From positions 1 through 64,000 of IMG/VR virus record IMGVR_UViG_3300037067_003771: a stretch of DNA of 64,000 bases. One strand, written 5' to 3'. A model generated the notes under the pieces. It had not been told where the DNA came from. It did not search any database and saw nothing but the letters and a program-made list of their open reading frames with translations. Positions 1-64,000 of this stretch are shown here, one piece after another. Origin of the DNA: a virus. Lineage: Duplodnaviria > Caudoviricetes. Each line of letters starts with the position of its first letter. Position 1 is the first letter of the stretch. The position numbers and the translations under genes were made by a program.

Positions 1-1397
1 TTAGGAACATATATCCCCTTTGCACCGTCAATTAATATTTCTCTGTCATAATTATCTTCATCATCTTCTTTTATTGTTTTGCACTCTTCTATATCTTCTT
101 CAGTTTCACCACCAATTAATTTTTCTAATTTGTCATCAATTGAATTTAATCTTTCTTCAATATCAGACCATTTTATTGTTGGTTCTTCTTCAGTTTCTAT
201 TTCATCATTTTCTTCTTCTTTAATAACAACATCATTTTCATACACACCACTTGTCCATGCTCCTGCTCTAACACGAATTTCATTAGGATATAATTCTTTT
301 ATTTTATCAAATAACTCAGTTTTAATATATCTTCCTTCTTCATCTGTTAATGATTCATATCCTTGTTCATAACCATCTTCATCTTTTTTTACTTTATCTA
401 CATAAACAGGAAAATAATTATCATCCTCTTCAACATGAGCAACCAAATCAAATGTGTTGTTTCTATTAAATTTATCTGCTTTTGCAATCAATTCATCATA
501 TTTATCTCTATTTGACCACTTGTTATCATCATCAGCAATATCTTGATCTGTCCAATCTTCTTTATCTTCTCTCATATCATCAGTAACATCTTCAGGAGAC
601 AGATAATATTTATTAACATAAACCATTTCAAAGGTATCACCTTCTTGATGTCCTTGTTGTCCTCTAGGTAAAAAATTACCACGTCCTTCTGTTAATTCTT
701 CAGATTCATTTTTATTTTTTAATTTTTTATTAATTGCATCAACTAAATCCGAATAAACAGATTCAGGATACCAATTATCAAATGCGATTTTTCCACTATC
801 ATATTTTATCCAACTATCAGAAACCTCACTTGAACCTCCAGCAACATTTTCACCAGCATTTGGAAATTCAATATCAATATAACCAGATTTTCTTGATGGT
901 TTAACATCAATTTTTGTTATTTTAAAATTGTCAAATTCTTTTTCAATATCTTCATCTGACTCATATTTATTGTCCTCTTCCACAATTTCTTCTTTAACTT
1001 TTTTAGGTCTGCCTCTTCCTTTTTTTACAACAGGTGTTGCAGATTCTTCTTCGACTTCCAAATCAGGAATAGAAATATTCATTGGTTTTTTATAACCGGA
1101 ATCAGAATTTGTGTTTTCATTATTATTAATGATAATTTTTATTTGTGCTTCATCAATCTTAGAAATTTTTTCTACGATTTCATTATAATTTTCTTCAACA
1201 TAATCTCTGTCTACGCCATTGAAATTAATCTTACCGGATACAAATTCATCCAATTTAATTTTGGCAACATTTTTAGATGTAAATTCATCGGAAAATGACT
1301 CTTTAATAATAACATCCAATTTTTTATTTTTTTCTTCAATTAATTTCTTAATTGAACTAACATCTTCATCTCTGCCTAAAAGGTCTAAAAACTTCAT
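1..1397 (-). CDS. Acidic multi-domain hypothetical protein with AT-hook-like motif, truncated at window edge
   Basis: Not in the ORF track because it has no stop in the window. ATG at 1397 behind AGGAG; reads MKFLDLLGRDED...KKGRGRPKK...GAKGIYVP to base 1. Confidence 0.75.
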   Translation of the reverse strand, partial: MKFLDLLGRDEDVSSIKKLIEEKNKKLDVIIKESFSDEFTSKNVAKIKLDEFVSGKINFNGVDRDYVEENYNEIVEKISKIDEAQIKIIINNNENTNSDSGYKKPMNISIPDLEVEEESATPVVKKGRGRPKKVKEEIVEEDNKYESDEDIEKEFDNFKITKIDVKPSRKSGYIDIEFPNAGENVAGGSSEVSDSWIKYDSGKIAFDNWYPESVYSDLVDAINKKLKNKNESEELTEGRGNFLPRGQQGHQEGDTFEMVYVNKYYLSPEDVTDDMREDKEDWTDQDIADDDNKWSNRDKYDELIAKADKFNRNNTFDLVAHVEEDDNYFPVYVDKVKKDEDGYEQGYESLTDEEGRYIKTELFDKIKELYPNEIRVRAGAWTSGVYENDVVIKEEENDEIETEEEPTIKWSDIEERLNSIDDKLEKLIGGETEEDIEECKTIKEDDEDNYDREILIDGAKGIYVP

Positions 1398-1454
1398 TTT
1401 GTTCTCCTATCATAAAACATAATAATATATATTAATGACTATTTTAAATCAAGA

Positions 1455-1580
1455 TTAAAATGATAATTCTTTTAAATCTTCATTATCATCTAATTCTTCA
1501 TCTTTTATCCCAAATAAATCTTGGAAATCTTCAAAATCCTCAACATCGTCAATATTTTTTTCAAATTTTTCATCAATCAT
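1455..1580 (-). CDS. Small acidic hypothetical protein (41 aa)
   Basis: MIDEKFEKNIDDVEDF...; AAGGA RBS and TATAAATA just upstream. Confidence 0.45.
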   Translation of the reverse strand: MIDEKFEKNIDDVEDFEDFQDLFGIKDEELDDNEDLKELSF

Positions 1581-1602
1581 AAACTTTTCCTTTTTATATA
1601 AG

Positions 1603-1610
1603 TATTTATA
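1603..1610 (-). promoter_or_regulatory. T4-type late promoter
   Basis: Intergenic TATAAATA (TATAAATACTT) on the minus strand. Confidence 0.7.
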
Positions 1611-1621
1611 TATTTTAATTA

Positions 1622-1993
1622 TTATTTGGTCATAAACAGATTAACTTTATGTGAAATAGTCCAGTTATTTTTCTCTTTAAAAGGAAGAACATAAACAAAT
1701 AAATTGTGAGGCTGGATATCATTTTCATCAACATCAATCAATCCCCACTGTTTTAAACAATATGCAATAGCATTTCTTCTTTGTATATCTTGATCTGACA
1801 CGTTATTATAACCATTATCGCGTTTTAGCATAAACAGTTGTTTAAAATGAACAAGAAAATATTCTTCATTTTCAACAAACAAATAGCATGAAGGGTATAG
1901 TATTTTTTCTTTTTTATTTACTATACCAATTCTTGATAGAGATTCTTTTAAAACCTTTTCATCAGTTAATAATTTAATTTTAAGTAATTCCAT
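1622..1993 (-). CDS. regA: Translational repressor RegA
   Basis: KESLSRIGIVNKKEKILYPSCYL...VHFKQLF...RRNAIAYCLKQWGLI aligns by eye with T4 RegA (KETLTRMGIANNKDKVLYQSCHIL...VHFKEM...RRDSIAWLLEDWGLI). Confidence 0.92.
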   Translation of the reverse strand: MELLKIKLLTDEKVLKESLSRIGIVNKKEKILYPSCYLFVENEEYFLVHFKQLFMLKRDNGYNNVSDQDIQRRNAIAYCLKQWGLIDVDENDIQPHNLFVYVLPFKEKNNWTISHKVNLFMTK

Positions 1994-2022
1994 AATTTGT
2001 CCTTTTCAAATATTCATTTTAT

Positions 2023-2412
2023 TTATTCTTCTCTAGTTAACAAACTATTACATCTCACGCCATAACCTAATGCACTAGGATTAGTACAAGCTGAACTTAA
2101 TAAATTGCCTATTGTTCCATTTTGTAAAATACAGTTTGGTGGATAAACAGAATTATTATTACACACAAAAACAATAGAATTATCGGCAGATGTTTGATTT
2201 ATAATAGTATCTTCAGGTCTAGTAACAAAGGTACAAGTAGAACTCCATTCAGATTCATTTCCGTATTGAGGTTCTATTGATTTCACTCGCCAGTAATATG
2301 TTGTATAATATTCAAGATTAGAAAAAGTATCATATGCTACTGTTTCTACAATATCATTTATTACTAATTCATGAAAATCTTGATATAATGAAACCTGAAC
2401 TTTATAATACAT
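2023..2412 (-). CDS. Fibronectin type III-like fragment plus Cys-rich tail, probable virion protein
   Basis: YKVQVS...F...LEYYTTYYWRVKS...SEWS...F.T FN3 pattern; ATG overlaps the upstream stop (TAATG). Confidence 0.65.
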   Translation of the reverse strand: MYYKVQVSLYQDFHELVINDIVETVAYDTFSNLEYYTTYYWRVKSIEPQYGNESEWSSTCTFVTRPEDTIINQTSADNSIVFVCNNNSVYPPNCILQNGTIGNLLSSACTNPSALGYGVRCNSLLTREE

Positions 2413-3041
2413 TAAGACCAACTTCCTGATGTAGTTAATGAAACCGCACTAGTTCCACATGGAGTACCTATTGTTGGTGTATCTGGTAATGTATTTCCAA
2501 TCATTGGATTTAATTGCTGATATTCAATTTCTTCATATGAAAAATTTGTTGTAAAAGTAACTTCACTAGAATCACCCATCTGCAAAGAAACTGAACTCAA
2601 ATTTAATAAAAACGCATTTGTAAAAATCATATTAACACTAGGCCGTTTTTGATTATCTAACAAAGTTAATATAATTTTTTTTATATTATATTCCCTAATT
2701 AATCCGTCATAATCGGCATTTAATTCCCCATATTTTAGTTGTTTCATCCATTTAAATAAATAAAGATAATTCAACATATCTTCTGATAATTTAAATTCAA
2801 TTTGAACTTGAGATAAGTCTTTATTTTTCCACATTCCCCCTTGAGGGTGTCTAACTCTAAACCCACCAGTCATATCAGAATATATTTCGCCCATATTATA
2901 ATCCGGAAGAATAAAACTCTTAACATAACTATCATAATATTTCATATCATTTAAATCAATAACAGTTGGAATATTACTAAATGTAATTTTCCAACTATCA
3001 TTTCTAAATGTATTAGGAAATGCACGATATGGAGTAGACAT
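2412..3041 (-). CDS. Tail completion / tube terminator, T4 gp3-like
   Basis: KSFILPDYNMG, IEFKLSEDMLNYLYLFKW, LTLLDN, FTNAF..LSSV..F.Y pattern. Confidence 0.7.
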   Translation of the reverse strand: MSTPYRAFPNTFRNDSWKITFSNIPTVIDLNDMKYYDSYVKSFILPDYNMGEIYSDMTGGFRVRHPQGGMWKNKDLSQVQIEFKLSEDMLNYLYLFKWMKQLKYGELNADYDGLIREYNIKKIILTLLDNQKRPSVNMIFTNAFLLNLSSVSLQMGDSSEVTFTTNFSYEEIEYQQLNPMIGNTLPDTPTIGTPCGTSAVSLTTSGSWS

Positions 3042-3526
3042 TAATTATCTTTCTTTATCAACGGTTTTAATGCAAGATATATTTTTTTGCTAATATTATC
3101 AGGAAAATATTTAAAATCAATTTGTTCAAGATCAACATCAATTTCAGAATTTAATAACTCTTTATACTCAGCAACATCTTTTTTTCTTACTTCAGTAACA
3201 TCATTATATTCTAAATCAAGATTTTTAAATTCATCTTGTATCTGATCTTTATATCTTTCGTCAATTTTTATATAATCATTATCTATAATAAACTCATCAT
3301 CATCATTTCTTTCAGCATATTTTTTAATTATTTGATCTCTCAATTTTTCATATTCAAGATATTCATCTTTTGGTTTTGATACACTCAATATGGCCGAAAC
3401 TACATTTTTTATCTTTTCTTCAGTTTCAGTTATAAGATAAACAAACCACTTACTATAATCAGAAGTGTTTGATAAACTTTTGATTGCAAAATAGACATTC
3501 AACAAATCTTTTCTTTTAATAAACAT
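3041..3526 (-). CDS. Hypothetical helical protein, possible fibre-associated chaperone
   Basis: 161-aa ORF directly after a fibre gene; resembles the C-terminal half of 18465..19580. Confidence 0.55.
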   Translation of the reverse strand: MFIKRKDLLNVYFAIKSLSNTSDYSKWFVYLITETEEKIKNVVSAILSVSKPKDEYLEYEKLRDQIIKKYAERNDDDEFIIDNDYIKIDERYKDQIQDEFKNLDLEYNDVTEVRKKDVAEYKELLNSEIDVDLEQIDFKYFPDNISKKIYLALKPLIKKDN

Positions 3527-3554
3527 AAACAGACCCTTTCAATTAAAATTGTTT

Positions 3555-6251
3555 TTATGTACGTTCAGTATAACCCAATGACTCTAAATCTTTACTATCT
3601 AATCCTTGTTTTGATACATTAAATGTAAAAGATGCTTTTTTAGAAACAGCAAAACCAGACGGTTTTTGATAAATAACATCAAAATTAACACCAGCATCTC
3701 CTTTTAAATTGAATCTATTATATGTTGTATCATAAGTAAATATACCTTTAACATTAGTCCCATGATTTACTAGTGTACAATTTTCAGTAACATAATTATA
3801 AGAAACAGATTCAAATTTTAATGGGCCAGAAATTCCTTTAAATTTATCAATACTAAAATAAAATAAATCATATGGTATTGCAGAAGGTTTTCTACTATCT
3901 AATGTCACAATAAGTTTATTTAAATCTTCTTTTAAGTCACAAGTAATAACACCTTGTCCTGATATAGAATTATATCTTAATATAACATTCACAAAATTCA
4001 AAATAAAATTTTCACCAACTGATACATAAGGAACAATAACATTTGCGTTGTCATAAAAATCATTACCTTCAATTGTTATACTAAAATCTTGTCCTAAATA
4101 TTCTCCACCTGTATTTGTTAAAAATATATTGTTTGCATAAATTGTATTAACAGGAGAAATTTGTGACCCAATATTATTTATAGTACCTTCAATATCACCA
4201 CCATCGATAATGACACCATTACTTATTGATATTTTTCCCAATGCTGGTAAGTAAATATTATTAGCGTATAAATTATTTAAATATCCTTTATCAACAAAAA
4301 ATCCACCATCAGCACCTAAATTTGTTAAATATAATGTTCTCCATTTAGATGTTATACTTCCAAGATTTAATGTTGCTGTGTTTGGAATAAAACTAGTGTC
4401 GCACGTAAGAGCATTAGAACGCTCTGTGGACGATGATTTGGAATAACCTATGTGTTCTACCCATAACTTCTTATAGCCTCTATAAAGTGCCCCTATGTCA
4501 TCCCTATTGTGTTTTAAAGGAAGGACGTTACCATATGTGTGAATATTTCTACCGGCAACAAATAAAATGTCTTTATCTACTCCTAAATAATCAGAAATGT
4601 CAGTATCATCTTGTTCTGTCAAATTCCAAATTCTATTAATAATTTCTTCAGAAGTTGCCCAATCAACATCAGCATATTCATCATTTAATGTAATAAGATG
4701 AATATCATTTAAACTTCTTATTAATAAATCAGATTGGTGTGTTGCAGTTCCAACACCATCACTAGCACTTGTTCTATATGAAGAAATGTTTCCATAAAAA
4801 TATTTTGTGTTGGGAATTGATGTTAGATATTTATTATCACCATCAGTTGTGATCATTGCGGAACTATAATAAGGCCCACACATTACATCAGAATTATAAA
4901 ATCCAGCTTTATTATCACCAGCATTTATTTTAATATAGAACCCATCAAAGTTTTCACTTGTTAATATATCGTCAATTGAATCATCAAACATTTCTAATTT
5001 ATCCGATAATATTAAATGATTCCACCTATTTGATGCAGAAGAATTATATGTCCCCAATCCAAAATCTTTATCATATTTTGGAATAACAGAAAATACATTA
5101 TAAGGATTTAAATTAGAACATTGCCCATACATATCAAATGCAAAATCACCATCTGCATTTGTTCTCATTAATGTTCTTATTCTACTCTCATCTGTATTTA
5201 CATATTGCAAACATAATTGATCTAAATCAGATTCTTCACTTTGATTAACTTTATTTACTCTTTCAAAAGTAGAAACTAACATTTTCGCTACACCTGGAGA
5301 ATCCGCAGATAATATTGCAGACCTATCATCCAAACCTAATCTGTTGCTAACATAAACAGACCCATCATAAAGTAAACCATATTGTCCATCTTCATTTGAC
5401 ACTCTTTGCCAGTAATCTGCACTACTACTAAAGAAAATATCTTCAAAGTTTGCGCTCACCGCTTGACAATCAATTTGAAAATCTAATACAAATTCACCAA
5501 CAGAAAAATTTGTTGATGATGCAACAGAAGAATTTAATATTTGTGTTTCCGGAATTATTACTTGAGCAAAAAGTGTCGGTTCTCCTGTAACTATCATATC
5601 TCCTGTATATTTTACAGTAAAAAGTGCTAGTTTATTAAACTTAATTTGATTATTATTATCCGTTCTAACAACAACTTTAAAATTTGCTCTACTATCTCCT
5701 GATGTAACTACTTGTTGATATGATACACCTCGATATAAATAGTTTTCATCTGGATTTACTAATGATTGTGGGCCAAATGCGGCAGATGTTAACCCTGATG
5801 TCGCATAATAATCATCTGATAGATACCAAGATGCACCTAAAGAACCTGGAGACAAAACATCATTTGCTGTAAAATATGATCCCACAGCACTAGTATTATA
5901 TGTATTGATTTTTAATCCATTTTCATGAACATAATTTGTCAATTCATATCCAATACCTGATGTTGATATAGATTCATTTCCAGTATTGACAATATAATCT
6001 TCAGAATTTGAAATTGCATATGTTCCTGAACAATTCCACAATATTTCTCCTTGTGGATATAAGTCTGATGCTGATGTATAAAGACTAACATCATTAGATG
6101 CGGAATAATCAGCATTCACTAATCCCAATGATTGATCTAATCTCCAATCATAAATAGGAACATAATATTGAATACTTATAAACACACCTTCACTTGCGGC
6201 ACTATTTATTTCGTTCAATCCGGCACTTGTTATCATTGCATAATTTGGCAT
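3555..6251 (-). CDS. Baseplate-attached tail fibre protein
   Basis: N-terminal MITSAGLNEI resembles fibre/baseplate attachment domains; repeated shaft motifs (e.g. PNTATLNLGSITSKWRTLYL); follows the gp7-like gene. Confidence 0.65.
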   Translation of the reverse strand: MPNYAMITSAGLNEINSAASEGVFISIQYYVPIYDWRLDQSLGLVNADYSASNDVSLYTSASDLYPQGEILWNCSGTYAISNSEDYIVNTGNESISTSGIGYELTNYVHENGLKINTYNTSAVGSYFTANDVLSPGSLGASWYLSDDYYATSGLTSAAFGPQSLVNPDENYLYRGVSYQQVVTSGDSRANFKVVVRTDNNNQIKFNKLALFTVKYTGDMIVTGEPTLFAQVIIPETQILNSSVASSTNFSVGEFVLDFQIDCQAVSANFEDIFFSSSADYWQRVSNEDGQYGLLYDGSVYVSNRLGLDDRSAILSADSPGVAKMLVSTFERVNKVNQSEESDLDQLCLQYVNTDESRIRTLMRTNADGDFAFDMYGQCSNLNPYNVFSVIPKYDKDFGLGTYNSSASNRWNHLILSDKLEMFDDSIDDILTSENFDGFYIKINAGDNKAGFYNSDVMCGPYYSSAMITTDGDNKYLTSIPNTKYFYGNISSYRTSASDGVGTATHQSDLLIRSLNDIHLITLNDEYADVDWATSEEIINRIWNLTEQDDTDISDYLGVDKDILFVAGRNIHTYGNVLPLKHNRDDIGALYRGYKKLWVEHIGYSKSSSTERSNALTCDTSFIPNTATLNLGSITSKWRTLYLTNLGADGGFFVDKGYLNNLYANNIYLPALGKISISNGVIIDGGDIEGTINNIGSQISPVNTIYANNIFLTNTGGEYLGQDFSITIEGNDFYDNANVIVPYVSVGENFILNFVNVILRYNSISGQGVITCDLKEDLNKLIVTLDSRKPSAIPYDLFYFSIDKFKGISGPLKFESVSYNYVTENCTLVNHGTNVKGIFTYDTTYNRFNLKGDAGVNFDVIYQKPSGFAVSKKASFTFNVSKQGLDSKDLESLGYTERT

Positions 6252-6270
6252 TTAAATCTCCGTTTATAAT

Positions 6271-6278
6271 TATTTATA
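6271..6278 (-). promoter_or_regulatory. T4-type late promoter
   Basis: Intergenic TATAAATA upstream of a GGAG RBS. Confidence 0.7.
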
Positions 6279-6285
6279 TATTTCA

Positions 6286-7446
6286 TCAAATATAAAAATC
6301 TGCATAACCATCAGATTTTAAAACTAAATGTTTTCTTGTTCTAACATAAGGTCTAACATACAATGTTGCATAAGCATTAAATTTTGCAGTAACACCATCA
6401 AAAACTTGATTAATTGCTTTTATTGATAATATAGCTTTACCAATTATATTTTGTTTTTCGACATCGATTGAATAATTTCCACTCTCTTCTAAATCATAAT
6501 ACAGCTTAAAATGTGGCGTTGAAAAATAATTATCTGGAATATCAGATATATCTTCAACTAAAGATTCTATATTTAAATTTGTCGTTTGCCAATTGTCACC
6601 AAAACCTTTTTGTAATGCCTTTAATGTTTCCCAAAACTTTTGTCTATTATATTTAAATTCTTCCCATTGTGATAATATACATTTTATCTCTTGAATCTCC
6701 TGAAAACTCATCCCAGGTTTAATTAAATATGGAGATAATGAATCAATACTATTTATTCCTTGTTTGTCCATGTAATCTAATGTATAATAATAAACAAAAT
6801 CACCAACTAAACCAAAACTATACATTGCTAATTTTATTGCTGATCTCGTGCCTTTTATTTCATACCAAGTAGATAAATTATTCATTAAAAATCTTAAATA
6901 TTTTTTCTGATTTGCTTCCTCATTTCCACCAACATAATCATAACCCACATTATCTCTACTTAAATCAACATTATCAAATCCTAAATTAGAACCATAAAAT
7001 TGTATAAGTTCTATCGGTATATAATCCGGATCAACTAATTCTGTTAATCTTTGTATCTTTTCTAAAATAGATATTTCTTTTGTGTTTATTAAACAACTTC
7101 CTGACAAATCAATAATTTTTACATCATTGGCCGGTGTATCTAAACTTATTGCTGATGTTGCTGACACAATATAACTGTTATGCTCATATGAATGTTCAAC
7201 CGCTGATAATGAACACGCAGATGTCATGCAATATGTTATGTCTAAATCTTGAGCACTTAAACCATATGAACGATCTCCATCATACATCTCATTTAAATAT
7301 TCCTCAAAAACTTCAACTAATTTTTCTGTGTCCGTGTTGTTAATATATTCAGGAAGATAAGATACTAAATCTATCTGTTTATCTTGACCAATTCTAGTAA
7401 CTTCTGGCCCATATAATGTAATAAACGATCTTTTTATTTCAGCCAT
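6286..7446 (-). CDS. Baseplate wedge protein (T4 gp7 / P2 gpI-like)
   Basis: LVSYLPEY; LVDPDYIP..LI..YG..LG; WYEIKGTRSAIKL (KGT motif). Confidence 0.7.
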   Translation of the reverse strand: MAEIKRSFITLYGPEVTRIGQDKQIDLVSYLPEYINNTDTEKLVEVFEEYLNEMYDGDRSYGLSAQDLDITYCMTSACSLSAVEHSYEHNSYIVSATSAISLDTPANDVKIIDLSGSCLINTKEISILEKIQRLTELVDPDYIPIELIQFYGSNLGFDNVDLSRDNVGYDYVGGNEEANQKKYLRFLMNNLSTWYEIKGTRSAIKLAMYSFGLVGDFVYYYTLDYMDKQGINSIDSLSPYLIKPGMSFQEIQEIKCILSQWEEFKYNRQKFWETLKALQKGFGDNWQTTNLNIESLVEDISDIPDNYFSTPHFKLYYDLEESGNYSIDVEKQNIIGKAILSIKAINQVFDGVTAKFNAYATLYVRPYVRTRKHLVLKSDGYADFYI

Positions 7447-8779
7447 TATAATTCCTCATGTTATCAAAACTATTAAAAGTATTAAAATTTTTAATAGTTT
7501 TATTTATAAGGTTAATTCTTATTGGGTTCAACACAAACCCTCTATCCAATAGATCAGAAATAATCTTTTCATTTTGGATTACTTTTCTTAGGATATTAAT
7601 ACTACCATTAACATCAGCATTGATTAATTTTCCAGTATTACTTTGAAATAAACCACGTTTAATTCTTTTACCTAAATACTTTTCATGTTTCTTAATTGGT
7701 TCTAAAGCCAAGCTATCGCATTTAGAAGTATAAGATTCTTCATGAGTGATGACATTGATACCGACTTCATCAGCTTTGTATTTAATCATTGAAATTAATT
7801 TAGCGTGAGGAATATTAACAAAATTTTGATTATTTCTTTTGCCGATATTAATTTTATTTTTCCAATTTTTATTATAACCAATTACGACATTTTTAATTTT
7901 ATGTTCAATGCAATAGTTAATAATAAATCTTGAGGTTTGATGTAAATAATTCTGTATCTGATTGTTTCTTTTAAATGTTAATCTATTAATCTTGTTTGAA
8001 GTTCCTTTATCACCAACATATTTTTGAAGTTTAGATTTAATTTTATTATAGAAGTGATTTATGGATTTAATAATTTTACCATTTATAATGAAAGTTTTAC
8101 CTACATTATTTACACATGTAGCTAGATTATTTAATCCTAAATCTATACTTAAATAATTATTATTATTAAAATCTAATTCTTGTGGAGTTATGGTATACAC
8201 AACTTCAATTACATAACATGTAGCTTGAGGAATTATTCTAACTTGATTAATATTTTTAACTTTTGTCTTTAATGGTTTTAAATTAACCATTTTAGGAAAA
8301 TTAATATTACCATCATTAATTTTTAAAACTTGTGATGTAAATATTACAACATTTCTGCCTCCTGTCTTGTGTTTATACTTGGGTAAATTTGGTATACCTT
8401 TACATTCATTTGGATGTACATGATAATCCTTTATAGATTTAAAAAATGAATTCCAATTTTTATATAATAATTTTATTATTTGCTGTGAGGTCTGTGCTGG
8501 TAATGACCTATAATCCTTTTGATTTGTTTTAGCTAAATGTGTTGTTAATTTATATTCTTTAATCTTATAATATATTTTTTCTATCTCTTCATTGTCTTTA
8601 ATTTTCTTTATTGTAAAACTTTCAATCAAATTAATTATTTCAGGATCAAGATTATCATGACGGTTTATATATACCTGTCTAAGAATATAATTACAATAAT
8701 TATATAAATTCTTAGATAAAAAACACAATTCATCTAAATTTTTATCATTAATCTTTATGTGGCGTTCTGCTCTTTGCAT
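7439..8779 (-). CDS. tnpB: RNA-guided endonuclease TnpB (IS200/IS605 family)
   Basis: SKNLYNYCNY; LPAQTSQQ; RuvC-I SIDLGLNNLA; VIGYNKNWK; EESYTSK; RuvC-III INADVNGSINILRK. Confidence 0.93.
   Translation of the reverse strand: MQRAERHIKINDKNLDELCFLSKNLYNYCNYILRQVYINRHDNLDPEIINLIESFTIKKIKDNEEIEKIYYKIKEYKLTTHLAKTNQKDYRSLPAQTSQQIIKLLYKNWNSFFKSIKDYHVHPNECKGIPNLPKYKHKTGGRNVVIFTSQVLKINDGNINFPKMVNLKPLKTKVKNINQVRIIPQATCYVIEVVYTITPQELDFNNNNYLSIDLGLNNLATCVNNVGKTFIINGKIIKSINHFYNKIKSKLQKYVGDKGTSNKINRLTFKRNNQIQNYLHQTSRFIINYCIEHKIKNVVIGYNKNWKNKINIGKRNNQNFVNIPHAKLISMIKYKADEVGINVITHEESYTSKCDSLALEPIKKHEKYLGKRIKRGLFQSNTGKLINADVNGSINILRKVIQNEKIISDLLDRGFVLNPIRINLINKTIKNFNTFNSFDNMRNYNG
7501..7508 (-). promoter_or_regulatory. 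Possible late promoter inside the tnpB 3' end
   Basis: TATAAATA ~55 nt upstream of the gp7-like start. Confidence 0.45.
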
Positions 8780-8798
8780 ATTATGTTTACTTTTTAAT

Positions 8799-8806
8799 TA
8801 TTTATA
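8799..8806 (-). promoter_or_regulatory. T4-type late promoter for tnpB
   Basis: TATAAATA 20 nt upstream of the tnpB ATG. Confidence 0.6.
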
Positions 8807-8856
8807 TCTTCTAAAATTATTAAAATTTCCTAATAACATAACAATTAATATTTTTA

Positions 8857-9573
8857 TCACTTTTCTGCACTATAAAGCACTTCTAATTTAACATCATATT
8901 CTTGTCCATAAAATCCGCAATATATACATTCCGCTATATTTGATGCGCAACTAGCATAATCATTTGCTCCACTCGTTACTCCATAATCAAACCACCATCT
9001 ATATTCAGTAGGTTCATACAATCCTTCATATTTACCTTTTGGAATATGATTATAAACTTCAAATGTTACATATAAAGGATTCTCACCACTTACTGAAGTT
9101 GCACTAAATTGATAATCAAAATATTTTATTCCTGTTGCTATTTCTTCAGGAACTATTAATCTTAACGTTACAGGTATATAATTAGCAACACAATTTACTC
9201 CCGCTGATAATGTCGGAGTTAATGTTAATGTGGGAATAGTATATTCAGCAATACCATTTGTAAAATCCCCACCAAAATAAAATGCTCCAATATGACCTGT
9301 TCTAAATCCAGAAGTGCTTGTTTCTATTGAAAATTCAGAACCCAAAACTTCTTCATTATCATCGTCATCAATTATTTTTACAAAACAATGTTCTGCTTCT
9401 GGTTCACTTATTAACCAATTATATGATAAAATAGTCTCTGGATCTTCGTCACCCGAAACAGAATATAATTCTTCCCAAGTATCACCGCTTGTGCGAGATA
9501 AATATAGGGTGTTGGTTCCTAATCCTGTATACCAACTAAAATTATAATATTCACCTATATACAAAATTGACAT
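8857..9573 (-). CDS. Hypothetical virion protein (Ig/PKD-like)
   Basis: Beta-rich; YRWWFDYG PKD-like motif; within the fibre cluster. Confidence 0.5.
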   Translation of the reverse strand: MSILYIGEYYNFSWYTGLGTNTLYLSRTSGDTWEELYSVSGDEDPETILSYNWLISEPEAEHCFVKIIDDDDNEEVLGSEFSIETSTSGFRTGHIGAFYFGGDFTNGIAEYTIPTLTLTPTLSAGVNCVANYIPVTLRLIVPEEIATGIKYFDYQFSATSVSGENPLYVTFEVYNHIPKGKYEGLYEPTEYRWWFDYGVTSGANDYASCASNIAECIYCGFYGQEYDVKLEVLYSAEK

Positions 9574-10956
9574 TTAATTTCCACCATCAGTTATAAATCT
9601 AGGAACAAAACATTTTAATGATGTTATTGCAGTATCTAAACCTAATGTATCATCAGGCACATAACCAATCCAAGGATTTGTATATGTTCCCCTTGGTGTT
9701 GAATCCGGAATTATTGCTTTTACTATTTCTGAACTCCATTGAATTATATCCAATGAAAAATTATTTATTTTTGCAAAAATAGTACTTGTTGAATCTATCA
9801 AATTGGTTAAATAATATGTTAATGTGTCTAATCTTTTAATTTTTATTGGTGATATTGAATCAATAATTGTTGGTTCATTATATGAAAATGCCGCCCCCAG
9901 CATGAACACGCCATTTGTTGAATATGTGTTCTGGTTGGCATATATCAGTTTTATTTGATTCTCACTCCACACGCCAGTATATAATTGAACTTCATCAAGT
10001 TTTCCGTCAAATGCACTGCCAGTATTACCCAACATAAAATTATTAATTGCAGCCGATAATCTAGCTGGCACCGCTCCACCAACGTAGGTATTAAAACTAG
10101 ATACTTTCCCATTTCGAGCGTATCTAAAACGATTATTTGCCGTTTGTGTACTATCAAAAATTAAGGTCATCATTGTAAATTCAGTTGCAGGGAAAGAATC
10201 TATATACGCACTCTTAACTGCATATTTAGTACCAAGAGAATCGTACTCACAATACATCTTGCCATCAGTATAGGTATAAACCCGTGTTAAATTAGGAGCT
10301 ACTATGAAATAATCTATCTGATTAGCGACGTCTTGATTGAACCATAAGTTGACCGAGAATTTATAAGCACTTGTTAGCTGAGTAACTGGATACGAGCTAC
10401 TTGAGTTATTACCATTGAACTCAGCACATTTACCAATTTTTCCAGCTGATCCATATACTAAATTAGCATCAGTAGCAGTATAATTTTTAGATATGTCAAT
10501 TAATTTACCACCAGCAGTATCACCAGTAATACTTAAAAACACATCATCAGTGCCACCGTGTATATCCTGCCAAATAGCAACACCATTCTGACCCCCAGCC
10601 GTACCGCCAACTTGACCGTATAATAACGTACCACCAGTAAGCGCCGACTGAGCTGGGTCTTGTAAATAGCACTGAAATGGCTTAGTAATCACCGTACAGG
10701 GAACCGCTGAACCTACTGCTGTGGTCAATACGAAATCGGTATAGTTTACAGTGTCGGAACAATGTTTTAATAAGCTATCGAGTCCATAGCCGGATAACAC
10801 AAGAGGTACTTTTGTGTCTGCTGTGTACACATAATTCGTGTCCACTTTAATAGGTAAATAATGTGTAGACGCACCATATTTAACAGGAGCAGAAACAATT
10901 AACGTGTCAGAATATGTGAACATAAACATAAACAAAATAAACAATAAGTTTTTCAT
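9574..10956 (-). CDS. LamG/concanavalin A-like domain protein with signal-peptide-like N-terminus
   Basis: GKIGKCAEFNG, FSVNLWF, FDGKLDEVQLY LamG motifs; probable start MKNLLFILFMFMFTYS at 10956. Confidence 0.7.
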   Translation of the reverse strand: MKNLLFILFMFMFTYSDTLIVSAPVKYGASTHYLPIKVDTNYVYTADTKVPLVLSGYGLDSLLKHCSDTVNYTDFVLTTAVGSAVPCTVITKPFQCYLQDPAQSALTGGTLLYGQVGGTAGGQNGVAIWQDIHGGTDDVFLSITGDTAGGKLIDISKNYTATDANLVYGSAGKIGKCAEFNGNNSSSSYPVTQLTSAYKFSVNLWFNQDVANQIDYFIVAPNLTRVYTYTDGKMYCEYDSLGTKYAVKSAYIDSFPATEFTMMTLIFDSTQTANNRFRYARNGKVSSFNTYVGGAVPARLSAAINNFMLGNTGSAFDGKLDEVQLYTGVWSENQIKLIYANQNTYSTNGVFMLGAAFSYNEPTIIDSISPIKIKRLDTLTYYLTNLIDSTSTIFAKINNFSLDIIQWSSEIVKAIIPDSTPRGTYTNPWIGYVPDDTLGLDTAITSLKCFVPRFITDGGN

Positions 10957-10957
10957 T

Positions 10958-11308
10958 CTATTTTCCCACAATTTTAATTTTGTCTGGGACATCTATAATA
11001 TTTTCTTTTATATTATCGATTTCATTTTGATATTGTATTTTTTCATCATCATTCAAGTTGTTTGATAATAACACAACCGATTTTAGTTCGTCTAATTTAT
11101 TTCTAATAGAACTTTTATTTATATTTATTTGATTTTTTATTTCAATCACGTAATCATCATATTTTTTATATTTAATTTTAATGTCTTCAGATAAGTTATC
11201 ATATTCCTCAATATCCGGAACCTTTAATGTTGAATTTGCTTTTTTATATATTTCTAATTCTTCAGCCGCTTTAAATAATAAATATATTTTTTCTAATGTT
11301 TCTGCCAT
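10958..11308 (-). CDS. Hypothetical protein
   Basis: 116-aa ORF with AGGAG RBS. Confidence 0.6.
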   Translation of the reverse strand: MAETLEKIYLLFKAAEELEIYKKANSTLKVPDIEEYDNLSEDIKIKYKKYDDYVIEIKNQININKSSIRNKLDELKSVVLLSNNLNDDEKIQYQNEIDNIKENIIDVPDKIKIVGK

Positions 11309-11324
11309 TATATCTCCTTTACTT

Positions 11325-11954
11325 TTAAATTAAATGTTCTACTTTTATATCATAATTTAAGTATATTTTATAACCACATTCTTTTGCTAACATTGAAAAT
11401 CCAACATCTTCAAACATTAATTTGCAATATTCATTTCCATCTTTTTCTTTTTCAATTATAGGAAACCTAAACCACGGATAAGGTAACTTTTCAAACACTT
11501 CTTTTTTTATTAATAAACAACCAGCACCAACCCAATCAACAGTTTTTAATCCTTTAGTAGTATATATAGATTTTAAAGCATCATCAAAATTTCCATTTTT
11601 ATCATATTTAAAATTACCACCAACAATCAATTCTTTATTTTCTCTACTTTGATAAGCAGCCGAAATAATATCAACATCATATCTTAATAAATTTTTTATA
11701 TCTTCAACAGTTGCAACTATATCCGAATCTATGAATAAATAATGAGTAAAAATATCATTTATTTTTTGAAATTTTAAATCAGATTTATTTCCATTAATTA
11801 AATAATTTCTTGTTTGTGCTATTGCGGTTCCTCGTTCATATTGCCAAGCACAATTTAAATCAGAATCTAATAATGAATAAATTGAATTTAATGTTTTTTC
11901 TTCAATTATATTGTAAAATGGTGTACAAATTTTTATATCATGATAATAACACAT
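11325..11954 (-). CDS. GT-A fold (GT2-like) glycosyltransferase
   Basis: ICTPFY; IAQTRNYLI; THYLFIDSD (DXD); VDWVGAGCLLIKKEVFEKL; EDVGF; C-terminal VEH. Confidence 0.85.
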   Translation of the reverse strand: MCYYHDIKICTPFYNIIEEKTLNSIYSLLDSDLNCAWQYERGTAIAQTRNYLINGNKSDLKFQKINDIFTHYLFIDSDIVATVEDIKNLLRYDVDIISAAYQSRENKELIVGGNFKYDKNGNFDDALKSIYTTKGLKTVDWVGAGCLLIKKEVFEKLPYPWFRFPIIEKEKDGNEYCKLMFEDVGFSMLAKECGYKIYLNYDIKVEHLI

Positions 11955-11972
11955 AAACAGTCTTTCTCAAAA

Positions 11973-13319
11973 TTAAACTACTTCATAAAAAAACGATCCT
12001 GCCGCACCTTTATCGCCAGATGTTGTCCAATTGTCATCACCCAAAACCGAAAAACCATTACCTTTTGATATTATAATTGTACCATTGGCACCTTCATATG
12101 ATAATGTTGCCGGAGTATCCGAACCATCATCTTTTGCTGGTACAATGCCACACATTGGCCCACTACCACCCACGGCATCAACAGAAAATCTAGGATTTGA
12201 CGGTAAGGTAAAAGTAAATTTATTACTATCACTTGTACCAACAATATAAAATTCACAAAATAATGTTCTACCAAGATATTTATAATAAATATGTTTTGCT
12301 GTTGTTGATGCAAAACCCGACAAATTACAAGAATCACTATGTTCTGTCCAAGGAACGGTATATATGTCTGGATAACCACCCGTAACATCAACATAAACAC
12401 AATCAGTTCCACTAACACCCAAACTTAATGGTTTTGCACTAGAACCGCTTGTATTGATTTTAACATAATCTGTGGTATCAGAAATCATTATTGTTGCAGA
12501 TGTGGTTCCAATTTCTAATTGAGTATTTAAAAAATCACCTCTAATTAATGAATTATTTTCATTTCTTATTTCTAATCTATCATCAATAGTATTTTGATAT
12601 CCTGATTTTTTTCCAATATTAACACAATCATCAGCACTTGCCATGTATCCTGAATAAAAACCTAAATTTATATTACGTTTTCCTACGCCTCTATAATTAG
12701 CAATATCACCAATAGAAATAGTATCATCAGCACTAGCTATATAATTTGTATTATAACCAAAGCCAAAATTATTTGTTCCACTTAATTGATAATTAGAAGT
12801 ATCGCCAACACCTATATTTTTAGCGCCAATTAATTCATAATTTGCTTTATTTCCCAAAGATATATTTTTTGATCCACTAGAATAATATCCTGCTTGATAC
12901 CCTTCATGTATACCACCATTAGAGTCCGCCCCATTTGAACTTTGATATCCAGCATAAGGCCCAACATTAATTGCTGGATATGTAGCATCATTTCCGGCAT
13001 GATGACCAATATTTATTGAATTTTCTGCTCTATTAGTTGCTGAAGTTTTACCATCTTCGCCGTCAGAATCAGGTTTAACTGATATTACAATAGTATTATC
13101 GTCACAATAAATTCTTTTAAATCGTACTACTTCATCTATTCCAGCAAATCTAGTAACAGCACTAGTAATACTATCTTTTCCACCCCAAAAACCAGCACTA
13201 GTATTAGGATAAAAATATGACAATGTGCTGTTACTTTCAAATCCAATTTGTTTAGGATTAACCGCACTTAAATTTTCAGTTTCTATATGTAAAATTCGTC
13301 TTGCTGCTGATGTACTCAT
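11973..13319 (-). CDS. Tail fibre/adhesin with YadA-head-like repeats
   Basis: Tandem 14-aa N(I/V)x(I/L/V)G..A.Y repeats followed by a fibre-tip-like domain. Confidence 0.7.
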   Translation of the reverse strand: MSTSAARRILHIETENLSAVNPKQIGFESNSTLSYFYPNTSAGFWGGKDSITSAVTRFAGIDEVVRFKRIYCDDNTIVISVKPDSDGEDGKTSATNRAENSINIGHHAGNDATYPAINVGPYAGYQSSNGADSNGGIHEGYQAGYYSSGSKNISLGNKANYELIGAKNIGVGDTSNYQLSGTNNFGFGYNTNYIASADDTISIGDIANYRGVGKRNINLGFYSGYMASADDCVNIGKKSGYQNTIDDRLEIRNENNSLIRGDFLNTQLEIGTTSATIMISDTTDYVKINTSGSSAKPLSLGVSGTDCVYVDVTGGYPDIYTVPWTEHSDSCNLSGFASTTAKHIYYKYLGRTLFCEFYIVGTSDSNKFTFTLPSNPRFSVDAVGGSGPMCGIVPAKDDGSDTPATLSYEGANGTIIISKGNGFSVLGDDNWTTSGDKGAAGSFFYEVV

Positions 13320-13332
13320 TGACTTTTCCTAT

Positions 13333-14541
13333 CTAAATACATGGTGGATTTATTGCATCTTGTAAAATTATCTCTCCGTCTATTGAATCTTGAATGATAT
13401 ATGTTTCGGTATAACTATCTTGAATAATACATTCTTCTTCTATACAAGTATTTATATATTCTGATCTATTATATCCAAATAAACCAGTTTCATATTCTGA
13501 ATATGCTGAAAAACCATACCCTGGATTTGCCGGACATGAAATTCCTTCAAATGGTTCAATTTTATCTTTATTTAAAATAACATAACTTAAAGATTTATTA
13601 TAAAGGTCGCTCCCACTTAAAAATGGGAATATATCATAATCAACAAAATCCCACGAATATTGATTATTAAAAACGTCTGTTGAACCAAAAGTATAGCCTT
13701 TGTTATAATATTCATTAATTAAATCTATTGACTCAGTGAAAACTGTATTTAAAAAAGTTAATTCAACATCAGGACTTGAAATATTTACATATCCCAAATT
13801 GTGCGTTACTGTATCAACAAAACTTGTAAACATTTCTTCATTGTTTGTCCCCAAACCAATATTTTCATAATTTATTCCTAGTCCTAAACATGGGGAATTT
13901 GCTGAAAGAAAAAAACTATCATATGCAGAAGTATCATAATTAGTTCCATCTAAATATTTTAAAATCAACGGATCGTTATCAAAGATACTATGTTCATCAG
14001 CACCAACAATTTCACTTTGATAAACATAATCACCGAAATTATAAAAACAATTATTGTCTATAACGCATTTATCGTAGTTTGTAATATTCAACGCAAAATT
14101 ACTTGTAATTTCAGACCGCCCATAAAAAATATTATTATGAATTTCAAAATCAGTTTCAATGTCCTCTGCATCTACCCAAACACAACTAATTCCCGTTGCT
14201 CCTGCCAAATTATCAACAACAAACAAATTATTTTTTATTTTTACTTTATTTGTTCCACTTAGTGAAGACAAAACGCCAACAGTATTATCTGCTCTTAAAA
14301 TAAAAACATTTTTTTCAATGTCAATAGTCTCATATTCACCATCAAGAGTCACACCATAAAATTGTTGTGTGTCAGAAAAATTATAACATAAATTTTCTTT
14401 TATTCTAATTCCATTACACATAGCAGAAGAATCTAACTGTATGACAGTTAAATCCGTGACGGTTTCAGACGTATCATTAATAGAAAAAGAATTATTATTA
14501 ATATTACATTTATTTGAATTTAAAATATTTATTACATTCAT
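13333..14541 (-). CDS. Right-handed beta-helix virion protein
   Basis: Recurrent IxNN(x)F stacks and the LSANSPCLGLG cap motif. Confidence 0.6.
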   Translation of the reverse strand: MNVINILNSNKCNINNNSFSINDTSETVTDLTVIQLDSSAMCNGIRIKENLCYNFSDTQQFYGVTLDGEYETIDIEKNVFILRADNTVGVLSSLSGTNKVKIKNNLFVVDNLAGATGISCVWVDAEDIETDFEIHNNIFYGRSEITSNFALNITNYDKCVIDNNCFYNFGDYVYQSEIVGADEHSIFDNDPLILKYLDGTNYDTSAYDSFFLSANSPCLGLGINYENIGLGTNNEEMFTSFVDTVTHNLGYVNISSPDVELTFLNTVFTESIDLINEYYNKGYTFGSTDVFNNQYSWDFVDYDIFPFLSGSDLYNKSLSYVILNKDKIEPFEGISCPANPGYGFSAYSEYETGLFGYNRSEYINTCIEEECIIQDSYTETYIIQDSIDGEIILQDAINPPCI

Positions 14542-14542
14542 T

Positions 14543-15088
14543 TTATTCAGGTTCTTCTATAGAAAAATTAAAAATATTATTTTGTGTGTTTATAAATGTA
14601 GAATTTTCTATTTTTATAACGTCAGAATTATTTGAATAATCTGTTGTTGAAAACTCATTATCATTAATATTTATATTATTTGTATTTAAAACATAAACAA
14701 ATTTTCCACTATTTGATGTTTTGTATAAATGTAAATGTTTTAATACCGATCCGTTTGCATATAAACCTTCAAATTTTATACCATTTCCACTAGGTTTCAA
14801 ATATATTTTAGGTCTAACATTATAATCACTATCAGCGACAATATTAACTCTAACATTTATATTGATGTCGTATGATGTATCAACAACAGAATATTGATTT
14901 ATTGATGCCAAATCATTTGCGTTTTTTACCGGATTAAAAATTCTTATATAATCATTATCCATCAAATTAATTTTTGTTGCTGGATCAATTAATAATTCAT
15001 AAAAATTTTTAGCTCCCTTTTCCCTAACATTATATGGAAATGTCCCACTAGAGGCTTTATTTGCTCCATTTATAAAATAATATGCCAT
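14543..15088 (-). CDS. Beta-helix N-terminal-like virion protein
   Basis: MAYYF...SGTFPY...GA start; NINxNEF/NNIF stacks. Confidence 0.5.
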   Translation of the reverse strand: MAYYFINGANKASSGTFPYNVREKGAKNFYELLIDPATKINLMDNDYIRIFNPVKNANDLASINQYSVVDTSYDININVRVNIVADSDYNVRPKIYLKPSGNGIKFEGLYANGSVLKHLHLYKTSNSGKFVYVLNTNNININDNEFSTTDYSNNSDVIKIENSTFINTQNNIFNFSIEEPE

Positions 15089-18000
15089 TATATATCCCCT
15101 AATTCTATCACACCTAATTCAGATTTTAATGTACATCCAACCAATTCTTTATATGTATAATCTCTATTTTTCCATGATGTGTTTTTTAATCTTACATAAC
15201 CCAAATTAAAACTATTAACATACCCATGCCACACAATAAACATGTCATATGCTAATGATAATGATAAATTTGGTGTAAAATAATTATTATAATCAGTCGT
15301 TTCTTTTATATTATACACAATTCCGTTTGAAATTTTAGAACCAGCAAAAGAAATTTCTTTTTCTTCTGAAAAAGGAGATGCTGTATGAACATCAACAATC
15401 AACATCCAAGGGCCATATAAACTTAAATCCCAACCGTCAACTTCATAATACATCCCAGAATTAAGTCTAAGCGTGGAATACAAAGTTCTAAAACCTTTAC
15501 ATAAAAATTTATCATTGTAATTACCATTTCCATTTTCTTCAACCCTTTCTTTAAATAAACTATATGATAACGGATAATCTTCTGAACCACCAACATATGG
15601 CAATCCAAATTTAGATTGTAATTTCATATAACCAAATCCACAATATTCATTTGTGTCTACATAGAGTAATAATTTACTATCTTCATAGTCTATATATTCC
15701 TCATCGAATACCGCAGTTTCAATCCAAGTTAAGCCATCAAGAGAATAATAAAACTTCAATCCGATAGTATCTATAACAATTGGAGTATGTACTATTTTTA
15801 TTTTTAATTCTCTTAGCGAATTCACACAACGCAAATCTCTAGTCAACCCACATTTTTTTAAATCATATTTCACATATCTCACGGTTTCATCATAATAATA
15901 AATTTTTATTCTATCATTATTATAATCCCATTGTATTTTTAAAACATTATTTGAATCGGAACTCAAATTAAAATATGGGTTATAATCTCTATTATTTCTT
16001 ATAAAAGAAAACTCAAATTCAAAATCATAATGCACATATTCAGTTACTAATAATGTTGGTGTGCTTGCACTAGGACAATATGCTATATTATCATCCCACA
16101 TATCCTGTGTTGTATAATTAGTTTTAAATTGAGTAGACCACCCAACATCAAGGCCATCTTCAAAATCATCATAAATTACAGTCTCTTTTGTCCACCAAAC
16201 ATCTTTATCATATATTTCATTTAAATTTACATAATATTCATCTTGAACATTATTATATATTTCTAATGGAAATCCTTTATAATATATTGCACCATCTTTT
16301 TTTCTTGTTGCAAAATAAACATTATATGTTCCAGAAGAATTATACCTATTTGTGTTTGTATATATTCCTCCCGATGTAGAAAATAAACCAAAATTATTAT
16401 CCAAATAAAAATTTTCTAAATTTAAATTATCTTCATCAAAATCTTCACCCCAAGAAGTAAACACAACAAATTCATTATCACTATTACTATTATTAACCGC
16501 AGACACAGTTATTTCATCAAAACAATGTGCTGATGTTGCCGAGACATAAAAGTCATTATATCCATCTGATGAAGTAACAAACAGAAAAACATCAAAATCA
16601 AAATTTCCGTCTGATTTTACTAAAAATGGGTATTGACTATTTACTTGATACCAATCATTTTTTGAATGTAATTTCACATTTATATTGTAAATTCCATAAT
16701 CATCATATGAGTGTTGAATTCCACCTGATGTAATTGCTGAAGTTGCCGAATCATCAAAATCCCACTCATAATATGAAGGATAATATGTGCTTTCATATGC
16801 AGAACTTCTATTTACAAACGTAACATTTTCACCAATATCAGATGCTGATAATGAAGCAGAAACATAAAATTGTGGTGTTCTATTAAATGTTAAAGGGCCA
16901 ACACCATCTCTCAATTCACTAAAAACATAATTTTTATTATTATAATCACCAAGAGAATTATAATTATTTTTTGGTGTTCCGGATATCGAAATGTCAATCC
17001 AATTATTATGTAAATAATTAAAATTGTTTTCTTGACTTAATGTTGCCAAATTAGAATTAAAAATAGATGGTATAGAAAAACCAAATTCATTATTTCCTTG
17101 TTCAGATAATAAATTATAATATTTGACATAAACATCATCACCAATAGCACTCAATTCTGAAGTAAACACACAACTATCAACATTTAAATTTATTTTTAAA
17201 TCATTAAAATTAACATAACTTGAACTTTCACCACCAACAGATTCTGCATAAGAAGTATTATTAAATACCTGACTTTTTATTATCTGCCACTTATCTTCAT
17301 TAGGATATCCAACAAACTCATCAACACCAACCACAATACTATTTAAAATTGTATAATTGCAATTTTCACATTTATCGTTTATTACCGCCATTGAACCACT
17401 TAATGATTTATTATTTAATAAACAATAATCAATAATCACATTATTATAATTTTTAAATTCAAACGAATTAATATCTTCATCTACATTAGCTTTTTTATTT
17501 GTATAAAATTTATCATTAATTAATCTTAATGTGTTATTTTCTCTATAAACAATATCAACATCATCTCCAAATGAAAATGCTGAACATCCACCACTAACCT
17601 GAAAATTACCATTCGATATCTCTACATCATCATCATTTGTAATGAAATTAACTAAATCAATACTTTCATCAGAATAAATCGTTATTGTATATGGCGTTTG
17701 ATTAATATTAAAATTATCTTTCCAATTTGTTATTTTTATTTTTCTATTTTTGTGCGGTGTTTCTAAAAAAGTATTGTTTCCTAATAACCCCTTTGTGCTT
17801 GAACCAACTATACCCAAACCAACATTACCAGACAAATAAAAATTCTGATCAAAATCATGATCATATTGTAAATATTCTCTAAATTGATTCAAATTTAATG
17901 GATTAGATTTTAATCCTGTTTTAGTGTAATCATTACAAACAACGACATCATTATCATCCAATACCGAACTAGCCGATGTGGTTCTATTTAAATTCACATA

Positions 18001-18432
18001 AATATCTGTATATGTGTTTATTAAATTATTTGTATTTTGTATTGTTCTTTTTGCATTTGTATTATAAGTAATCGATGTTGAACCTGAACCACTAACAACA
18101 AAATCAACATAATCAATATCATCTCTATATTCATCCACACCAACGTCATATTCTACTGAATATCGACCAACACCAGAAACCGACAAAGAAGAATCCCATG
18201 TATATTGATATACCCCAGGAGACAATGTAGAATCAACGGCACTCATAGATTCCGCTTGTGTTGTCCAACCTGTGTTTTTAAATGTATTATCATTAAAATC
18301 TAAATAATAACTATCATTTAAATTTCTTATTGATAATGTTGGCGATAATCCACTTACACCATTACCCAACCAATCAGTAACAAATAATTCTAAATACACA
18401 TCTTCATTTAAATATGATTCTATTGTTATCAT
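15088..18432 (-). CDS. Large virion protein with PKD domain(s)
   Basis: VTFVNRS...YEWDFDD...HSYDDYGIYNINV PKD motif; 1114 aa. Confidence 0.65.
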   Translation of the reverse strand: MITIESYLNEDVYLELFVTDWLGNGVSGLSPTLSIRNLNDSYYLDFNDNTFKNTGWTTQAESMSAVDSTLSPGVYQYTWDSSLSVSGVGRYSVEYDVGVDEYRDDIDYVDFVVSGSGSTSITYNTNAKRTIQNTNNLINTYTDIYVNLNRTTSASSVLDDNDVVVCNDYTKTGLKSNPLNLNQFREYLQYDHDFDQNFYLSGNVGLGIVGSSTKGLLGNNTFLETPHKNRKIKITNWKDNFNINQTPYTITIYSDESIDLVNFITNDDDVEISNGNFQVSGGCSAFSFGDDVDIVYRENNTLRLINDKFYTNKKANVDEDINSFEFKNYNNVIIDYCLLNNKSLSGSMAVINDKCENCNYTILNSIVVGVDEFVGYPNEDKWQIIKSQVFNNTSYAESVGGESSSYVNFNDLKINLNVDSCVFTSELSAIGDDVYVKYYNLLSEQGNNEFGFSIPSIFNSNLATLSQENNFNYLHNNWIDISISGTPKNNYNSLGDYNNKNYVFSELRDGVGPLTFNRTPQFYVSASLSASDIGENVTFVNRSSAYESTYYPSYYEWDFDDSATSAITSGGIQHSYDDYGIYNINVKLHSKNDWYQVNSQYPFLVKSDGNFDFDVFLFVTSSDGYNDFYVSATSAHCFDEITVSAVNNSNSDNEFVVFTSWGEDFDEDNLNLENFYLDNNFGLFSTSGGIYTNTNRYNSSGTYNVYFATRKKDGAIYYKGFPLEIYNNVQDEYYVNLNEIYDKDVWWTKETVIYDDFEDGLDVGWSTQFKTNYTTQDMWDDNIAYCPSASTPTLLVTEYVHYDFEFEFSFIRNNRDYNPYFNLSSDSNNVLKIQWDYNNDRIKIYYYDETVRYVKYDLKKCGLTRDLRCVNSLRELKIKIVHTPIVIDTIGLKFYYSLDGLTWIETAVFDEEYIDYEDSKLLLYVDTNEYCGFGYMKLQSKFGLPYVGGSEDYPLSYSLFKERVEENGNGNYNDKFLCKGFRTLYSTLRLNSGMYYEVDGWDLSLYGPWMLIVDVHTASPFSEEKEISFAGSKISNGIVYNIKETTDYNNYFTPNLSLSLAYDMFIVWHGYVNSFNLGYVRLKNTSWKNRDYTYKELVGCTLKSELGVIELGDI

Positions 18433-18464
18433 TTTACGTTTTCGGTTTATGTTTAAAAACTATT

Positions 18465-19580
18465 TTATTCTTCAATCATATCTGTTATAAAATAAACCAT
18501 ATCTTTAGGAATTGCATCTAACTCATTGCCATTTATTTTATACTTATAAATATTTATAGTTTCTGTTTCTGATAAAAATTTATTAAGTGTCTCTATATCA
18601 TTTTTATAATCAACAGATATTTTTTGAACATCATTATTAAAAATAGACACCACTTCACCTTCTAATATTTCTTTTTTATCAACTTTAGTTTTTAATTCTT
18701 CTCTCAACATATTAACTTTTTCATTAAACTCTTTTAAAATAATAGATTTTGTTTCTTCTATTGCATCAACAAAATTATTAGTTTCCTTTAGATTTAACGA
18801 CAACTTATATGAAAAATTAAATGGGATTTTTATTTCCTCATCTTCATATATTTTTTTAATAACATTATAAAAATTTAAAATGTCAATTTTCTTCATTTCA
18901 ATGTTCATATTTTTTCTCCTTAAAAATGGTAATGATTCTCGTTTTACAAAAACATTTTTATTTACATAAATTATTTCGTCTATCAATTTAAGATTATCAC
19001 AAAAACCTATATCTTCACCAACAAATTTGCCCGATCTTTTTGGATAAAAATAAAAATCAACTATTGGGGCGGGTTTTTCCCCACCATCAGTTATTTTTGT
19101 TCTATTTAACATCTTTTTAAATACACAAGATTTTATTAAATAAAATCCTGTTCCAATATTTCCAACCGATATTATTTTATTCTCTACTATTTCATTCTCT
19201 AAATAAATTTCTTTTTCATTATGGTCATACTCAAAAAATGACGCATATTTATTAGCCAACAAATACCACCCAGAAGCAATATTAACGTCCATATCCAACA
19301 GAATATTAAAATCCTTTGTCGTGAACATTTTTCTATTATCAACACACAAAAACCCATCAAAATATTCCAATGCCGATCCGATATAATTATCACAAGTCCC
19401 CATTAATAATGGATGATTAATCCCTAAAATTCTATTTGCTGCTATAGTAGAACCGTAAACCGGAAAAATTTCAAATTGTATATCCGTTCTATTTCTAACT
19501 AATTCATTGATCGATTGCGCCGTGCCTTTTGATAACGTCACATCACACGGCATAGGTATAATTATTCTAATCTTTTTCAT
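18465..19580 (-). CDS. GT2-like glycosyltransferase fused in frame to a helical domain
   Basis: IIIPMP; IAANR; FLCVDNR (degenerate DXD); VGNIGTGFYLIKSCVFKKM; GEDIGFC; internal AAGGAG-ATG at 18908. Confidence 0.7.
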   Translation of the reverse strand: MKKIRIIIPMPCDVTLSKGTAQSINELVRNRTDIQFEIFPVYGSTIAANRILGINHPLLMGTCDNYIGSALEYFDGFLCVDNRKMFTTKDFNILLDMDVNIASGWYLLANKYASFFEYDHNEKEIYLENEIVENKIISVGNIGTGFYLIKSCVFKKMLNRTKITDGGEKPAPIVDFYFYPKRSGKFVGEDIGFCDNLKLIDEIIYVNKNVFVKRESLPFLRRKNMNIEMKKIDILNFYNVIKKIYEDEEIKIPFNFSYKLSLNLKETNNFVDAIEETKSIILKEFNEKVNMLREELKTKVDKKEILEGEVVSIFNNDVQKISVDYKNDIETLNKFLSETETINIYKYKINGNELDAIPKDMVYFITDMIEE

Positions 19581-19590
19581 ATATCTCTAT

Positions 19591-22500
19591 CTATGTAGGT
19601 ATAAGCGCCGGAATTCTAACTGTTATTGTACCATTAACAGTACAAGTAATAAAACTTGTTGTTGATGCGCTAACCAACTGAGTAATTGTTCCATTGTAAA
19701 CAAAATCATTAAACTCTAATGTGTTGCTATCAAAACCAAAAAATTCTCCATCATCACTAATTCCAAATCTTTTTGTTCCAGTGGCAGTCACCACATCATT
19801 TGCAACATAAAAATCTATATCTGTAGCCGCTACATATGAGGCATTACCCCCACCTACACATATAATTGAACTTCCAGAACCATTCAAAGTATAAAGTAAA
19901 GATGTATTATAACTAGTACTATAATGTGATGACGCAATTATACCATATTTGAGTACATTATTTGATCGGCTTGTTGCTGAGAAATCCCCGCCAATTTTTA
20001 TACATTCTCCACCATAACTAATATCTAAATATGCATTAGGAATTGCAACAGCCATACCACCAACACCCAATTTTCCGTCAGTACTCAATGTCATCCGTAA
20101 TGTTGGTGAAAATGTTGTTCCAGAAGTTCCAGGTGATGGATTAGAATACCAACTATGACTACCCAATAATTGCCAATAAAATGATGTTTGTTCATCCGCT
20201 ATATTTTTAAAATCAGAAGCACTCAAAAAAATATTCGCCCCAATAATAATATCCGAAGCATTTGGTAAACCTGAACGAATATATCCACCTTTACCAATAC
20301 CAATAACATCATATGATGTATTAGTATCATCTATAGTTCTACCAAAAGCTAATTTTTTTCCATAAATTTTAACGTCTCCACTAATTGAACATGTTGATCC
20401 ATCATCAAAGGTAATACTATTTCCAATAGTTGGAGTTGCACCATTGATATATTTTACATAATAATTAGTTGTTCCTGTTCCAAATGGTATTCCACTTGGT
20501 AAATCCGCTGCCGAAATATTAGAAGCAACATAATTAGTTCCGTTTCCCCGAAGATATTTACCACTCGTTGCGGCATCATTTATTCTAAATCCACTACCAG
20601 CATTTATAATATTTCCACCATCAAATTGTGTATAATACGTCCCGACTCCTCCCCTTATACGCATAGTCATTCTCTCAGAAACCGACAGATAATCACCACC
20701 AAAATAAAAACCAAATGCCGCATTACAAGCAGCATATGATGAATCTTCAGAATTATTATATGAAACAATCTTAGAAAAAATAGCAGAATTATCATTAAAA
20801 TTATGAGTAAATGCTATAGCACTACCAATCCCACCACTATAATAATCTGTAGCATAAGCATTATTAATATTTAATACCGTTGCGGCCCCAGCTTGATTGT
20901 GTACTATTTCTAAAAGATACCCTGGAATAAGTGTGCCTATTCCAACATAATCAGTTAATGTAGTAGGATATAATACTCCACTACCTCTATTCCAATGTTG
21001 CACGGTACTAATATCAGCAGACGTTATAGCTTTTGATGACAATACTCCTGTTTGCGAAGAGTAAAGAAAACCACTTGTATAATAATTAAATGTAACAATG
21101 CCACTTGATGAAACTCTTAATTTTTCAGAAAGTGTCCCATTCAACATTGTTGACACAGAAAAAGCACTATCTTGTGATGATGCAAATGGTGGAATTCCGG
21201 TAATATATCTCCAATAACTTTCTGCAACAAATGATATTTTTCCTAAATCAACATCATAATTTCCCAAAATTTGATGATATGCCCGTTGTTTAAATGATAT
21301 TCCTATTCCTGTTCCTGCTCCCAATGCAGAATCATATGTGGTGTTTAAAATGGTTATAAAATCAGAAACACTACCTAAAGTTCCTGAAGTATACAAATTT
21401 ATTTTTCCCGTAGCAGAAATATCCACCCCATCATCAAGTATTATACCGTTGCCTGTTGTCGGGATTGATCCGTCAATATATTTTACATGATAATTAGTTG
21501 TTCCTATTCCTATTGAAACACCATATGGCAAATCTCCTGACAATATAGGAGACGATTCAAAAACATTACCATTCCCTCTTAGATAATTTCCACTCGTAGC
21601 TGAATTATTAATTCGATATCCTGACAAACTATCTACAGTTCCATCAACATCAGCACTAATACCAACACCTAATTTATTGTAAATTGTCATATCACCAAAA
21701 TAAATATTATTATCTGGAATTTCAATTTCTTCTAATTTTCCAGATACCATAACATCACCATCACTAGATACAGCAACAAACATCCCATTTTTATAAATTA
21801 TAGATTGCCATGTACTACTTTTAGCATTATTTTTGTCATACCAAGTAATACCATCGATACTTATCATCAATACCGAACCAGACAATGATGTTACAACAAA
21901 CAATCCATTACCATAACACACACTCCTCCACGATGATTCCGATGACGCACTTCTACTAAACCAAGTAATACCATCATTTGATGTCATTATTCTATATGTT
22001 CCAGTAAACGCAACAGCCACAAATAAACCATTACCATATGTCACAGATTGCCAAGAATTATTTTCGGGAGAACTAATACCACTCCAATTAATACCATCAT
22101 TTGAAGTCATTATTCTATATGTCCCATTAGAAGCTACAGCTACAAACAATCCATTTCCATATGTTATTCCATTCCACTTATTATTTTCTGGCGTTGTTTG
22201 ACTATTCCAATTTATCCCATCGGTAGAAATCATCACCTTTCCACTCCAAGATGCCGCCACAAATAATCCATTCCCATATGTTACACAAGACCAATCCGAA
22301 GATTCTGAAGCGTCTCTTAATGTCCAATTAACACCATCAGGAGAAGTTATAACTTGATTTGTTTCAGTAACAGTAAACGTAACGGCAACAAACAAACCAT
22401 TACCATATGTCACACTGAGTAATCCACCAATTGAGTGTGTGATTCCCGTCCAAGAAATTCCATCAGGAGATATCATTATTGGCATTGTTCCATTATACGC

Positions 22501-22758
22501 AACGGCAACAAACAAACCATTACCATATGTCACAGAATACCAATGATTCAATTGTGCCGCTGATGTCAACAACCAAGCATTTCCTCTGTCTATAATTTGT
22601 CCATATACTTCTAATTCTGAATTTGGTGTTGCTGTTAAATTTCCAATACCAACACCTTCAAATATAGCATTACCAGAAACATTAATATTTCCGATTTGAG
22701 AAATCCCAGGGGTTTCTGGTTGTCTAATGACGTAATTTATTTGATCTGATTTACCCAT
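19591..22758 (-). CDS. Tail fibre with seven-repeat beta-propeller
   Basis: Seven W..(V/I)xYGNGLFVAV-type repeats; VGIGT..P..LLEI shaft motifs; internal ~65-aa duplication. Confidence 0.75.
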   Translation of the reverse strand: MGKSDQINYVIRQPETPGISQIGNINVSGNAIFEGVGIGNLTATPNSELEVYGQIIDRGNAWLLTSAAQLNHWYSVTYGNGLFVAVAYNGTMPIMISPDGISWTGITHSIGGLLSVTYGNGLFVAVTFTVTETNQVITSPDGVNWTLRDASESSDWSCVTYGNGLFVAASWSGKVMISTDGINWNSQTTPENNKWNGITYGNGLFVAVASNGTYRIMTSNDGINWSGISSPENNSWQSVTYGNGLFVAVAFTGTYRIMTSNDGITWFSRSASSESSWRSVCYGNGLFVVTSLSGSVLMISIDGITWYDKNNAKSSTWQSIIYKNGMFVAVSSDGDVMVSGKLEEIEIPDNNIYFGDMTIYNKLGVGISADVDGTVDSLSGYRINNSATSGNYLRGNGNVFESSPILSGDLPYGVSIGIGTTNYHVKYIDGSIPTTGNGIILDDGVDISATGKINLYTSGTLGSVSDFITILNTTYDSALGAGTGIGISFKQRAYHQILGNYDVDLGKISFVAESYWRYITGIPPFASSQDSAFSVSTMLNGTLSEKLRVSSSGIVTFNYYTSGFLYSSQTGVLSSKAITSADISTVQHWNRGSGVLYPTTLTDYVGIGTLIPGYLLEIVHNQAGAATVLNINNAYATDYYSGGIGSAIAFTHNFNDNSAIFSKIVSYNNSEDSSYAACNAAFGFYFGGDYLSVSERMTMRIRGGVGTYYTQFDGGNIINAGSGFRINDAATSGKYLRGNGTNYVASNISAADLPSGIPFGTGTTNYYVKYINGATPTIGNSITFDDGSTCSISGDVKIYGKKLAFGRTIDDTNTSYDVIGIGKGGYIRSGLPNASDIIIGANIFLSASDFKNIADEQTSFYWQLLGSHSWYSNPSPGTSGTTFSPTLRMTLSTDGKLGVGGMAVAIPNAYLDISYGGECIKIGGDFSATSRSNNVLKYGIIASSHYSTSYNTSLLYTLNGSGSSIICVGGGNASYVAATDIDFYVANDVVTATGTKRFGISDDGEFFGFDSNTLEFNDFVYNGTITQLVSASTTSFITCTVNGTITVRIPALIPT

Positions 22759-25616
22759 TATTTATATTCGTACCTCAGATTAGACAATGATATTTTTGCA
22801 ATTTCAGACCCCAAACTATATCCACCACGAACATATTTATTATTAGTATCTATTTCTTCTTCAATATTACCATTTGTATCCAACATATTCAATCTAATCA
22901 AATAACTCAAATCTTTATGAATTTTACCAACAACCTTTACAAAATCAGAAATCGGATCAATACTAAAATGTGAATTAAATGTGTTGTAATATGACACGGT
23001 TTCATTATATCCTAAAAATCTTCTGTAGTTAGTTACACTATTTCCTAAAATGTCAACATAACTATAATTATTAATATTGTTCATATCACTTGGCGATTTT
23101 TGATCTCTTGCTGCTTCAACTAATACATCGTATATATTTTTAATAAAATCATTAAAGAATGTTCTCTCAGAAATATAATTATTTAAATCTAAAACCTTTT
23201 CACTTAAAGTATGAATATCATTATTTGTAATTTCAATCACTACATTAGTAACTCTACTTCTAACTCTAAATGTAAATTTATTATAAAATTTTCTTAATTC
23301 ATTTACTTTTTCATATGAACTTTTATTCAAATAACTTAATAATGATGTACCAAAAAGATTTATAATATCATATCCATATTTGCTTAAAATTGGATCTTCT
23401 GAACCAAAATAAAATTTATTATCATTATTATTAACACCGGCGGTAATATCTTCTGGTACAATTTTTATGTCCGATTTTAAAATACCGACATTATCTTCAA
23501 TTAGATTTGTAATATTAGAAACTCTCACTGGAACATTAAAATCAGCATTCAAATCTAACCAACTATATATAGAATTATTAACATCCTTTTTAATTTCTTC
23601 TTTATCATATAACGATTTAACATAAACAGTACCTTCAACATTAAAATTTTGTATTATTGGTGAAACATATATATTTTTAATGTTCATCATACTTCTTGTA
23701 TTTAAATCTTCAACAACATCAGTTATTCTTCCACTAATTTCACCCTTATCTGTTACAGAAACAGAAAATAAATCTCTATTTGATAATGATAAATCATCTG
23801 CTAAATCTCCAAAACACGAAGTAATATAACAAGGTGAACTAGAATCAAAAGTTATTTCAAAACGATTATTAGTAGAGTCCCATGTAACAACAGCGGCCCC
23901 ATCATTAGTAAATGCGTTTTCTGTATAATTAGCATTATCAAAAGCATTAGCTCTTGCATCTTTAAATATAACCATCTGTTCATTTAATTTTGATGCTATT
24001 GTAGACATATCAGCATTGGTATTATTTAAATTAGATATATCAGCGGATAAAGAACCTGATGTAAAAATATTACTAGCATTATCAGTAACATCAGATTGAT
24101 ACCAAAAATTTAATCTAGCATTAACATCATAATTACTTGACAACAGTGTAACGTTTATAGATGAATCAATTTGACTTCCTGATATTTTATTATAATAACT
24201 TGTAATATCGTAACTTTTCAATTGATTAGCTAATTCTTGTCTTGTATAAATATTAAAATAACTTTGAGTTTGAATTTCATCGGGGTCATAATCCAAATCT
24301 AAAACCGCACTATCTAATCCTGTATTGGCAGTTTTTGAAAAATAACTATCACCAGTAAAATCATAAAGACTACCAATAACAGTAAAAAAAGACACATTGA
24401 ACATTTTTATGTCAGCAAAAACACCAGATTTATCTCGTTCTTCTTGTTCTCCCCAAGCCAAAGCATTTTTAACCGTAATGGGAGTTTTTAATGATTTCAA
24501 ATAATTTATATAATCATTTTTAGATACTAATCTTTCTAAAGAATAAAAAACTTTTGGTGCATTAAATTTAATTGAATCTATTTCTTCAATATCAGCTCCA
24601 CCAACTATATTAGAATTCATTTCAAAGGTGACTTTATCTGTGATATCAATTCCAGTATTAGTAAAAATATTTCCAGAATATGTTATTGTATTTCCAATAA
24701 CGCCGGTTTTATTTGCCACCGAGCCAGTTGTTGCTAAATACTGAACATACACATTATCTTCTCTTGTCAATGCGCCTTTTGAAGCAAATCCACCATCACC
24801 AAAAATAACCTCTATCATTTCATCAGGAGTAGTTCTAACTAAACAAATTTTTAACGCTGTAGATAAGTCATTAGAATTTAAAGATGTGCTATTTACTAAT
24901 GACCGCCTATCTATTTCATATAATGTTGTCGCATCTTTTTTATTTCCAACATAAACTCTTGTAACATCATTATGAAAATAATCTTTATCTCCATATATAT
25001 TACTAAACTCTTTATCTTCAATTTTATATTTTTGAAAATTTGACCCGACTTGTCTATTTGTATTTCCAACAATAATTTTTTCTCTAATTTCTCCTTGAGC
25101 AATATCAATAAAATTATCAAATGAATCCTTTGTTATATCTAAAGAGAAATTTGTTGTTTCAGAAATCATTTGTGAAACAATTGTTGAACTAACATTATAA
25201 GTAAACGTATTTATTAAAACAAAATCTGTTCCATTTATTGTAAATTTTCCATAATATGGAATTTGAATTTTATTGTCCGCTGTTGGACTTGAATCAAAAA
25301 CATCAGTAAAATCTCCAGATAATTTAATTTTTAATTTTGCCGTTGCTGGTGTTGCTCTTGTTACAACATAACCCAATTGTCTAGCTAATAAAATAATAGA
25401 ACTTTTTAATTGTGCTGTATCAAAAAAGCATTCTTCTGCTCTACGTTGTAATAAATAATTTGTTATGTCCGTTGTTCCGGCAAATAATTCAATTAAAGTT
25501 TGAAATATTGCCGATTCTCTTGGGTTATCAAATCTAGTATCCGCAGATATTTTATCCCGTATTTGAGATAAAATTTCATCATACGTCAAATTCGTATATT
25601 TTAAAAAGTTTGCCAT
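22758..25616 (-). CDS. Baseplate wedge subunit, T4 gp6-like
   Basis: ECFFDTAQLKSSIILLARQLGY; VIFGDG; GGADIEEIDSIKFNAP; RLVSKNDY; AWGEQE. Confidence 0.9.
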   Translation of the reverse strand: MANFLKYTNLTYDEILSQIRDKISADTRFDNPRESAIFQTLIELFAGTTDITNYLLQRRAEECFFDTAQLKSSIILLARQLGYVVTRATPATAKLKIKLSGDFTDVFDSSPTADNKIQIPYYGKFTINGTDFVLINTFTYNVSSTIVSQMISETTNFSLDITKDSFDNFIDIAQGEIREKIIVGNTNRQVGSNFQKYKIEDKEFSNIYGDKDYFHNDVTRVYVGNKKDATTLYEIDRRSLVNSTSLNSNDLSTALKICLVRTTPDEMIEVIFGDGGFASKGALTREDNVYVQYLATTGSVANKTGVIGNTITYSGNIFTNTGIDITDKVTFEMNSNIVGGADIEEIDSIKFNAPKVFYSLERLVSKNDYINYLKSLKTPITVKNALAWGEQEERDKSGVFADIKMFNVSFFTVIGSLYDFTGDSYFSKTANTGLDSAVLDLDYDPDEIQTQSYFNIYTRQELANQLKSYDITSYYNKISGSQIDSSINVTLLSSNYDVNARLNFWYQSDVTDNASNIFTSGSLSADISNLNNTNADMSTIASKLNEQMVIFKDARANAFDNANYTENAFTNDGAAVVTWDSTNNRFEITFDSSSPCYITSCFGDLADDLSLSNRDLFSVSVTDKGEISGRITDVVEDLNTRSMMNIKNIYVSPIIQNFNVEGTVYVKSLYDKEEIKKDVNNSIYSWLDLNADFNVPVRVSNITNLIEDNVGILKSDIKIVPEDITAGVNNNDNKFYFGSEDPILSKYGYDIINLFGTSLLSYLNKSSYEKVNELRKFYNKFTFRVRSRVTNVVIEITNNDIHTLSEKVLDLNNYISERTFFNDFIKNIYDVLVEAARDQKSPSDMNNINNYSYVDILGNSVTNYRRFLGYNETVSYYNTFNSHFSIDPISDFVKVVGKIHKDLSYLIRLNMLDTNGNIEEEIDTNNKYVRGGYSLGSEIAKISLSNLRYEYK

Positions 25617-25619
25617 TTG

Positions 25620-26009
25620 TTATCCTATTATTTTCTTGTTAAATTCTGCCTTTATGCTTTTACCATTTATAATATATGGAATTGTTATCGTTGCTGAATT
25701 TTGATCCGGATTAACCATTAACCTAACTTCAGATTCTAAAATTGTTATCCTTGTTTCCCATTTTTTAATTGAATTTACTGTATCATCAATTAACATCTCT
25801 AAAAATCCATTATCAATATTATCAAATATTCTTAGTTGAAAATCAGAACCAAATGATGGATTAAATAATCTCTCACCTCTCAATGTTGTCAAAATTAATT
25901 CAATAGATTGATTGATGACATCAACATCATTAATCTCGCCGTCTCGATTCATATCTAAACTGAGATCATATGCCCATTTGTTAGTATATTGATAAATATT
26001 TAATGCCAT
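25620..26009 (-). CDS. Baseplate protein, T4 gp25-like
   Basis: INQSIELILTTLRGERLFNPSFGS...WETRI. Confidence 0.9.
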   Translation of the reverse strand: MALNIYQYTNKWAYDLSLDMNRDGEINDVDVINQSIELILTTLRGERLFNPSFGSDFQLRIFDNIDNGFLEMLIDDTVNSIKKWETRITILESEVRLMVNPDQNSATITIPYIINGKSIKAEFNKKIIG

Positions 26010-26013
26010 TTAA

Positions 26014-26313
26014 TCAAACTTTCTTTCTATTTTTCCACCAACTATCTAAATCTATTAATGTTTCTGTTCCATCATCATTAATTTTATAAGACCTATCACA
26101 ATATATTTTTACGATTGGATATTCACTAGATGTATAATCAAATGGAGACAATTCCACTTTACGAACATCACAATTTTTTATTCCTTCACCAAAAACTTGA
26201 AACATCCACGGTTTATGTTTACCAAACTCTACTTTATTTCCTTCTCCATCATACCATTCAAATCTCACCTCATTTAATGGTTTTTCTACTATGTATTTTT
26301 CTAATCGTTCCAT
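26014..26313 (-). CDS. Hypothetical protein, possible internal head protein
   Basis: MERLEKYIVEKPLNE leader; own late promoter. Confidence 0.55.
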   Translation of the reverse strand: MERLEKYIVEKPLNEVRFEWYDGEGNKVEFGKHKPWMFQVFGEGIKNCDVRKVELSPFDYTSSEYPIVKIYCDRSYKINDDGTETLIDLDSWWKNRKKV

Positions 26314-26333
26314 ATCATATTCCTCATTATAAG

Positions 26334-26341
26334 TATTTATA
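26334..26341 (-). promoter_or_regulatory. T4-type late promoter
   Basis: Intergenic TATAAATACTT. Confidence 0.7.
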
Positions 26342-26342
26342 T

Positions 26343-26762
26343 TTATTGTATGTAAGGACTTTTAATTGTTACAGGGACAATATTTAAAACACCAGCGGCT
26401 TGTCCAGTAACAACATTTACAAACGACCCAATTGGAATTGAAACTTCCAAATTATTTTTTATATGAGTTATAATTTCATCCACAACAGAACTAACAACTC
26501 GATCTACTATAATTTCTATTATAGCTTCAATTCCTGTATATTCATTCAAATTTCCTGGAATAACTTTAGATATATTTTTTACCATTTTAGGGTCTGATGA
26601 ATCAAATGGTTTTATTGTCTCATCTTTTGTTTTTCCTGTTTCAGTATCAACAGACTTATAAGTCATTTCAACTTTTTTTAAATTATCTAAAATTTCTTTT
26701 TGTAATTTTAAATTTATTTTAGTGCCTAAAATTTTTTCTTTTAAAACTGCGCTATTTAACAT
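26343..26762 (-). CDS. Hypothetical baseplate-region protein
   Basis: 139-aa ORF directly downstream of the spike gene. Confidence 0.55.
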   Translation of the reverse strand: MLNSAVLKEKILGTKINLKLQKEILDNLKKVEMTYKSVDTETGKTKDETIKPFDSSDPKMVKNISKVIPGNLNEYTGIEAIIEIIVDRVVSSVVDEIITHIKNNLEVSIPIGSFVNVVTGQAAGVLNIVPVTIKSPYIQ

Positions 26763-26763
26763 A

Positions 26764-27423
26764 TTAAAATCCTGGGGAGCATTTTGTTCCTGTGTGAGGA
26801 GTTCCGGTTATAACACAACTAGGCAAAGCACAAAATGGCCCTTGACCTTCTGGTATAACGGCACCACCATTATCAGTTAAAAATAATCCGTGTTTAAGAT
26901 TAATACTGCCTTTGCTATCAATTGTTACATTTCCAATAGCATCTATTTCAATTTTAGTTCCGCTTGAATGTTCAAACAAAACAGATTTTCTTCTTCTATT
27001 AATTTCAAATTTATCACCATTATCAGTTTCAAAAAATATCATATTGTCAGGATAATCCACATTCTTATTTGTTGGCATTTTACTTTTATTTATAACTTTT
27101 TTTCTGTATATAGGGAAATAAATATCACCATTTTGATAATAAAACCAAACAACAGCACCAATAGGAGGGATTATAAGCGATCCCTTTAAACTACCAACAA
27201 AATCTTGTTCAGGTAATGCCCACGGCAAATCTTTATCTTGAATTTCACTATTAGATTCTAAACTTTTTATTTTACATCTGCCTAATTTTTCGGGGTCTTT
27301 ATTGTCTACTACCTTACCGATAAACTCATAATCCAATTCACCACTATAAGAAGACAAATATTCATCAAATGTTCTTCCTATATCAGTCATCAAACTTTTT
27401 TTTATAAAATCATTATTTTCCAT
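26764..27423 (-). CDS. Baseplate central spike, gp5/VgrG OB-fold type, no lysozyme
   Basis: GKVVDNKDPEKLGRCKI; LPWALP; PPIGAVVW; EHSSGTKIEID; C-terminal CALPSCVITGTPH. Confidence 0.85.
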   Translation of the reverse strand: MENNDFIKKSLMTDIGRTFDEYLSSYSGELDYEFIGKVVDNKDPEKLGRCKIKSLESNSEIQDKDLPWALPEQDFVGSLKGSLIIPPIGAVVWFYYQNGDIYFPIYRKKVINKSKMPTNKNVDYPDNMIFFETDNGDKFEINRRRKSVLFEHSSGTKIEIDAIGNVTIDSKGSINLKHGLFLTDNGGAVIPEGQGPFCALPSCVITGTPHTGTKCSPGF

Positions 27424-27500
27424 TTTTCTTATTTTTCTTTATTATTTTTTTAATAAATTTAAAAATTGAAATGAAATTTATTTTTATTGTAGTTTCTTTT

Positions 27501-28712
27501 TTAATTAATGTCAAAATGTTTTATTGTTCCTGCTTTATTAATACCATATCGTGATAACATAATCTGTTTTTGCAATTGATTTCCTGATGTAACATTATAT
27601 GTAATTGCAGTCACTAAATATACTCCGGAATAAACATCATTAATTTCACCACCCCTAAAAAATGTGGATGGTAAAGCAACATTGATTTTATCAAACAATT
27701 TTACTTTTGTGGATGAATTAATATTCATTGTCATAGATACAGAAAATAAATTGTTTTTATAAAAAATATTTTGATTTATAGCTTTAAAGTAGTCCTTAAA
27801 CACATTAGGATTACTCATCATTCCCATATTACTTTGTATACAATCTTTCCCATCATAATCTTTACTTTTATTTAATAAATCAGTAATCTTTTTTATACTT
27901 GTAATAGTTTCATTTTTCATGTTTCCATTTAAATCATAATAACAATATCGCATCCCGTAATTACTTATATTATTGTAAATTTCAGTTAAATTTAATAAAT
28001 CATAACTATCATAATATAAAATATCGTTTTCATCATCTGCCATAACAAAATTCTCTGTTCTACCTCTATCATATCTTGCAATAAATGTATTTTCTTTATC
28101 TATCTCTTTATTTAATGATGTATATATAAAATTATTATCTACGTTCCCATAAAAAAATATAGTGTCCTTATCTACATATGATCTTTTCAAAATATGATTT
28201 ATAAAATTAAAATTATTAGAATCTTGATACCAAATCATTTTATCGCTTGATTTTACATTATGAATATTATTAAAATCTACTTTACTTTCCTTAGAAATTC
28301 TTTTTAATACATCTTCAGAATTTCCACTAAAACTTCTAGTTCTATGTGGAACAAACATATTCTCCACATATAAATAACCAATAATTTTTATTTTATTATA
28401 TTGATTATCTTCTGGACTTGCATGAGAAATAAAACTACTTATTATAAAATCTAATGTTATTCCTTCTTCTTCTTTTGTTGACGATAATGTTATTGATATA
28501 ATATCTTTATCAACAATAGGAATAGATTCTATTAAATCACCCGAATCATAAACGACCATTTCTAATCTTGGTAATATAGATAAAACATTCTCTTTTATTG
28601 TTAAATATTCTATATTGTCCGATGGAAAAGAAACGTGTGCTTGATCTGATAAATTACTATTTTTATTTTTTATCTTTATTTCAAGATAAAAATGCTTTGC
28701 TGGAACACTCAT
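27501..28712 (-). CDS. Baseplate hub protein, gp27-like
   Basis: ~400 aa; between gp53-like and gp5-like genes; YSGVYLVTAITY motif. Confidence 0.7.
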   Translation of the reverse strand: MSVPAKHFYLEIKIKNKNSNLSDQAHVSFPSDNIEYLTIKENVLSILPRLEMVVYDSGDLIESIPIVDKDIISITLSSTKEEEGITLDFIISSFISHASPEDNQYNKIKIIGYLYVENMFVPHRTRSFSGNSEDVLKRISKESKVDFNNIHNVKSSDKMIWYQDSNNFNFINHILKRSYVDKDTIFFYGNVDNNFIYTSLNKEIDKENTFIARYDRGRTENFVMADDENDILYYDSYDLLNLTEIYNNISNYGMRYCYYDLNGNMKNETITSIKKITDLLNKSKDYDGKDCIQSNMGMMSNPNVFKDYFKAINQNIFYKNNLFSVSMTMNINSSTKVKLFDKINVALPSTFFRGGEINDVYSGVYLVTAITYNVTSGNQLQKQIMLSRYGINKAGTIKHFDIN

Positions 28713-29035
28713 TATTTAACTTTCGATTTAAACTCTAAATAATAATCTTCAATATCTTGTACATCTGGAATTGCTATATCCATTCCTACATAAACATCAT
28801 TAAACCAATCATCAATTCTATTGTATTTTGAAATTATCCACCAATAAGTAATATTTCTATATAATCTTAATGAAAATAAATCCGGTCGTTTTAAATCTGT
28901 TTGTCTAATAATATCAAAACGTAATGGTCTTTTTATTTTAAATAAATCCCAATGAGACATTATCAAATCTTTTTCTAAACCATTTTCGGTTTCTACTGTC
29001 GGCAAAAAATTTGTTCTTTTATATTTATTAAACAT
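28712..29035 (-). CDS. Baseplate wedge protein, gp53/LysM-like
   Basis: RPDLFSLRLY...YWWII..YN.I...G..I.IP. Confidence 0.8.
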   Translation of the reverse strand: MFNKYKRTNFLPTVETENGLEKDLIMSHWDLFKIKRPLRFDIIRQTDLKRPDLFSLRLYRNITYWWIISKYNRIDDWFNDVYVGMDIAIPDVQDIEDYYLEFKSKVK

Positions 29036-29052
29036 TTTTACTTTAACCTATT

Positions 29053-30180
29053 TTAAAATTGAATACCAGTTCCACCATTAGTAATTTTCCAACCGTTACT
29101 TAAAGATTTTCCTACAAATGATGTGGAATCTTGGTAAGTTTTTATCACTTTATCATATTGATCTTTCACATCATTATTTATTTGTGTTGCAGTTCCTTTT
29201 ATATTTGCATTTTGTTGTGTTGCCGCATTTTGTTGTATTGTAACTCTACCGGCTAAATCAGTAGGAAATAATAAACCCGTATCTTCAATCCCATTCATAA
29301 TTTTTCTTGATGATGCTTTTATTCTTATATCAACAAACATTGGGCCATATCTTGTTACTTCTTTTGAAAACTCAAAATTAACATCATCGATAACCATATC
29401 TGGATGATAAAAATATTGACCGATCTGAATCATAACTGGAGGCGGTGCATCTTTTAATGTAAAATAATCATGAAGATCATCAAAAATATTATCACTAAAT
29501 GTAAACGCTTTGTCCGTTGCTTCATCTATAATACCATTAGCAAAATTTTTAGATGTATCAATAATAGAAGATGCAGTTGGATTATCAACTATCTTTTCAG
29601 CTAAATTTGCTGTACCATTAACCACATTGTGAGCAGTCTCTTTTGTTAAAGCAACTATTTCTGCTTGGTGTTGTGTGATCCATTGTTTGGCATCTGAAAT
29701 TGATTTTCCTAAATCATTATCTCTTATTCCTGGTAAACAATATTTTATAATATTCAATGCAGACCTAATCGGTTGACCATTACCGCCCCAATCAACAATT
29801 CTAAATTCAGGAGAAATGTCTAAATACCCACTTTTTTTCCATAATTTTTTAGATGAATATAATGCACCCAATTCTCCACTCTCGGCCATTTCAGATATTG
29901 AACTTGCACCATCTATAAAACCACTAAATAATTTTGCATGACCCCTAGCATCCCATTGTGATGAAATTCCAAATTCTACATTCTTTTTTGTAACGCCAAA
30001 TACAGTCGCCAATTTATTTCTATTTTTATTATAATAATAAAAATTTGGAGATATTCTAATAACACTATGTCCTGCGGCTTTATATACACTATTACTTCCT
30101 ATTGTTCTTGATGCAACAGTAGCATCTATCCAAGAACGTTCGTTAAATAGTGATAATTTATCCCAATTGTCATTAGCCAT
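29053..30180 (-). CDS. Probable tail tube initiator (gp48/gp54-like)
   Basis: PPPVMIQIG..F..MVIDDVNFEFS..GP motif; follows the tape measure gene. Confidence 0.55.
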   Translation of the reverse strand: MANDNWDKLSLFNERSWIDATVASRTIGSNSVYKAAGHSVIRISPNFYYYNKNRNKLATVFGVTKKNVEFGISSQWDARGHAKLFSGFIDGASSISEMAESGELGALYSSKKLWKKSGYLDISPEFRIVDWGGNGQPIRSALNIIKYCLPGIRDNDLGKSISDAKQWITQHQAEIVALTKETAHNVVNGTANLAEKIVDNPTASSIIDTSKNFANGIIDEATDKAFTFSDNIFDDLHDYFTLKDAPPPVMIQIGQYFYHPDMVIDDVNFEFSKEVTRYGPMFVDIRIKASSRKIMNGIEDTGLLFPTDLAGRVTIQQNAATQQNANIKGTATQINNDVKDQYDKVIKTYQDSTSFVGKSLSNGWKITNGGTGIQF

Positions 30181-30199
30181 AATTTCCCTTTAAATGCCC

Positions 30200-32215
30200 C
30201 TATAAGGCTCTAGGATTAACGTATTGTTGTTTAGCACTCATACTACCAAAATTAGGTTTGTTGCGCTTCATCTGCTCTCCAAATGCTTCAGCAAGCCTAT
30301 TAATATCTGACGCTGTTAATGACACAACTAATGTTTGATTTGACTTTACTTTTGCATCAACTTTTCCCAATGGTAAATTAAAACCACCACCACCTTGTTC
30401 AGCTTTTACTGACTGAGGTTTTTTACCCATCAATGTTCCAACTCTAAAATCATTATTTATTGTATTTCTATCTCCATATACATCTCTACCTGGAAATGGT
30501 TCAACATGCCAAGCCTCATTTTTACCACCAGGATAATTACCCCAATGTAAAAGTGGTCTATGAAATCCATATTTTTCCATCAAACCAAATTTTTCTAATT
30601 CTTCCGCATTTACAGATTGAATATCCACAGCATATCCAAAATCATGAACACTTTTACCACCACGATCTCGCTTTGCAGAATTGACTTGAATATTTTTTCC
30701 TGTCAAATCATAATATTCTCCTGCCATATTAACAAAATTATTAAACATTTCTGGTTTCAAACCAAATAAATTTGGTTGCTCATATAAAGAAATTCCTTTA
30801 TATCCTTTTAATGCTCTCATGGTTTTCTCAAAAAAAGATAATTTTTCAGGCATAGTATAACCTTTATCTTTATCTGGTTTTCCAATTTTATTTACAAATT
30901 TATTTTTAAATAACCAATCTTTTTTCATGTGAACTAACGGTGGTGAGTTTATAAAATTATCACCATCCTTATTTACATCATCTGAATTTAAACCAACATT
31001 TTCTCCTATTTTATTATACATATTAAAAAAACCAGATTTGTTTCCCTTATCCATCTTTTTATTAAACCCAGAATTTTGATTTACTTTATAATTATCACCT
31101 TTAACATCTCTAAATAAATTTAAAGCATCGATAGCCAAACTTAATCCTGTCCCTATTCCAGGAAATAATACTGCAACACTAGAAGCTAAATCTAACATTC
31201 CACCAACTTTATCACCCTTGTTAAATCTCGAAATTGCTGACATTATACTTAACAATGTTCCAACAACAGGAAGTTTTTTTAAAGCAAACTTTCCACCTTT
31301 TCCAATTAATGATTTTAATACTAATGATCCGCCAGCCTTAAAACCTGATTTACTAATAATACGACTCAAACTACTTGCAAATGAAAATCCTGAATTAATA
31401 ACCTTTGTTGCAGATGATAATCCTTTAATTATTCCACCAATAGAAAATGCCTTTTTAACCCCTGATAATATCTTCCCAATAGTAAATGCATCTTTCAAAA
31501 AGGTAGGATTTAAAAAAACTGATTTTACTGCACCAATTAACGACATCCCAATAAAACTACCGACATTTGTTATAACGTCTTTTCCACCCTTTTCGTTATA
31601 CCAAACATCAACAGATTTACCAAGAAATTTAAAAACACCAACAGACCCATCAATTAATCCTTTTCTTATCTTTGTTACAAATTCTCCCTTTCCAGTGAGC
31701 AAATAACCAACCAATCCACCAATAGCCAAACTTTTTCCAACACCCAACAATCCACTCAACCAACCTTTTTTCTGTTTATGTTCATCTTTTTGTAAATCTA
31801 AACTAGCAGCAACTAGGTTTTCAATATCAATAATATTCTTTTTTAGATCATCATTAGGATCTGCCTTTTTAAAATAATCTCTATTTGTTTTTGGTGTAAT
31901 ATTACTAGAAATCTTTTTAACTAAATCTGTAGACAACGTTTTAAAAAACGACATATTTTGTCTGTTTAACGTCTTTGTCTGTTCTATAATTGGTGATTTG
32001 GCATCGCCGACCAATTTTTTATTTAACATTGTTATAGAACTATTCAATACTTTCAAAGATTCAATGTTCTTCATCTGCACATCTGTAGAAGACATAAAAG
32101 CCCTAGTTGTATTGTTAAATACAGAACTAAGGCTTTTCTTTAATTGCTCATTAGATTCTTTAACAAAATTCGTTGCTTGTGTATTTTTTAAAAAATCGTT
32201 ATCTCTCGGTGCCAT
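30200..32215 (-). CDS. Tape measure protein with C-terminal M15 zinc peptidase
   Basis: Gly/hydrophobic segments (LKKLPVVGTLL...FPGIGTGLSLAID); VNSAKR..SVHDFGYAVD...EAWHVE M15 motifs. Confidence 0.8.
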   Translation of the reverse strand: MAPRDNDFLKNTQATNFVKESNEQLKKSLSSVFNNTTRAFMSSTDVQMKNIESLKVLNSSITMLNKKLVGDAKSPIIEQTKTLNRQNMSFFKTLSTDLVKKISSNITPKTNRDYFKKADPNDDLKKNIIDIENLVAASLDLQKDEHKQKKGWLSGLLGVGKSLAIGGLVGYLLTGKGEFVTKIRKGLIDGSVGVFKFLGKSVDVWYNEKGGKDVITNVGSFIGMSLIGAVKSVFLNPTFLKDAFTIGKILSGVKKAFSIGGIIKGLSSATKVINSGFSFASSLSRIISKSGFKAGGSLVLKSLIGKGGKFALKKLPVVGTLLSIMSAISRFNKGDKVGGMLDLASSVAVLFPGIGTGLSLAIDALNLFRDVKGDNYKVNQNSGFNKKMDKGNKSGFFNMYNKIGENVGLNSDDVNKDGDNFINSPPLVHMKKDWLFKNKFVNKIGKPDKDKGYTMPEKLSFFEKTMRALKGYKGISLYEQPNLFGLKPEMFNNFVNMAGEYYDLTGKNIQVNSAKRDRGGKSVHDFGYAVDIQSVNAEELEKFGLMEKYGFHRPLLHWGNYPGGKNEAWHVEPFPGRDVYGDRNTINNDFRVGTLMGKKPQSVKAEQGGGGFNLPLGKVDAKVKSNQTLVVSLTASDINRLAEAFGEQMKRNKPNFGSMSAKQQYVNPRAL

Positions 32216-32432
32216 TTGAATCTCTCATGTTGAATTTTGTTAATAAATCAGGGCTTAAATTAGCTAATGACATTTCACCCTGTTTTACATTTTCAGCATC
32301 ATTTTCCCTTTTCCTTTGTTCAACTAAACGTTCATATCTCCAAACAAACTCATAATATTCAGAATCATCATAATTAAAAGGAATTTTCATTTCATAACTT
32401 ATATTAAATTCCTTTTCTAAAATATCATCCAT
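32199..32432 (-). CDS. Small tail assembly chaperone, gp51-like
   Basis: MDDILEKEF...EYYEFVWRYERL; overlaps the gp26-like stop and the TMP start. Confidence 0.6.
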   Translation of the reverse strand: MDDILEKEFNISYEMKIPFNYDDSEYYEFVWRYERLVEQRKRENDAENVKQGEMSLANLSPDLLTKFNMRDSNGTER

Positions 32433-33330
32433 CTGAATATTTGGGAATAAAGAAGTCGCTGCGAAACGTAATTCCCATAGGAACGTTCCCTCCACATCTC
32501 ATACACTCAACATTCATGGTTGGGTCTACACCCATTGCCCATTTATCAATATATGTCAATATAAAAGCAAAATCTTCAGGTGATAGCATCTCTACATATT
32601 TATATCTTTCCAACATATCTTCACATTTTCTACCATTCAAACTATCCAACATAAACGATATTCCTAACATCTCATCATCAATCTCTTCAAATAACTTCCC
32701 ATAAATATCCTTAAACTTCTCAAATAATATTTCATCACCAATTTTTAAATATCGCAATGTTATAACATCTTTACTAGTTATCAATGATATCTGCTTATTG
32801 GGTTCATATTCATCTTTAATATAATTAATCGATAAATTGTTAATGTCAAAATGATACTCAGATTCAGTATCACATTTTGGACATCTAAAATTAACTCGAT
32901 ATCTTGAATCTCTAAATGAATTCGATCTTAACCAAAATAAAATATAAACTTTATCGCTTAATAAAATATCATTTATATCTATTCCTCTTACACACCGCTT
33001 TAAAATATCATTTATAATATAATCAGCATTTCTTTCATTCATCGATGCTAATTTTTTAATATTCAATACAGACAACATCTTTACTTCTATTACTGTATTC
33101 TCAGGATATAATCTATATTTAGACGGCAAATTATCTATCTTCCAATAATTTGCTTTATCTATTGTTAACGGTTTATCTACAGGTTCATTCTGCTCCGCTC
33201 TGCGTTGCATTTCACCCATTATCTCAAGCATTCTCTTTTCATCAGATTCCTTTGTGCTTTCTTGAATCTGAGGATTTGATTCTAAATTTGGATCTTCCAT
33301 CTTAATTGTCATTTCAATACTTCCTTTCAA
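32425..33330 (-). CDS. Baseplate hub assembly protein, T4 gp26-like
   Basis: LPSKY..YP; DKVYILFWLR; CPKC; LRYLKIGDE; CMRCG...DFFIP. True start may be 33312. Confidence 0.8.
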   Translation of the reverse strand: MKGSIEMTIKMEDPNLESNPQIQESTKESDEKRMLEIMGEMQRRAEQNEPVDKPLTIDKANYWKIDNLPSKYRLYPENTVIEVKMLSVLNIKKLASMNERNADYIINDILKRCVRGIDINDILLSDKVYILFWLRSNSFRDSRYRVNFRCPKCDTESEYHFDINNLSINYIKDEYEPNKQISLITSKDVITLRYLKIGDEILFEKFKDIYGKLFEEIDDEMLGISFMLDSLNGRKCEDMLERYKYVEMLSPEDFAFILTYIDKWAMGVDPTMNVECMRCGGNVPMGITFRSDFFIPKYSDG

Positions 33331-33915
33331 TTATGGTACTGATTTTAACAAATTTCCAGTAACTTGATTCTGTGTATCATATAAAGGCAACAAATTCACA
33401 TCGTACATCAACGCTTTAATCACATCGGTTCTAAAAGTTAGTTTATGCTTCGCTGTTTCACTTGAACTATATTGTAATGAAATATCATCAGCACCTAAAA
33501 AAGAAACATTCTTTGCTGTAAATAAAGCAACACTCTTACCTTCCATATTCTTTATCTCTATATCTAAATCACCAATGTTTTGTTCATTTATCGGTTTATG
33601 TAAACCATTTATATCTATAATTGTTTTCTGTAATTCTAAAATTAATCTAAGCACTGTTCCTTTATGATCATCTTCGTATGTAACGGAAATGTTAAAAGGT
33701 TCTGTATGGTCTATAACAGAGAATGAACGAGTAACGGCACCGTAATTTATCCACTCACCTTTAAATTTATACATTGGTATTGTAACATCAACAACATGAT
33801 AATCCTGTAATAAATTCGTCTGATTTTTAAATCTAACTGAAAATAAAAATGACGGGCGTACAGTTTTTAAATTATAAAATTTTAATATTGAAAAATCAGA
33901 AAAAAGGTTTCCCAT
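33331..33915 (-). CDS. Tail-tube-fold protein (gp19/gp54 paralogue)
   Basis: RPSFLFSVRF; VVDVTIP; ISVTYEDD; ISLQYS..LTFR.D tube-like pattern. Confidence 0.6.
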   Translation of the reverse strand: MGNLFSDFSILKFYNLKTVRPSFLFSVRFKNQTNLLQDYHVVDVTIPMYKFKGEWINYGAVTRSFSVIDHTEPFNISVTYEDDHKGTVLRLILELQKTIIDINGLHKPINEQNIGDLDIEIKNMEGKSVALFTAKNVSFLGADDISLQYSSSETAKHKLTFRTDVIKALMYDVNLLPLYDTQNQVTGNLLKSVP

Positions 33916-33963
33916 TTTTATCTCGATGTCTGTCTAGTATATATTAAAAACGTAGCTTTAAAA

Positions 33964-33971
33964 TATTTATA
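33964..33971 (-). promoter_or_regulatory. T4-type late promoter
   Basis: Intergenic TATAAATA. Confidence 0.6.
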
Positions 33972-34010
33972 TATTCTAAAAATTGAATTTGTTTGTAGTA
34001 TTAATTAATC

Positions 34011-34514
34011 TTATCGTTTTAATTTATTATAAATTTCTTCTTCTTCATCTTTAGTAAAACCATCTAAATGAAATGAATAATTTGTTATTTCGTCAGTACG
34101 AAAATCTGTATCTGGAGTTATAGATAAATACCAAATTCCATTTCTTCCATAGGAATTTTGAAAATTAGAACTAGACGGTTCAACAATACCAGAAAAATCT
34201 TTTGTGCTACTGTTATAACTAATTCCTAATTTACTCCATATTTCTTGACACGCTTTAGTTGCAATATCAATTCCTTCGTCTTTATCATATTCATCCAACT
34301 CAACATCTATAACACTATCTTCACCTTTATCGTCAGTTTCACCAATTTCTAAACTCTCTTCATCCCATGTTTCGTAATTGACAGTTATTGTTCTTTTCTT
34401 ATCCATAGAATTCATTGTTGGTTTATCAAATAATTCCTCTTGTTCAGAATCATCATCTTCATCCATCCAATAATTTGCCGTCTCTAGTAATAAATCTGTT
34501 AGTTTGTCTTTCAT
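34011..34514 (-). CDS. Acidic protein, ETANYWMDED leader family
   Basis: MKDKLTDLLLETANYWMDEDD. Confidence 0.65.
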   Translation of the reverse strand: MKDKLTDLLLETANYWMDEDDDSEQEELFDKPTMNSMDKKRTITVNYETWDEESLEIGETDDKGEDSVIDVELDEYDKDEGIDIATKACQEIWSKLGISYNSSTKDFSGIVEPSSSNFQNSYGRNGIWYLSITPDTDFRTDEITNYSFHLDGFTKDEEEEIYNKLKR

Positions 34515-34898
34515 TTAGTTTCCCATTTCTAACACAGCATTATCAGGTATAATATTTAAATTCTTTAAATGTATTTCTAAATTATTTATATCATCCCCAC
34601 TATCCATAAACCCATCAACAACTTCTGGAATTTCACCATCTTCATCAGACTTTATTTCATAAACCGGTTTTCCATTTTCGTCTCTAACATCAGCAGAAAA
34701 TTCACCACGCTCATCTAAATTAATATAATATTGATAAACTAATGATTTATCTTCCACATCTTCTTCATCATAATCTTCTTCACCAACCCACCGATTAGCA
34801 AGTTCAGACATATCATTATCTACTTCATCAGATACAATATTTTCGTCCTCTTCAAAAAACCACTTCTCTGCTTCTGATAACATATCTCGTTTTTCCAT
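34515..34898 (-). CDS. Acidic protein, same leader family
   Basis: MLSEAEKWFFEED and a second copy MSELANRWVGEED; YYINLDERGEFSADVR domain. Confidence 0.65.
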   Translation of the reverse strand: MEKRDMLSEAEKWFFEEDENIVSDEVDNDMSELANRWVGEEDYDEEDVEDKSLVYQYYINLDERGEFSADVRDENGKPVYEIKSDEDGEIPEVVDGFMDSGDDINNLEIHLKNLNIIPDNAVLEMGN

Positions 34899-34909
34899 TG
34901 TAATTCCTT

Positions 34910-35332
34910 TTATGAATATATTTTTCCATCGTCACCAATATATAAATCCATGTTTTCATAATTTTTTGACACAGTTGATAATTTCTCACCAACCTCTTCA
35001 TCATAACCTCCATTTGAACTTTTATCCCAAAATCCAGCACCATGACCGTTTCTTGTTAACCAAAAATCGTGTCCTGCTTGTTCATCTGACCAACCACCAT
35101 TACTATATAATTCTTTATTTTCATCCTGAAAATTATTACAATCTTTTTTCATTAATTCTAAAGTTTCATCTGAAATATCTTCAAAAGAAAAATGTTTATC
35201 TTCTGGTTCATCATCTGTAAATGTCCACAATGCGGCTTCTATATAAGCTTTTGTAAATTCATCCAAACCATCAATGTCAACATCTTCATCCATCCAATAA
35301 TTTGCTGTTTCTATTAGTAAATTCTTTTTCAT
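34910..35332 (-). CDS. Acidic protein, same leader family
   Basis: MKKNLLIETANYWMDED; AYIEAALW...AGHDFWLTRNGHGAGFWD domain. Confidence 0.7.
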   Translation of the reverse strand: MKKNLLIETANYWMDEDVDIDGLDEFTKAYIEAALWTFTDDEPEDKHFSFEDISDETLELMKKDCNNFQDENKELYSNGGWSDEQAGHDFWLTRNGHGAGFWDKSSNGGYDEEVGEKLSTVSKNYENMDLYIGDDGKIYS

Positions 35333-35347
35333 ATTATTCCTTAAAAA

Positions 35348-35605
35348 TTATTTTTTGATTGATTCTAAATAAGAAATTATTTGTTCAACAGATTCATTAT
35401 TCACATCCATCCATTTTGTTTGCATAGTTTCATTACCGTCAACATCATTAACGAATTTAACCAACATTCTCTGATTTGAATCTAATCTATTTAACTGATC
35501 TGAATAATATGAAGAACTTTCATCAATTGTATCTTCCATTTCTTCATTTCCTAATTCTTCTTCATCAAACCATTGATTTGCATTTTCTACTAATTTATTT
35601 TTCAT
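35348..35605 (-). CDS. Acidic protein, same leader family
   Basis: MKNKLVENANQWFDEEE behind an AAGGA RBS. Confidence 0.6.
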   Translation of the reverse strand: MKNKLVENANQWFDEEELGNEEMEDTIDESSSYYSDQLNRLDSNQRMLVKFVNDVDGNETMQTKWMDVNNESVEQIISYLESIKK

Positions 35606-35624
35606 TATTATTTCCTTAATGTGA

Positions 35625-36203
35625 TTATATAGTTGTGTCTGGGAATTCAGTCCAGTTGTCATATTGAAAACCAACAGAGTAAGTAACTACTCCTGAATTT
35701 GCATAATCAAGAGCAACTTCACCGACATTTTGAGGCCAACAATTCATAAATCTAATGGATTTCTCTAATGGTGTCCCATCATATTTATACATAATTAAAA
35801 ATATATCTTTTGAATATGCTCTCTTAAATGGAAATTTACTTTTACCCGCCGATATAGGATTCTCAGGAGACATATTAAAAATATTTTGTTGCCATTCGTA
35901 AAGAATTTTAAATATTCTTTGATCTTCAGTATCTTCAAATGTTGCAGTTGCTACTCCTAAAGTGTCAACTCTTCCAGGATATGCTTGCTTTGTTCCCATA
36001 AACTCGCTTATTGTTGCATTTGTAGTACGAGGAGGTATGACAAATGATCTACATCTAATTATTAAATCCTCTTCATTTCCTAATGCGCTCTGAGGTGCTA
36101 CCGCTCTCACTCCTGGAATCACAAGATTCCACATCCAAGATTTTTGAACGTCTGGTAAAGTCTTTGTGCGCCCCAAAATCGAGAAGTTATTTTGATCTGC
36201 CAT
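35625..36203 (-). CDS. Tail tube protein, T4 gp19-like
   Basis: CRSFVIP; FMG..YPGR; TFEDTED; W; CWPQNVGEVALDY; FQYDNW. Confidence 0.9.
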   Translation of the reverse strand: MADQNNFSILGRTKTLPDVQKSWMWNLVIPGVRAVAPQSALGNEEDLIIRCRSFVIPPRTTNATISEFMGTKQAYPGRVDTLGVATATFEDTEDQRIFKILYEWQQNIFNMSPENPISAGKSKFPFKRAYSKDIFLIMYKYDGTPLEKSIRFMNCWPQNVGEVALDYANSGVVTYSVGFQYDNWTEFPDTTI

Positions 36204-36241
36204 ATATTTATCTCCTTCTTATTTATTTTCCATCTCTAAAG

Positions 36242-36249
36242 TATTTATA
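36242..36249 (-). promoter_or_regulatory. T4-type late promoter (tube gene)
   Basis: TATAAATACTT upstream of AAGGAG. Confidence 0.75.
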
Positions 36250-36274
36250 TATTTTAACTAATAATCAAATCATT

Positions 36275-36319
36275 TTATAAAAATAAAGTAACAAACAAAA
36301 ATAGCTTGCTACTTTATTT
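36275..36319 (-). terminator. Rho-independent terminator after the sheath gene
   Basis: AAATAAAGTAGCAAGC-loop-GTTTGTTACTTTATTT plus U-rich tail. Confidence 0.6.
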
Positions 36320-36330
36320 ATTTTTATTTA

Positions 36331-38217
36331 TTAAGCATATTTAAGTTGTGAAATAGACACACTAGAATTTGACCTCAATACCACCGCACTAAACTGCAAA
36401 AAGTAAATTGCTCTTGGTGGCTTAATATAAAAGTCAAGATTCATCTGGTTCGCATCAATTACCGATGCTGGATTATTCGTTTCATCGCAAACAACATTAT
36501 ATCCTTTACCACCAGTATCTGAAAATCCACCACCAGCTTGAACACCAGCCAAAAATTCATCAACTTCACTCCAAGCTCTAAGTCTTGTTTGTGTGGTATT
36601 ATTCTCAAATAAATACTTAAACATTGCAATCTCTATATTATTTTCAATATACAGTAACAATCTTCTCACATTTACATCTGATAATGCAGATTTATATAAT
36701 TGGGCAGTCTTCTGACCCCACATCACAAAACCAGTACCCCTAACTAGTTTCACACAATTTATATTTTTATCAAAAATTTTACCAATATCAGTATCAGTAA
36801 GGATTTTATTCTGATCTAATACACCAATAACACCACGAGTTATACCGGCTGGAGCATCCCAAGGATTTGCTATATTGTCACATCTAGCAAAAAGTGACGC
36901 ACCATAAATACTATTAGGCAACCACACATAAGCATCATTGTAATTGTCATATACTTTTGAATACGCACAATACAAGGAAACATAAGATGGAGCTATATAA
37001 CCATACGCCTCAGAATTTATAATATCAGTATAAGTCACATCATCTATTTCACCAACTTGATTAGTAGCAATACAATCCATACGTCTAGCAACAACAGCAC
37101 CAACCCGTTGTTTAGTTGTGGTTACATAACTTGAATTAATAAGTATCTGTACTGGTAATTCTTCCCGATTCAAAAAATAATCCCACATATCATCATCACT
37201 TGAATCCAAACCATTTGTTTCATGGACAGCACCATTGGCCAATTCACAAAATTTTGTGGCATTCAATACATAATACCCATTACTATCTATCCCATCAGGA
37301 ACATCAGCACTTAATCCACTAAAATCATAAGAATATTCTAATGTTGCAGATGCTAATGCTTTAACATAAACATATTTTGAATTTCCATTGATTGCAGTTT
37401 CAATAGATAAGTCATTACCATCACCATCATAAACACTAGTCAAAGTTCCATAATAAGATTCAACTTCTTGAATTCTAAGTTTTGTTGCCGCTTTATCCGC
37501 AGAATTAGAATACATAGTATCCCAAGTTTGTTCTGGTTCCTTTTTATAAACTTTTAATTTAAAAACTTTACTTGCAACTGGAAAATGCGTTGCTATATCA
37601 CCACTTGTTGCACTTGTCCAAATTGCAGACGTTGTGGCAGAAATATCACTAGGATACGCATCATATCTATATAACCAATCCGCAGTTGGACTTAATGTTT
37701 CAACTGTAATTGCAATATCGTTTCCTTCTAAACCTGGGGAAACAGACCCAACAAGAATCGGCTCTGTCGTAGTAATCGCTTCAATAGAACTTATATTATC
37801 AGCGGTATCATAAACTGACGGTGTAGCAGTAAGTGAAGGAATACCAGAACTACAATCTGTATTTGCACTAGTCAAATCATTATCAATTTGAATGGCCGCA
37901 TAAACATCTTCAGCATCAAATGCTCTTACAACATACAATGTTTGTGATTCTTTTAAAAATTCTAATGCTGCATATGCACCATAACCATATTCAGGAATTA
38001 AAGGATCATTACCAGTTAATCCTGAACCAGAAACATAATATGGTGCGCCAAATTTTTCAATAAATTCTTTATCATTTGAAACCTGAACTGGTTGTCTAAT
38101 TCTACCCTTTTGAAATCTTCCAACCAAACCACCATTAGAAATGCCTGTGGCAATTAAAATTGTAGACAAATCTAATTCTTTTTTATATATACCTGGGTAT
38201 GAAAAAACTCTTGGCAT
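36331..38217 (-). CDS. Tail sheath protein, T4 gp18-like
   Basis: YPGIYKKELDLS; PWDAPAGITRG; WGQKT; VNVRRLL; VVCDETNNPASVID; IKP. Confidence 0.95.
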   Translation of the reverse strand: MPRVFSYPGIYKKELDLSTILIATGISNGGLVGRFQKGRIRQPVQVSNDKEFIEKFGAPYYVSGSGLTGNDPLIPEYGYGAYAALEFLKESQTLYVVRAFDAEDVYAAIQIDNDLTSANTDCSSGIPSLTATPSVYDTADNISSIEAITTTEPILVGSVSPGLEGNDIAITVETLSPTADWLYRYDAYPSDISATTSAIWTSATSGDIATHFPVASKVFKLKVYKKEPEQTWDTMYSNSADKAATKLRIQEVESYYGTLTSVYDGDGNDLSIETAINGNSKYVYVKALASATLEYSYDFSGLSADVPDGIDSNGYYVLNATKFCELANGAVHETNGLDSSDDDMWDYFLNREELPVQILINSSYVTTTKQRVGAVVARRMDCIATNQVGEIDDVTYTDIINSEAYGYIAPSYVSLYCAYSKVYDNYNDAYVWLPNSIYGASLFARCDNIANPWDAPAGITRGVIGVLDQNKILTDTDIGKIFDKNINCVKLVRGTGFVMWGQKTAQLYKSALSDVNVRRLLLYIENNIEIAMFKYLFENNTTQTRLRAWSEVDEFLAGVQAGGGFSDTGGKGYNVVCDETNNPASVIDANQMNLDFYIKPPRAIYFLQFSAVVLRSNSSVSISQLKYA

Positions 38218-38225
38218 AAAACCTC

Positions 38226-38927
38226 CTAATTTATTTTTATAAAACTATTTTCATTTAATCTACTTTTGGTACTATTAATAACTTTTGAACATATACACAA
38301 ATTATCAAACCCACCAACAATCTCATAACTAATATTATTTACAAATCCATAATAAACACTAATTTTATGATCTATTGTTGGTTGTAATTTATTTTTATTT
38401 ACATGTAATAATGGATTTAAAGCACTAAATTCTTCATTTTTTATTAATCTTTTTCCTGTATAATAATCCATCCCATTCCACAGTTCAAATATTTTATCTT
38501 TCCATTTTTTTGTCTCTATTTTTACTAATTTCCTATATAAAGAAAAAGCATCTAACTTATCATCAGGCAACCAAATTCCTCTTTTAATTTTAGTTTTTCT
38601 TTGTTTATTCAACATATTAATTGATGATTTTTTACCAAAACGCGGATGTTTCTCTCCACATCTTGATTTATTACTACACTCAAAACAAATATCTCTATAT
38701 TGATTAAAATTTATTTCTCTTACTTTTCCGCACATTTCACACAAACATTTTATTTTTACATGACTTTGTTTTGATAAATCTTTAATAGAAACGAGTATTT
38801 TGGCATCTCTCTTAACTTTATTTCGTTTATATGAATTGTCATATCTTGGTATAAAATATCCTTTATTTTCCCAATAATTAATATGTCTAGGATTTAAAAT
38901 AACATATACTTCAGAATCTAATATCAC
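38226..38927 (-). CDS. Free-standing putative HNH-type homing endonuclease
   Basis: CEMCG/CFEC zinc motif; GEKHPRFGK (NUMOD-like); C-terminal DYYT...PTIDHKISV..GF...NLC...N..K. Confidence 0.7.
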   Translation of the reverse strand: MILDSEVYVILNPRHINYWENKGYFIPRYDNSYKRNKVKRDAKILVSIKDLSKQSHVKIKCLCEMCGKVREINFNQYRDICFECSNKSRCGEKHPRFGKKSSINMLNKQRKTKIKRGIWLPDDKLDAFSLYRKLVKIETKKWKDKIFELWNGMDYYTGKRLIKNEEFSALNPLLHVNKNKLQPTIDHKISVYYGFVNNISYEIVGGFDNLCICSKVINSTKSRLNENSFIKIN

Positions 38928-38956
38928 ACATTATCCTTTTTTAATATCTTTATAAG

Positions 38957-38964
38957 TATTTATA
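38957..38964 (-). promoter_or_regulatory. T4-type late promoter
   Basis: Intergenic TATAAATACTT. Confidence 0.7.
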
Positions 38965-39060
38965 TAAATTAAAAAAATAATATCACAAAAACCCATATTT
39001 ATTTTTTATTATAGTTCATTTTAACATAAACTGTAGTTACAATCTTCAAATATAATAATT

Positions 39061-40008
39061 TCATAAAATATAATTAATATCTTCATTATCAATGACAATC
39101 ATAGCCGGAAAACTTTTTATGCCTAAATAATAAAGTGCAACATATCTATGAGCACCTTCAAGAATATACGGCCCATCTTTATCAACAACTATAATCAATG
39201 GAGATATTTGTTTATTAATTTTTATTTTTTCTGCTAAACTTCTACTTTTATCAAAATCTGATTTTGCATAAAATATTGTATTTGGTTCAGAAAAATTATC
39301 CATTTTTACTTCTCTAATGTTTGGTAATATTTCATAATCATATAATGTAGATTCTATTGATGATTGATTTGGAATATTATCTAAAATTGTTAAATCATTT
39401 AATGTGTCTGTTTTTATTATTGGATATAGTAAATCATAATTATTGTCTGCTTCGTTTATGTTATCAGAATTTTTATTGAACTTCCCATTGTTTCCTGTTG
39501 CTGATTTTATTTGATTTGGTAAAAAGGTAATGTATATATTTCCACTCTCATCTCCACCCCTAACAATAATTCCATCGTTCTTATTTTTTTTAGCATTACT
39601 AAAAAATATATCAATATTACTATCAAAATAATTTGTTGCATTTCCCTTTACTTCTCTCACAATTGGATTTTTTATTTTTAAATAGACTGGTTTTATGTTT
39701 GGTGAATCTCCCATTCTAACATTGTAATCATAATCTTGTTTATCTGTATAAAAATCAGCCTCATCAGTATTATCAGTAAAAAACTGACCTTTTTTAACAA
39801 ATTTGTGATTTACACCTGATTTATCCTTACTAAAAGAATTAAATTCTTGTCTTGTTCCATGATAAACAACTAAAGGTTTTCCATCTTTATCAACAACTTT
39901 AGACGCAGAGTTAGAATTATGTTCCCAATCACCAAACCAATCCTTAAATTCCTTTGTATATATTTGTGGATTTTCATTCTCTGTAAAATAAAATGTATTA
40001 AAATCCAT
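39061..40008 (-). CDS. ART-PolyVal-like domain fused to ParB/Srx-like domain
   Basis: FKDWFGDW..SKVVDKDGKPLVVYHGT...FFTD...PVYL...DGII...PNQIKSATGNNG; C-terminal PLIIV...ILEGAHRYVAL. Confidence 0.75.
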   Translation of the reverse strand: MDFNTFYFTENENPQIYTKEFKDWFGDWEHNSNSASKVVDKDGKPLVVYHGTRQEFNSFSKDKSGVNHKFVKKGQFFTDNTDEADFYTDKQDYDYNVRMGDSPNIKPVYLKIKNPIVREVKGNATNYFDSNIDIFFSNAKKNKNDGIIVRGGDESGNIYITFLPNQIKSATGNNGKFNKNSDNINEADNNYDLLYPIIKTDTLNDLTILDNIPNQSSIESTLYDYEILPNIREVKMDNFSEPNTIFYAKSDFDKSRSLAEKIKINKQISPLIIVVDKDGPYILEGAHRYVALYYLGIKSFPAMIVIDNEDINYIL

Positions 40009-40026
40009 ATTAATCCTTTTTATTAG

Positions 40027-40046
40027 TATTTATATTAGTATTTATA
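40027..40046 (-). promoter_or_regulatory. Tandem T4-type late promoters
   Basis: TATAAATA at 40027-40034 and 40039-40046 (12-nt tandem repeat). Confidence 0.65.
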
Positions 40047-40134
40047 TTAATTAAAATGTCCGGTTAATAAACACAACACCCATTTTTAATATAAAAACAT
40101 AACATTATATTCGCCACAATGTCCGGTTCATGTC

Positions 40135-41202
40135 CTAATCAGAAAAATAAAAAATCGGTTTATCTTCATCGTCAATCTTATATTTTTCATCTAATGTTTT
40201 AACAGAAATATCTCTATCATCAAAAAAATCAGTAGTAACAAAAAACAAACCCCATAATAAAGAAGTGACGTGATCGTCCGGAGTAGTTTTAGTTTCAGAC
40301 CTAAAGACATTAGGAGATATCTCAACATATTTCGATAATTCATTTACAGTTTCCTTATCGACAAGATGTAACCATTTATTTTCTAAATATCGTTTCAAAT
40401 TTAAATTTGCTTTTAATTTGCTAGTTTTTGTTGACCTAATACCCAAACCAACTTTATCACAATTTAAAATATTTTCATTTTCATATTCATGCCATATCAC
40501 ATTGGCTGTCTCACCACCTTCAGAATTATTTTCAATCATCATATAACCACCATTATAATATTCTGATATAGCAATACACACTTGAGCATAATCATGGGTA
40601 TCTATTCTATTATTCATATAAACTGCAACTTGTCTTATATCTTGCTCACTTATAACTCTCAAAACTTGAATAACCGAATTGTCTTTTCCTGTTCCCTTTG
40701 CAGTATCAATACCCAATATGTATAACTGCCCTTCTATTGGATGCTCATATATACGAAATAAACCATTCCATTTATAATCGATTGGTAATTGAAATTCAAT
40801 TGTTTCTAGTGTATCAGTTTCTATTAATGTGTTTGATGAACCTAAAAATTTACAGTTATGACTATTTATACCATTCACATAATAAGAATTATCATTAGAT
40901 TTAACATCTAAAATATCATATACAAAATATTCATCATCCAATAAATTAATATCTATTATTTCAAAATCTCCTTGTTCTGTTTCTAAATAATCTCCAAGAT
41001 TTAAATTTTTTGCATATATTTCTTTATCATCAACTATAAATATATGATTCATTGAAACATCTAAAAGATTTTTATTTGTTAATACGATTCTTAATATTTT
41101 TTCTTTTTCTCCAAATTTACCAATACCATCAAAATCAACAAAACCGTGTTTTGTAAATATATCATATTTTTTATTATACACTATTTTATTTTTCATTTTC
41201 AA
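40135..41202 (-). CDS. terL: Terminase large subunit, C-terminal part (C-intein plus nuclease domain)
   Basis: 116-aa IntC ending YYVNGINSHN, then CKFLGSSNTLI; YILGIDTAKGTGKDNS; MIENN; DDHVTSL. Confidence 0.92.
   Translation of the reverse strand: MKMKNKIVYNKKYDIFTKHGFVDFDGIGKFGEKEKILRIVLTNKNLLDVSMNHIFIVDDKEIYAKNLNLGDYLETEQGDFEIIDINLLDDEYFVYDILDVKSNDNSYYVNGINSHNCKFLGSSNTLIETDTLETIEFQLPIDYKWNGLFRIYEHPIEGQLYILGIDTAKGTGKDNSVIQVLRVISEQDIRQVAVYMNNRIDTHDYAQVCIAISEYYNGGYMMIENNSEGGETANVIWHEYENENILNCDKVGLGIRSTKTSKLKANLNLKRYLENKWLHLVDKETVNELSKYVEISPNVFRSETKTTPDDHVTSLLWGLFFVTTDFFDDRDISVKTLDEKYKIDDEDKPIFYFSD
40855..41202 (-). other. C-terminal fragment of a naturally split intein (IntC)
   Basis: Block B-like VSMNH; VYDILDV; SHN/C junction. 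Confidence 0.88.
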
Positions 41203-42187
41203 TTATTTCTTTTAAAATATTTTTAAATTCATATTCACACAATTCATGCTTAAGACAATTAATACTTCTTCCACAAACACACAAATTTTTTAAATCTGCA
41301 ACATCTTCGATTGGAATTTTATTCAAAAAACCATAATGTATACTTATTTTATGATCTATTGTTGGTTGACGTTTATTTGTATTTACATTTTTATGGTGTT
41401 TCATATTTATATATTCATCATTAGTTATTAATCTTTCTCTAGTATAATAATCTTTTCCGTCCCAATTAGAAAATAATTCATTTCTTTTTTCTTCTGTCAA
41501 ATAATAAACTTCTTTTTTGTATTTCTTAAATCCTTTATTTCTATTTAAGGTATTTTCTTTTTTATTATCATGATATGATTTTAATTTTTCTTTTATTTCA
41601 TTTATTTTAAATACTGAGTCCACACCATATTTTTCTAAACATGTTTCTTTTCTCTTATTTAATGCAGATAATACATTTTCTTCTGACCAATATAATTTTC
41701 TTTTTTCATTAATTACATCTTTTCTATCATTCAATGCTTCCCAACGTTTATCATAACACTCTTTTGTTATTAAATTTGTTTTAACGCCAAACCGTTCAAA
41801 ATTAGATTTTTCTATTTTGTGTTTTATTTCTTCAGATTTTGATATATGATCCACACCATATTTTTCTAAACATGTGTCTTTTCTTTTTTGTTTTTCTTTT
41901 TCAATATCTCTAATTAAAAAAGATTCGCTAATTCTATTTGCAACATAATCAGAAGATTTTGCACATTTAAAAGAACAAAATATTCTATATCCTCTTCTAA
42001 AATCATTATATACTGTTTCTTTTCCACATTCTAAACAAAAACCTTCACCATCTTTTCTAAAATATTTATCATAATAGTCTTTAATATTAATATTGTGTTC
42101 TTTTCTTAAATGAAATTGACTAAATTGTTTTAATTCATATTTTGTTTCCTGATTACAAATTTTACAATACATTCCCATATCATACAC
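41186..42187 (-). CDS. Free-standing putative HNH-type homing endonuclease between the terL halves
   Basis: CKIC/CLECG zinc motifs; TCLEKYGVD repeats; C-terminal DYYT...PTIDHKISI..GF...NLC...N..K. Confidence 0.75.
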   Translation of the reverse strand: MYDMGMYCKICNQETKYELKQFSQFHLRKEHNINIKDYYDKYFRKDGEGFCLECGKETVYNDFRRGYRIFCSFKCAKSSDYVANRISESFLIRDIEKEKQKRKDTCLEKYGVDHISKSEEIKHKIEKSNFERFGVKTNLITKECYDKRWEALNDRKDVINEKRKLYWSEENVLSALNKRKETCLEKYGVDSVFKINEIKEKLKSYHDNKKENTLNRNKGFKKYKKEVYYLTEEKRNELFSNWDGKDYYTRERLITNDEYINMKHHKNVNTNKRQPTIDHKISIHYGFLNKIPIEDVADLKNLCVCGRSINCLKHELCEYEFKNILKEIIENEK

Positions 42188-42217
42188 TCCTTTTTAATTT
42201 ATATAAATACTATAAAT

Positions 42218-42276
42218 AGTGGGACAGCAAGAATACACTCGCTTGTTGCTGAAATGCAATTCAGCTAACCTCTACT
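42218..42276 (+). ncRNA. Putative structured RNA/DNA element, copy A
   Basis: GGGACAGCAAG-loop-CTTGTTGCTGAAA...TAACCTCT; follows two plus-strand TATAAATA boxes; similar to 49476-49537. Confidence 0.45.
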
Positions 42277-42363
42277 TAAATCTTTATATAATTTTTCTAT
42301 TTTTATTTTTTTTATATTTTTTGTTAATTTGTTTCTTATAATAACAGTTCCATTTTTAAAACA
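42265..42363 (-). other. N-terminal fragment of a naturally split intein (IntN, 32 aa)
   Basis: CFKNGTVIIRNKLTKNIKKIKIEKLYKDLSRG-stop after QEYG. Confidence 0.85.
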
Positions 42364-43632
42364 ACCGTATTCTTGGTTGAAGCGATTTACATCTCCATTA
42401 AAATCTCGAATCACCTTCTTCTTCCATTCTTCATCTCTCTTCGGATGATCCTGCCAATTAACTTTTATAGGATAAAAATTATTGGTATTTCTAACTGCAC
42501 CAATCCAATAATCATAATAATGATTCATACCAACTGGTGTCGAAGAAATTATAACCTTTGAACTTTTTCCGGAAGACAACACAGGCATGGTAGCAGTAAT
42601 AAATTCCTCAGCAATATGTTCTTTTACTTTTGCAAATTCATCAAGATATAATAATGAAATCGCCTCACCAGAAATTGAATCATTGGATGTTGTTGCTGCT
42701 ATAACTCTATTTCCATTTTCTAATAACAATGATTCTTTATTCCAACCATCTTGTTTTACACCAACTTGTAACCACATCGGAAGATTTTCATAAGACATTT
42801 TTAATTCACGTAATATTTTTAATGCTGTTTTTTCTTTATTTGCAAGTATAGCCACATTTTTTTCTTTATTAAATAATATATAATGGAGCAAATAAACCAT
42901 CATAGTAGTTGTATTGTGTGATAAAATTCCATTAGAATAAAATAAATGTTTTTTTGAATTAACAGTAACATCATACATATTTTTCGATTTACATTTTAAT
43001 TTTTTAACATATAATATGTTTTCAATACCATTTTCAGTTATTATCTTATCGCCAATTTTCAAATCTTTAACATAAACAGTTTCATATGTATCTTTCACTA
43101 CTAAATGTTCATCTGCACATTTCAATGAAAAGGATTTAGTTTTTAATTTCCACACACTATATTTTATTGTTTTGTGAACTTGAGTAATATCAACATATCC
43201 ATCGTCAGTTAATATTTCCCATTCGTTGACCAATTTACTTTTTATTATTTTATTTTTAATTATATTAACATCATTTATTATATTATTGTGTGTTTCAAAA
43301 AAGTCTTTTATTACTATTTCTTTTATTTCACCAGTTTTTTTATTTCTTATTTTTATTTTTGAATTTTCAAAAATACATTTTCCGCTCTGGCGGGGTATAT
43401 TCATAATTACACCAGACCTACTATCTGGGGGGCACATTATAACTTTTAATATTTTTTTTTGAAATTCATATAATGCGATTTTAACTCTACCATAATCAAT
43501 GGTGTTAATAAAAACAAAATTTTCTGCAAAATAAATTATGTCTTCTTTACATTTAATATACTCATCGATCATTTCTTTAGTATATTCAATTTGTTCATTT
43601 TCGCCACGGAGATTTTTATTCTTTTCCCACAT
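42265..43632 (-). CDS. terL: Terminase large subunit, N-terminal ATPase part (cis mini-intein plus N-intein)
   Basis: YEFQ; Walker A PRQSGK/TT; ILANK; Walker B LLYLDEFA; ISSTPVG; RFNQEYG then the N-intein. Confidence 0.93.
   Translation of the reverse strand: MWEKNKNLRGENEQIEYTKEMIDEYIKCKEDIIYFAENFVFINTIDYGRVKIALYEFQKKILKVIMCPPDSRSGVIMNIPRQSGKCIFENSKIKIRNKKTGEIKEIVIKDFFETHNNIINDVNIIKNKIIKSKLVNEWEILTDDGYVDITQVHKTIKYSVWKLKTKSFSLKCADEHLVVKDTYETVYVKDLKIGDKIITENGIENILYVKKLKCKSKNMYDVTVNSKKHLFYSNGILSHNTTTMMVYLLHYILFNKEKNVAILANKEKTALKILRELKMSYENLPMWLQVGVKQDGWNKESLLLENGNRVIAATTSNDSISGEAISLLYLDEFAKVKEHIAEEFITATMPVLSSGKSSKVIISSTPVGMNHYYDYWIGAVRNTNNFYPIKVNWQDHPKRDEEWKKKVIRDFNGDVNRFNQEYGCFKNGTVIIRNKLTKNIKKIKIEKLYKDLSRG
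42913..43377 (-). other. Cis mini-intein (155 aa) in terL Walker A
   Basis: GK|CIFENS...CADEH...MYDVTV...YSNGILSHN|TTT; no endonuclease domain. Confidence 0.9.
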
Positions 43633-43643
43633 TATAAATTCTT

Positions 43644-43901
43644 TCAGTTATCAAACAATAAATTATTATTAGATGCCGATATTATAGAAAAACATTTATT
43701 TTTGTTTGAAAAATAATATTTTCCGTTTTTCAAAATTATATAATTCACAGAATCCAGCATCATGTAACTCAAACCTTCTTGGACTATCTTAACAGAGCAA
43801 TAGTCATCAGAAGAATAAATCACATCAATATTATCTTGAGCAAATAATGAAAACATAAACAGAACAATTAGTATTAATTTTTTCATATTATTTATTTTCA
43901 T
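43644..43901 (-). CDS. Small protein with signal-peptide-like N-terminus
   Basis: AGGAG RBS; MKKLILIVLFMFSLFA/QD. Confidence 0.55.
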   Translation of the reverse strand: MKINNMKKLILIVLFMFSLFAQDNIDVIYSSDDYCSVKIVQEGLSYMMLDSVNYIILKNGKYYFSNKNKCFSIISASNNNLLFDN

Positions 43902-43920
43902 CAAACTCCTTTCTAAATTT

Positions 43921-44352
43921 TTATATTTCAATTGAAATGGGCTTAAACATTTCAAAATTTAAAATTCTTATTTCTGATTCAGATTGATTACCAGAATCCA
44001 TTATTGCATCATATCCGTCATTTTTTAATTGTTGCATATCATCAGGAAAATAAAATTCATCTATACCATCACCATTTGTATCTATAGTTTTAAATTTTGA
44101 TTTTGGATCAACTTTTATTTTCAATATATTTTTGCAGCCAAAAACTGATGAATATCGCTTTGCTATGTTTTTATCTAAAGATGTAGATAATCCAAAATTC
44201 CCACCACCAGTAGATGGCAATTTGAGTTTTTCTTCTGAAGATAACATGTTAAAATTTTTATATAAATTAGAAATGTTATCACAATCTCCACCATGATAAA
44301 CATATTCTGGAATTTCAGATATATAATTATCTAATTCATTTAATGTAAACAT
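43921..44352 (-). CDS. ADP-ribosyltransferase-fold-like protein
   Basis: VYHGG; GLSTSLDKNIAKRYS; GYDAI; SESEIRI. Confidence 0.55.
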   Translation of the reverse strand: MFTLNELDNYISEIPEYVYHGGDCDNISNLYKNFNMLSSEEKLKLPSTGGGNFGLSTSLDKNIAKRYSSVFGCKNILKIKVDPKSKFKTIDTNGDGIDEFYFPDDMQQLKNDGYDAIMDSGNQSESEIRILNFEMFKPISIEI

Positions 44353-44417
44353 ATTCTATCTCGTCATTCTTTACGATTTAATTGGTATTTTATTTTTAAT
44401 TCGTCAATATTAACGAA

Positions 44418-45080
44418 TTAAATCTCCATGTCTATTATAAACTGTTTTGGTAAATTATTTTTTAATCTCTGTTTATCTTTTTCATCTAATTGTTCAAATC
44501 GTTTAACAAAAAATATTTTATATAAACCATAAAACGGTTCTAAAATGTCATTAATATTATGTTTTTTACTTTTAATTATTTCAATTAATTTATCAACCCA
44601 ATCTGGTTTTTCCATGTAAATGTCATAAGTAAAACCATCAATTGACAGATGAGGCATTTCTGTTATTAATTCTTCATTGATATTATCAGAATTTTTATTA
44701 ATGCTTTCTTTACCGTCTTTTAATTTTGTTATCATATTGTTACTATACAAATCGTGATGTGTGTATACTAAATATTCATTTCCAGAAACTCCATTAAGTC
44801 CTGCTAATTTTTGATTATTAACAAATAAAACCCTATCCCCATCACTATCTATTAATTCAGAACCAAGTTGATTTTTTGGTAGTTCTATTTTATAAACATA
44901 ACCAGTTTTTCCTGCATATTGCTTTGCTAAATCCTTATTATCAGTCCATGTGCTATATCCATTTGGTGCATCTGTAGCATTAATAGAATAGTTTGGATCA
45001 AATCTTTTTTCTAATCCACGAAATAAAGTAATTGTTTTTTCTCTGTTATTCTCTGTAAAATAATGTTCTATAAAGTTCAT
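44418..45080 (-). CDS. ADP-ribosyltransferase-fold-like protein with extra C-terminal module
   Basis: TLFRGL; YSTWTDNKDLAKQYA; NEYLV; then INEELITEMPH junction. Confidence 0.5.
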   Translation of the reverse strand: MNFIEHYFTENNREKTITLFRGLEKRFDPNYSINATDAPNGYSTWTDNKDLAKQYAGKTGYVYKIELPKNQLGSELIDSDGDRVLFVNNQKLAGLNGVSGNEYLVYTHHDLYSNNMITKLKDGKESINKNSDNINEELITEMPHLSIDGFTYDIYMEKPDWVDKLIEIIKSKKHNINDILEPFYGLYKIFFVKRFEQLDEKDKQRLKNNLPKQFIIDMEI

Positions 45081-45082
45081 AT

Positions 45083-45490
45083 TTATTCTCTTATTCTTAT
45101 TTGATCTTTATTCAAAATAAATCCATCAAAACTACCATCTTTATTCTTTAATATCACCCCATCATAACCCAAACCTTCTAGTTCACCTATTGAGTAATTA
45201 TCATATTCTTTCCAGCCAGCAGGATTTTTAATATTAACATAAAATTCCATTATGTATTTTGTTCCTTGTGCTCCTGATTTCCCTGACACAATAGAATCTT
45301 TATTTGAAGTAAACCAGAAAACACCTTGTGACCCCTTTTTCATGTCGATCTTTTTAAATTTATCATTAGTTCCATGATAAACAACCAATGGATTTCCTTG
45401 TTCATCAACAATTTTAGAATCTTTAAACCAAGATTTAAAGTCATCTGATTCTGTTTGATTTTCTATGAAGTAAAAATTTGAGAATTTCAT
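45083..45490 (-). CDS. ART-PolyVal-like protein
   Basis: Probable start MKFSNFYFIE; FKSWFKDSKIVDEQGNPLVVYHGT; FWFTS; GYDGVI; QIRI. Confidence 0.7.
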   Translation of the reverse strand: MKFSNFYFIENQTESDDFKSWFKDSKIVDEQGNPLVVYHGTNDKFKKIDMKKGSQGVFWFTSNKDSIVSGKSGAQGTKYIMEFYVNIKNPAGWKEYDNYSIGELEGLGYDGVILKNKDGSFDGFILNKDQIRIRE

Positions 45491-45810
45491 ATCTTTAATA
45501 TATCCTTCATCCAAGGTTCTATTTTTTCTATCCAATTTTTTAATGCCTGTTTTCTATGTTTCAAAGCAATTCTATCTTTTTTTGTGTCTTTATCAATAAA
45601 AGAATTCATGAGTCTTTCTTCATCTTGTGGAATTTTAATCGTTTCTTTATCATAAATTTTTTTCAACATATGATATTCATCAGAATCAACTTCATCTGCT
45701 CTGTAAATAACAGAATTCTTTTCTGTGCCGATAATTAAATCTTTATCATCTATAGAATTTTTTACAGAATCATAATCCATGTAATCTTCTAATTCCTCTA
45801 ATGTAACCAT
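45487..45810 (-). CDS. Hypothetical protein
   Basis: 107-aa ORF in the operon. Confidence 0.55.
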   Translation of the reverse strand: MVTLEELEDYMDYDSVKNSIDDKDLIIGTEKNSVIYRADEVDSDEYHMLKKIYDKETIKIPQDEERLMNSFIDKDTKKDRIALKHRKQALKNWIEKIEPWMKDILKI

Positions 45811-45811
45811 A

Positions 45812-46366
45812 TTATTTCTTTTTCCTATTCTCTAAATCGTCAGAATCATCTATTTCAAAATCTGCTTCAATTTTATTAAACTCTGATTTTTCACTTGCAG
45901 CCAAAATCATTTCTGCCAATTGATTTGATGATAATGCGATTTTGTCATTTTGACCTAATTCCGATAACGTCTTCTTTGAATTTTGTTCTAACTTTATTTT
46001 AATAATAGATTCATTTAAATTTCTTAATTCTTTCATTAACATAGTCAGTGAATTTACTAATCCGCCAAAAACTTCATACATTCTAGCTTCAGACCCAATT
46101 TTAATATCAGATTCTAATCTCTCTAAAACACTTTTACTTGTCCACATCAAAGATTTAATTTCAGTTTTTAAATATTCTTCATCTTCAATTCTAATATTAC
46201 TTTTTATTTCATCTTTTTTTAATTCTAAATCCTTTATTTCATCTTGTAATTCCTGAACTTCATTTTTAGATGCTGTAATTAAAGAATTCTGTTTGTCCTC
46301 TTTATATTCTGTATTAAATGCAGTATCTAATCCTTCAAATGCTTCTTTATTCAAATCTTCTGACAT
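45812..46366 (-). CDS. terS: Terminase small subunit, T4 gp16-like
   Basis: ARMYEVFGGLVNSL resembles gp16 PRxxEVF; between gp15 and terL. Confidence 0.7.
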   Translation of the reverse strand: MSEDLNKEAFEGLDTAFNTEYKEDKQNSLITASKNEVQELQDEIKDLELKKDEIKSNIRIEDEEYLKTEIKSLMWTSKSVLERLESDIKIGSEARMYEVFGGLVNSLTMLMKELRNLNESIIKIKLEQNSKKTLSELGQNDKIALSSNQLAEMILAASEKSEFNKIEADFEIDDSDDLENRKKK

Positions 46367-46375
46367 GAACCACTC

Positions 46376-47233
46376 CTATTCTATCTCCGTAAACCAGACA
46401 TATTCTTTATCTTCAGTATCCGTAGCACTAACGCTTCCACTCAAAACATAATCAGCCGACAACGGTAACACAGCACTTGTATCTAATATATCACCCGCAG
46501 ATGTTTGATAAGCAGAAGTATAATAACTTTCTAATGATGCCGAAGTATCATAATTATAATATTTTTTATTAATAACTTTAATAACTTTAGAATAAGTAAA
46601 TGGTCTATACATAAATCCTTGAACAGTCAAATTAATACTTGCATTTACCATTCTAGTATCATTTTCATTTAAATCATCAGAAAATTCAGGATTAACGCCG
46701 TCCATAGAAACAGGCAAATCTCTCTCAATATTTAAAAAAGAAAATTCCTTTACTCTTAATACTAATTTTGGATTAAAATAAGGTAAAATATTCTCTATTA
46801 TTTGAGAAAAATATGTAAGATGATCGGTCATTATGTACAATGTATAATTAAAATCATATGGTGCTGGTTGATAATCTGATATGACCTGATCTAAATCGAT
46901 TGTAGATAGTCCTAGAGACTCCTGAAACCAGTATCGCCATTGATTAGTACCAGTAGCCCTATCTGCATTATAAGCGATTCCATTGAACACTAGGGCCATT
47001 CTAGGCAATTGTAGATAATATCTCTGACCTTGCTCCACATTGTCGGCATCATAATAATGTTCTTCTATTCTATCTTTATGATATTTCTCATTTGGAGCAA
47101 ATGTAATAGGTACTGTCTTTTCAGAAATAATATTAGCAGACGAATCATATTTAACAACTTTCATATCATTAAATAAATCCAATAATGCCGTTGTTATTCC
47201 CTGAAATGTTCTAGGATAATAATATGTTAACAT
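46376..47233 (-). CDS. Tail sheath stabiliser/terminator, T4 gp15-like
   Basis: LFND; VPITFAPNEKY; LPRM; PAPYDF; QIIENILPYFNP. Confidence 0.9.
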   Translation of the reverse strand: MLTYYYPRTFQGITTALLDLFNDMKVVKYDSSANIISEKTVPITFAPNEKYHKDRIEEHYYDADNVEQGQRYYLQLPRMALVFNGIAYNADRATGTNQWRYWFQESLGLSTIDLDQVISDYQPAPYDFNYTLYIMTDHLTYFSQIIENILPYFNPKLVLRVKEFSFLNIERDLPVSMDGVNPEFSDDLNENDTRMVNASINLTVQGFMYRPFTYSKVIKVINKKYYNYDTSASLESYYTSAYQTSAGDILDTSAVLPLSADYVLSGSVSATDTEDKEYVWFTEIE

Positions 47234-47302
47234 GCAATATGTTGCACTTTCTTATTAAAATTAGCTGAAAATATAAACAGAATAATCATTAAGTGCAAAA
47301 TA

Positions 47303-47803
47303 TTACACTTCCGCAAACTCTAAATCATCTAAAGAAAACTCCGAATCCGTATTGATGTCTTTATCGTCAACATCCTCAACATTTTTCTTTATTGTTTCTA
47401 AATCATCTTCTTTTGGTTCCAATGCTTCATCTGGAAATGGTGTCTCTTCACCGTCAATTATTGCTGGATTCAAATCATAACCCATCTCTTTTAATTTATT
47501 CATAAGCCAAGCATTTACATTCCCTAATGAATAATTCGTTTCTTTTCCTTCAAGATTAGTTGTGATTTCTGCATACACATCACCAAAATCATACATAGAA
47601 TTGACTGCATCAACCGGAGTACCATCAATTTTTTTAATCTTAACATCGGCTATCTTATTTTCTCCATCAACCAACTCAAATGAAACTTGAGTTTCTGAAT
47701 TATAATCAACAGGATTTAAACTATAATTTTCATATAAATAACTCTCTGAAATATAATCATCCAACTTTTCTAATATTGTTTTTTCTAAATCAAATAATGA
47801 CAT
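47303..47803 (-). CDS. Acidic hypothetical protein
   Basis: 166-aa ORF with AAGGA RBS. Confidence 0.6.
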   Translation of the reverse strand: MSLFDLEKTILEKLDDYISESYLYENYSLNPVDYNSETQVSFELVDGENKIADVKIKKIDGTPVDAVNSMYDFGDVYAEITTNLEGKETNYSLGNVNAWLMNKLKEMGYDLNPAIIDGEETPFPDEALEPKEDDLETIKKNVEDVDDKDINTDSEFSLDDLEFAEV

Positions 47804-47911
47804 AAAATTCCTTTCTATTTATTTTTCAAATACAAGTTTACTTCTTTTTTTAATTCTCTTTTCCAAGCGGAATTATGTTGTTTTGTGGTCATTCCTTTAT
47901 CTTTTTATCAT

Positions 47912-47944
47912 CTATCTCCAAATTAATATGAAATGTGGAGATAG
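47912..47944. terminator. Intergenic hairpin, possible terminator
   Basis: CTATCTCCA / TGGAGATAG 9-bp inverted repeat. Confidence 0.35.
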
Positions 47945-47956
47945 TTAATTGTTTTA

Positions 47957-48280
47957 TTAAACTGAAAATTCTTCATCCTTCTTTTGTCCATACATATTAG
48001 TATCACATTCCTCAACTTCAACATCAACAACATCTTCCTTATTTTCTTCTTCACCAGATTCTTTTGCCATCAATAAATCTTTTAACATAGTATAAATTTT
48101 ATTTTCTAACTCTGAATACTCAATTCCAATCTCTTCAGCAAAAGCATGAACCTTCTCATCATCAATAGGCTCATCTTGTGTGAAGAAAGCTACTATTTTT
48201 GCATTCATTTCTTCTTGCTCTTTGTTTATTTCCATCTCTTCGTTCTCTTTAATGTAATCTTGAAATGTACGTTTTTTCAT
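47957..48280 (-). CDS. Acidic hypothetical protein, possible internal head protein
   Basis: MKKRTFQDYIKENE leader. Confidence 0.6.
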   Translation of the reverse strand: MKKRTFQDYIKENEEMEINKEQEEMNAKIVAFFTQDEPIDDEKVHAFAEEIGIEYSELENKIYTMLKDLLMAKESGEEENKEDVVDVEVEECDTNMYGQKKDEEFSV

Positions 48281-49449
48281 TTTACTTCTCCTTTTAAATT
48301 TAAAAAATTAATTAGTTTTTCTTCTATTATGTTTTCCTTTAAATCTGTATATGTTAATTCAAGAAAGCCCTTATTAGTATTTATACAAAATTGTTTTTTA
48401 ATCGTGTCTGATTGTTGGGTTTTTTCAAAATTTTTAGATGCTCTACTTTCAGAAATTCCACCAAATTTTACTGGTTGATAATGTTGTTGTCCTTGAAATT
48501 CAATACAAATATTATATTGGGGCAAATAAAAATCAAATGGTAATGTGTATTTTGTTCCTCGACAGTCATCAAATCTAAACTGTGGTTTATATTTTATTTC
48601 ATATTTATCTAATAATTTTACTAATTCCTTTTCTCCTTTTGATTTTTTACAATAAGGACAACCATTACCCGCTAAATGATTTGTTGGTAGCTGTTTAAAT
48701 ATTTTTTCACATTTATTACATCTCATTTTTACTTTTACATTTTGATTAACATATTCTGATATATATTCAAAATCATCACCGTGAATCTCTTTTGCTTTTC
48801 TAAAAAATATTAATGCGTATTCTTCATATTTATCTTTATTCATATTTTCAAAAGAACATCGTGGACATTTATGTCCGTGTGTATGATTAAATGGTGTTTG
48901 CCAAAATATTCCATGTTCTTGACATTTTATTGGGATATTATTGGTTGAATTTATATAATAGTCTTCTGACAGTTCATAATTAAATCTATCACCATACAAT
49001 TCTTTTGCTTTCATTAAAAAATATTCAAATGATAATGTATGACCTAATCTTATTTTATTATTTCTACATTTTGGACAACCTTGACCACGCAAATGTGCTC
49101 CTGGCAATTGCCAAAAATACCCATGATCTAATTCATTAGTACATTTTATTTCTACTTTTATCTCTGAGTCTATATATATTGTTTTGTCATATTCACAATC
49201 ATCATGGATATCTTTTGCTTCTTTAATAAAGTCTTCGGTTGTTTTATGTAATCCGTGACATTTAGGACATCCCTGTTTTCTATTTATATGCTTATATGGT
49301 GTTTGATAAAATATATAATCATGCTTAATACAATATATTGGAAGTTTTGTATCACATCCTTTATATTCCTCAATTAAATGATAAGAATATTTATCACCAT
49401 GAATTTCTTTTGCTCTAATTTTAAACTCTTCTAATTTCAATTTTTTCAT
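48277..49449 (-). CDS. Putative homing endonuclease: repeated Zn-binding modules plus Vsr-like PD-(D/E)XK domain
   Basis: Four C..H/C...H..G.GCP.C repeats; SKGE; LPFDFYLP..ICIEFQGQQHY; D..K..FC. Confidence 0.8.
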   Translation of the reverse strand: MKKLKLEEFKIRAKEIHGDKYSYHLIEEYKGCDTKLPIYCIKHDYIFYQTPYKHINRKQGCPKCHGLHKTTEDFIKEAKDIHDDCEYDKTIYIDSEIKVEIKCTNELDHGYFWQLPGAHLRGQGCPKCRNNKIRLGHTLSFEYFLMKAKELYGDRFNYELSEDYYINSTNNIPIKCQEHGIFWQTPFNHTHGHKCPRCSFENMNKDKYEEYALIFFRKAKEIHGDDFEYISEYVNQNVKVKMRCNKCEKIFKQLPTNHLAGNGCPYCKKSKGEKELVKLLDKYEIKYKPQFRFDDCRGTKYTLPFDFYLPQYNICIEFQGQQHYQPVKFGGISESRASKNFEKTQQSDTIKKQFCINTNKGFLELTYTDLKENIIEEKLINFLNLKGEVK

Positions 49450-49475
49450 TATATCTCCTTGTTAGAATTTTTAAA

Positions 49476-49537
49476 AAGAGGTCATCCTTACTTCAACAAG
49501 GTTTTCAGGAAACAAGTTGCAACTTGCTGTCCCTCTT
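49476..49537 (-). ncRNA. Putative structured RNA/DNA element, copy B
   Basis: AAGAGGGACAGCAAG-TTGCAA-CTTGTTTCCTGAAA...GATGACCTCTT in the 5' leader of the endonuclease gene. Confidence 0.45.
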
Positions 49538-49551
49538 ATTATTCTTATTTG

Positions 49552-50304
49552 TTAACCAATAAAAAAATCTGGCGGTGCCGATTCTGAATATATTCTCTCT
49601 AAAATCTTTTCTTCATCTTCACGACCCTCAGATACAAATGCGTCCCCATTGATTGTTATTCCATCGGGCATGGTCACGTTATATTTTCGTATGTGTTGAC
49701 CGACTAAAATTTTTGCTCTAGCAACTGCCAATTTTTTAACTAAAGGATGATTATATAAATATTCAGCTTTTTCTTTTATATATAATGCAACCATTCCAAC
49801 CATATTTTGTGTTGGTGTTGGTATAATTTCTAACACTTCACGACCAGGGTGCCATTGTGCTCTATACATTTTTCCAAAACTCATTTTAATTTGTTCGAGA
49901 TATTCAAGAGCGATTTCCCATTCAACCAAAACAAGCCCACCACCCGATCCCCCAAGCATTCCAGACTTCTTTATCATAGTATCATATAAAAGAACATGTG
50001 TTGGAGAAAACATTATGTTTATTCCGTCAAGGCCATAGGATAATTGTAAATCGTATGAATCCGATATATTATATCCACTAAGGCAGTATTGACTTACTCC
50101 GGCGCTAACAACGATTGTCGTGTATTGTAAATAAGTTCCTTCTGAATTATACCTAATAAAATCTTGAACTGAATCGAAAATAACATAATCTAATTGGCTA
50201 TGTGTTCCCGTACTATCATCAACTTCAAGTTCAACTTGATTTACGGGATAGCCTAAATAGTGCAATATATAATCTTTAAATTCAGCAATTGTAGTTATAT
50301 TCAT
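49552..50304 (-). CDS. Neck protein, T4 gp13-like
   Basis: FKDYILHYLGYPVNQVEL; VKKLAVARAK..G..KY..MPDGITING; PPDFFIG. Confidence 0.88.
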   Translation of the reverse strand: MNITTIAEFKDYILHYLGYPVNQVELEVDDSTGTHSQLDYVIFDSVQDFIRYNSEGTYLQYTTIVVSAGVSQYCLSGYNISDSYDLQLSYGLDGINIMFSPTHVLLYDTMIKKSGMLGGSGGGLVLVEWEIALEYLEQIKMSFGKMYRAQWHPGREVLEIIPTPTQNMVGMVALYIKEKAEYLYNHPLVKKLAVARAKILVGQHIRKYNVTMPDGITINGDAFVSEGREDEEKILERIYSESAPPDFFIG

Positions 50305-50630
50305 TTATTATTTCCTTCTAAAATTCTTTTACTAAATTTTTTACCAGCGGCATCTTTTAATATTTTTTTTCTTTTTTTAGCTTTTTTGCCTTGTAATGGT
50401 TTATTTATTTTTTCGTTAGGTTTTGCTTCATCAATTACTTTATCCGTAATATCAACAACATTTTCCATTTTAGGTATAATTGGTTTTGGTGGAACCAATA
50501 CTTTTAATTCTTTAAAAAACCCAAAATCATCAGGAACGGTATACACATGATTATCAGATGGAATAACAACTTTTTGTCCTCTATATAATAAAGCAAAATC
50601 ATAACCAACACTATTTATAATAACCATCAT
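50301..50630 (-). CDS. Hypothetical protein with basic C-terminus
   Basis: 109-aa ORF overlapping the gp13 start. Confidence 0.55.
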   Translation of the reverse strand: MMVIINSVGYDFALLYRGQKVVIPSDNHVYTVPDDFGFFKELKVLVPPKPIIPKMENVVDITDKVIDEAKPNEKINKPLQGKKAKKRKKILKDAAGKKFSKRILEGNNK

Positions 50631-50639
50631 TCAATCCTT

Positions 50640-51293
50640 TCAATTAAAATTTATAGATTCAAAATTATAAGGTTCTTTCGACATCTTATGAAATTTTCTT
50701 ATATTTGTTGCATAATCGGGTTCACTTAAATCAACATCATCATTAGTATTTATATTATCTGGAAATCTAATCATAGATTTTTCATCATCTGTTTCAAAAT
50801 GCCATTTAATATCTTTTAAATTTATTATATTAGAAAACATTTTCTGAAATTTCTTATATAACTCTCCTTTTGTTCTACCATTCATCATTCTAAAATATGA
50901 TATTTGATTTTCGTATTCTGTTAATAATGAGTTAGGAAATCTCTGATCCCAAACCAATTTAAAATCCCAATCTTTTGCTTTTGTTTCTAAAATTCCAGAA
51001 TATCTTAATTGATCAAACATAGTTGAATGATAGATACCTCCTGGCCACATAAAATATTCCGGTGTTCCTTTATAAAAATTCAAAACACCAATTCTCACGC
51101 CACTAAAAGAGTGTCCATCTAAATCATATTTTGATCGATGATCTTTAGCTATTTTTATAAATTCGTTTTTATTTGGATTAACTGTAACAGGAATTTGTTT
51201 ACCTTCTGAATTTGAAATTTCTTCAAACTCCAACTCTTTAGATATATCAACATAAAACTCTTCTTTTAAATAATAAAAGTTAGAAAAATTCAT
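50640..51293 (-). CDS. Hypothetical protein, possible internal head protein
   Basis: MNFSNFYYLKEE leader. Confidence 0.6.
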   Translation of the reverse strand: MNFSNFYYLKEEFYVDISKELEFEEISNSEGKQIPVTVNPNKNEFIKIAKDHRSKYDLDGHSFSGVRIGVLNFYKGTPEYFMWPGGIYHSTMFDQLRYSGILETKAKDWDFKLVWDQRFPNSLLTEYENQISYFRMMNGRTKGELYKKFQKMFSNIINLKDIKWHFETDDEKSMIRFPDNINTNDDVDLSEPDYATNIRKFHKMSKEPYNFESINFN

Positions 51294-51313
51294 ATTTTCC
51301 CTTTATAAAAATA

Positions 51314-51354
51314 AAAAACTATAAATACTACCCTTATTAGTATTTATAGTTTTT
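51314..51354. promoter_or_regulatory. 17-bp perfect inverted repeat with a late promoter box in each arm
   Basis: AAAAACTATAAATACTA-N7-TAGTATTTATAGTTTTT. Confidence 0.6.
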
Positions 51355-51374
51355 ATAAAAAATATAACCATATT

Positions 51375-51411
51375 AAAATAAAAATGAAGATGAATTTCTT
51401 CATCTTCATTT
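51375..51411 (-). terminator. Rho-independent terminator after the major capsid gene
   Basis: AAATGAAGATGAA-GAAA-TTCATCTTCATTT plus U tract. Confidence 0.75.
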
Positions 51412-51442
51412 ATTTATATAAATTACTATACTAAACCTTTAA

Positions 51443-52795
51443 TTAAGCACCAGGAATAAGTGAGCTAAGATTAGTATAAGCAAGTAATCTATAGTAACGA
51501 CCAGCACCGAGCAATGATTCAGAAATACTATAACGGCTATTAACACCGATACGTGGACTGAAATCATCAGGAGAAATCGCACGATTTTCTAATCCCATAA
51601 TATAAGGACTGAAAATGATACCAGCATCCGAAATACCGGCACCCTTAAAACCAACAAGAGCATAATCGGCTGAAGCATATTGATCTCTATAAACGTCCAT
51701 AGTTCCATTAAGTTTTCCAATAGCTGCCATAGTGGTAGTTGGATTTACTTTCTGAGAATACTGAACAAACTGATGTCCAGCGGCCTGTAAAGCAGTGGCA
51801 ACTGTAGGAGAAACAACTACGAAATTACCTGGGCCTCTACGTGTTGCAGTTGCAATCTTATTCTGTTGATGAATAATTGAAGCAACCAAATTCATATATT
51901 TTTCACCTGACCATCTACCGTCAATCCCACCAGCACCACTTGTGCTTACATCAATAGCAGTAATAAGAGCACCACCATTGGTAGTATCAACCGAAGATTT
52001 CTTCATTCTGTAAAGCAATTCTCTATCTAACTCAGCCTGAATTTCATACTGAAGCATAGATACCATTTCTTTTTCGATATCAATACCCTGCATGGCTTTG
52101 ATATCTTGTGCAGCTTCAAGAGAAAAAGAAGCAGCAAGTTTTCTTGATTTAGCTTCAATAGCTATTCTATCAATTCTAAAACCAAGTTGATTATAATCTG
52201 CATCACCTTCAAGAATCGAAGTTGTACCAGAAGTCGAAGTTGCAGTCCAAGCATCGCCTTTAGCAATCTGAAGTGCTTCAGCGGCAGATACAGCCCAACC
52301 AGAAGCAGACGAATCATAAATACCAGCATGAGATGCGCTAGAAAGTGAAGAACCAACATAATCTTCTAATGCGGCTGAAGTTCCAGGAGAACCAGACCAA
52401 CCACCATAAGTAGGAACGTGATCCCAACCAGCTTCAACACCAGTACCGTCTTTCTGATATGTAAATCTAATAGCAAATGCAAAGCCAACAGGTGTATTCA
52501 TCGCCTGAACACCAACAACTTTATTTGCAAAAAGATCAGGGAAAGTACGTCTCTGAAGTGCGAGTGCAACCGGACGAAAACGCCAATCACCAGTAGTAGA
52601 CGAATCTAAATTTGTGGTATTAATCGAGCCATCTGAACCACTTTCAAAAAGACTTCTACCAGAAAAATCTTTGTTTTCCTGATTTTCGAGCAACTGTGCA
52701 AGGTTTGCCTTGACATGAGAATCTTCAATCCCTCTAATACTCATTGGCCCCTTAACATTTTCCCATTTTTTTACTAACTGTTTCTTGTCCATCAT
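51443..52795 (-). CDS. Major capsid protein, T4 gp23-like
   Basis: LVKKW; AQLLENQ; VGVQAMNTP.G; AKSRKL.A.FSLEAAQD; TRRGPGNF; DAGIIFSPY; FSPRIG..SRY. Confidence 0.95.
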   Translation of the reverse strand: MMDKKQLVKKWENVKGPMSIRGIEDSHVKANLAQLLENQENKDFSGRSLFESGSDGSINTTNLDSSTTGDWRFRPVALALQRRTFPDLFANKVVGVQAMNTPVGFAFAIRFTYQKDGTGVEAGWDHVPTYGGWSGSPGTSAALEDYVGSSLSSASHAGIYDSSASGWAVSAAEALQIAKGDAWTATSTSGTTSILEGDADYNQLGFRIDRIAIEAKSRKLAASFSLEAAQDIKAMQGIDIEKEMVSMLQYEIQAELDRELLYRMKKSSVDTTNGGALITAIDVSTSGAGGIDGRWSGEKYMNLVASIIHQQNKIATATRRGPGNFVVVSPTVATALQAAGHQFVQYSQKVNPTTTMAAIGKLNGTMDVYRDQYASADYALVGFKGAGISDAGIIFSPYIMGLENRAISPDDFSPRIGVNSRYSISESLLGAGRYYRLLAYTNLSSLIPGA

Positions 52796-52832
52796 ATAAA
52801 ATCCTCCTATAAAATAATTTAATTTTTAATTC

Positions 52833-53678
52833 TTAATCTTCATCTGAAAAAAGATACTTGTTAGCAAAATCACTTAAAGTGTCTTTTTCTACTATTTCTT
52901 CTTTAATAACTGTTTTCTTTGGTGTAGCAACTTTATCATTTTCAGAAATGACATTTTCGATTTTCTTTGATTCAGTAGCCTTTTTAAATTTCTTATTTGT
53001 CCCTTCTTTAATGAGAACAATGTAATCATCAATCTTTTTTTCTACTTCGTCAAACTTCTTATCTTTAAACATTTCAACAACTTGTTTCTTGTCGGTATTT
53101 GTAAGGCCAGAAGTTTTTTCTGAAATCATCAGAAAAGTTGATGCCTTTTCAAGTTTACCTTCTAAAGCAACACATTTTGCAATTGATTCAGAAAGGTCTT
53201 TATTAGACTTTTCCACCTTAATTGACAAATCCTTAACAATATTTTCACCTTCAGAATCAAGTTCGATATGACCTTCAGTAAAAATCTTCTTAATGTTGTT
53301 TACAACAGGAAGCAAAGTTTCATTAATTGCTATCTTATTAAGCAATTCATCTGAAATCTGTTCAACAATAACTTGCTCTAAGAAACTATCCAATTTAGAA
53401 ACGATCTTCTTTTCCAAATTAGCGAGTTTAGTATCATAGGTTTCTACAAGTTTTGTCTTCTCTTCATTAGACCGTTTTTCTACTTCTTCTTTAACAAAAT
53501 CTTCTGCGATCTTGTCATATTTCTTTTTTAATTCTTCTTCTTTTAAATTCACTAAACTTTCCAATTTTGTATTGACTCTATCGACAATCATAGACTCAAT
53601 AGCCCCTTCAAAGACCTTAAGGTCTTCAGGAGATAAGATTTCTTTAAGTTTTTGTGTAATCTTTTTTGACATAAACAT
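52833..53678 (-). CDS. Prohead scaffolding protein, gp22-like
   Basis: Glu/Lys-rich coiled coil with KLDSFLE.V; between protease and capsid genes. Confidence 0.85.
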   Translation of the reverse strand: MFMSKKITQKLKEILSPEDLKVFEGAIESMIVDRVNTKLESLVNLKEEELKKKYDKIAEDFVKEEVEKRSNEEKTKLVETYDTKLANLEKKIVSKLDSFLEQVIVEQISDELLNKIAINETLLPVVNNIKKIFTEGHIELDSEGENIVKDLSIKVEKSNKDLSESIAKCVALEGKLEKASTFLMISEKTSGLTNTDKKQVVEMFKDKKFDEVEKKIDDYIVLIKEGTNKKFKKATESKKIENVISENDKVATPKKTVIKEEIVEKDTLSDFANKYLFSDED

Positions 53679-53703
53679 TTCCTCCTACTAATTAGTACAT
53701 AAG

Positions 53704-53711
53704 TATTTATA
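53704..53711 (-). promoter_or_regulatory. T4-type late promoter
   Basis: TATAAATACTT upstream of AGGAGG. Confidence 0.75.
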
Positions 53712-53740
53712 TTTTTTATAGTTAAAAATTAACAAAAAAT

Positions 53741-54421
53741 TTAATTTTTTTTATTTTTAATTTCTGCAATAAATTCAAGCATATACGATAACATCAAATT
53801 TGACACATCTTTACATTCAAATTTATTAGATTTTTTTTCTACACTTTTTTGTAAATTATTCAACGCAACTTCAACTATTTTTCCATCGTTACCTAAAATA
53901 TATTCTCTATTCTCAAGCACTCCCTTAACAAATGCTGTTGGTGCGGAAGGACTATGAATGATATCAACACCAATCAGTGAAAAATCTTCACTAACCCATT
54001 CACCTTCCAGTGTACCTAGACCGCAAGTTGACATACCCAAAAGAATACCCTCATCAACTAATGTTTTTGCAATTCTTCCCATAGGAGTATCTAATAATTT
54101 AGCCTTACCATAACCGATATTATTTTTCATATATAGTTCAGTAATTAAATGTGATACTCTATCAAGATTAACCATTGGTGTTTCAGAATGATCAAGCTGT
54201 CCTAATGACCGTTTTTGTTTAATATAATTTTCATTATATGCTTTTACTTCACGTTCAATAACATCTTGTTTATAACGTCTACCATTTTTGTTTAAAGTTT
54301 CTGCTTCTAAAAATGGGCCAGTTAAAAAGTAATTCTTTTTCGTTTCACCATTTATTTCGTAATCTTCTTTTAATATATCAATGTCCTTAATGTCAACGAA
54401 TTCTCTAATTATTTTGGGCAT
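53741..54421 (-). CDS. Prohead protease, T4 gp21-like
   Basis: GPFLEAETLNKNGRRY; LGQLDHS; VSHLI; LLDTPMG; GMSTCGLG; DIIHSPSAPTAFV. Confidence 0.92.
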   Translation of the reverse strand: MPKIIREFVDIKDIDILKEDYEINGETKKNYFLTGPFLEAETLNKNGRRYKQDVIEREVKAYNENYIKQKRSLGQLDHSETPMVNLDRVSHLITELYMKNNIGYGKAKLLDTPMGRIAKTLVDEGILLGMSTCGLGTLEGEWVSEDFSLIGVDIIHSPSAPTAFVKGVLENREYILGNDGKIVEVALNNLQKSVEKKSNKFECKDVSNLMLSYMLEFIAEIKNKKN

Positions 54422-54470
54422 AATAACTCTCCTACAAATAGTTTATAGAACAAAAATTTTGCTCTATAAG

Positions 54471-54478
54471 TATTTATA
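54471..54478 (-). promoter_or_regulatory. T4-type late promoter
   Basis: Intergenic TATAAATACTT. Confidence 0.75.
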
Positions 54479-54491
54479 TATTTTATTTATT

Positions 54492-54671
54492 TTATTTCGT
54501 TAAATTAAGAATTTCTTCTTGTTTTTCTTTTGGTATATTATTTATTTGTGCTAATACATCAACTTTTTTATCATCAATCTTTTGTTTAATGATTGCTGAT
54601 GTTTTTTCTTCTGTGTAATCTTTTAATTCTACCCAATTATCATCAAGAATAGTTTTAATGATCGATTCCAT
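54492..54671 (-). CDS. Small prohead core protein candidate (59 aa)
   Basis: Below the ORF-track cutoff; AGGAG RBS; MESIIKTILDDNWVELKDY...; occupies the T4 gp67/68 position. Confidence 0.6.
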   Translation of the reverse strand: MESIIKTILDDNWVELKDYTEEKTSAIIKQKIDDKKVDVLAQINNIPKEKQEEILNLTK

Positions 54672-54704
54672 TTTGTTGCTCCTTTTTGTTGTTAAAAACT
54701 CAAT

Positions 54705-55235
54705 TTAATTATTTACTTTAGATTTTATAAAATCAATTTCTCTAGGATGCATCTTCTCAATATTTTGTTTAATAATTTCTTTTGCTCTACTAAAATATTT
54801 TTTAATATAATCAACAATTTTTTCTGGTGAATCTGTCTTTTTTCTAAATCCCAATTTTAATCTGCCATATGCCATATATTTTTCTGTTGGCGCTGTCGAT
54901 ATACTACCACCTCTATGAGTGTCAATAGTAACTTTTTCTGGTAATGTTCCGTCTGAATTTAATTCTCTTCCTTCAGCATCAATAGTAAAATCATGAATCA
55001 TTGGATCATTGTCAATTATTCCATTACTCCATTCCGTTTGATCTTTGCCTAATGTAAATTTAACATGAATTGATGGATAAAAACTTGTACTAAATTTAGA
55101 CACAACATAAGAATTAGGAAAAACTTCTTTTATTGCCAATTTAATTTTTTCTGCTAATTCATTTGCCGTCATTGAAACGTCTTCATTTAATGTTTTATCA
55201 AATGCTTCATTTAAATATTTTTCATAATTTTTCAT
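54705..55235 (-). CDS. Putative internal head protein
   Basis: MKNYEKYLNEAFDK leader shared with the adjacent gene. Confidence 0.65.
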   Translation of the reverse strand: MKNYEKYLNEAFDKTLNEDVSMTANELAEKIKLAIKEVFPNSYVVSKFSTSFYPSIHVKFTLGKDQTEWSNGIIDNDPMIHDFTIDAEGRELNSDGTLPEKVTIDTHRGGSISTAPTEKYMAYGRLKLGFRKKTDSPEKIVDYIKKYFSRAKEIIKQNIEKMHPREIDFIKSKVNN

Positions 55236-55933
55236 GCTTACCTCTGTTTATAAATTTTTACCTATCTTTTTATTTTAATAACTCATCTTTTTCATTCTTA
55301 ACAAATTCATAAGCATTTTTCAAAGCATCAGTTTCATGTTTAAATGCTGGCATTCCAAAACCATCTTCTGTATAATGATCTATGTCAATTGTCCCACCAT
55401 ATTTTTTTAATAATTCTTTATTTTCAACATTATCTTTAATGATTAAATCAACAACGACATAATTAAAAGAAGGTCTAAATACATTATGTGGAGAAACATA
55501 ATCATCATAAACAGTTGTCCCATCTGGAAACTTATAAACATCTCTTATTCTATTTCTATTAACTTCTATAGTTTCTAAACTTTCAGCGGTTTCTTCCCAT
55601 TGCTCAAATGTATGAAAATTATTTATAGATTCATTCAATTTATAAACACTAGCATAATTAACAGTTTTAATAATTGGTTCAATATTTTTCCATTTTCTAT
55701 TACCCTCATCATATTTTTCTGTGCATTTAATTTTATATGAATATATGTCTGAACCAAATTGATCTTTTCCTAAAATTGATTTTATTACCTCTCCTCTTAA
55801 TTTACCAATAGATACTTTTATTCCAGGTTCTAAATATTCATTAGCGTCAATGGATTTTAAATTTTTTTCATTGAGTTTATCAAACGCTTCATTTAAATAT
55901 TTTTCATAATTTTTCATGTTTGCCTCTGTTTAT
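55194..55933. repeat. 58-nt direct repeat (55194-55251 and 55876-55933)
   Basis: RBS plus first 14 codons duplicated, 55/58 identical. Confidence 0.85.
55270..55917 (-). CDS. Putative internal head protein
   Basis: MKNYEKYLNEAFDK leader; internal LNES junction. Confidence 0.65.
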   Translation of the reverse strand: MKNYEKYLNEAFDKLNEKNLKSIDANEYLEPGIKVSIGKLRGEVIKSILGKDQFGSDIYSYKIKCTEKYDEGNRKWKNIEPIIKTVNYASVYKLNESINNFHTFEQWEETAESLETIEVNRNRIRDVYKFPDGTTVYDDYVSPHNVFRPSFNYVVVDLIIKDNVENKELLKKYGGTIDIDHYTEDGFGMPAFKHETDALKNAYEFVKNEKDELLK

Positions 55934-57727
55934 GTTTACAAATTCTTGTAATATTGGTGTAGTTTTTCCTTTTATTTTAAAAGTAAAAGATTCTTCCGGT
56001 GTAACTTCTTCAGGAGTTTCTTCTGTTGCTGGAACTTCTTCAGGAGTTTCTTCTTCTGTTCCTACTGGTTCATTACCACCAGTAGCGCCGCCAAATCCAG
56101 ATGCAGTTGTATTCACTTCAGGTTTTTCAACACCAAATTCATCTTCTTCATTGTCGCTTGCATTATCAAATCCAGCTTCAATTTGTTTTGCTTCAAATGT
56201 TAAATTTTCTTTTTCTTTTAACATTTTATTCAATTCAAATTCTTCATCTGTCATCATAAACCATTTTCTCAACACAAATTCTTGAGAAAAATATCCATTT
56301 GGATTTTCTTCAGGCTTATAAATAAAAGAATCTATATTTCCAAGTAAAGCAAATCTGGATTCTAACAATTCTAATTCTTTATATCGTTTATATAAATTAG
56401 ATTCACTAAATTTAATATTGTAAAGAGAATAATCTAAATAAGCATCATCTCTTCCTCTTAATCGTAAAATGATAATAAATGTATCAAATAAAACATATTT
56501 AAATTTTTTCTGTAATCTTGTTATGAAATTTGAAAACTTAATTTCCTCTTGACTAACTTCACCACTTTTACCTGTACTATATTGATTTCCTGTTTCAACA
56601 TCACTCCATCTAGTACTAGGAAGTTTTAAATTCTTATAGAGTTTCTTTTGGAAGTATTTTACATCTTCCATTTCACCAAGATTTTGTGCTGCCGGGAGAG
56701 TATCAACCGTGGTTTGTTCGCCATCACTACCTTTTGCAAACCAATAATCTTCAATCATTGCTTGAACATTTTGTGCAGAGTCCATTGCTCCCGTAGAAGA
56801 ATCATATTTTATTCTTTTTCTATATCTCTGCATCAAACCTTTTATATATTCTTCAGCTTTAGTTTTTGGCATATTGCGGGTTGCAACATTCCAAATTCTT
56901 CTTTCGGCAGACCTACTTATACGATAAATAACAACAGCATCTTCTAAATTTTTTAATTGATTATATACTCTAACACAAGATTCTAAAAATCCTTTTACAT
57001 CATATTTATTTAAACCTGTTCCATAACTAATATGAACAACTTGATCTTTATCAAATAAAACATTATCTTTAACTTCTTCTCCATGTGATGCTGGAACCTC
57101 ATTAATATTAAACGAGTTCACAGACTGCACATAACCCACGATTTTGCCATCTTCATATACAGGGGCCATTGTATGTGGGGGTAATACTTTAATGCCTATT
57201 ATATCGCTTCCTTGGCTGTTTAAAATCAATTCTATGTACAATTCACCATCAACAAGAAACTTTCTAAATAAATCCCATCCGATTTCATTAAAATTAAACA
57301 CATCTTCTATTAAATCTGTCCAATCTTGTCTAATTGTTTCGTCAATGTGTTGTGGTAATTCTCTTTTTATTTCTAAATCAACAAGACTTCCATCTATAGA
57401 TTCAAGAACGGCATCATCAGAAATAATATCCAAAGCATCAGATATATCCGGATAATAAGACATTTCTCTATATTTTGATATTCTATTTAACTTTGTAGAA
57501 AAATATTCCTCAAACTGAATATTAATAGAAGTCATCCCACAACTACTCTCATTATTATATTCATATTCAGAACTTAAATTAGAAATTTGTTTTCTTAAAT
57601 CTAATTGTTCTTGAGAATAGCCTTGACTATTAATAATTTCTTGTTTTGATTGAACATCATCATCGAAACGCTTAGTACTAAAAAACTTAGCAAATTTGTT
57701 TATATTTACAAAATTAAACAATCCCAT
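55904..57727 (-). CDS. Portal protein, T4 gp20-like
   Basis: YREMSYYP; VDG; NQLKNLEDAVVIYRISRSAERR; EDYW; TLP..QNLGEMEDV.YF; EEIKFSNFI.RLQ. Confidence 0.95.
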   Translation of the reverse strand: MGLFNFVNINKFAKFFSTKRFDDDVQSKQEIINSQGYSQEQLDLRKQISNLSSEYEYNNESSCGMTSINIQFEEYFSTKLNRISKYREMSYYPDISDALDIISDDAVLESIDGSLVDLEIKRELPQHIDETIRQDWTDLIEDVFNFNEIGWDLFRKFLVDGELYIELILNSQGSDIIGIKVLPPHTMAPVYEDGKIVGYVQSVNSFNINEVPASHGEEVKDNVLFDKDQVVHISYGTGLNKYDVKGFLESCVRVYNQLKNLEDAVVIYRISRSAERRIWNVATRNMPKTKAEEYIKGLMQRYRKRIKYDSSTGAMDSAQNVQAMIEDYWFAKGSDGEQTTVDTLPAAQNLGEMEDVKYFQKKLYKNLKLPSTRWSDVETGNQYSTGKSGEVSQEEIKFSNFITRLQKKFKYVLFDTFIIILRLRGRDDAYLDYSLYNIKFSESNLYKRYKELELLESRFALLGNIDSFIYKPEENPNGYFSQEFVLRKWFMMTDEEFELNKMLKEKENLTFEAKQIEAGFDNASDNEEDEFGVEKPEVNTTASGFGGATGGNEPVGTEEETPEEVPATEETPEEVTPEESFTFKIKGKTTPILQEFVNINRGKHEKL

Positions 57728-57737
57728 TTATTATCCT

Positions 57738-58049
57738 TTATTCAAATATTTTATCAATAAAATTAAGAATACTTTCTAATTTTTTTCTTCTATACATACC
57801 AAACCGTGGAGCGTAGTTTCCTTGACCACCAGCCACAGATATATTTCCGGCAGTTGATGTGGTTATTCCTGCATCTGCCTCTTCTTCAACATTTCCAGTT
57901 AAAGCATCAAGTTTTTTCTGGATATCTTCTTTTTGCTTTTGTAATTTCTCTAACTCAAGATTATGCATATCAACTTTTTTTTGTATATCATCTTTTTGTT
58001 TATTCAACATATTAAGTTGATTTTGTATTTGCTCTAAATTTTGTGGCAT
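57738..58049 (-). CDS. Hypothetical coiled-coil protein
   Basis: Heptad repeat QKDDIQKK/QKEDIQKK. Confidence 0.6.
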   Translation of the reverse strand: MPQNLEQIQNQLNMLNKQKDDIQKKVDMHNLELEKLQKQKEDIQKKLDALTGNVEEEADAGITTSTAGNISVAGGQGNYAPRFGMYRRKKLESILNFIDKIFE

Positions 58050-58051
58050 GT

Positions 58052-58321
58052 TTAATCCTTTTTATTATCTTCGGTCATGTAAAATTTTATTCTATTACAC
58101 ATATGAGCTACGACATCTAACACCGTACAAAAAAGACCATTTTCTATTTTTTCAGCAACAGTCTTTCTAAATTTCAATAAAATAAAAGTTGAAATACTTT
58201 TACCAATCACTTTACATATCGGCTCTACTTGTTTAATCATTTTTTCTTTTGAATAGTATTTCATAAACGCCGAAATTGCAATCAAAACTCCAACACTTGT
58301 TAACCATGCTGTTGTTACCAT
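58052..58321 (-). CDS. Small membrane protein
   Basis: N-terminal hydrophobic helix; GGGGA RBS. Confidence 0.55.
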   Translation of the reverse strand: MVTTAWLTSVGVLIAISAFMKYYSKEKMIKQVEPICKVIGKSISTFILLKFRKTVAEKIENGLFCTVLDVVAHMCNRIKFYMTEDNKKD

Positions 58322-58334
58322 AACATCCCCTATG

Positions 58335-58679
58335 TTAATGTTTACTTCTTATGTTTTTAATTTCTTTCAATGACTCGTCACCTTCAAGTAATGAAATAAG
58401 ATCATCAACATCAATAAGTCCACACAAACATAAACAGATGTATCTGTCAATATTATTTATATGTTTTAAGTTTTTAATTCTTTCGTGATAATTTTTCTTA
58501 ATTAAAATAGCATCAACAGTAGAAAGTCGAGTTATTTCTTCAGATAATATAGAATCTACTTCTTTTTGTATTTCAACAAGAAAACTATCCACATTAATTG
58601 TACTAAAATAATTTTTATCTAATAAATCTTGACTGAAGCATAAACAGACCAGAATTAGAATACCAATAAAAACTTTCAT
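58335..58679 (-). CDS. Protein with signal-peptide-like N-terminus
   Basis: MKVFIGILILVCLCFS/QD. Confidence 0.6.
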   Translation of the reverse strand: MKVFIGILILVCLCFSQDLLDKNYFSTINVDSFLVEIQKEVDSILSEEITRLSTVDAILIKKNYHERIKNLKHINNIDRYICLCLCGLIDVDDLISLLEGDESLKEIKNIRSKH

Positions 58680-58687
58680 GTTGTCCT

Positions 58688-59071
58688 TTATGAAGTTTGA
58701 ACGTCAATATTAAGTTTAATGCCTTTATATTCATTATTAGGAAAAGCAGTTGCCCACTTTTTAACTAAATCTCCGCCAATATTTTGTTTGAATATAATAT
58801 TAACAGTGTCATCTTCTTTTTTAGTTTCATAATTATAACCATCAAATGACTTAACAATAACATTAATTAATTCTTTTTCTTCTTGAGACAAATCAGGTTT
58901 ATTGGTTACAGGATCAATTATTTTTTCTGGTTCATTATTTTTAATATTATTATATCCAAAATCATAACTATTATTTCCTAGAACTTCATCGACTCTTTTT
59001 AAGAAAGGAGAGCGTTCTTCATTTTCATTTAAATCTTTTAATTTAGTATCGATATAATCAGTTGATTTCAT
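58688..59071 (-). CDS. Hypothetical protein
   Basis: 127-aa ORF with GAGG RBS. Confidence 0.55.
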   Translation of the reverse strand: MKSTDYIDTKLKDLNENEERSPFLKRVDEVLGNNSYDFGYNNIKNNEPEKIIDPVTNKPDLSQEEKELINVIVKSFDGYNYETKKEDDTVNIIFKQNIGGDLVKKWATAFPNNEYKGIKLNIDVQTS

Positions 59072-59495
59072 CTTTTATTTCCTCATGTTGAATTGATTCT
59101 ACTATTAAAGAATTTATTATATCTTCAATTGGCATTTGATATGACTCAGCCAATTTATCTATATCTCGTTTTATTCTTATTATTTCTGCTCTTTGATTTA
59201 CAGTACCTTTAACAATCAATTTATTATAGAAATCATTTGATAATGTTGCTAAATAAAGGAATGAATTTAAACTTACTAATTTTGATCCTAATAATCTTTT
59301 TAATTTAAATACCAATTTATCTAATACTGTTAAGGCCGATCTTTCTTCTTCTGTTTTTGGTTGTTTAATTACACGTCCGGCATTATTAACTAACTTTAGA
59401 GAAAAGGCTTTGCTTCTCGTTATGGGTGTAACTAAACGCTTAATTAAAAGATACGATATTATTGAATCTAAATTTTCTTTTTGATCTACGCTCAT
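59058..59495 (-). CDS. Conserved T4-like hypothetical protein
   Basis: YLLIKRLVTP...AFSLKLV...G.VIK.P...EE..ALT.LD.LVFKLKRLL pattern recalled from T4-like phages. Confidence 0.6.
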   Translation of the reverse strand: MSVDQKENLDSIISYLLIKRLVTPITRSKAFSLKLVNNAGRVIKQPKTEEERSALTVLDKLVFKLKRLLGSKLVSLNSFLYLATLSNDFYNKLIVKGTVNQRAEIIRIKRDIDKLAESYQMPIEDIINSLIVESIQHEEIKDEIN

Positions 59496-59893
59496 TTAGG
59501 CTCCAATAAAATTTTTGCCATTCGTTTTTCTATATTATCAAGAAATTTATGATATTCTTTATACAGAATATCTTTTACTTTTTTGTTTGTTTTTTCTAAT
59601 TCTTTATCATTTTTATTTTTAACAACTTTTCTTAATTCTACTTTTATTCTTGAACTAAAATCACCTGTTGATGGAAAAATACTATCAATATAATTTGATA
59701 ATCTTTCAATAAATTTTGAATCTAAAGGAACTTTACCATCATTATAGTTAGAATTTGTATCCTTGACATTAGGATCATTTGCTTTATTTTGATCCTTCTC
59801 AATATCAGGGATATTTAGTCTATCTCTTATACGACCAAATTTTCCGTTTATGTCCGTGAATAGTTCTTCATATGCTTCGTCTAGTAATGTCAT
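59492..59893 (-). CDS. Hypothetical protein
   Basis: 133-aa ORF starting MTLLDEAYEE. Confidence 0.55.
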   Translation of the reverse strand: MTLLDEAYEELFTDINGKFGRIRDRLNIPDIEKDQNKANDPNVKDTNSNYNDGKVPLDSKFIERLSNYIDSIFPSTGDFSSRIKVELRKVVKNKNDKELEKTNKKVKDILYKEYHKFLDNIEKRMAKILLEPK

Positions 59894-59895
59894 TA

Positions 59896-60186
59896 TTATT
59901 TTCTCTTGTAGTATTTTAATTCACCATTAATATCTATATATTCTAAAATTTTTCCTTCTGTAGATTGTGACCATCTTAAAATTATTATTGAATTTTCAGT
60001 TTTTATTGAATGTATTCCTCTTTTAGATTCCGGAACATAAACAGATGTATGACAACTAGGACACAACCAAATTCTATTATAATTATTATTTTTTCCACCA
60101 CATTCAATTGGAATAATGTGGTGGAAATTTATTTGGAATCTATTCTCAGTTTGATATTCACAACATGGAAACTCACAATAATACAT
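59896..60186 (-). CDS. Small HNH endonuclease
   Basis: CEFPCC; HHIIP...GG...NRIWLCPSCH. Confidence 0.8.
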   Translation of the reverse strand: MYYCEFPCCEYQTENRFQINFHHIIPIECGGKNNNYNRIWLCPSCHTSVYVPESKRGIHSIKTENSIIILRWSQSTEGKILEYIDINGELKYYKRK

Positions 60187-60194
60187 AAACAGTC

Positions 60195-60638
60195 TTATTC
60201 ATTATCTTCAGTTTTTTCAGGCTCATTATTTTCTTCTGTTTCATCATTCTCTTCTGAAGTTTCGCCTTGTTCTGCTTTTAATTCATTTTCCATTTTTTCT
60301 AATGCATCATAATAAAATTCAAATTCTGCCAAATGATCAAGAGCAATTTTTTTTGCCAATTCATTATTGGTTGTGTGTTCTTTCATTTCAACATCTATAC
60401 CTTTAGCTAGTTGTTCAGGATTAGCATCTTTTTCTGTAAATCCTTTTTCATTTGCTTTTCCTGCATTCCAAAAATCTGCAACAAAGTCAATTTGATCAGG
60501 AGAAACAGAATCAACATCTCCACTAACTTCTAGTTCTTTGTTATCATCAGTATTAACTTCAAAGTCTAATGAATCGCTATCATCTTCATATAGATAATGA
60601 TTTGCACGACTTAAATAGTTCTTTCTTATATCATTCAT
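60195..60638 (-). CDS. Acidic protein with DUF5661-like domain
   Basis: QLAKGIDVE..EHT...AKKIALDHL.E...YY..L..ME; leader YLSRANHYLYEDD. Confidence 0.65.
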   Translation of the reverse strand: MNDIRKNYLSRANHYLYEDDSDSLDFEVNTDDNKELEVSGDVDSVSPDQIDFVADFWNAGKANEKGFTEKDANPEQLAKGIDVEMKEHTTNNELAKKIALDHLAEFEFYYDALEKMENELKAEQGETSEENDETEENNEPEKTEDNE

Positions 60639-60662
60639 TTGTTCCTTCTTTCTAAAATTGTT

Positions 60663-60680
60663 TATTTATAAGTATTTATA
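60663..60680 (-). promoter_or_regulatory. Tandem T4-type late promoters
   Basis: TATAAATA at 60663-60670 and 60673-60680. Confidence 0.7.
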
Positions 60681-60692
60681 TATTTTAAATTA

Positions 60693-62033
60693 TTATTCAT
60701 AAATAACAGTCATATCCACCGTAACAGCATTTACTATTGTTAATCCCGTACTAAACGGTAAATTATATTCCAACCCAAACGGTGTCACACCATTATCAGG
60801 ATCAACAATAGCAATTATAGTTCCTGCGGATGTAGTATTATCATATATAGTTACAGTACCATTAGCGGGTTGATTCATAATCACCCTTTGGAGTGTTCCA
60901 GAACCATATTTACAAACCGTAGTCGATCCAGTTGTTATTCTTTTATATGTTGGTAATGATGTTTCTTGTCCTGTTCTCAATATTGCTGCCGCCAAACAAT
61001 CAAATATAACATTAGCAGTTTGGCCCGAATAATTTGTATTTTCTATTCTAATTGGTAATGTTAAAAAATTTGTCAATATTCCATTAGAAACAGAATGTAA
61101 TTTATATCCATCAATATAAAAATATACTGTTAAGGGTGTCCACTCAATTTCTAATTTATGATATGAATTATCGACTATATATGATAAACCCAAATTACCA
61201 TTAAATGTTCCATTTGGAACTTTAATATCAGAACCGCCTCGCCTTGTCACTAAATTAAATGTTGAACCATCAAGTTCAAAGAAAAAACCATCAGCATCAT
61301 CATATGCACCAATTCTTCTATAGTTATTTGTTGTTGCAGATGTTGTTACTCTTGCATATCCAACAAAATAATTAGTTGTTCCAATAATAAATCTTCCTCT
61401 TATATTACTAGTATATTTAATTGACGCATTAGCAGAAGTATTAGTTCTTAATTGTATATCCCCACTTTGAGATGCTGATGCACCATTGACTATACTTTCT
61501 GTCCAAAAATTTATGTCCTTTATTGCCCCATCAAAATTACTACCAACTAATTTTACATATGTAGCAACCCCCAGCATATTTGTTTCTGTTACTTCAACTA
61601 TTTCATCACCATCTCTACCAACTATTACACTTTCAGTTTTTAATCTGCCACTTTCTGTTAATGCTTGTGGTAATGCCTCTACTATCGGACACATCACAGT
61701 TTGCAATCTAAAAAATGATGTTGCTGAAACTTCATTATTAACCACTCTAACTCTAGCATACGAATTCACTGCTTGTTCAGTTATTCCCAATCCAACTTCA
61801 GAAGAACGATATTGATATAAATTTGTTAAATCCCAATTATATCCATCCGGAGATTGGTCAATATACACATAACAATTTCTATCTGTATGTAAACTTACTT
61901 GTATACCATTTACACCCAATGTAGATGCTGATGTTCCTGTATATGTTCCATATGCACTCAAATTTGTGCTTGATGAATTTCCATCAGAAACAATAACATT
62001 TTGTTTTATATTAACATCTTTTAAATAACTCAT
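60693..62033 (-). CDS. Virion protein with ConA-like domain
   Basis: DGFFFE; YHKLEIEW...VYFYIDG; C-terminal GTVTIYD...F.TGL.I small beta domain. Confidence 0.6.
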   Translation of the reverse strand: MSYLKDVNIKQNVIVSDGNSSSTNLSAYGTYTGTSASTLGVNGIQVSLHTDRNCYVYIDQSPDGYNWDLTNLYQYRSSEVGLGITEQAVNSYARVRVVNNEVSATSFFRLQTVMCPIVEALPQALTESGRLKTESVIVGRDGDEIVEVTETNMLGVATYVKLVGSNFDGAIKDINFWTESIVNGASASQSGDIQLRTNTSANASIKYTSNIRGRFIIGTTNYFVGYARVTTSATTNNYRRIGAYDDADGFFFELDGSTFNLVTRRGGSDIKVPNGTFNGNLGLSYIVDNSYHKLEIEWTPLTVYFYIDGYKLHSVSNGILTNFLTLPIRIENTNYSGQTANVIFDCLAAAILRTGQETSLPTYKRITTGSTTVCKYGSGTLQRVIMNQPANGTVTIYDNTTSAGTIIAIVDPDNGVTPFGLEYNLPFSTGLTIVNAVTVDMTVIYE

Positions 62034-62045
62034 TTTATTTCCTTT

Positions 62046-62702
62046 TTATAATATCCAATATTGTGTATTATCACTAATTACTTGTAAATTTTCATATTGA
62101 GAAATTGGTTGATATATTTCACCGTCAATAGTCGTCCCACCAATTATATCAGAATTTGCACTTACTATTCCAACGCCGACATTTTTTATATTAAATACTT
62201 TACCATTTGCTGGAATTGGTAAATTAACAGAATATGAACTCCCACTACAAATAATAACATCATCATTGGCAGATATATCATATGTTTCAGTTTTAGTTAC
62301 TATATTTAATTTTAATCCAGCAACATAAACCGACCGATCTAACATTTCATTAATTGCTAATTGAACATTATCACCCGATAAAACAGTTCCAGAATTATCA
62401 AACCAAATTTCATCTGCATCATAATCGCCAGATAAAGGCTCAATATGACCAACTCTTCCATTAAATTCATTAACCCCAGCGGATAACATTGTTGCAGAAA
62501 TGTCACCGATATTCATATCAATTTCAATAATAGCGTCATCAATATTAGATGATGATAAACTTGTAGATGAAAAATCTGATGTTAATAATTGTTCTCTTGT
62601 TATATTTTTAGTAGCTGATGTAGATACATCAACCACAACAAACATATCACTATTATCAGCTAGAACTAAATTAGTTAATTCTGTTATTTTCTTTGATGGC
62701 AT
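62046..62702 (-). CDS. Fibre-like virion protein
   Basis: KKITELT...VVD..TKNIT; NV..AI.E repeats; FNGRVG; VNLP...GK.F.IK...TIDG...W C-terminal domain. Confidence 0.6.
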   Translation of the reverse strand: MPSKKITELTNLVLADNSDMFVVVDVSTSATKNITREQLLTSDFSSTSLSSSNIDDAIIEIDMNIGDISATMLSAGVNEFNGRVGHIEPLSGDYDADEIWFDNSGTVLSGDNVQLAINEMLDRSVYVAGLKLNIVTKTETYDISANDDVIICSGSSYSVNLPIPANGKVFNIKNVGVGIVSANSDIIGGTTIDGEIYQPISQYENLQVISDNTQYWIL

Positions 62703-62703
62703 G

Positions 62704-63234
62704 TTATTCCAATATTAAAAAGTCTTCATCTTCTGTTTCTAATAAATATTCATTTTCTTCTAAAATAAAATTTTCATATAATTTTGTTGCTTCACATTTA
62801 CATTGGGGAATCCAAACATCATTATACTTATATTCCTGAAAAAGCGTATCACCATCTTGTACAATTCTCCATGTACCATTTTCATCTTCCCCAAAATATT
62901 TAGGATTCAATGATCTATTATTAACAGCGGCAAGGGCAATTAAATTTGCATCCCTATCACCAATACCACCGGAACCCCAAATTGGATATGTTCTTAATTG
63001 AGATAAAAAATCAACATCATGTTTTAACTTTTCAACTATGTCATCAACACTAGGAATATTTTTCTTTTTTACTTCTTTTTGTTTAACATAAACAGTTTTT
63101 ATAACTGGTTTTTCTTTAGGTTTTATTTCAACATTAATATCTTTAACGTAAACATCTAAATCACCAATAAAAGAATCCTCATTTAATGATTTTAAATATT
63201 TAAATATTTCATTTTTTTCAAATTCAGAGATCAT
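62704..63234 (-). CDS. Hypothetical protein
   Basis: GSGG linker; C-terminal YLLETEDEDFLILE. Confidence 0.55.
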   Translation of the reverse strand: MISEFEKNEIFKYLKSLNEDSFIGDLDVYVKDINVEIKPKEKPVIKTVYVKQKEVKKKNIPSVDDIVEKLKHDVDFLSQLRTYPIWGSGGIGDRDANLIALAAVNNRSLNPKYFGEDENGTWRIVQDGDTLFQEYKYNDVWIPQCKCEATKLYENFILEENEYLLETEDEDFLILE

Positions 63235-63521
63235 TTTATTAATTCTTTTAATTTTTTAATTATAATTTCAGATTCTAAGAATGTATCACCTTGAGTAGTG
63301 AATTCTTCATTTTCATTTATATAATTAAACAATTTAAATTTTTCTATATAATCTTTTTCTACATCATGATTATTTTTCAATAGTACCAACTTAACAATAT
63401 CGTAATCTTCCAAACCTTCTTTTAAAAGAATGAAATTTTTTAATGTTTTAATTTCATTTTCAGATAAAATTTTCTTATCTTTATTTTCCATCTTCTCTCT
63501 TATTTTTTTAAAATCATTCAT
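63231..63521 (-). CDS. Hypothetical protein
   Basis: Probable start MNDFKK behind AAGGA. Confidence 0.5.
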   Translation of the reverse strand: MNDFKKIREKMENKDKKILSENEIKTLKNFILLKEGLEDYDIVKLVLLKNNHDVEKDYIEKFKLFNYINENEEFTTQGDTFLESEIIIKKLKELIK

Positions 63522-63531
63522 GATTATTCCT

Positions 63532-63972
63532 TTATAAATTATATACTTTAATAAAACCATCTGAATTTGTGTTAAATGATAACACACTTCCAGTTAGAAT
63601 ATCTTTTTCTTCTGTACAATCAAAATAATAAACAGGGCATCCTGTATCAAGATGATATAATGCAGCAAATCTAACATTATTTATATCAGCAGATGATGCC
63701 GACACATTTATACTATCACAATGAAAATAAACAGTATTTGAATTTATACTTGCTGATGTACCTGTACATAATATTCCACCTTCTGCATCATATGATGTTC
63801 CTGAAACAGCACTAATTTCATATGCAGACAGATCAGAATATGCTGATATATTACCCAAAACTGTATTGCTATATGAACCTTCACATAACATCAATTTAAA
63901 ATTATCAGCATCACAATCAATTTGTTTTATAAGTAAATTATAAATAAAAAATTTTGAAACAAAATCAGACAT
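63532..63972 (-). CDS. Putative virion structural protein
   Basis: FKLML...Y...D...E.S..GT.Y..GG...A.LY pattern; Ser-Ala rich. Confidence 0.55.
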   Translation of the reverse strand: MSDFVSKFFIYNLLIKQIDCDADNFKLMLCEGSYSNTVLGNISAYSDLSAYEISAVSGTSYDAEGGILCTGTSASINSNTVYFHCDSINVSASSADINNVRFAALYHLDTGCPVYYFDCTEEKDILTGSVLSFNTNSDGFIKVYNL

Positions 63973-64000
63973 ATATTATCCTTTACCATTGACTCCACGG

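Follow-up and report, generated by a model that had tools for sequence, protein, structure and literature searches.

Why serine followed by alanine should recur so densely in the structural proteins of one phage is the question raised by the stretch of DNA analysed here, a window of 64,000 nucleotides (positions 1 to 64,000 of IMG/VR record IMGVR_UViG_3300037067_003771, Caudoviricetes). The initial annotation had proposed that Ser-Ala and related Ser-Gly motifs form a virion-wide O-glycosylation signal, possibly read by two GT2-like enzymes encoded in the same window. Every string that it quoted was found in the sequence, and the O-glycosylation reading is plausible and partly supported, with a narrower distribution and a sharper motif than first proposed.

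An ordered tripeptide at the amino-acid level

Ser-Ala is the strongest outlier among the 400 dipeptides in the window: shuffling within proteins predicts 71.1 occurrences, and 144 are present (z 9.3). The signal is stronger than the initial annotation had stated. The reverse order, Ala-Ser, is at expectation under the same shuffles (74 vs 70.7; binomial test between the two orders, p = 7e-7). In the late block Ser-Ala reaches 169 against 85.5 expected and Thr-Ser-Ala 41 against 6.1 (z 14.4), whereas the early block has no excess of either Ser-Ala (30 vs 31) or Thr-Ser-Ala (2 vs 1.7). SAS is also raised (21 vs 7.5). The dipeptide excess is explained by the refined motif [TVLI]S[AG], found 166 times in the late block against 61 expected (2.7-fold, z about 14).

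Each of the three positions is specific. Threonine at the centre gives no excess ([TVLI]T[AG], ratio 1.00), nor is there one with Ser, Asn or Asp in the +1 position (0.85 for [TVLI]S[ST]), nor do other residues at -1 give one ([^TVLI]S[AG][^ST], 1.09), and the reversed motif has a ratio of 0.87. Shuffling confined to blocks of 8, 12 or 20 residues leaves the excess in place, and the two serine codon families (AGY and TCN) each contribute in proportion to their usage; the excess acts at the amino-acid level. Around the sites T, V, I and Y are abundant, K and E scarce.

Carriers, internal controls and relatives

About 12 outer virion proteins, which are not paralogous, carry the motif excess (Table 1).

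Table 1. Motif carriers, control genes and candidate enzymes of the window, with motif sites as observed versus expected
Feature	Position	Strand	Sites	p	Remarks
898-aa fibre-like protein	3555..6251	-	12 vs 3.8	6e-4	
386-aa structural protein	6286..7446	-	6 vs 0.9	4e-4	"gp7-like" is a putative label of the initial annotation
238-aa protein	8857..9573	-	6 vs 0.7	1e-4	S-G variant predominates
209-aa candidate glycosyltransferase	11325..11954	-			GT-A fold; starts 18 nt after fibre gene 11973-13319
448-aa fibre-like protein	11973..13319	-	11 vs 2.5	5e-5	
402-aa protein	13333..14541	-	4 vs 1.0	0.02	weaker carrier
1114-aa fibre-like protein	15088..18432	-	17 vs 2.5	1e-9	strongest carrier of the window
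371-aa candidate glycosyltransferase	18465..19580	-			N-terminal 225 residues GT-A-like; begins 10 nt after the fibre gene at 19591-22758
1055-aa fibre or baseplate-distal protein	19591..22758	-	18 vs 7.4	6e-4	
gp6-like baseplate wedge	22758..25616	-	6 vs 2.6	0.05	phrog_219, E 1e-35; weak carrier
Controls: genes for hub, inner baseplate and tube	25620..36203	-	4 in total vs about 7		
Tail sheath	36331..38217	-	7 vs 2.5		
gp15-like tail terminator (46376-47233), C-terminal segment, residues 230-270	46424..46546	-	7 vs 0.5	1e-6	
Major capsid protein (51443-52795), variable segment, residues 138-172	52280..52384	-			clustered Ser-Ala
Controls: scaffold, prohead protease, portal	52833..57727	-	scaffold 1, protease 0, portal 0 vs 1.0		
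446-aa virion structural protein	60693..62033	-	6 vs 1.9	0.014	phrog_1645; weak carrier
218-aa fast-evolving protein	62046..62702	-	7 vs 1.0	1e-4	
146-aa virion structural protein	63532..63972	-	6 vs 0.7	1e-4	phrog_644, phrog_24741

The 898-aa protein has no PHROG or Pfam match, the 1114-aa protein has a weak match to the PKD domain, and the 218-aa protein found one homologue only among 5.8 billion proteins. Homologues of the 386-aa protein occur in four relatives (G001, G007, G011 and G013; 29-33% identity), and its run MTSACSLSA..VSATSA lies at residues 74-99. Six Ser-Ala each were confirmed in the 146-aa protein and in the gp15-like protein (residues 231-270).

The sheath carries ISATTSAIWTSATSG at residues 192-206. 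All of its sites lie within residues 62-304, and T4 gp18 aligns to residues 7-60 and 343-613 only. In the AF2 model (pLDDT 84.8), whose predicted fold resembles T4-type sheaths (Z 30-39), six of the seven sites fall in four of the five lowest-confidence 10-residue blocks. The sheath sites occupy outer, variable domains. T4 gp15 likewise aligns to residues 1-214 only of the gp15-like protein; in the segment beyond, three T-S-[G/A] sites and an S-G are more than 90% conserved among 116 homologues, and beta strands are predicted by AF2 (pLDDT 70-83). The sheath sites are predicted to lie in loops and short helices, those of the gp15-like segment in strands. Such mixed predicted contexts, together with the fibre repeats, fit recognition of a linear motif.

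The inner proteins behave differently. No motif excess was found in hub, tube, portal, scaffold, protease, terminase or endonucleases, and Ser-Ala is missing altogether from the scaffold (52833-53678) and from the N-terminal piece of the terminase (42265-43632), as had been claimed. The capsid does have four Ser-Ala within residues 140-171, between the two parts of the protein that can be aligned with T4 gp23, but the whole protein is not enriched (Ser-Ala 5 vs 5.3; motif 4 vs 2.4). After correction for composition the excess separates outer from inner proteins. A signal spread over the entire virion is not supported, as capsid, portal, tube and hub lack enrichment.

The same pattern is present in the structural regions of six related genomes with GC contents of 27-43%; the carriers' clade is a large group of uncultured aquatic T4-like phages. 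G001, G004, G007 and G011 have a 2.7-3.4-fold excess in structural regions and about 1.0 elsewhere, and in G013 the excess is 1.9-fold whether counted within or beyond the structural region as drawn. The structural proteins of T2 (fibres, baseplate and whiskers), C48C1 and F360, a Campylobacter phage, have no excess, and the highest dipeptide z in the structural regions of T2, P-HM2 and C48C1 is only 3-4.3. The motif is ordered, specific at three positions, restricted to outer virion proteins and clade-wide. Between orthologues, the number of sites is conserved (12/9, 6/7, 6/6, 7/6, 7/6 and 4/4 in the pairs compared) while their positions mostly turn over, with only 19% of sites sharing a column. 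The G001 orthologues of the 386-aa protein and of the gp6-like wedge, with 7 and 6 sites, share no column with the proteins of the window. An 1870-aa protein of G001 contains about 30 repeats of VSAYQNFPQVT and SAINGGLFVGT, each 11-residue unit opening with Ser-Ala.

Candidate glycosyltransferases and sugar genes

The two open reading frames that the initial annotation had called GT2-like are likely GT-A-fold enzymes and are best regarded as candidates. The 209-aa product matches Pfam Anp1 (GT62) with E 2e-5 and 24.5 bits, under the 28.8-bit cut-off, and in a comparison of predicted models its Atlas TM scores against viral clusters with a GT2 or Anp1 label reached 0.8-0.87. The 371-aa product belongs to phrog_1574, of unknown function, had no Pfam match with hmmscan, carries zero motif sites, and resembles viral nucleotide-diphospho-sugar transferase and GT2 clusters at an Atlas TM of about 0.5, again between predicted models. 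Both have an acidic triplet in the usual place of the DxD motif (DSD at residues 76-78 and DMD at residues 96-98, respectively). A GT-A fold is predicted for both, and membership in the GT2 family is not supported by profile: PF00535 and PF13641 matched nothing anywhere in the 128-kb record, not even at E <= 1, in a search that matched 14 of 14 control genomes. The T4-type late promoter word TATAAATA lies directly upstream of the 1055-aa fibre gene (22759-22766) and also just upstream of the 898-aa gene (6271-6278).

Neither candidate has a homologue in the motif-bearing genomes G001, G004, G007, G011 and G013. Co-occurrence of motif and glycosyltransferase across relatives, a further expectation of the glycosylation proposal, was not borne out for any single family. 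PF00535 genes occur in 11 of 14 long relatives; in G004 (91% complete) and in G013 PF00535 found no match despite their motif excess, and in the outgroup G014 a GT2_243-like domain occurs with no motif excess. Genes for GT2, GT11, GT17 and GT1 are present in relatives, none of them conserved in all motif-bearing genomes; among these relatives, GT1-type domains were seen in one G001 protein only. The complete genome G001 has an island of about 22 kb adjoining its structural module, with a GT1+GT2 gene, three GT2, two GT11, a GT17, methyltransferases and a radical SAM gene. Homologues of the open reading frame at the end of our contig lie about 8 kb from the GT2 genes of G001 and G007, and a glycan island may lie just beyond that end. 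Such islands could instead serve modification of DNA or of the host surface. The late block also encodes an ART-PolyVal ADP-ribosyltransferase with late-promoter words upstream, whose homologue was found in G007 and not in G001, G004, G011 or G013.

What reads the motif, and comparison with known systems

We propose, with a probability of roughly 0.4, that [TVLI]-Ser-[Ala/Gly] is a selected linear motif whose central serine is O-glycosylated by GT-A/GT2-type enzymes of the phage. Selection would keep the motif dense on exposed, fast-evolving parts, namely the fibres and outer baseplate, the neck terminator, the outer domains of the sheath and the accessory virion proteins. The central serine would accept an O-glycan from glycosyltransferases produced together with the late proteins, the sugar would be added in the cytoplasm before assembly, and the periphery of the particle would end up decorated. 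That the motif is read by an enzyme, that this enzyme is a glycosyltransferase, and which one it would be are all steps that we infer. The proposal is favoured by the ordered three-position specificity at the amino-acid level, by its survival of block shuffling, and by the confinement of a clade-wide excess to outer, non-paralogous proteins that keep site number while positions turn over. The GT-A-like reading frames placed right after fibre genes with a late promoter word upstream, the sugar genes of relatives such as those in the G001 island, and the precedents of PglL/PglS tags and of a three-residue Bacteroidetes motif point the same way. The absence of homologues of the candidates from relatives, and of any glycosyltransferase family tracking the motif, counts against it. 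A wider formulation is more tentative: abundant uncultured aquatic T4-like phages might coat fibres, neck and sheath with glycans at clade-specific serine sequons of three residues ([T/V/L/I]-S-A/-G, mainly S-G in one sub-clade), co-evolving with their own glycosyltransferases.

The motif might instead be purely structural and reflect how the clade's beta-rich fibrous and decoration domains fold or pack: a beta-branched or aliphatic residue, serine and a tiny residue would sit, for example, at the ends of strands, in tight turns or on the trimer axis, with no modification involved. We consider this unlikely but far from negligible. The conserved, strand-borne sites of the gp15-like segment and the Ser-Ala that opens each repeat unit in G001 fit a structural role equally well, the flanks are strand-like, and a +1 position that takes only Ala or Gly is what a steric constraint would demand. 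Yet T2, C48C1 and F360 lack the excess, so the motif is not a general property of such folds; its carriers are not mutually homologous, and predicted contexts differ from sheath to gp15-like protein. Column sharing of 19% with counts kept would not be expected of a fold-determining residue, and the sheath sites lie in the least confident and most variable loops.

Arguments for a linear motif hold equally for some other trans-acting reader, whether through phosphorylation, acylation, ADP-ribosylation or binding of a clade-specific assembly chaperone during fibre folding, an explanation that we find improbable. No conserved glycosyltransferase was found, an ADP-ribosyltransferase is encoded in the late block, and T4-type fibres depend on dedicated chaperones, gp57A and gp38. 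Against this, the ADP-ribosyltransferase has a homologue in one of five relatives, no kinase or acyltransferase is seen among the core late genes, of which few unknowns remain, and a fibre-specific chaperone is hard to reconcile with a motif that is also present in the sheath, in the gp15-like protein and in small accessory proteins. That the excess arose without adaptation, through base composition, codon context, mutation bias, low complexity or shared repeat ancestry, is most improbable of all. The genome is AT-rich (27% GC), alanine is rare, and S, T, A and G abound in some carriers, but the controls already go most of the way to refuting this explanation: every Ser and Ala codon takes its proportional share, reverse order and early genes of the same genomes show no excess, 8-residue block shuffles do not remove it, it is present across 27-43% GC, and paralogy does not link the carriers.

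Should the motif be a sequon, sites of serine O-glycosylation on phage particles would be readable from sequence, and a sugar coat bearing on host recognition, stickiness, grazing and stability would become testable in a large environmental phage group. On the wider formulation, virion glycosylation would be widespread and predictable in ocean phages and no peculiarity of mycobacteriophages. If it is structural, it would still be a strong, unexplained sequence rule for the fibre and decoration domains of one clade, usable to recognise unannotated outer virion proteins.

N-linked sequons are not enriched (N[^P][ST] 255 vs 267; [DE].N.[ST] 18 vs 35.5, z -3.0). Serine-rich repeat adhesins have SAS-type repeat sequence. 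In Gram-positive bacteria, these adhesins are glycosylated in the cytoplasm by GtfA/GtfB (PMC6973325, PMC5578698). Cytoplasmic O-glycosylation of serine in Ser-Ala contexts on fibrous surface proteins is the likeness; their hundreds of contiguous repeats, GT-B initiating enzyme and dedicated export system differ from the dispersed single tripeptides and GT-A-type candidates seen here. The sole long array is the 11-residue unit of the G001 protein, and a serine-rich repeat region of the adhesin type was not found.

The general O-glycosylation motif of Bacteroidetes, D-(S/T)-(A/I/L/V/M/T) (PMC8550257), likewise has three residues, a central acceptor and a small or aliphatic +1. That system is periplasmic and requires Asp at -1, whereas virion proteins fold in the cytoplasm and our motif has T, V, L or I at -1 and does not accept Thr at the centre. 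Its motif does not describe these proteins: D[ST][AILVMT] occurs 104 times against 85 (z 2.1), DS[AG] 13 against 15.3, and Asp is not enriched at -1. The tags of the serine-specific O-oligosaccharyltransferases PglL and PglS (PMC12645811; PMC8423747), such as WPAAASAP for PglL, have Ala right after the acceptor Ser (PMC12645811). These enzymes share the preference for Ser over Thr and the Ala-rich exposed segments, and differ in transferring lipid-linked glycans en bloc in the periplasm, with no defined sequon and no need for a beta-branched residue at -1.

A close precedent among phages is that of mycobacteriophages, whose own glycosyltransferases O-glycosylate the virion (Freeman et al. 2023, Cell Host Microbe, as cited in PMC12619734). 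As cited there, the glycans of these siphoviruses are on the C-termini of capsid and tail-tube subunits; here neither capsid (4 vs 2.4) nor tube (1 vs 0.4) has a C-terminal site cluster. The use of the phage's own glycosyltransferases would be common to both, with virion targets, cytoplasmic modification before assembly and a sugar-decorated particle proposed for the present phage. In this T4-like myovirus the candidate sites, read from sequence, conform instead to a tripeptide and are distributed over the fibres, the neck terminator and the sheath.

The Ser-Ala excess and its definition as a tripeptide

The Ser-Ala excess proposed in the initial annotation was confirmed. All strings it quoted are present in window proteins, where SA occurs 144 times against the 71 expected from within-protein shuffles (z 9.3), making it the top outlier among all 400 dipeptides (runner-up z 5.5), with AS at expectation (74 vs. 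71). The late block (minus-strand genes, 1 to ~75.8 kb) contains 169 SA against 85.5 expected and 41 TSA against 6.1 (z 14.4); the corresponding figures are 30 against 31 and 2 against 1.7 in the early block, made up of plus-strand early and replication genes past ~75.8 kb. The excess draws on AGY and TCN serine codons, and on each of the four alanine codons, about as often as their usage predicts. It thus resides in the protein and not in the DNA, which rules out a DNA motif or a codon pair as the cause. Global composition is likewise ruled out by the within-protein shuffles, and local Ser/Ala richness by shuffles confined to 8-, 12- or 20-residue blocks, which left the excess intact and AS still at expectation.

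Position-specific counts and pattern tests define the motif as [T/V/L/I]-S-[A/G], found 166 times in the late block against 61 expected (2.7-fold, z ~14). There was no excess of S[AG] lacking T, V, L or I at -1 (ratio 1.09), nor when the central Ser was replaced by Thr (1.00), when +1 was Ser or Thr (0.85) or Asn or Asp (~0.9), or when the motif was reversed (0.87). Enrichment reaches 4.6-fold with Ser or Thr at +2, and the residues flanking the sites are poor in Lys and Glu. The form [ST]-[GA]-S does not describe the signal (T[GA]S 0.73), enrichment being found only in forms starting S-A or S-G. Bacteroidetes O-glycosylation and N-glycosylation sequons are not enriched, and late proteins of the whole record contain fewer Campylobacter-type N-glycosylation sequons (D/E-x-N-x-S/T) than expected (18 vs. 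35.5, z -3.0). Our literature searches turned up no such motif in T4-like phages.

Carrier proteins and exposure of the sites

The record (128,185 bp, 27% GC, 56% complete by CheckV estimate), of which the window is the first half, is assigned to a T4-like myovirus by PHROG and Pfam scans. Its capsid protein is only ~35% identical to the nearest cultured counterparts, in phage C48C1 and cyanomyoviruses, and a 25-kb megablast query found no match among phage records. A homing-endonuclease ORF (41186-42187) interrupts the large terminase (40135-43632), which the same scans recognised, a layout also present in the related uncultured phage G001. Two paralogous HNH endonuclease genes (48277-49449 and 66298-67443 of the record), inserted in the late block, are 36% identical. 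A transposase gene within the fibre module (7439-8779; phrog_506, E 2e-48) shares 8 nt with the start of 6286-7446 and has zero motif sites. An ART-PolyVal ADP-ribosyltransferase (39061-40008; Pfam E 1e-24) lies between sheath and terminase, with two copies of the T4 late-promoter word TATAAATA just upstream (40027 and 40039) and a homologue in relative G007 only.

Late genes and their motif content
Coordinates	Strand	Product	Assigned by	Motif
1622-1993	minus	RegA	PHROG/Pfam	
3555-6251	minus			p < 1e-3
6286-7446	minus			p < 1e-3
8857-9573	minus			p < 1e-3
11973-13319	minus			p < 1e-3
13333-14541	minus			weaker
15088-18432	minus			p < 1e-3
19591-22758	minus	fibre		p < 1e-3
22758-25616	minus	gp6-like wedge	PHROG/Pfam	weaker
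35625-36203	minus	tube	PHROG/Pfam	0 or 1 site
36331-38217	minus	sheath	PHROG/Pfam	weaker
40135-41202	minus	large terminase, C-terminal piece		0 or 1 site
42265-43632	minus	large terminase, N-terminal piece		0 or 1 site
46376-47233	minus	gp15-like sheath stabiliser	PHROG/Pfam	p < 1e-3
51443-52795	minus	major head protein	PHROG/Pfam	not enriched overall
52833-53678	minus	scaffold	PHROG/Pfam	0 or 1 site
53741-54421	minus	prohead protease	PHROG/Pfam	0 or 1 site
55904-57727	minus	portal	PHROG/Pfam	0 or 1 site
60693-62033	minus			weaker
62046-62702	minus			p < 1e-3
63532-63972	minus			p < 1e-3
63983-65770 (just beyond window)	minus			p < 1e-3
67453-67905	minus			weaker

Ten late proteins are individually significant. 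The signal was originally described as virion-wide; this holds for outer proteins but not for the capsid protein, in which SA is merely clustered at residues 138-172, nor for the tube, portal and scaffold. We therefore place it on outer proteins. Genes for the hub and inner baseplate likewise have 0 or 1 site each, as do those for the endonucleases and transposase and two ORFs resembling GT-A glycosyltransferases. Common ancestry of the carriers is ruled out, as all-against-all BLAST returned two short terminal matches only. The homologue search for 62046-62702 found one relative, too few for fold prediction.

In the sheath, only residues 7-60 and 343-613, the conserved inner core, can be aligned to T4 gp18, and all seven sites fall within residues 62-304. 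Residues 61-342 are presumably the counterpart of the outward-facing gp18 domains. The AF2 model of the sheath is good (pLDDT 84.8, pTM 0.83) and matches T4-type sheaths at Z 30-39. When residues 31-600 are divided into 10-residue blocks, six of the seven sites occupy four of the five blocks with the lowest confidence; in a 69-sequence alignment these bins are also the least conserved. Similarly, T4 gp15 aligns only to residues 1-214 of the gp15-like protein; seven sites lie in the last 70 residues of that protein, which are specific to the clade. Among 116 homologues, conservation exceeds 90% at three T-S-[G/A] sites and one S-G, and AF2 predicts beta strands in the C-terminal segment (pLDDT 70-83).

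Distribution among relatives and candidate glycosyltransferases

All MCP-anchored loci from six related contigs showed SA above AS and a TSA excess. We retrieved five larger relatives in full or almost so (G001, complete at 253.7 kb, G004, G007, G011 and G013). Their structural regions are enriched 1.9-3.4-fold in the motif (z 8-21), with the reversed motif at ~0.9. Outside these regions four of the five genomes read ~1.0 and G013 reads 1.9, probably because the region limits as drawn missed some structural genes there. Complete relative G009 (158 kb) shows [TVLI]SG at 2.6-fold and [TVLI]SA at just 1.4-fold (loci L153-L160). GC content in the five larger relatives ranges from 27% to 43%. In gp15-anchored loci the TSA excess extends down to ~35% gp15 identity and is absent below 30%. 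The motif excess is not a general trait of T4-like structural proteins, since it is missing from the structural regions of T2, C48C1 and Campylobacter phage F360, where top dipeptide z values are ordinary (3-4.3). Prochlorococcus phage P-HM2 shows a mild excess in its structural region (locus L008; 44 vs. 26.5, 1.66-fold, z 3.5; TS[AG] 21 vs. 9.9), and cultured cyanomyoviruses may have the phenomenon in weaker form.

Site counts in orthologues of this phage and G001 are 12/9, 6/7, 6/6, 7/6, 7/6 and 4/4, with just 19% of sites in a common alignment column. An 1870-aa protein of G001 (36564-42176, loci L012-L013), probably a long fibre, contains ~30 tandem 11-residue units (VSAYQNFPQVT, SAINGGLFVGT) and carries 55 [TVLI]SA sites.

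The initial annotation pointed to two GT2-like enzymes. Neither ORF, nor anything else in the record, matched PF00535 or PF13641, but both have GT-A-type predicted-structure matches and a DxD triplet at the usual position. The 209-aa ORF (11325-11954) matches viral clusters labelled GT2 and Anp1 in the Atlas (TM 0.8-0.87), with a sub-threshold Anp1 match, and the 371-aa ORF (18465-19580) matches more weakly (TM ~0.5). The 371-aa ORF begins 10 nt, and the 209-aa ORF 18 nt, past a motif-rich fibre gene. TATAAATA occurs 48 times in the window against 24.6 expected, with 36 copies on the coding (minus) strand; many sit in short gaps immediately preceding late genes. From one copy placed immediately ahead of fibre gene 19591-22758 we infer that this gene and 18465-19580 are co-expressed late; no such copy was found ahead of the other fibre gene. 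The five larger relatives contain no homologue of either ORF.

Other glycosyltransferases are common in the clade. PF00535 genes were found in 11 of 14 long relatives, and a ~22-kb glycan-assembly island adjoins the structural module of G001 (208-230 kb, loci L021-L022). It encodes a GT1+GT2 fusion, three GT2, two GT11, a GT17-methyltransferase fusion, O- and C-methyltransferases, two radical SAM enzymes (one B12-binding), DUF5672 and DUF3431. A GT2 of ~240 aa is common to G001, G007 and G011. The 236- and 243-aa GT2 genes of G001 have homologues in G007 and G011 but none in G004, G009 and G013; neither G004 (91% complete) nor G013 has any GT2 match, and the GT2-domain proteins that G009 does have differ in type and are longer (430-529 aa). 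Outgroup G014 has a GT2 domain resembling the ~240-aa type, yet no motif excess. These distributions speak against a simple link between such an enzyme and the motif. No glycosyltransferase conserved throughout the motif-bearing genomes was found, several of these records being incomplete. The present contig ends in ORF 3-1397, whose homologues in G001 and G007 lie ~8 kb from the ~240-aa GT2 genes, so a matching island may be located just off the present record.

Readings of the motif

We consider O-glycosylation of serine the best candidate for a trans-acting reader, and assign a probability of about 0.42 to the motif being an O-glycosylation sequon. A trans-acting reader would fit a motif that is strict and ordered across three positions, that has emerged separately in numerous outer proteins unrelated to one another and in mixed structural contexts, and whose site count is retained as positions turn over. 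It would also fit its restriction to one glycosyltransferase-rich clade. A structural role is somewhat less likely; it would agree with the gp15 sites, conserved in position and predicted as strands, and with the repeat units of the G001 fibre protein, which open with the motif.

Recognition by another reader, or another modification, appears unlikely and an artefact very improbable, the rest of the probability being given to none of these readings. For any trans-acting reader, glycosylating or other, no conserved enzyme was identified among the motif-bearing genomes compared, nor any conserved late-block enzyme of uncharacterised function, the remaining core genes there being UvsW, UvsY and structural genes. 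For serine O-glycosylation there is precedent in bacteria, both in O-glycosylation tags with Ala after the acceptor Ser (PMC12645811) and in the three-residue O-glycosylation motif of Bacteroidetes (PMC8550257).

Follow-up and report, generated by a model that had tools for sequence, protein, structure and literature searches.

Two unrelated homing endonuclease genes of one phage each lie beside a copy of the same small structured element, which raises the question of what such an element does next to unrelated genes. A first-pass annotation of the window (the whole 64,000-nt stretch of DNA analysed here) had noticed two copies of ~60 nt, proposed that both fold as a three-way junction, and suggested an endonuclease-associated RNA motif, acting as regulator, ribozyme or guide scaffold, or else a mobility site.

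A three-armed RNA family with two copies in the window

The window contains just two occurrences of the shared core GGGACAGCAAG, one at 42221-42231 (+) and the other at 49523-49533 (-); allowing at most one mismatch, 0.21 occurrences are expected in the window, and two or more were reached by 2 of 100 shuffles. Copies A and B are also the sole occurrences of the full shared pattern across the 128-kb record. A covariance model (CM R1), built from 18 family members, places copy A at 42216-42275 (+; 54 bits, E = 6e-12) and copy B at 49475-49538 (-; 56.8 bits, E = 1e-12), both copies being among the members from which the model was made, and its search at E ≤ 1 gave no match besides these two. The sequence match and the model thus bear out the two copies at the positions annotated. 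Pattern scans and CM R1 together yielded approximately 30 distinct members from viral and metagenome contigs, scoring 37-71 bits, whereas chance matches to the conserved blocks scored at most 28 bits. Among 30 sequences, 95.8% of paired cells hold a pair, compared with 70.7% in shuffles and 33-51% with slid partners, and compensatory changes have altered both sides in 13 of 17 pairs. This strong covariation upholds the three-way-junction fold proposed for both copies.

The element is 60-70 nt long, with junction strands of 3, 0 and 3 nt. P1 is variable in sequence, always keeps its pairing and is topped by a G-C pair; J1/2 reads GAC and J3/1 reads U-N-A; P2 runs from an A-U pair through a pair (12.38) that in none of the 30 members is Watson-Crick (G.U, with A.C or U.U as rare alternatives) to further pairs and a closing G-C; P3, which follows P2 with no intervening base, is a hairpin of free sequence. 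According to CM R1, the sequence and alignment A5, copy A represents a divergent form and consists, on the + strand, of P1 (42218-42222/42269-42273), J1/2 GAC (42223-42225), P2 (42226-42231/42242-42247) with L2 (42232-42241), P3 (42248-42253/42260-42265) with L3 (42254-42259), and J3/1 UAA (42266-42268). Copy B represents a leader form and consists, on the - strand, of P1 (49532-49536/49477-49481), J1/2 GAC (49529-49531), P2 (49522-49528/49511-49517), the base of P3 (49507-49510/49485-49488) and J3/1 UGA (49482-49484). The annotated block CTGAAA, which sits in the variable P3 arm, is a coincidental likeness and not a family feature, and the annotated 3' block does have a conserved counterpart, but this reads U-N-A-C(C/U) and not ACCTCT.

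The annotation did not recognise the element as a described family, and the Rfam search likewise found no matching family; copies A and B are true members of a small three-armed RNA family absent from Rfam. The element is not assigned to the orphan candidate sRNA int-alpA (Rfam RF02996), whose covariance model has a threshold of 35.8 bits; at E ≤ 10 this model had no match in 14 copies of the element, nor across the whole of G000, G001 and G003, and an int-alpA instance was sought without success in E. coli K-12 CP4-57, P22, 192 Gammaproteobacteria and 4 jumbo-phage records. Small ribozymes are common near phage genes, and the size, the three-way junction and the conserved junction bases of the element resemble them, so that a self-cleaving ribozyme, or an RNase processing site, might be imagined to trim the HEG leader or the small RNA. 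We regard this as highly improbable, given that a search of the Rfam ribozyme families was negative up to E ≤ 10, that no known core has junctions of 3, 0 and 3 nt, and that no mark of a cleavage site is seen.

Conservation is concentrated in the junction and P2. G7, G8, A9, C10, A11, G16, C34, U39, U78, A80 and C81 are invariant in 30 members, among which P1, P3 and the loops are fully randomised; part of this conservation is ascertainment, most members having been found with patterns that require the conserved blocks, though 8 copies found by the covariance model alone still keep them. Such strictness hints at something beyond a simple antisense role, perhaps a further partner or a tertiary fold, and the GAC/UAA junction presumably resembles the UAA/GAN tertiary motif.

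Endonuclease genes, late promoters and a split intein

Nearly all members adjoin a homing-endonuclease-like gene (HEG), an enrichment that is overwhelming. The target genes encode DUF7487, GIY-YIG+NUMOD3, HNH_3+NUMOD4, NUMOD1/3, DUF4379/Vsr-like, DUF723 and TnpB proteins and one DNA methylase, and the scaffold is common to at least six unrelated nuclease families. Homologues, covariation, the lack of an Rfam match and this gene enrichment all support the annotation's idea of an endonuclease-associated RNA motif. The free-standing homing endonuclease A (330 aa; 41186-42178, -), beside copy A, has DUF7487 repeats and a C-terminal HNH-like D-H...N...N motif (Pfam PF24308, 5.8e-17; PHROG 3339 'homing endonuclease', 6.5e-15), and the free-standing homing endonuclease B (390 aa; 48277-49449, -), beside copy B, has repeated treble-clef Zn modules and a C-terminal Vsr-like D...E.xG..H motif (Pfam DUF4379, 5.4e-13; PHROG 559, 5.8e-77; PHROG 9084 'homing endonuclease'). 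The phage has a third HEG-like gene, which lacks such an element; this counts against the regulatory role proposed below.

Copy A had been described as antisense to the HNH gene. It does lie on the opposite strand, but it is located 38 nt upstream of the HNH start codon and does not overlap the gene; its antisense overlap is with the last codons of terL-N/IntN. The terL N-terminal gene (42265-43632, -), which carries a complete mini-intein in its Walker A (42913-43374, -), ends in a 32-aa IntN (42268-42363), and its stop codon TAG, read as CTA at 42265-42267, falls within copy A, as annotated. The terL C-terminal gene (40135-41202, -) begins with an IntC of ~116 aa (40855-41202, ending SHN|C), continues into the C-extein with its nuclease domain, and overlaps the 3' end of the endonuclease A gene by 17 nt at its start. 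The IntN junction is QEYG|CFKNGT...SRG*, the IntC ends in ...INSHN|CKFLGS, the free-standing HEG lies between them, and an intein-less relative reads ...QEFD|CRFVGA. Copy A is thus placed where an atypically split TerL intein is interrupted, and it provides the IntN stop. The short IntN (32 aa, C...LYKDLSRG), the long IntC (~116 aa), the separate terL genes and the HEG between them are as in atypically split TerL inteins of the AceL-TerL and GOS-TerL type; this likeness concerns the host gene of copy A and not the RNA. The annotation's suggestion that arrival of the element split the intein fits the data, since the cassette lies between IntN and IntC and the motif is absent from a relative whose terL is uninterrupted, although the order of events is hypothetical.

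The element always accompanies the HEG, whichever way round the two stand among the flanking genes (copy A versus the L121 group), and persists at L372 beside an 11-codon HEG remnant. Together with its absence from the relative with uninterrupted terL, these features could suggest a DNA-level cassette element (a recombination or homing site, a cassette end or a cruciform) that is spread by homing and has no RNA function. It is very unlikely that this accounts for the family: unrelated nuclease families would not be expected to share one target, the pairing of P1 and P3 is kept despite their randomised sequence, RNA is indicated by a conserved pair that is non-canonical and by the bias of the leader copies towards the sense strand, and the complementarity to ribosome-binding sites set out below makes sense only at the RNA level.

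Promoter boxes frame the divergent copies. Two exact T4-type late-promoter boxes TATAAATA (42202-42209 and 42211-42218, +) are directed into copy A, and a late-promoter-like box TATAAAGA (42282-42289, -) is directed back into it and on towards the endonuclease A gene. Upstream on the motif strand, TATAAATA with up to one mismatch occurs in 15 of 17 divergent members compared with 6.6% of background windows, 2-6 nt before the covariance-model match and hence 4-8 nt before P1; on the opposite strand, a box with up to one mismatch lies 3-8 nt beyond the motif in 14 of the 17. Between element and ribosome-binding site (RBS), a TATAAATA-like box is lacking in copy B but present in some relatives (L173, L311 and L346). 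T makes up 57% of the 12 nt that follow P1, versus 33% in the background, with runs of at least four T in several members, copy B included, and a simple terminator scan found none at either window copy.

Loop complementarity to the neighbouring gene

Locus by locus, one loop (L2 or L3) is complementary to the Shine-Dalgarno (SD), spacer or start region (within the translation initiation region, TIR) of its own neighbouring gene. A perfect match of 6-10 nt overlapping the SD, the spacer or the start codon is present in 18 of 19 loci; in the exception, L156, the TIR match is only 5 nt and the loop is matched instead by a small hairpin that immediately precedes the SD. The mean match is 7.32 nt to the own gene, 4.73 ± 0.25 nt when loops are permuted among loci (reached in 0 of 20,000 permutations) and 4.54 nt with shuffled loops. 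Independent validation came from five further copies in contig G001, found by the covariance model only: in each, L2 is complementary to the divergent TIR of that copy, and loop changes are accompanied by changes in the 4 spacer bases that follow GGAG; in the four copies of G003 (L156 and three covariance-model finds), L2 is complementary to the loop of the small hairpin upstream of the SD.

The complementarity overlaps the SD in both window copies. In L2 of copy A, the segment AUACACUC (42233-42240, +) is an 8-nt perfect complement of GAGUGUAU (42182-42189) in the endonuclease A TIR (42179-42192, -), where the SD AAGGAG occupies 42187-42192 and an 8-nt spacer 42179-42186; the predicted duplex has -9.5 kcal/mol, versus -4.6 ± 1.6 for shuffled loops. 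In copy B, the complementarity to the RBS of the Vsr-like nuclease gene was present as annotated: CCUUGUU in the P3 arm and loop (49495-49501, -) is the 7-nt complement of AACAAGG (49457-49463) in the endonuclease B TIR (49447-49463, -), which includes the SD AAGGAG (49455-49460) and the AUG (49447-49449), and the predicted duplex has -10.4 kcal/mol versus -3.6 ± 1.5 for shuffled loops, a value that 0 of 300 shuffles reach.

Leader-form copies show a sense-strand bias in folding (-189 versus -156 kcal/mol; 6 G.U versus 3 A.C). Because both strands of the divergent form fold equally well (-362 versus -370 kcal/mol, summed) and its stems are almost purely Watson-Crick (1 G.U in 304), sequence does not settle which strand acts; read on the HEG strand, the loop repeats the TIR sequence and is not complementary to it. 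These properties, the convergent TATAAATA boxes exactly at both borders of divergent copies and the T-rich tract after P1 would also suit a sense/antisense transcription module, a short stretch read from both strands off convergent late promoters and working by transcriptional interference or RNase III-sensitive dsRNA, or a branched terminator insulating the HEG cassette, with the loop-TIR matches secondary. Such a module would leave the locus-specific covariation of loop and TIR unexplained, as well as the leader-form copies that lack flanking promoters; with no terminator seen at either window copy by the simple scan, and with a P1 that is short and often AT-rich, we consider it quite unlikely.

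Proposed function and related systems

Of the roles listed in the annotation, 'regulator' fits best. We consider it probable that the element belongs to a portable RNA family that travels with free-standing HEGs of uncultured T4-like and other phages and represses endonuclease translation in cis or in trans. Starting from the observed family membership, fold, gene association, locus-specific complementarity and promoter boxes, we infer transcription, pairing in vivo, and repression and its direction. A constant scaffold would present one loop, re-written at each locus, as a locus-specific 'guide' against the RBS of the HEG beside it. Copy B exemplifies the leader form: the RNA would be part of the HEG mRNA leader, and CCUUGUU would pair with AACAAGG over the SD to form a pseudoknot hiding the RBS in cis. 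Copy A exemplifies the divergent form: element and HEG are arranged head to head, with a T4 late promoter TATAAATA immediately ahead of P1. Transcription from it would yield a separate small RNA, whose L2 AUACACUC may pair in trans with GAGUGUAU of the HEG mRNA. The second late-type promoter, on the other strand, would place the complement of the element in the HEG transcript, so that both RNAs may also form a sense/antisense pair. In either form, translation of a potentially toxic nuclease would be throttled or delayed.

Several observations sit uneasily with repression. The cis form would repress by default and the trans form only once the small RNA is made, so the logic is not uniform; pairings of 7-8 bp are short, and that of L156 to the TIR is shorter still; and copy B, with no late promoter before its RBS, leaves relief of repression unexplained. 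A ligand- or protein-responsive switch would read the invariant junction and P2 as an aptamer or protein site whose occupancy decides whether the anti-SD loop is presented, making the element riboswitch-like and not a constitutive brake. An invariant core with an always non-canonical pair 12.38 amid randomised P1, P3 and loops (30 members) would suit this reading, as would the two exclusive states of copy B, in which the anti-SD can form P3 with an internal AAGG or else pair with the real SD; conserved core and anti-SD are both present, as riboswitch aptamer and expression platform would need. We nevertheless hold a switch to be unlikely: neither a ligand nor a partner emerged as a candidate, the target genes have no common metabolic theme, a trans-acting divergent form would be unusual among riboswitches, and the conservation partly reflects block-requiring patterns, the 8 model-only copies notwithstanding.

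Translational repression would place the family beside known HEG leaders. Sequestration of the RBS by leader structures controls I-TevI, I-TevII, I-TevIII, segB and Aeh1 mobE (PMC2988022), and these T-even leaders share with our elements a place immediately upstream of free-standing or intron-borne HEGs of T4-type phages, an RNA structure pairing (in our elements, predicted to pair) with the SD region, T4 late promoters TATAAATA and a presumed limiting or delaying of the nuclease (PMC2988022). Theirs, however, are simple, idiosyncratic hairpins with no sequence common between genes, whereas ours share a conserved three-way-junction scaffold with a re-written loop, and the divergent form proposed here would act in trans. 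Copy B occupies the coding-strand 5' leader position of T-even HEGs, but lacks the late promoter in or after the structure that lets late transcripts escape repression there; the GGGAC strand of copy A is the opposite one, and only its complement would lie in the leader. Dassa et al. 2009 describe conserved 5'-UTR hairpins in 15 of 16 HEG leaders of fractured genes, with TATAAATA in 10, two conserved, mutually complementary motifs, and a hairpin that persists after HEG loss (PMC2677866). Copy A has the same genomic setting, a split intein with an intervening free-standing HEG (Vsr-like or GIY-YIG), and the persistence is matched by L372 (PMC2677866); those hairpins lie on the HEG strand, and the paper makes no mention of a three-way junction, an anti-TIR loop or divergent transcription (PMC2677866). 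Like P22 sar, plasmid CopA and type I antitoxin RNAs, the divergent form would be a small structured RNA with its own promoter, beside or opposite its target, and with a loop predicted to pair with the RBS region, so blocking translation of a product that is harmful or needs tight timing. Complementarity in those systems comes from overlap with the target, whereas the 8-nt anti-TIR loop here lies outside the overlap and appears to be kept by selection on a conserved scaffold. If this is true, a scaffold with a re-writable loop most likely limits the nuclease output of selfish genes for DNA-cutting enzymes.

Fold and membership of the element

The 128-kb IMG/VR record containing the window derives from an uncultured T4-like myovirus, is about 56% complete and encodes a TerL with at most 35% identity to its nearest cultured relatives. 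The first-pass annotation had noted a pair of look-alike elements, and both are present: copy A at 42216-42275 on the + strand (GGGACAGCAAG-aatacactcg-CTTGTT-GCTGAAatgcaaTTCAGC-TAACCTCT) and copy B at 49475-49538 on the - strand (GGGACAGCAAG-ttgcaa-CTTGTT-TCCTgaaaaccttgttgaagtaAGGA-TGACCTCT). The 11-mer GGGACAGCAAG occurs at just these two sites (expectation at one mismatch or fewer, 0.21), and no third copy was found anywhere in the record, either by pattern or by covariance model. Among phage records, megablast and blastn found no useful match to the region, a literature search for the 11-mer returned only unrelated primers, and keyword searches found no description of the motif. The annotation had not recognised the element as a described family, in agreement with Rfam 15, in which neither the window nor 14 copies of the element have a relevant match at the gathering thresholds or at E<=10.

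When IMG/VR and JGI metagenome contigs were scanned by pattern, many matches were due to chance, and loose patterns (GGGACAGCAAG plus one other block) gave mostly such matches; the scans also yielded a set of sequences sharing the architecture. A covariance model, R1, built from 18 of these, scores members at 37-71 bits compared with at most 28 bits for chance block matches, and scans of whole contigs with R1 recovered further, diverged copies that the patterns had missed. By R1, G001, a contig of 204 kb, holds six copies and G003, of 78 kb, holds four; since copies there had escaped the patterns, the variation seen in them is less pattern-biased. The window copies therefore have relatives in other contigs, as the annotation's reading required, reached by R1 and by pattern scans. 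No convincing match to the covariance model turned up in T4, Pelagibacter phage HTVC008M, Synechococcus phage S-H38, Stenotrophomonas phage Moby, Dickeya phage LIMEstone1 or a 735-kb uncultured phage, and among prokaryotes (one genome per species, 185,579 species) patterns matched by chance only.

The fold is a three-way junction. Helix P1 comprises at least three flanking bases and (G/A)G, paired with C(C/U) and at least three bases; the junction strands are GAC (J1/2) and U-(A/U/G)-A (J3/1); helix P2, AGCAAG(N)/(N)CUUGUU, abuts P3 with no bases between them, and P3, free in sequence, forms a hairpin with a G-C or U-A closing pair. Covariation bears out this architecture, which had been proposed from the two copies: across 30 distinct sequences, standard pairs occupy 95.8% of cells, against 70.7% in column shuffles and 33-51% with slid partners, and 13 of the 17 pairs change on both sides (the 18-sequence set was also examined). 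Compensatory P2 variants include AGUGAG/CUCAUU, AGUAAG/CUUAUU, AGCAGG/CCUGUU and AGUAGG/CCUAUU, and the top pair of P1 switches from GG/CC to AG/CU. Alignment pair 12.38 is never Watson-Crick, being G.U in 27 sequences, U.U in two and A.C in one. G7, G8, A9, C10, A11, G16, C34, U39, U78, A80 and C81 are invariant, partly through ascertainment, as most members were found with patterns demanding these blocks; the junction is kept in all eight members found by the covariance model alone. We take its GAC opposite UAA to resemble the UAA/GAN tertiary motif. A ribozyme is one rival explanation of the element, and the CTGAAA common to copies A and B was considered as a hammerhead-like core; this candidate was ruled out, as CTGAAA is not conserved across the family.

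Loop complementarity to translation initiation regions

Every locus has one loop that complements the translation initiation region (TIR) of the adjoining gene. In the leader form, the element precedes the start codon by 26-60 nt, in sense orientation, and loop L3 (L2 in L349) matches the Shine-Dalgarno (SD) sequence or the start codon, with CCUUGUU/AACAAGG in copy B, CCCCUC/GAGGGG in L011, CCUCUAA/UUAGAGG in L105, CCUUAUC/GAUAAGG in L173, CCUCCU/AGGAGG in L311 and CUCCUAU/AUAGGAG in L346. In the divergent form, the element stands head to head with the gene, and its long L2 is, on its own strand, antisense to the SD and spacer: AUACACUC/GAGUGUAU in copy A, AUUGCUCC/GGAGCAAU in L042, a 10-mer in L321 and, beside an IS605-type TnpB gene (L305 3648-5022), a match of 10 nt shortly before the tnpB start codon. 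The four G003 copies (L156, L373, L375 and L377) have a third geometry, L2 being complementary to the loop of a small SD-abutting hairpin 30-55 nt after each motif (e.g. GCGCUAA/UUAGCG, CUACUAA/UUAGUAG), which suggests a covarying kissing-loop pair rather than direct SD pairing.

Within a 25-nt TIR window, the longest loop match to the element's own gene averages 7.32 nt, compared with 4.73 ± 0.25 nt for loops permuted among loci (a mean of 7.32 is reached in none of 20,000 permutations) and 4.54 nt for shuffled loops. Five extra G001 copies, unused in forming the idea, all show L2/TIR complementarity, and in G001 loop and TIR covary at the four spacer positions that follow GGAG (CAAU/AUUG, CCGU/AUGG, UGGU/AUCA, CUAU/AUAG and UAAG/CUUA). 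Computed loop-TIR duplexes reach -9.5 kcal/mol for copy A and -10.4 kcal/mol for copy B, against -4.6 and -3.6 kcal/mol, respectively, with shuffled loops. On this comparative evidence, we regard the element as a real covarying RNA family, associated with homing-endonuclease genes (HEGs) and bearing a locus-specific anti-TIR loop. Copy B also has an alternative pairing at 49485-49501 (-), where P3 can form by pairing of the anti-SD CCUU(G) with an internal (U)AAGG. P3 and the SD helix are thus mutually exclusive and could form a switch; a ligand- or protein-controlled switch is itself among the rivals.

The two forms differ at their borders. On the motif strand, TATAAATA (at most one mismatch) lies 2-6 nt before the covariance-model match in 15 of 17 divergent and 3 of 11 leader copies, and on the opposite strand it lies 3-8 nt beyond the motif in 14 of 17 and 4 of 11, the background being 6.6% of windows in either case. 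Copy A has exact TATAAATA boxes upstream at 42202-42209 and 42211-42218, with TATAAAGA at 42282-42289 on the opposite strand. With boxes at both borders, both strands of divergent copies would be transcribed late, each from one border. Their almost purely Watson-Crick stems (291 Watson-Crick pairs, one G.U and two A.C) and equally good folding on either strand fit such two-strand transcription, a setting in which the rival of a sense/antisense or insulator module has to be weighed. Leader copies favour the sense strand (summed -189 vs -156 kcal/mol; 6 G.U vs 3 A.C). Because both strands of divergent copies fold equally well and carry late boxes, we infer the acting strand of copy A only from the family rule that the loop is complementary to the TIR. 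A simple scan found no terminator, and promoter-like sites in a sigma-70 scan were no commoner than in shuffles.

Nuclease cassettes and the split terminase

The gene adjoining the element is almost always homing-endonuclease-like, whether of the DUF7487 (copy A, L325, the L121 group, L349), GIY-YIG + NUMOD3 (L042, L311, L373, L374, L377, L378, L379), HNH_3 + NUMOD4 (L105), NUMOD1/3 (L156), DUF4379/Vsr-like (copy B, L340, L302), DUF723 (L321) or TnpB (L305) type; at L011 and L173 the neighbour is instead a DNA methylase and a DUF5055 gene, respectively. Both window genes are homing or HNH endonucleases by PHROGs, with C-terminal motifs that are HNH-like (D-H...N...N) in gene A, beside copy A, and Vsr-like (D...E.xG..H) in gene B, beside copy B; neither nuclease matched a solved structure in a sequence search. 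A third HEG-like gene of the same phage, beyond the window at G000:C1:66298-67446 (-) (locus L392 299-1447), encodes three DUF4379-like zinc modules and begins 6 nt after the upstream gene, without a leader; no RNA motif was found there, even with covariance-model filters off.

The L121 group carries the same cassette of HEG and element as the copy A locus, there set between two intact genes and in the opposite orientation, which argues that the element belongs to the HEG and not to the host gene. The unrelated genes flanking this cassette (L121 7143-8495 and 4872-6167, both -) share a C-terminal peptide (...SLEDLFA and ...SLEDLFT), and the downstream one has a DSGG motif that, to us, is reminiscent of tRNA-guanine transglycosylase/DpdA. 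At L372 (1440-1600), an element with late promoters and a matching SD lies beside an 11-codon remnant of a divergent HEG, suggesting that the element can outlive its nuclease.

Around copy A, the terminase gene is broken into terL-N and terL-C, with the HEG between them. terL-N contains a complete mini-intein, inserted into its Walker A loop (42913-43374, -; PRQSGK|CIFENS...ILSHN|TTTMM) and ends in a 32-aa IntN (QEYG|CFKNGT...LSRG*), and terL-C starts with about 116 aa of IntC (...INSHN|CKFLGS); this terminase thus carries a contiguous as well as a split intein, two in all. In the relative L366, which lacks the RNA motif, a 527-aa TerL is uninterrupted at both positions (...RQIGK|T... and ...QEFD|CRFVGA). 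Copy A does supply the IntN stop codon, as first proposed, its TAG being the CTA formed by the P3 closing C and the UA of J3/1, and the P1 3' strand is complementary to the final IntN codons (S-R-G). With the IntN stop and last codons inside copy A, the HEG next and IntC after it, the cassette sits exactly at the split, in keeping with the first proposal that its arrival split the intein. A DNA-level cassette site is another of the rival explanations of the element. The 3' end of gene A and the start of terL-C/IntC overlap by 17 nt (41186-41202), resembling the overlaps of 6-69 bp given for fractured genes in PMC2677866. A group I intron fragment was ruled out: copy A has the wrong strand relative to terL, what splits the gene is an intein, and no Rfam intron matches. 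Directly downstream of terL-C, a gene at 39061-40008 (-) encodes an ART-PolyVal ADP-ribosyltransferase domain (Pfam 1.3e-24).

Proposed control of nuclease translation

Homing endonucleases must be expressed enough to spread, and not so much as to harm their own phage. To our knowledge, only ad hoc hairpins have so far been known to hide their ribosome-binding sites. Judged from sequence, the most economical reading of the element is a portable translational brake on the HEG, in which a folded scaffold would display a loop that pairs with the ribosome-binding region. The pairing would be a cis pseudoknot in copy B and an antisense-like trans contact in copy A, and the cis and trans forms would have different default states. 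Leader structures sequester the ribosome-binding sites of T-even HEGs (PMC2988022), and the proposed brake would extend this rule; the kind of control is thus already known, and its scaffold-borne version appears to be new. HEGs of fractured genes have upstream conserved hairpins with TATAAATA and two complementary motifs (PMC2677866), and the three-way-junction family probably underlies these hairpins. The element may also work like the orphan Rfam motif int-alpA, with which it was compared through the RF02996 model. This model matched none of the 14 copies at E<=10 and nothing in the whole of G000, G001 and G003, so the element is not filed under int-alpA. No int-alpA instance was found in E. 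coli K-12 CP4-57, phage P22, 151 + 41 Gammaproteobacteria or four jumbo-phage records, nor did a tblastn search of phages with AlpA lead to one.

It is conceivable, though in our judgement rather unlikely, that a conserved partner docks at the invariant junction and P2, be it a small molecule, an RNase or a ribosomal or host RNA-binding protein. The element would then serve as a natural 'guide' platform of modular design: its scaffold, which binds the effector, would be fixed, and its loop of 7-10 nt could be exchanged to direct it to the ribosome-binding site of any mRNA, in cis or in trans. Selfish nuclease cassettes would carry the platform from phage to phage.

The translational brake, for its part, points to a portable, sequence-conserved RNA scaffold common to at least six unrelated nuclease families, whose loop is re-written for each gene and which appears to act in leaders as well as in the form of a separate divergent RNA. 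The element marks cassette borders and helps to reconstruct how an atypically split terminase intein came to have a nuclease cassette at its break. If confirmed, the brake would give a function to a recurrent, uncatalogued phage RNA, explain the conserved 'hairpins' of fractured-gene loci and provide a compact natural design for programmable translational repression.
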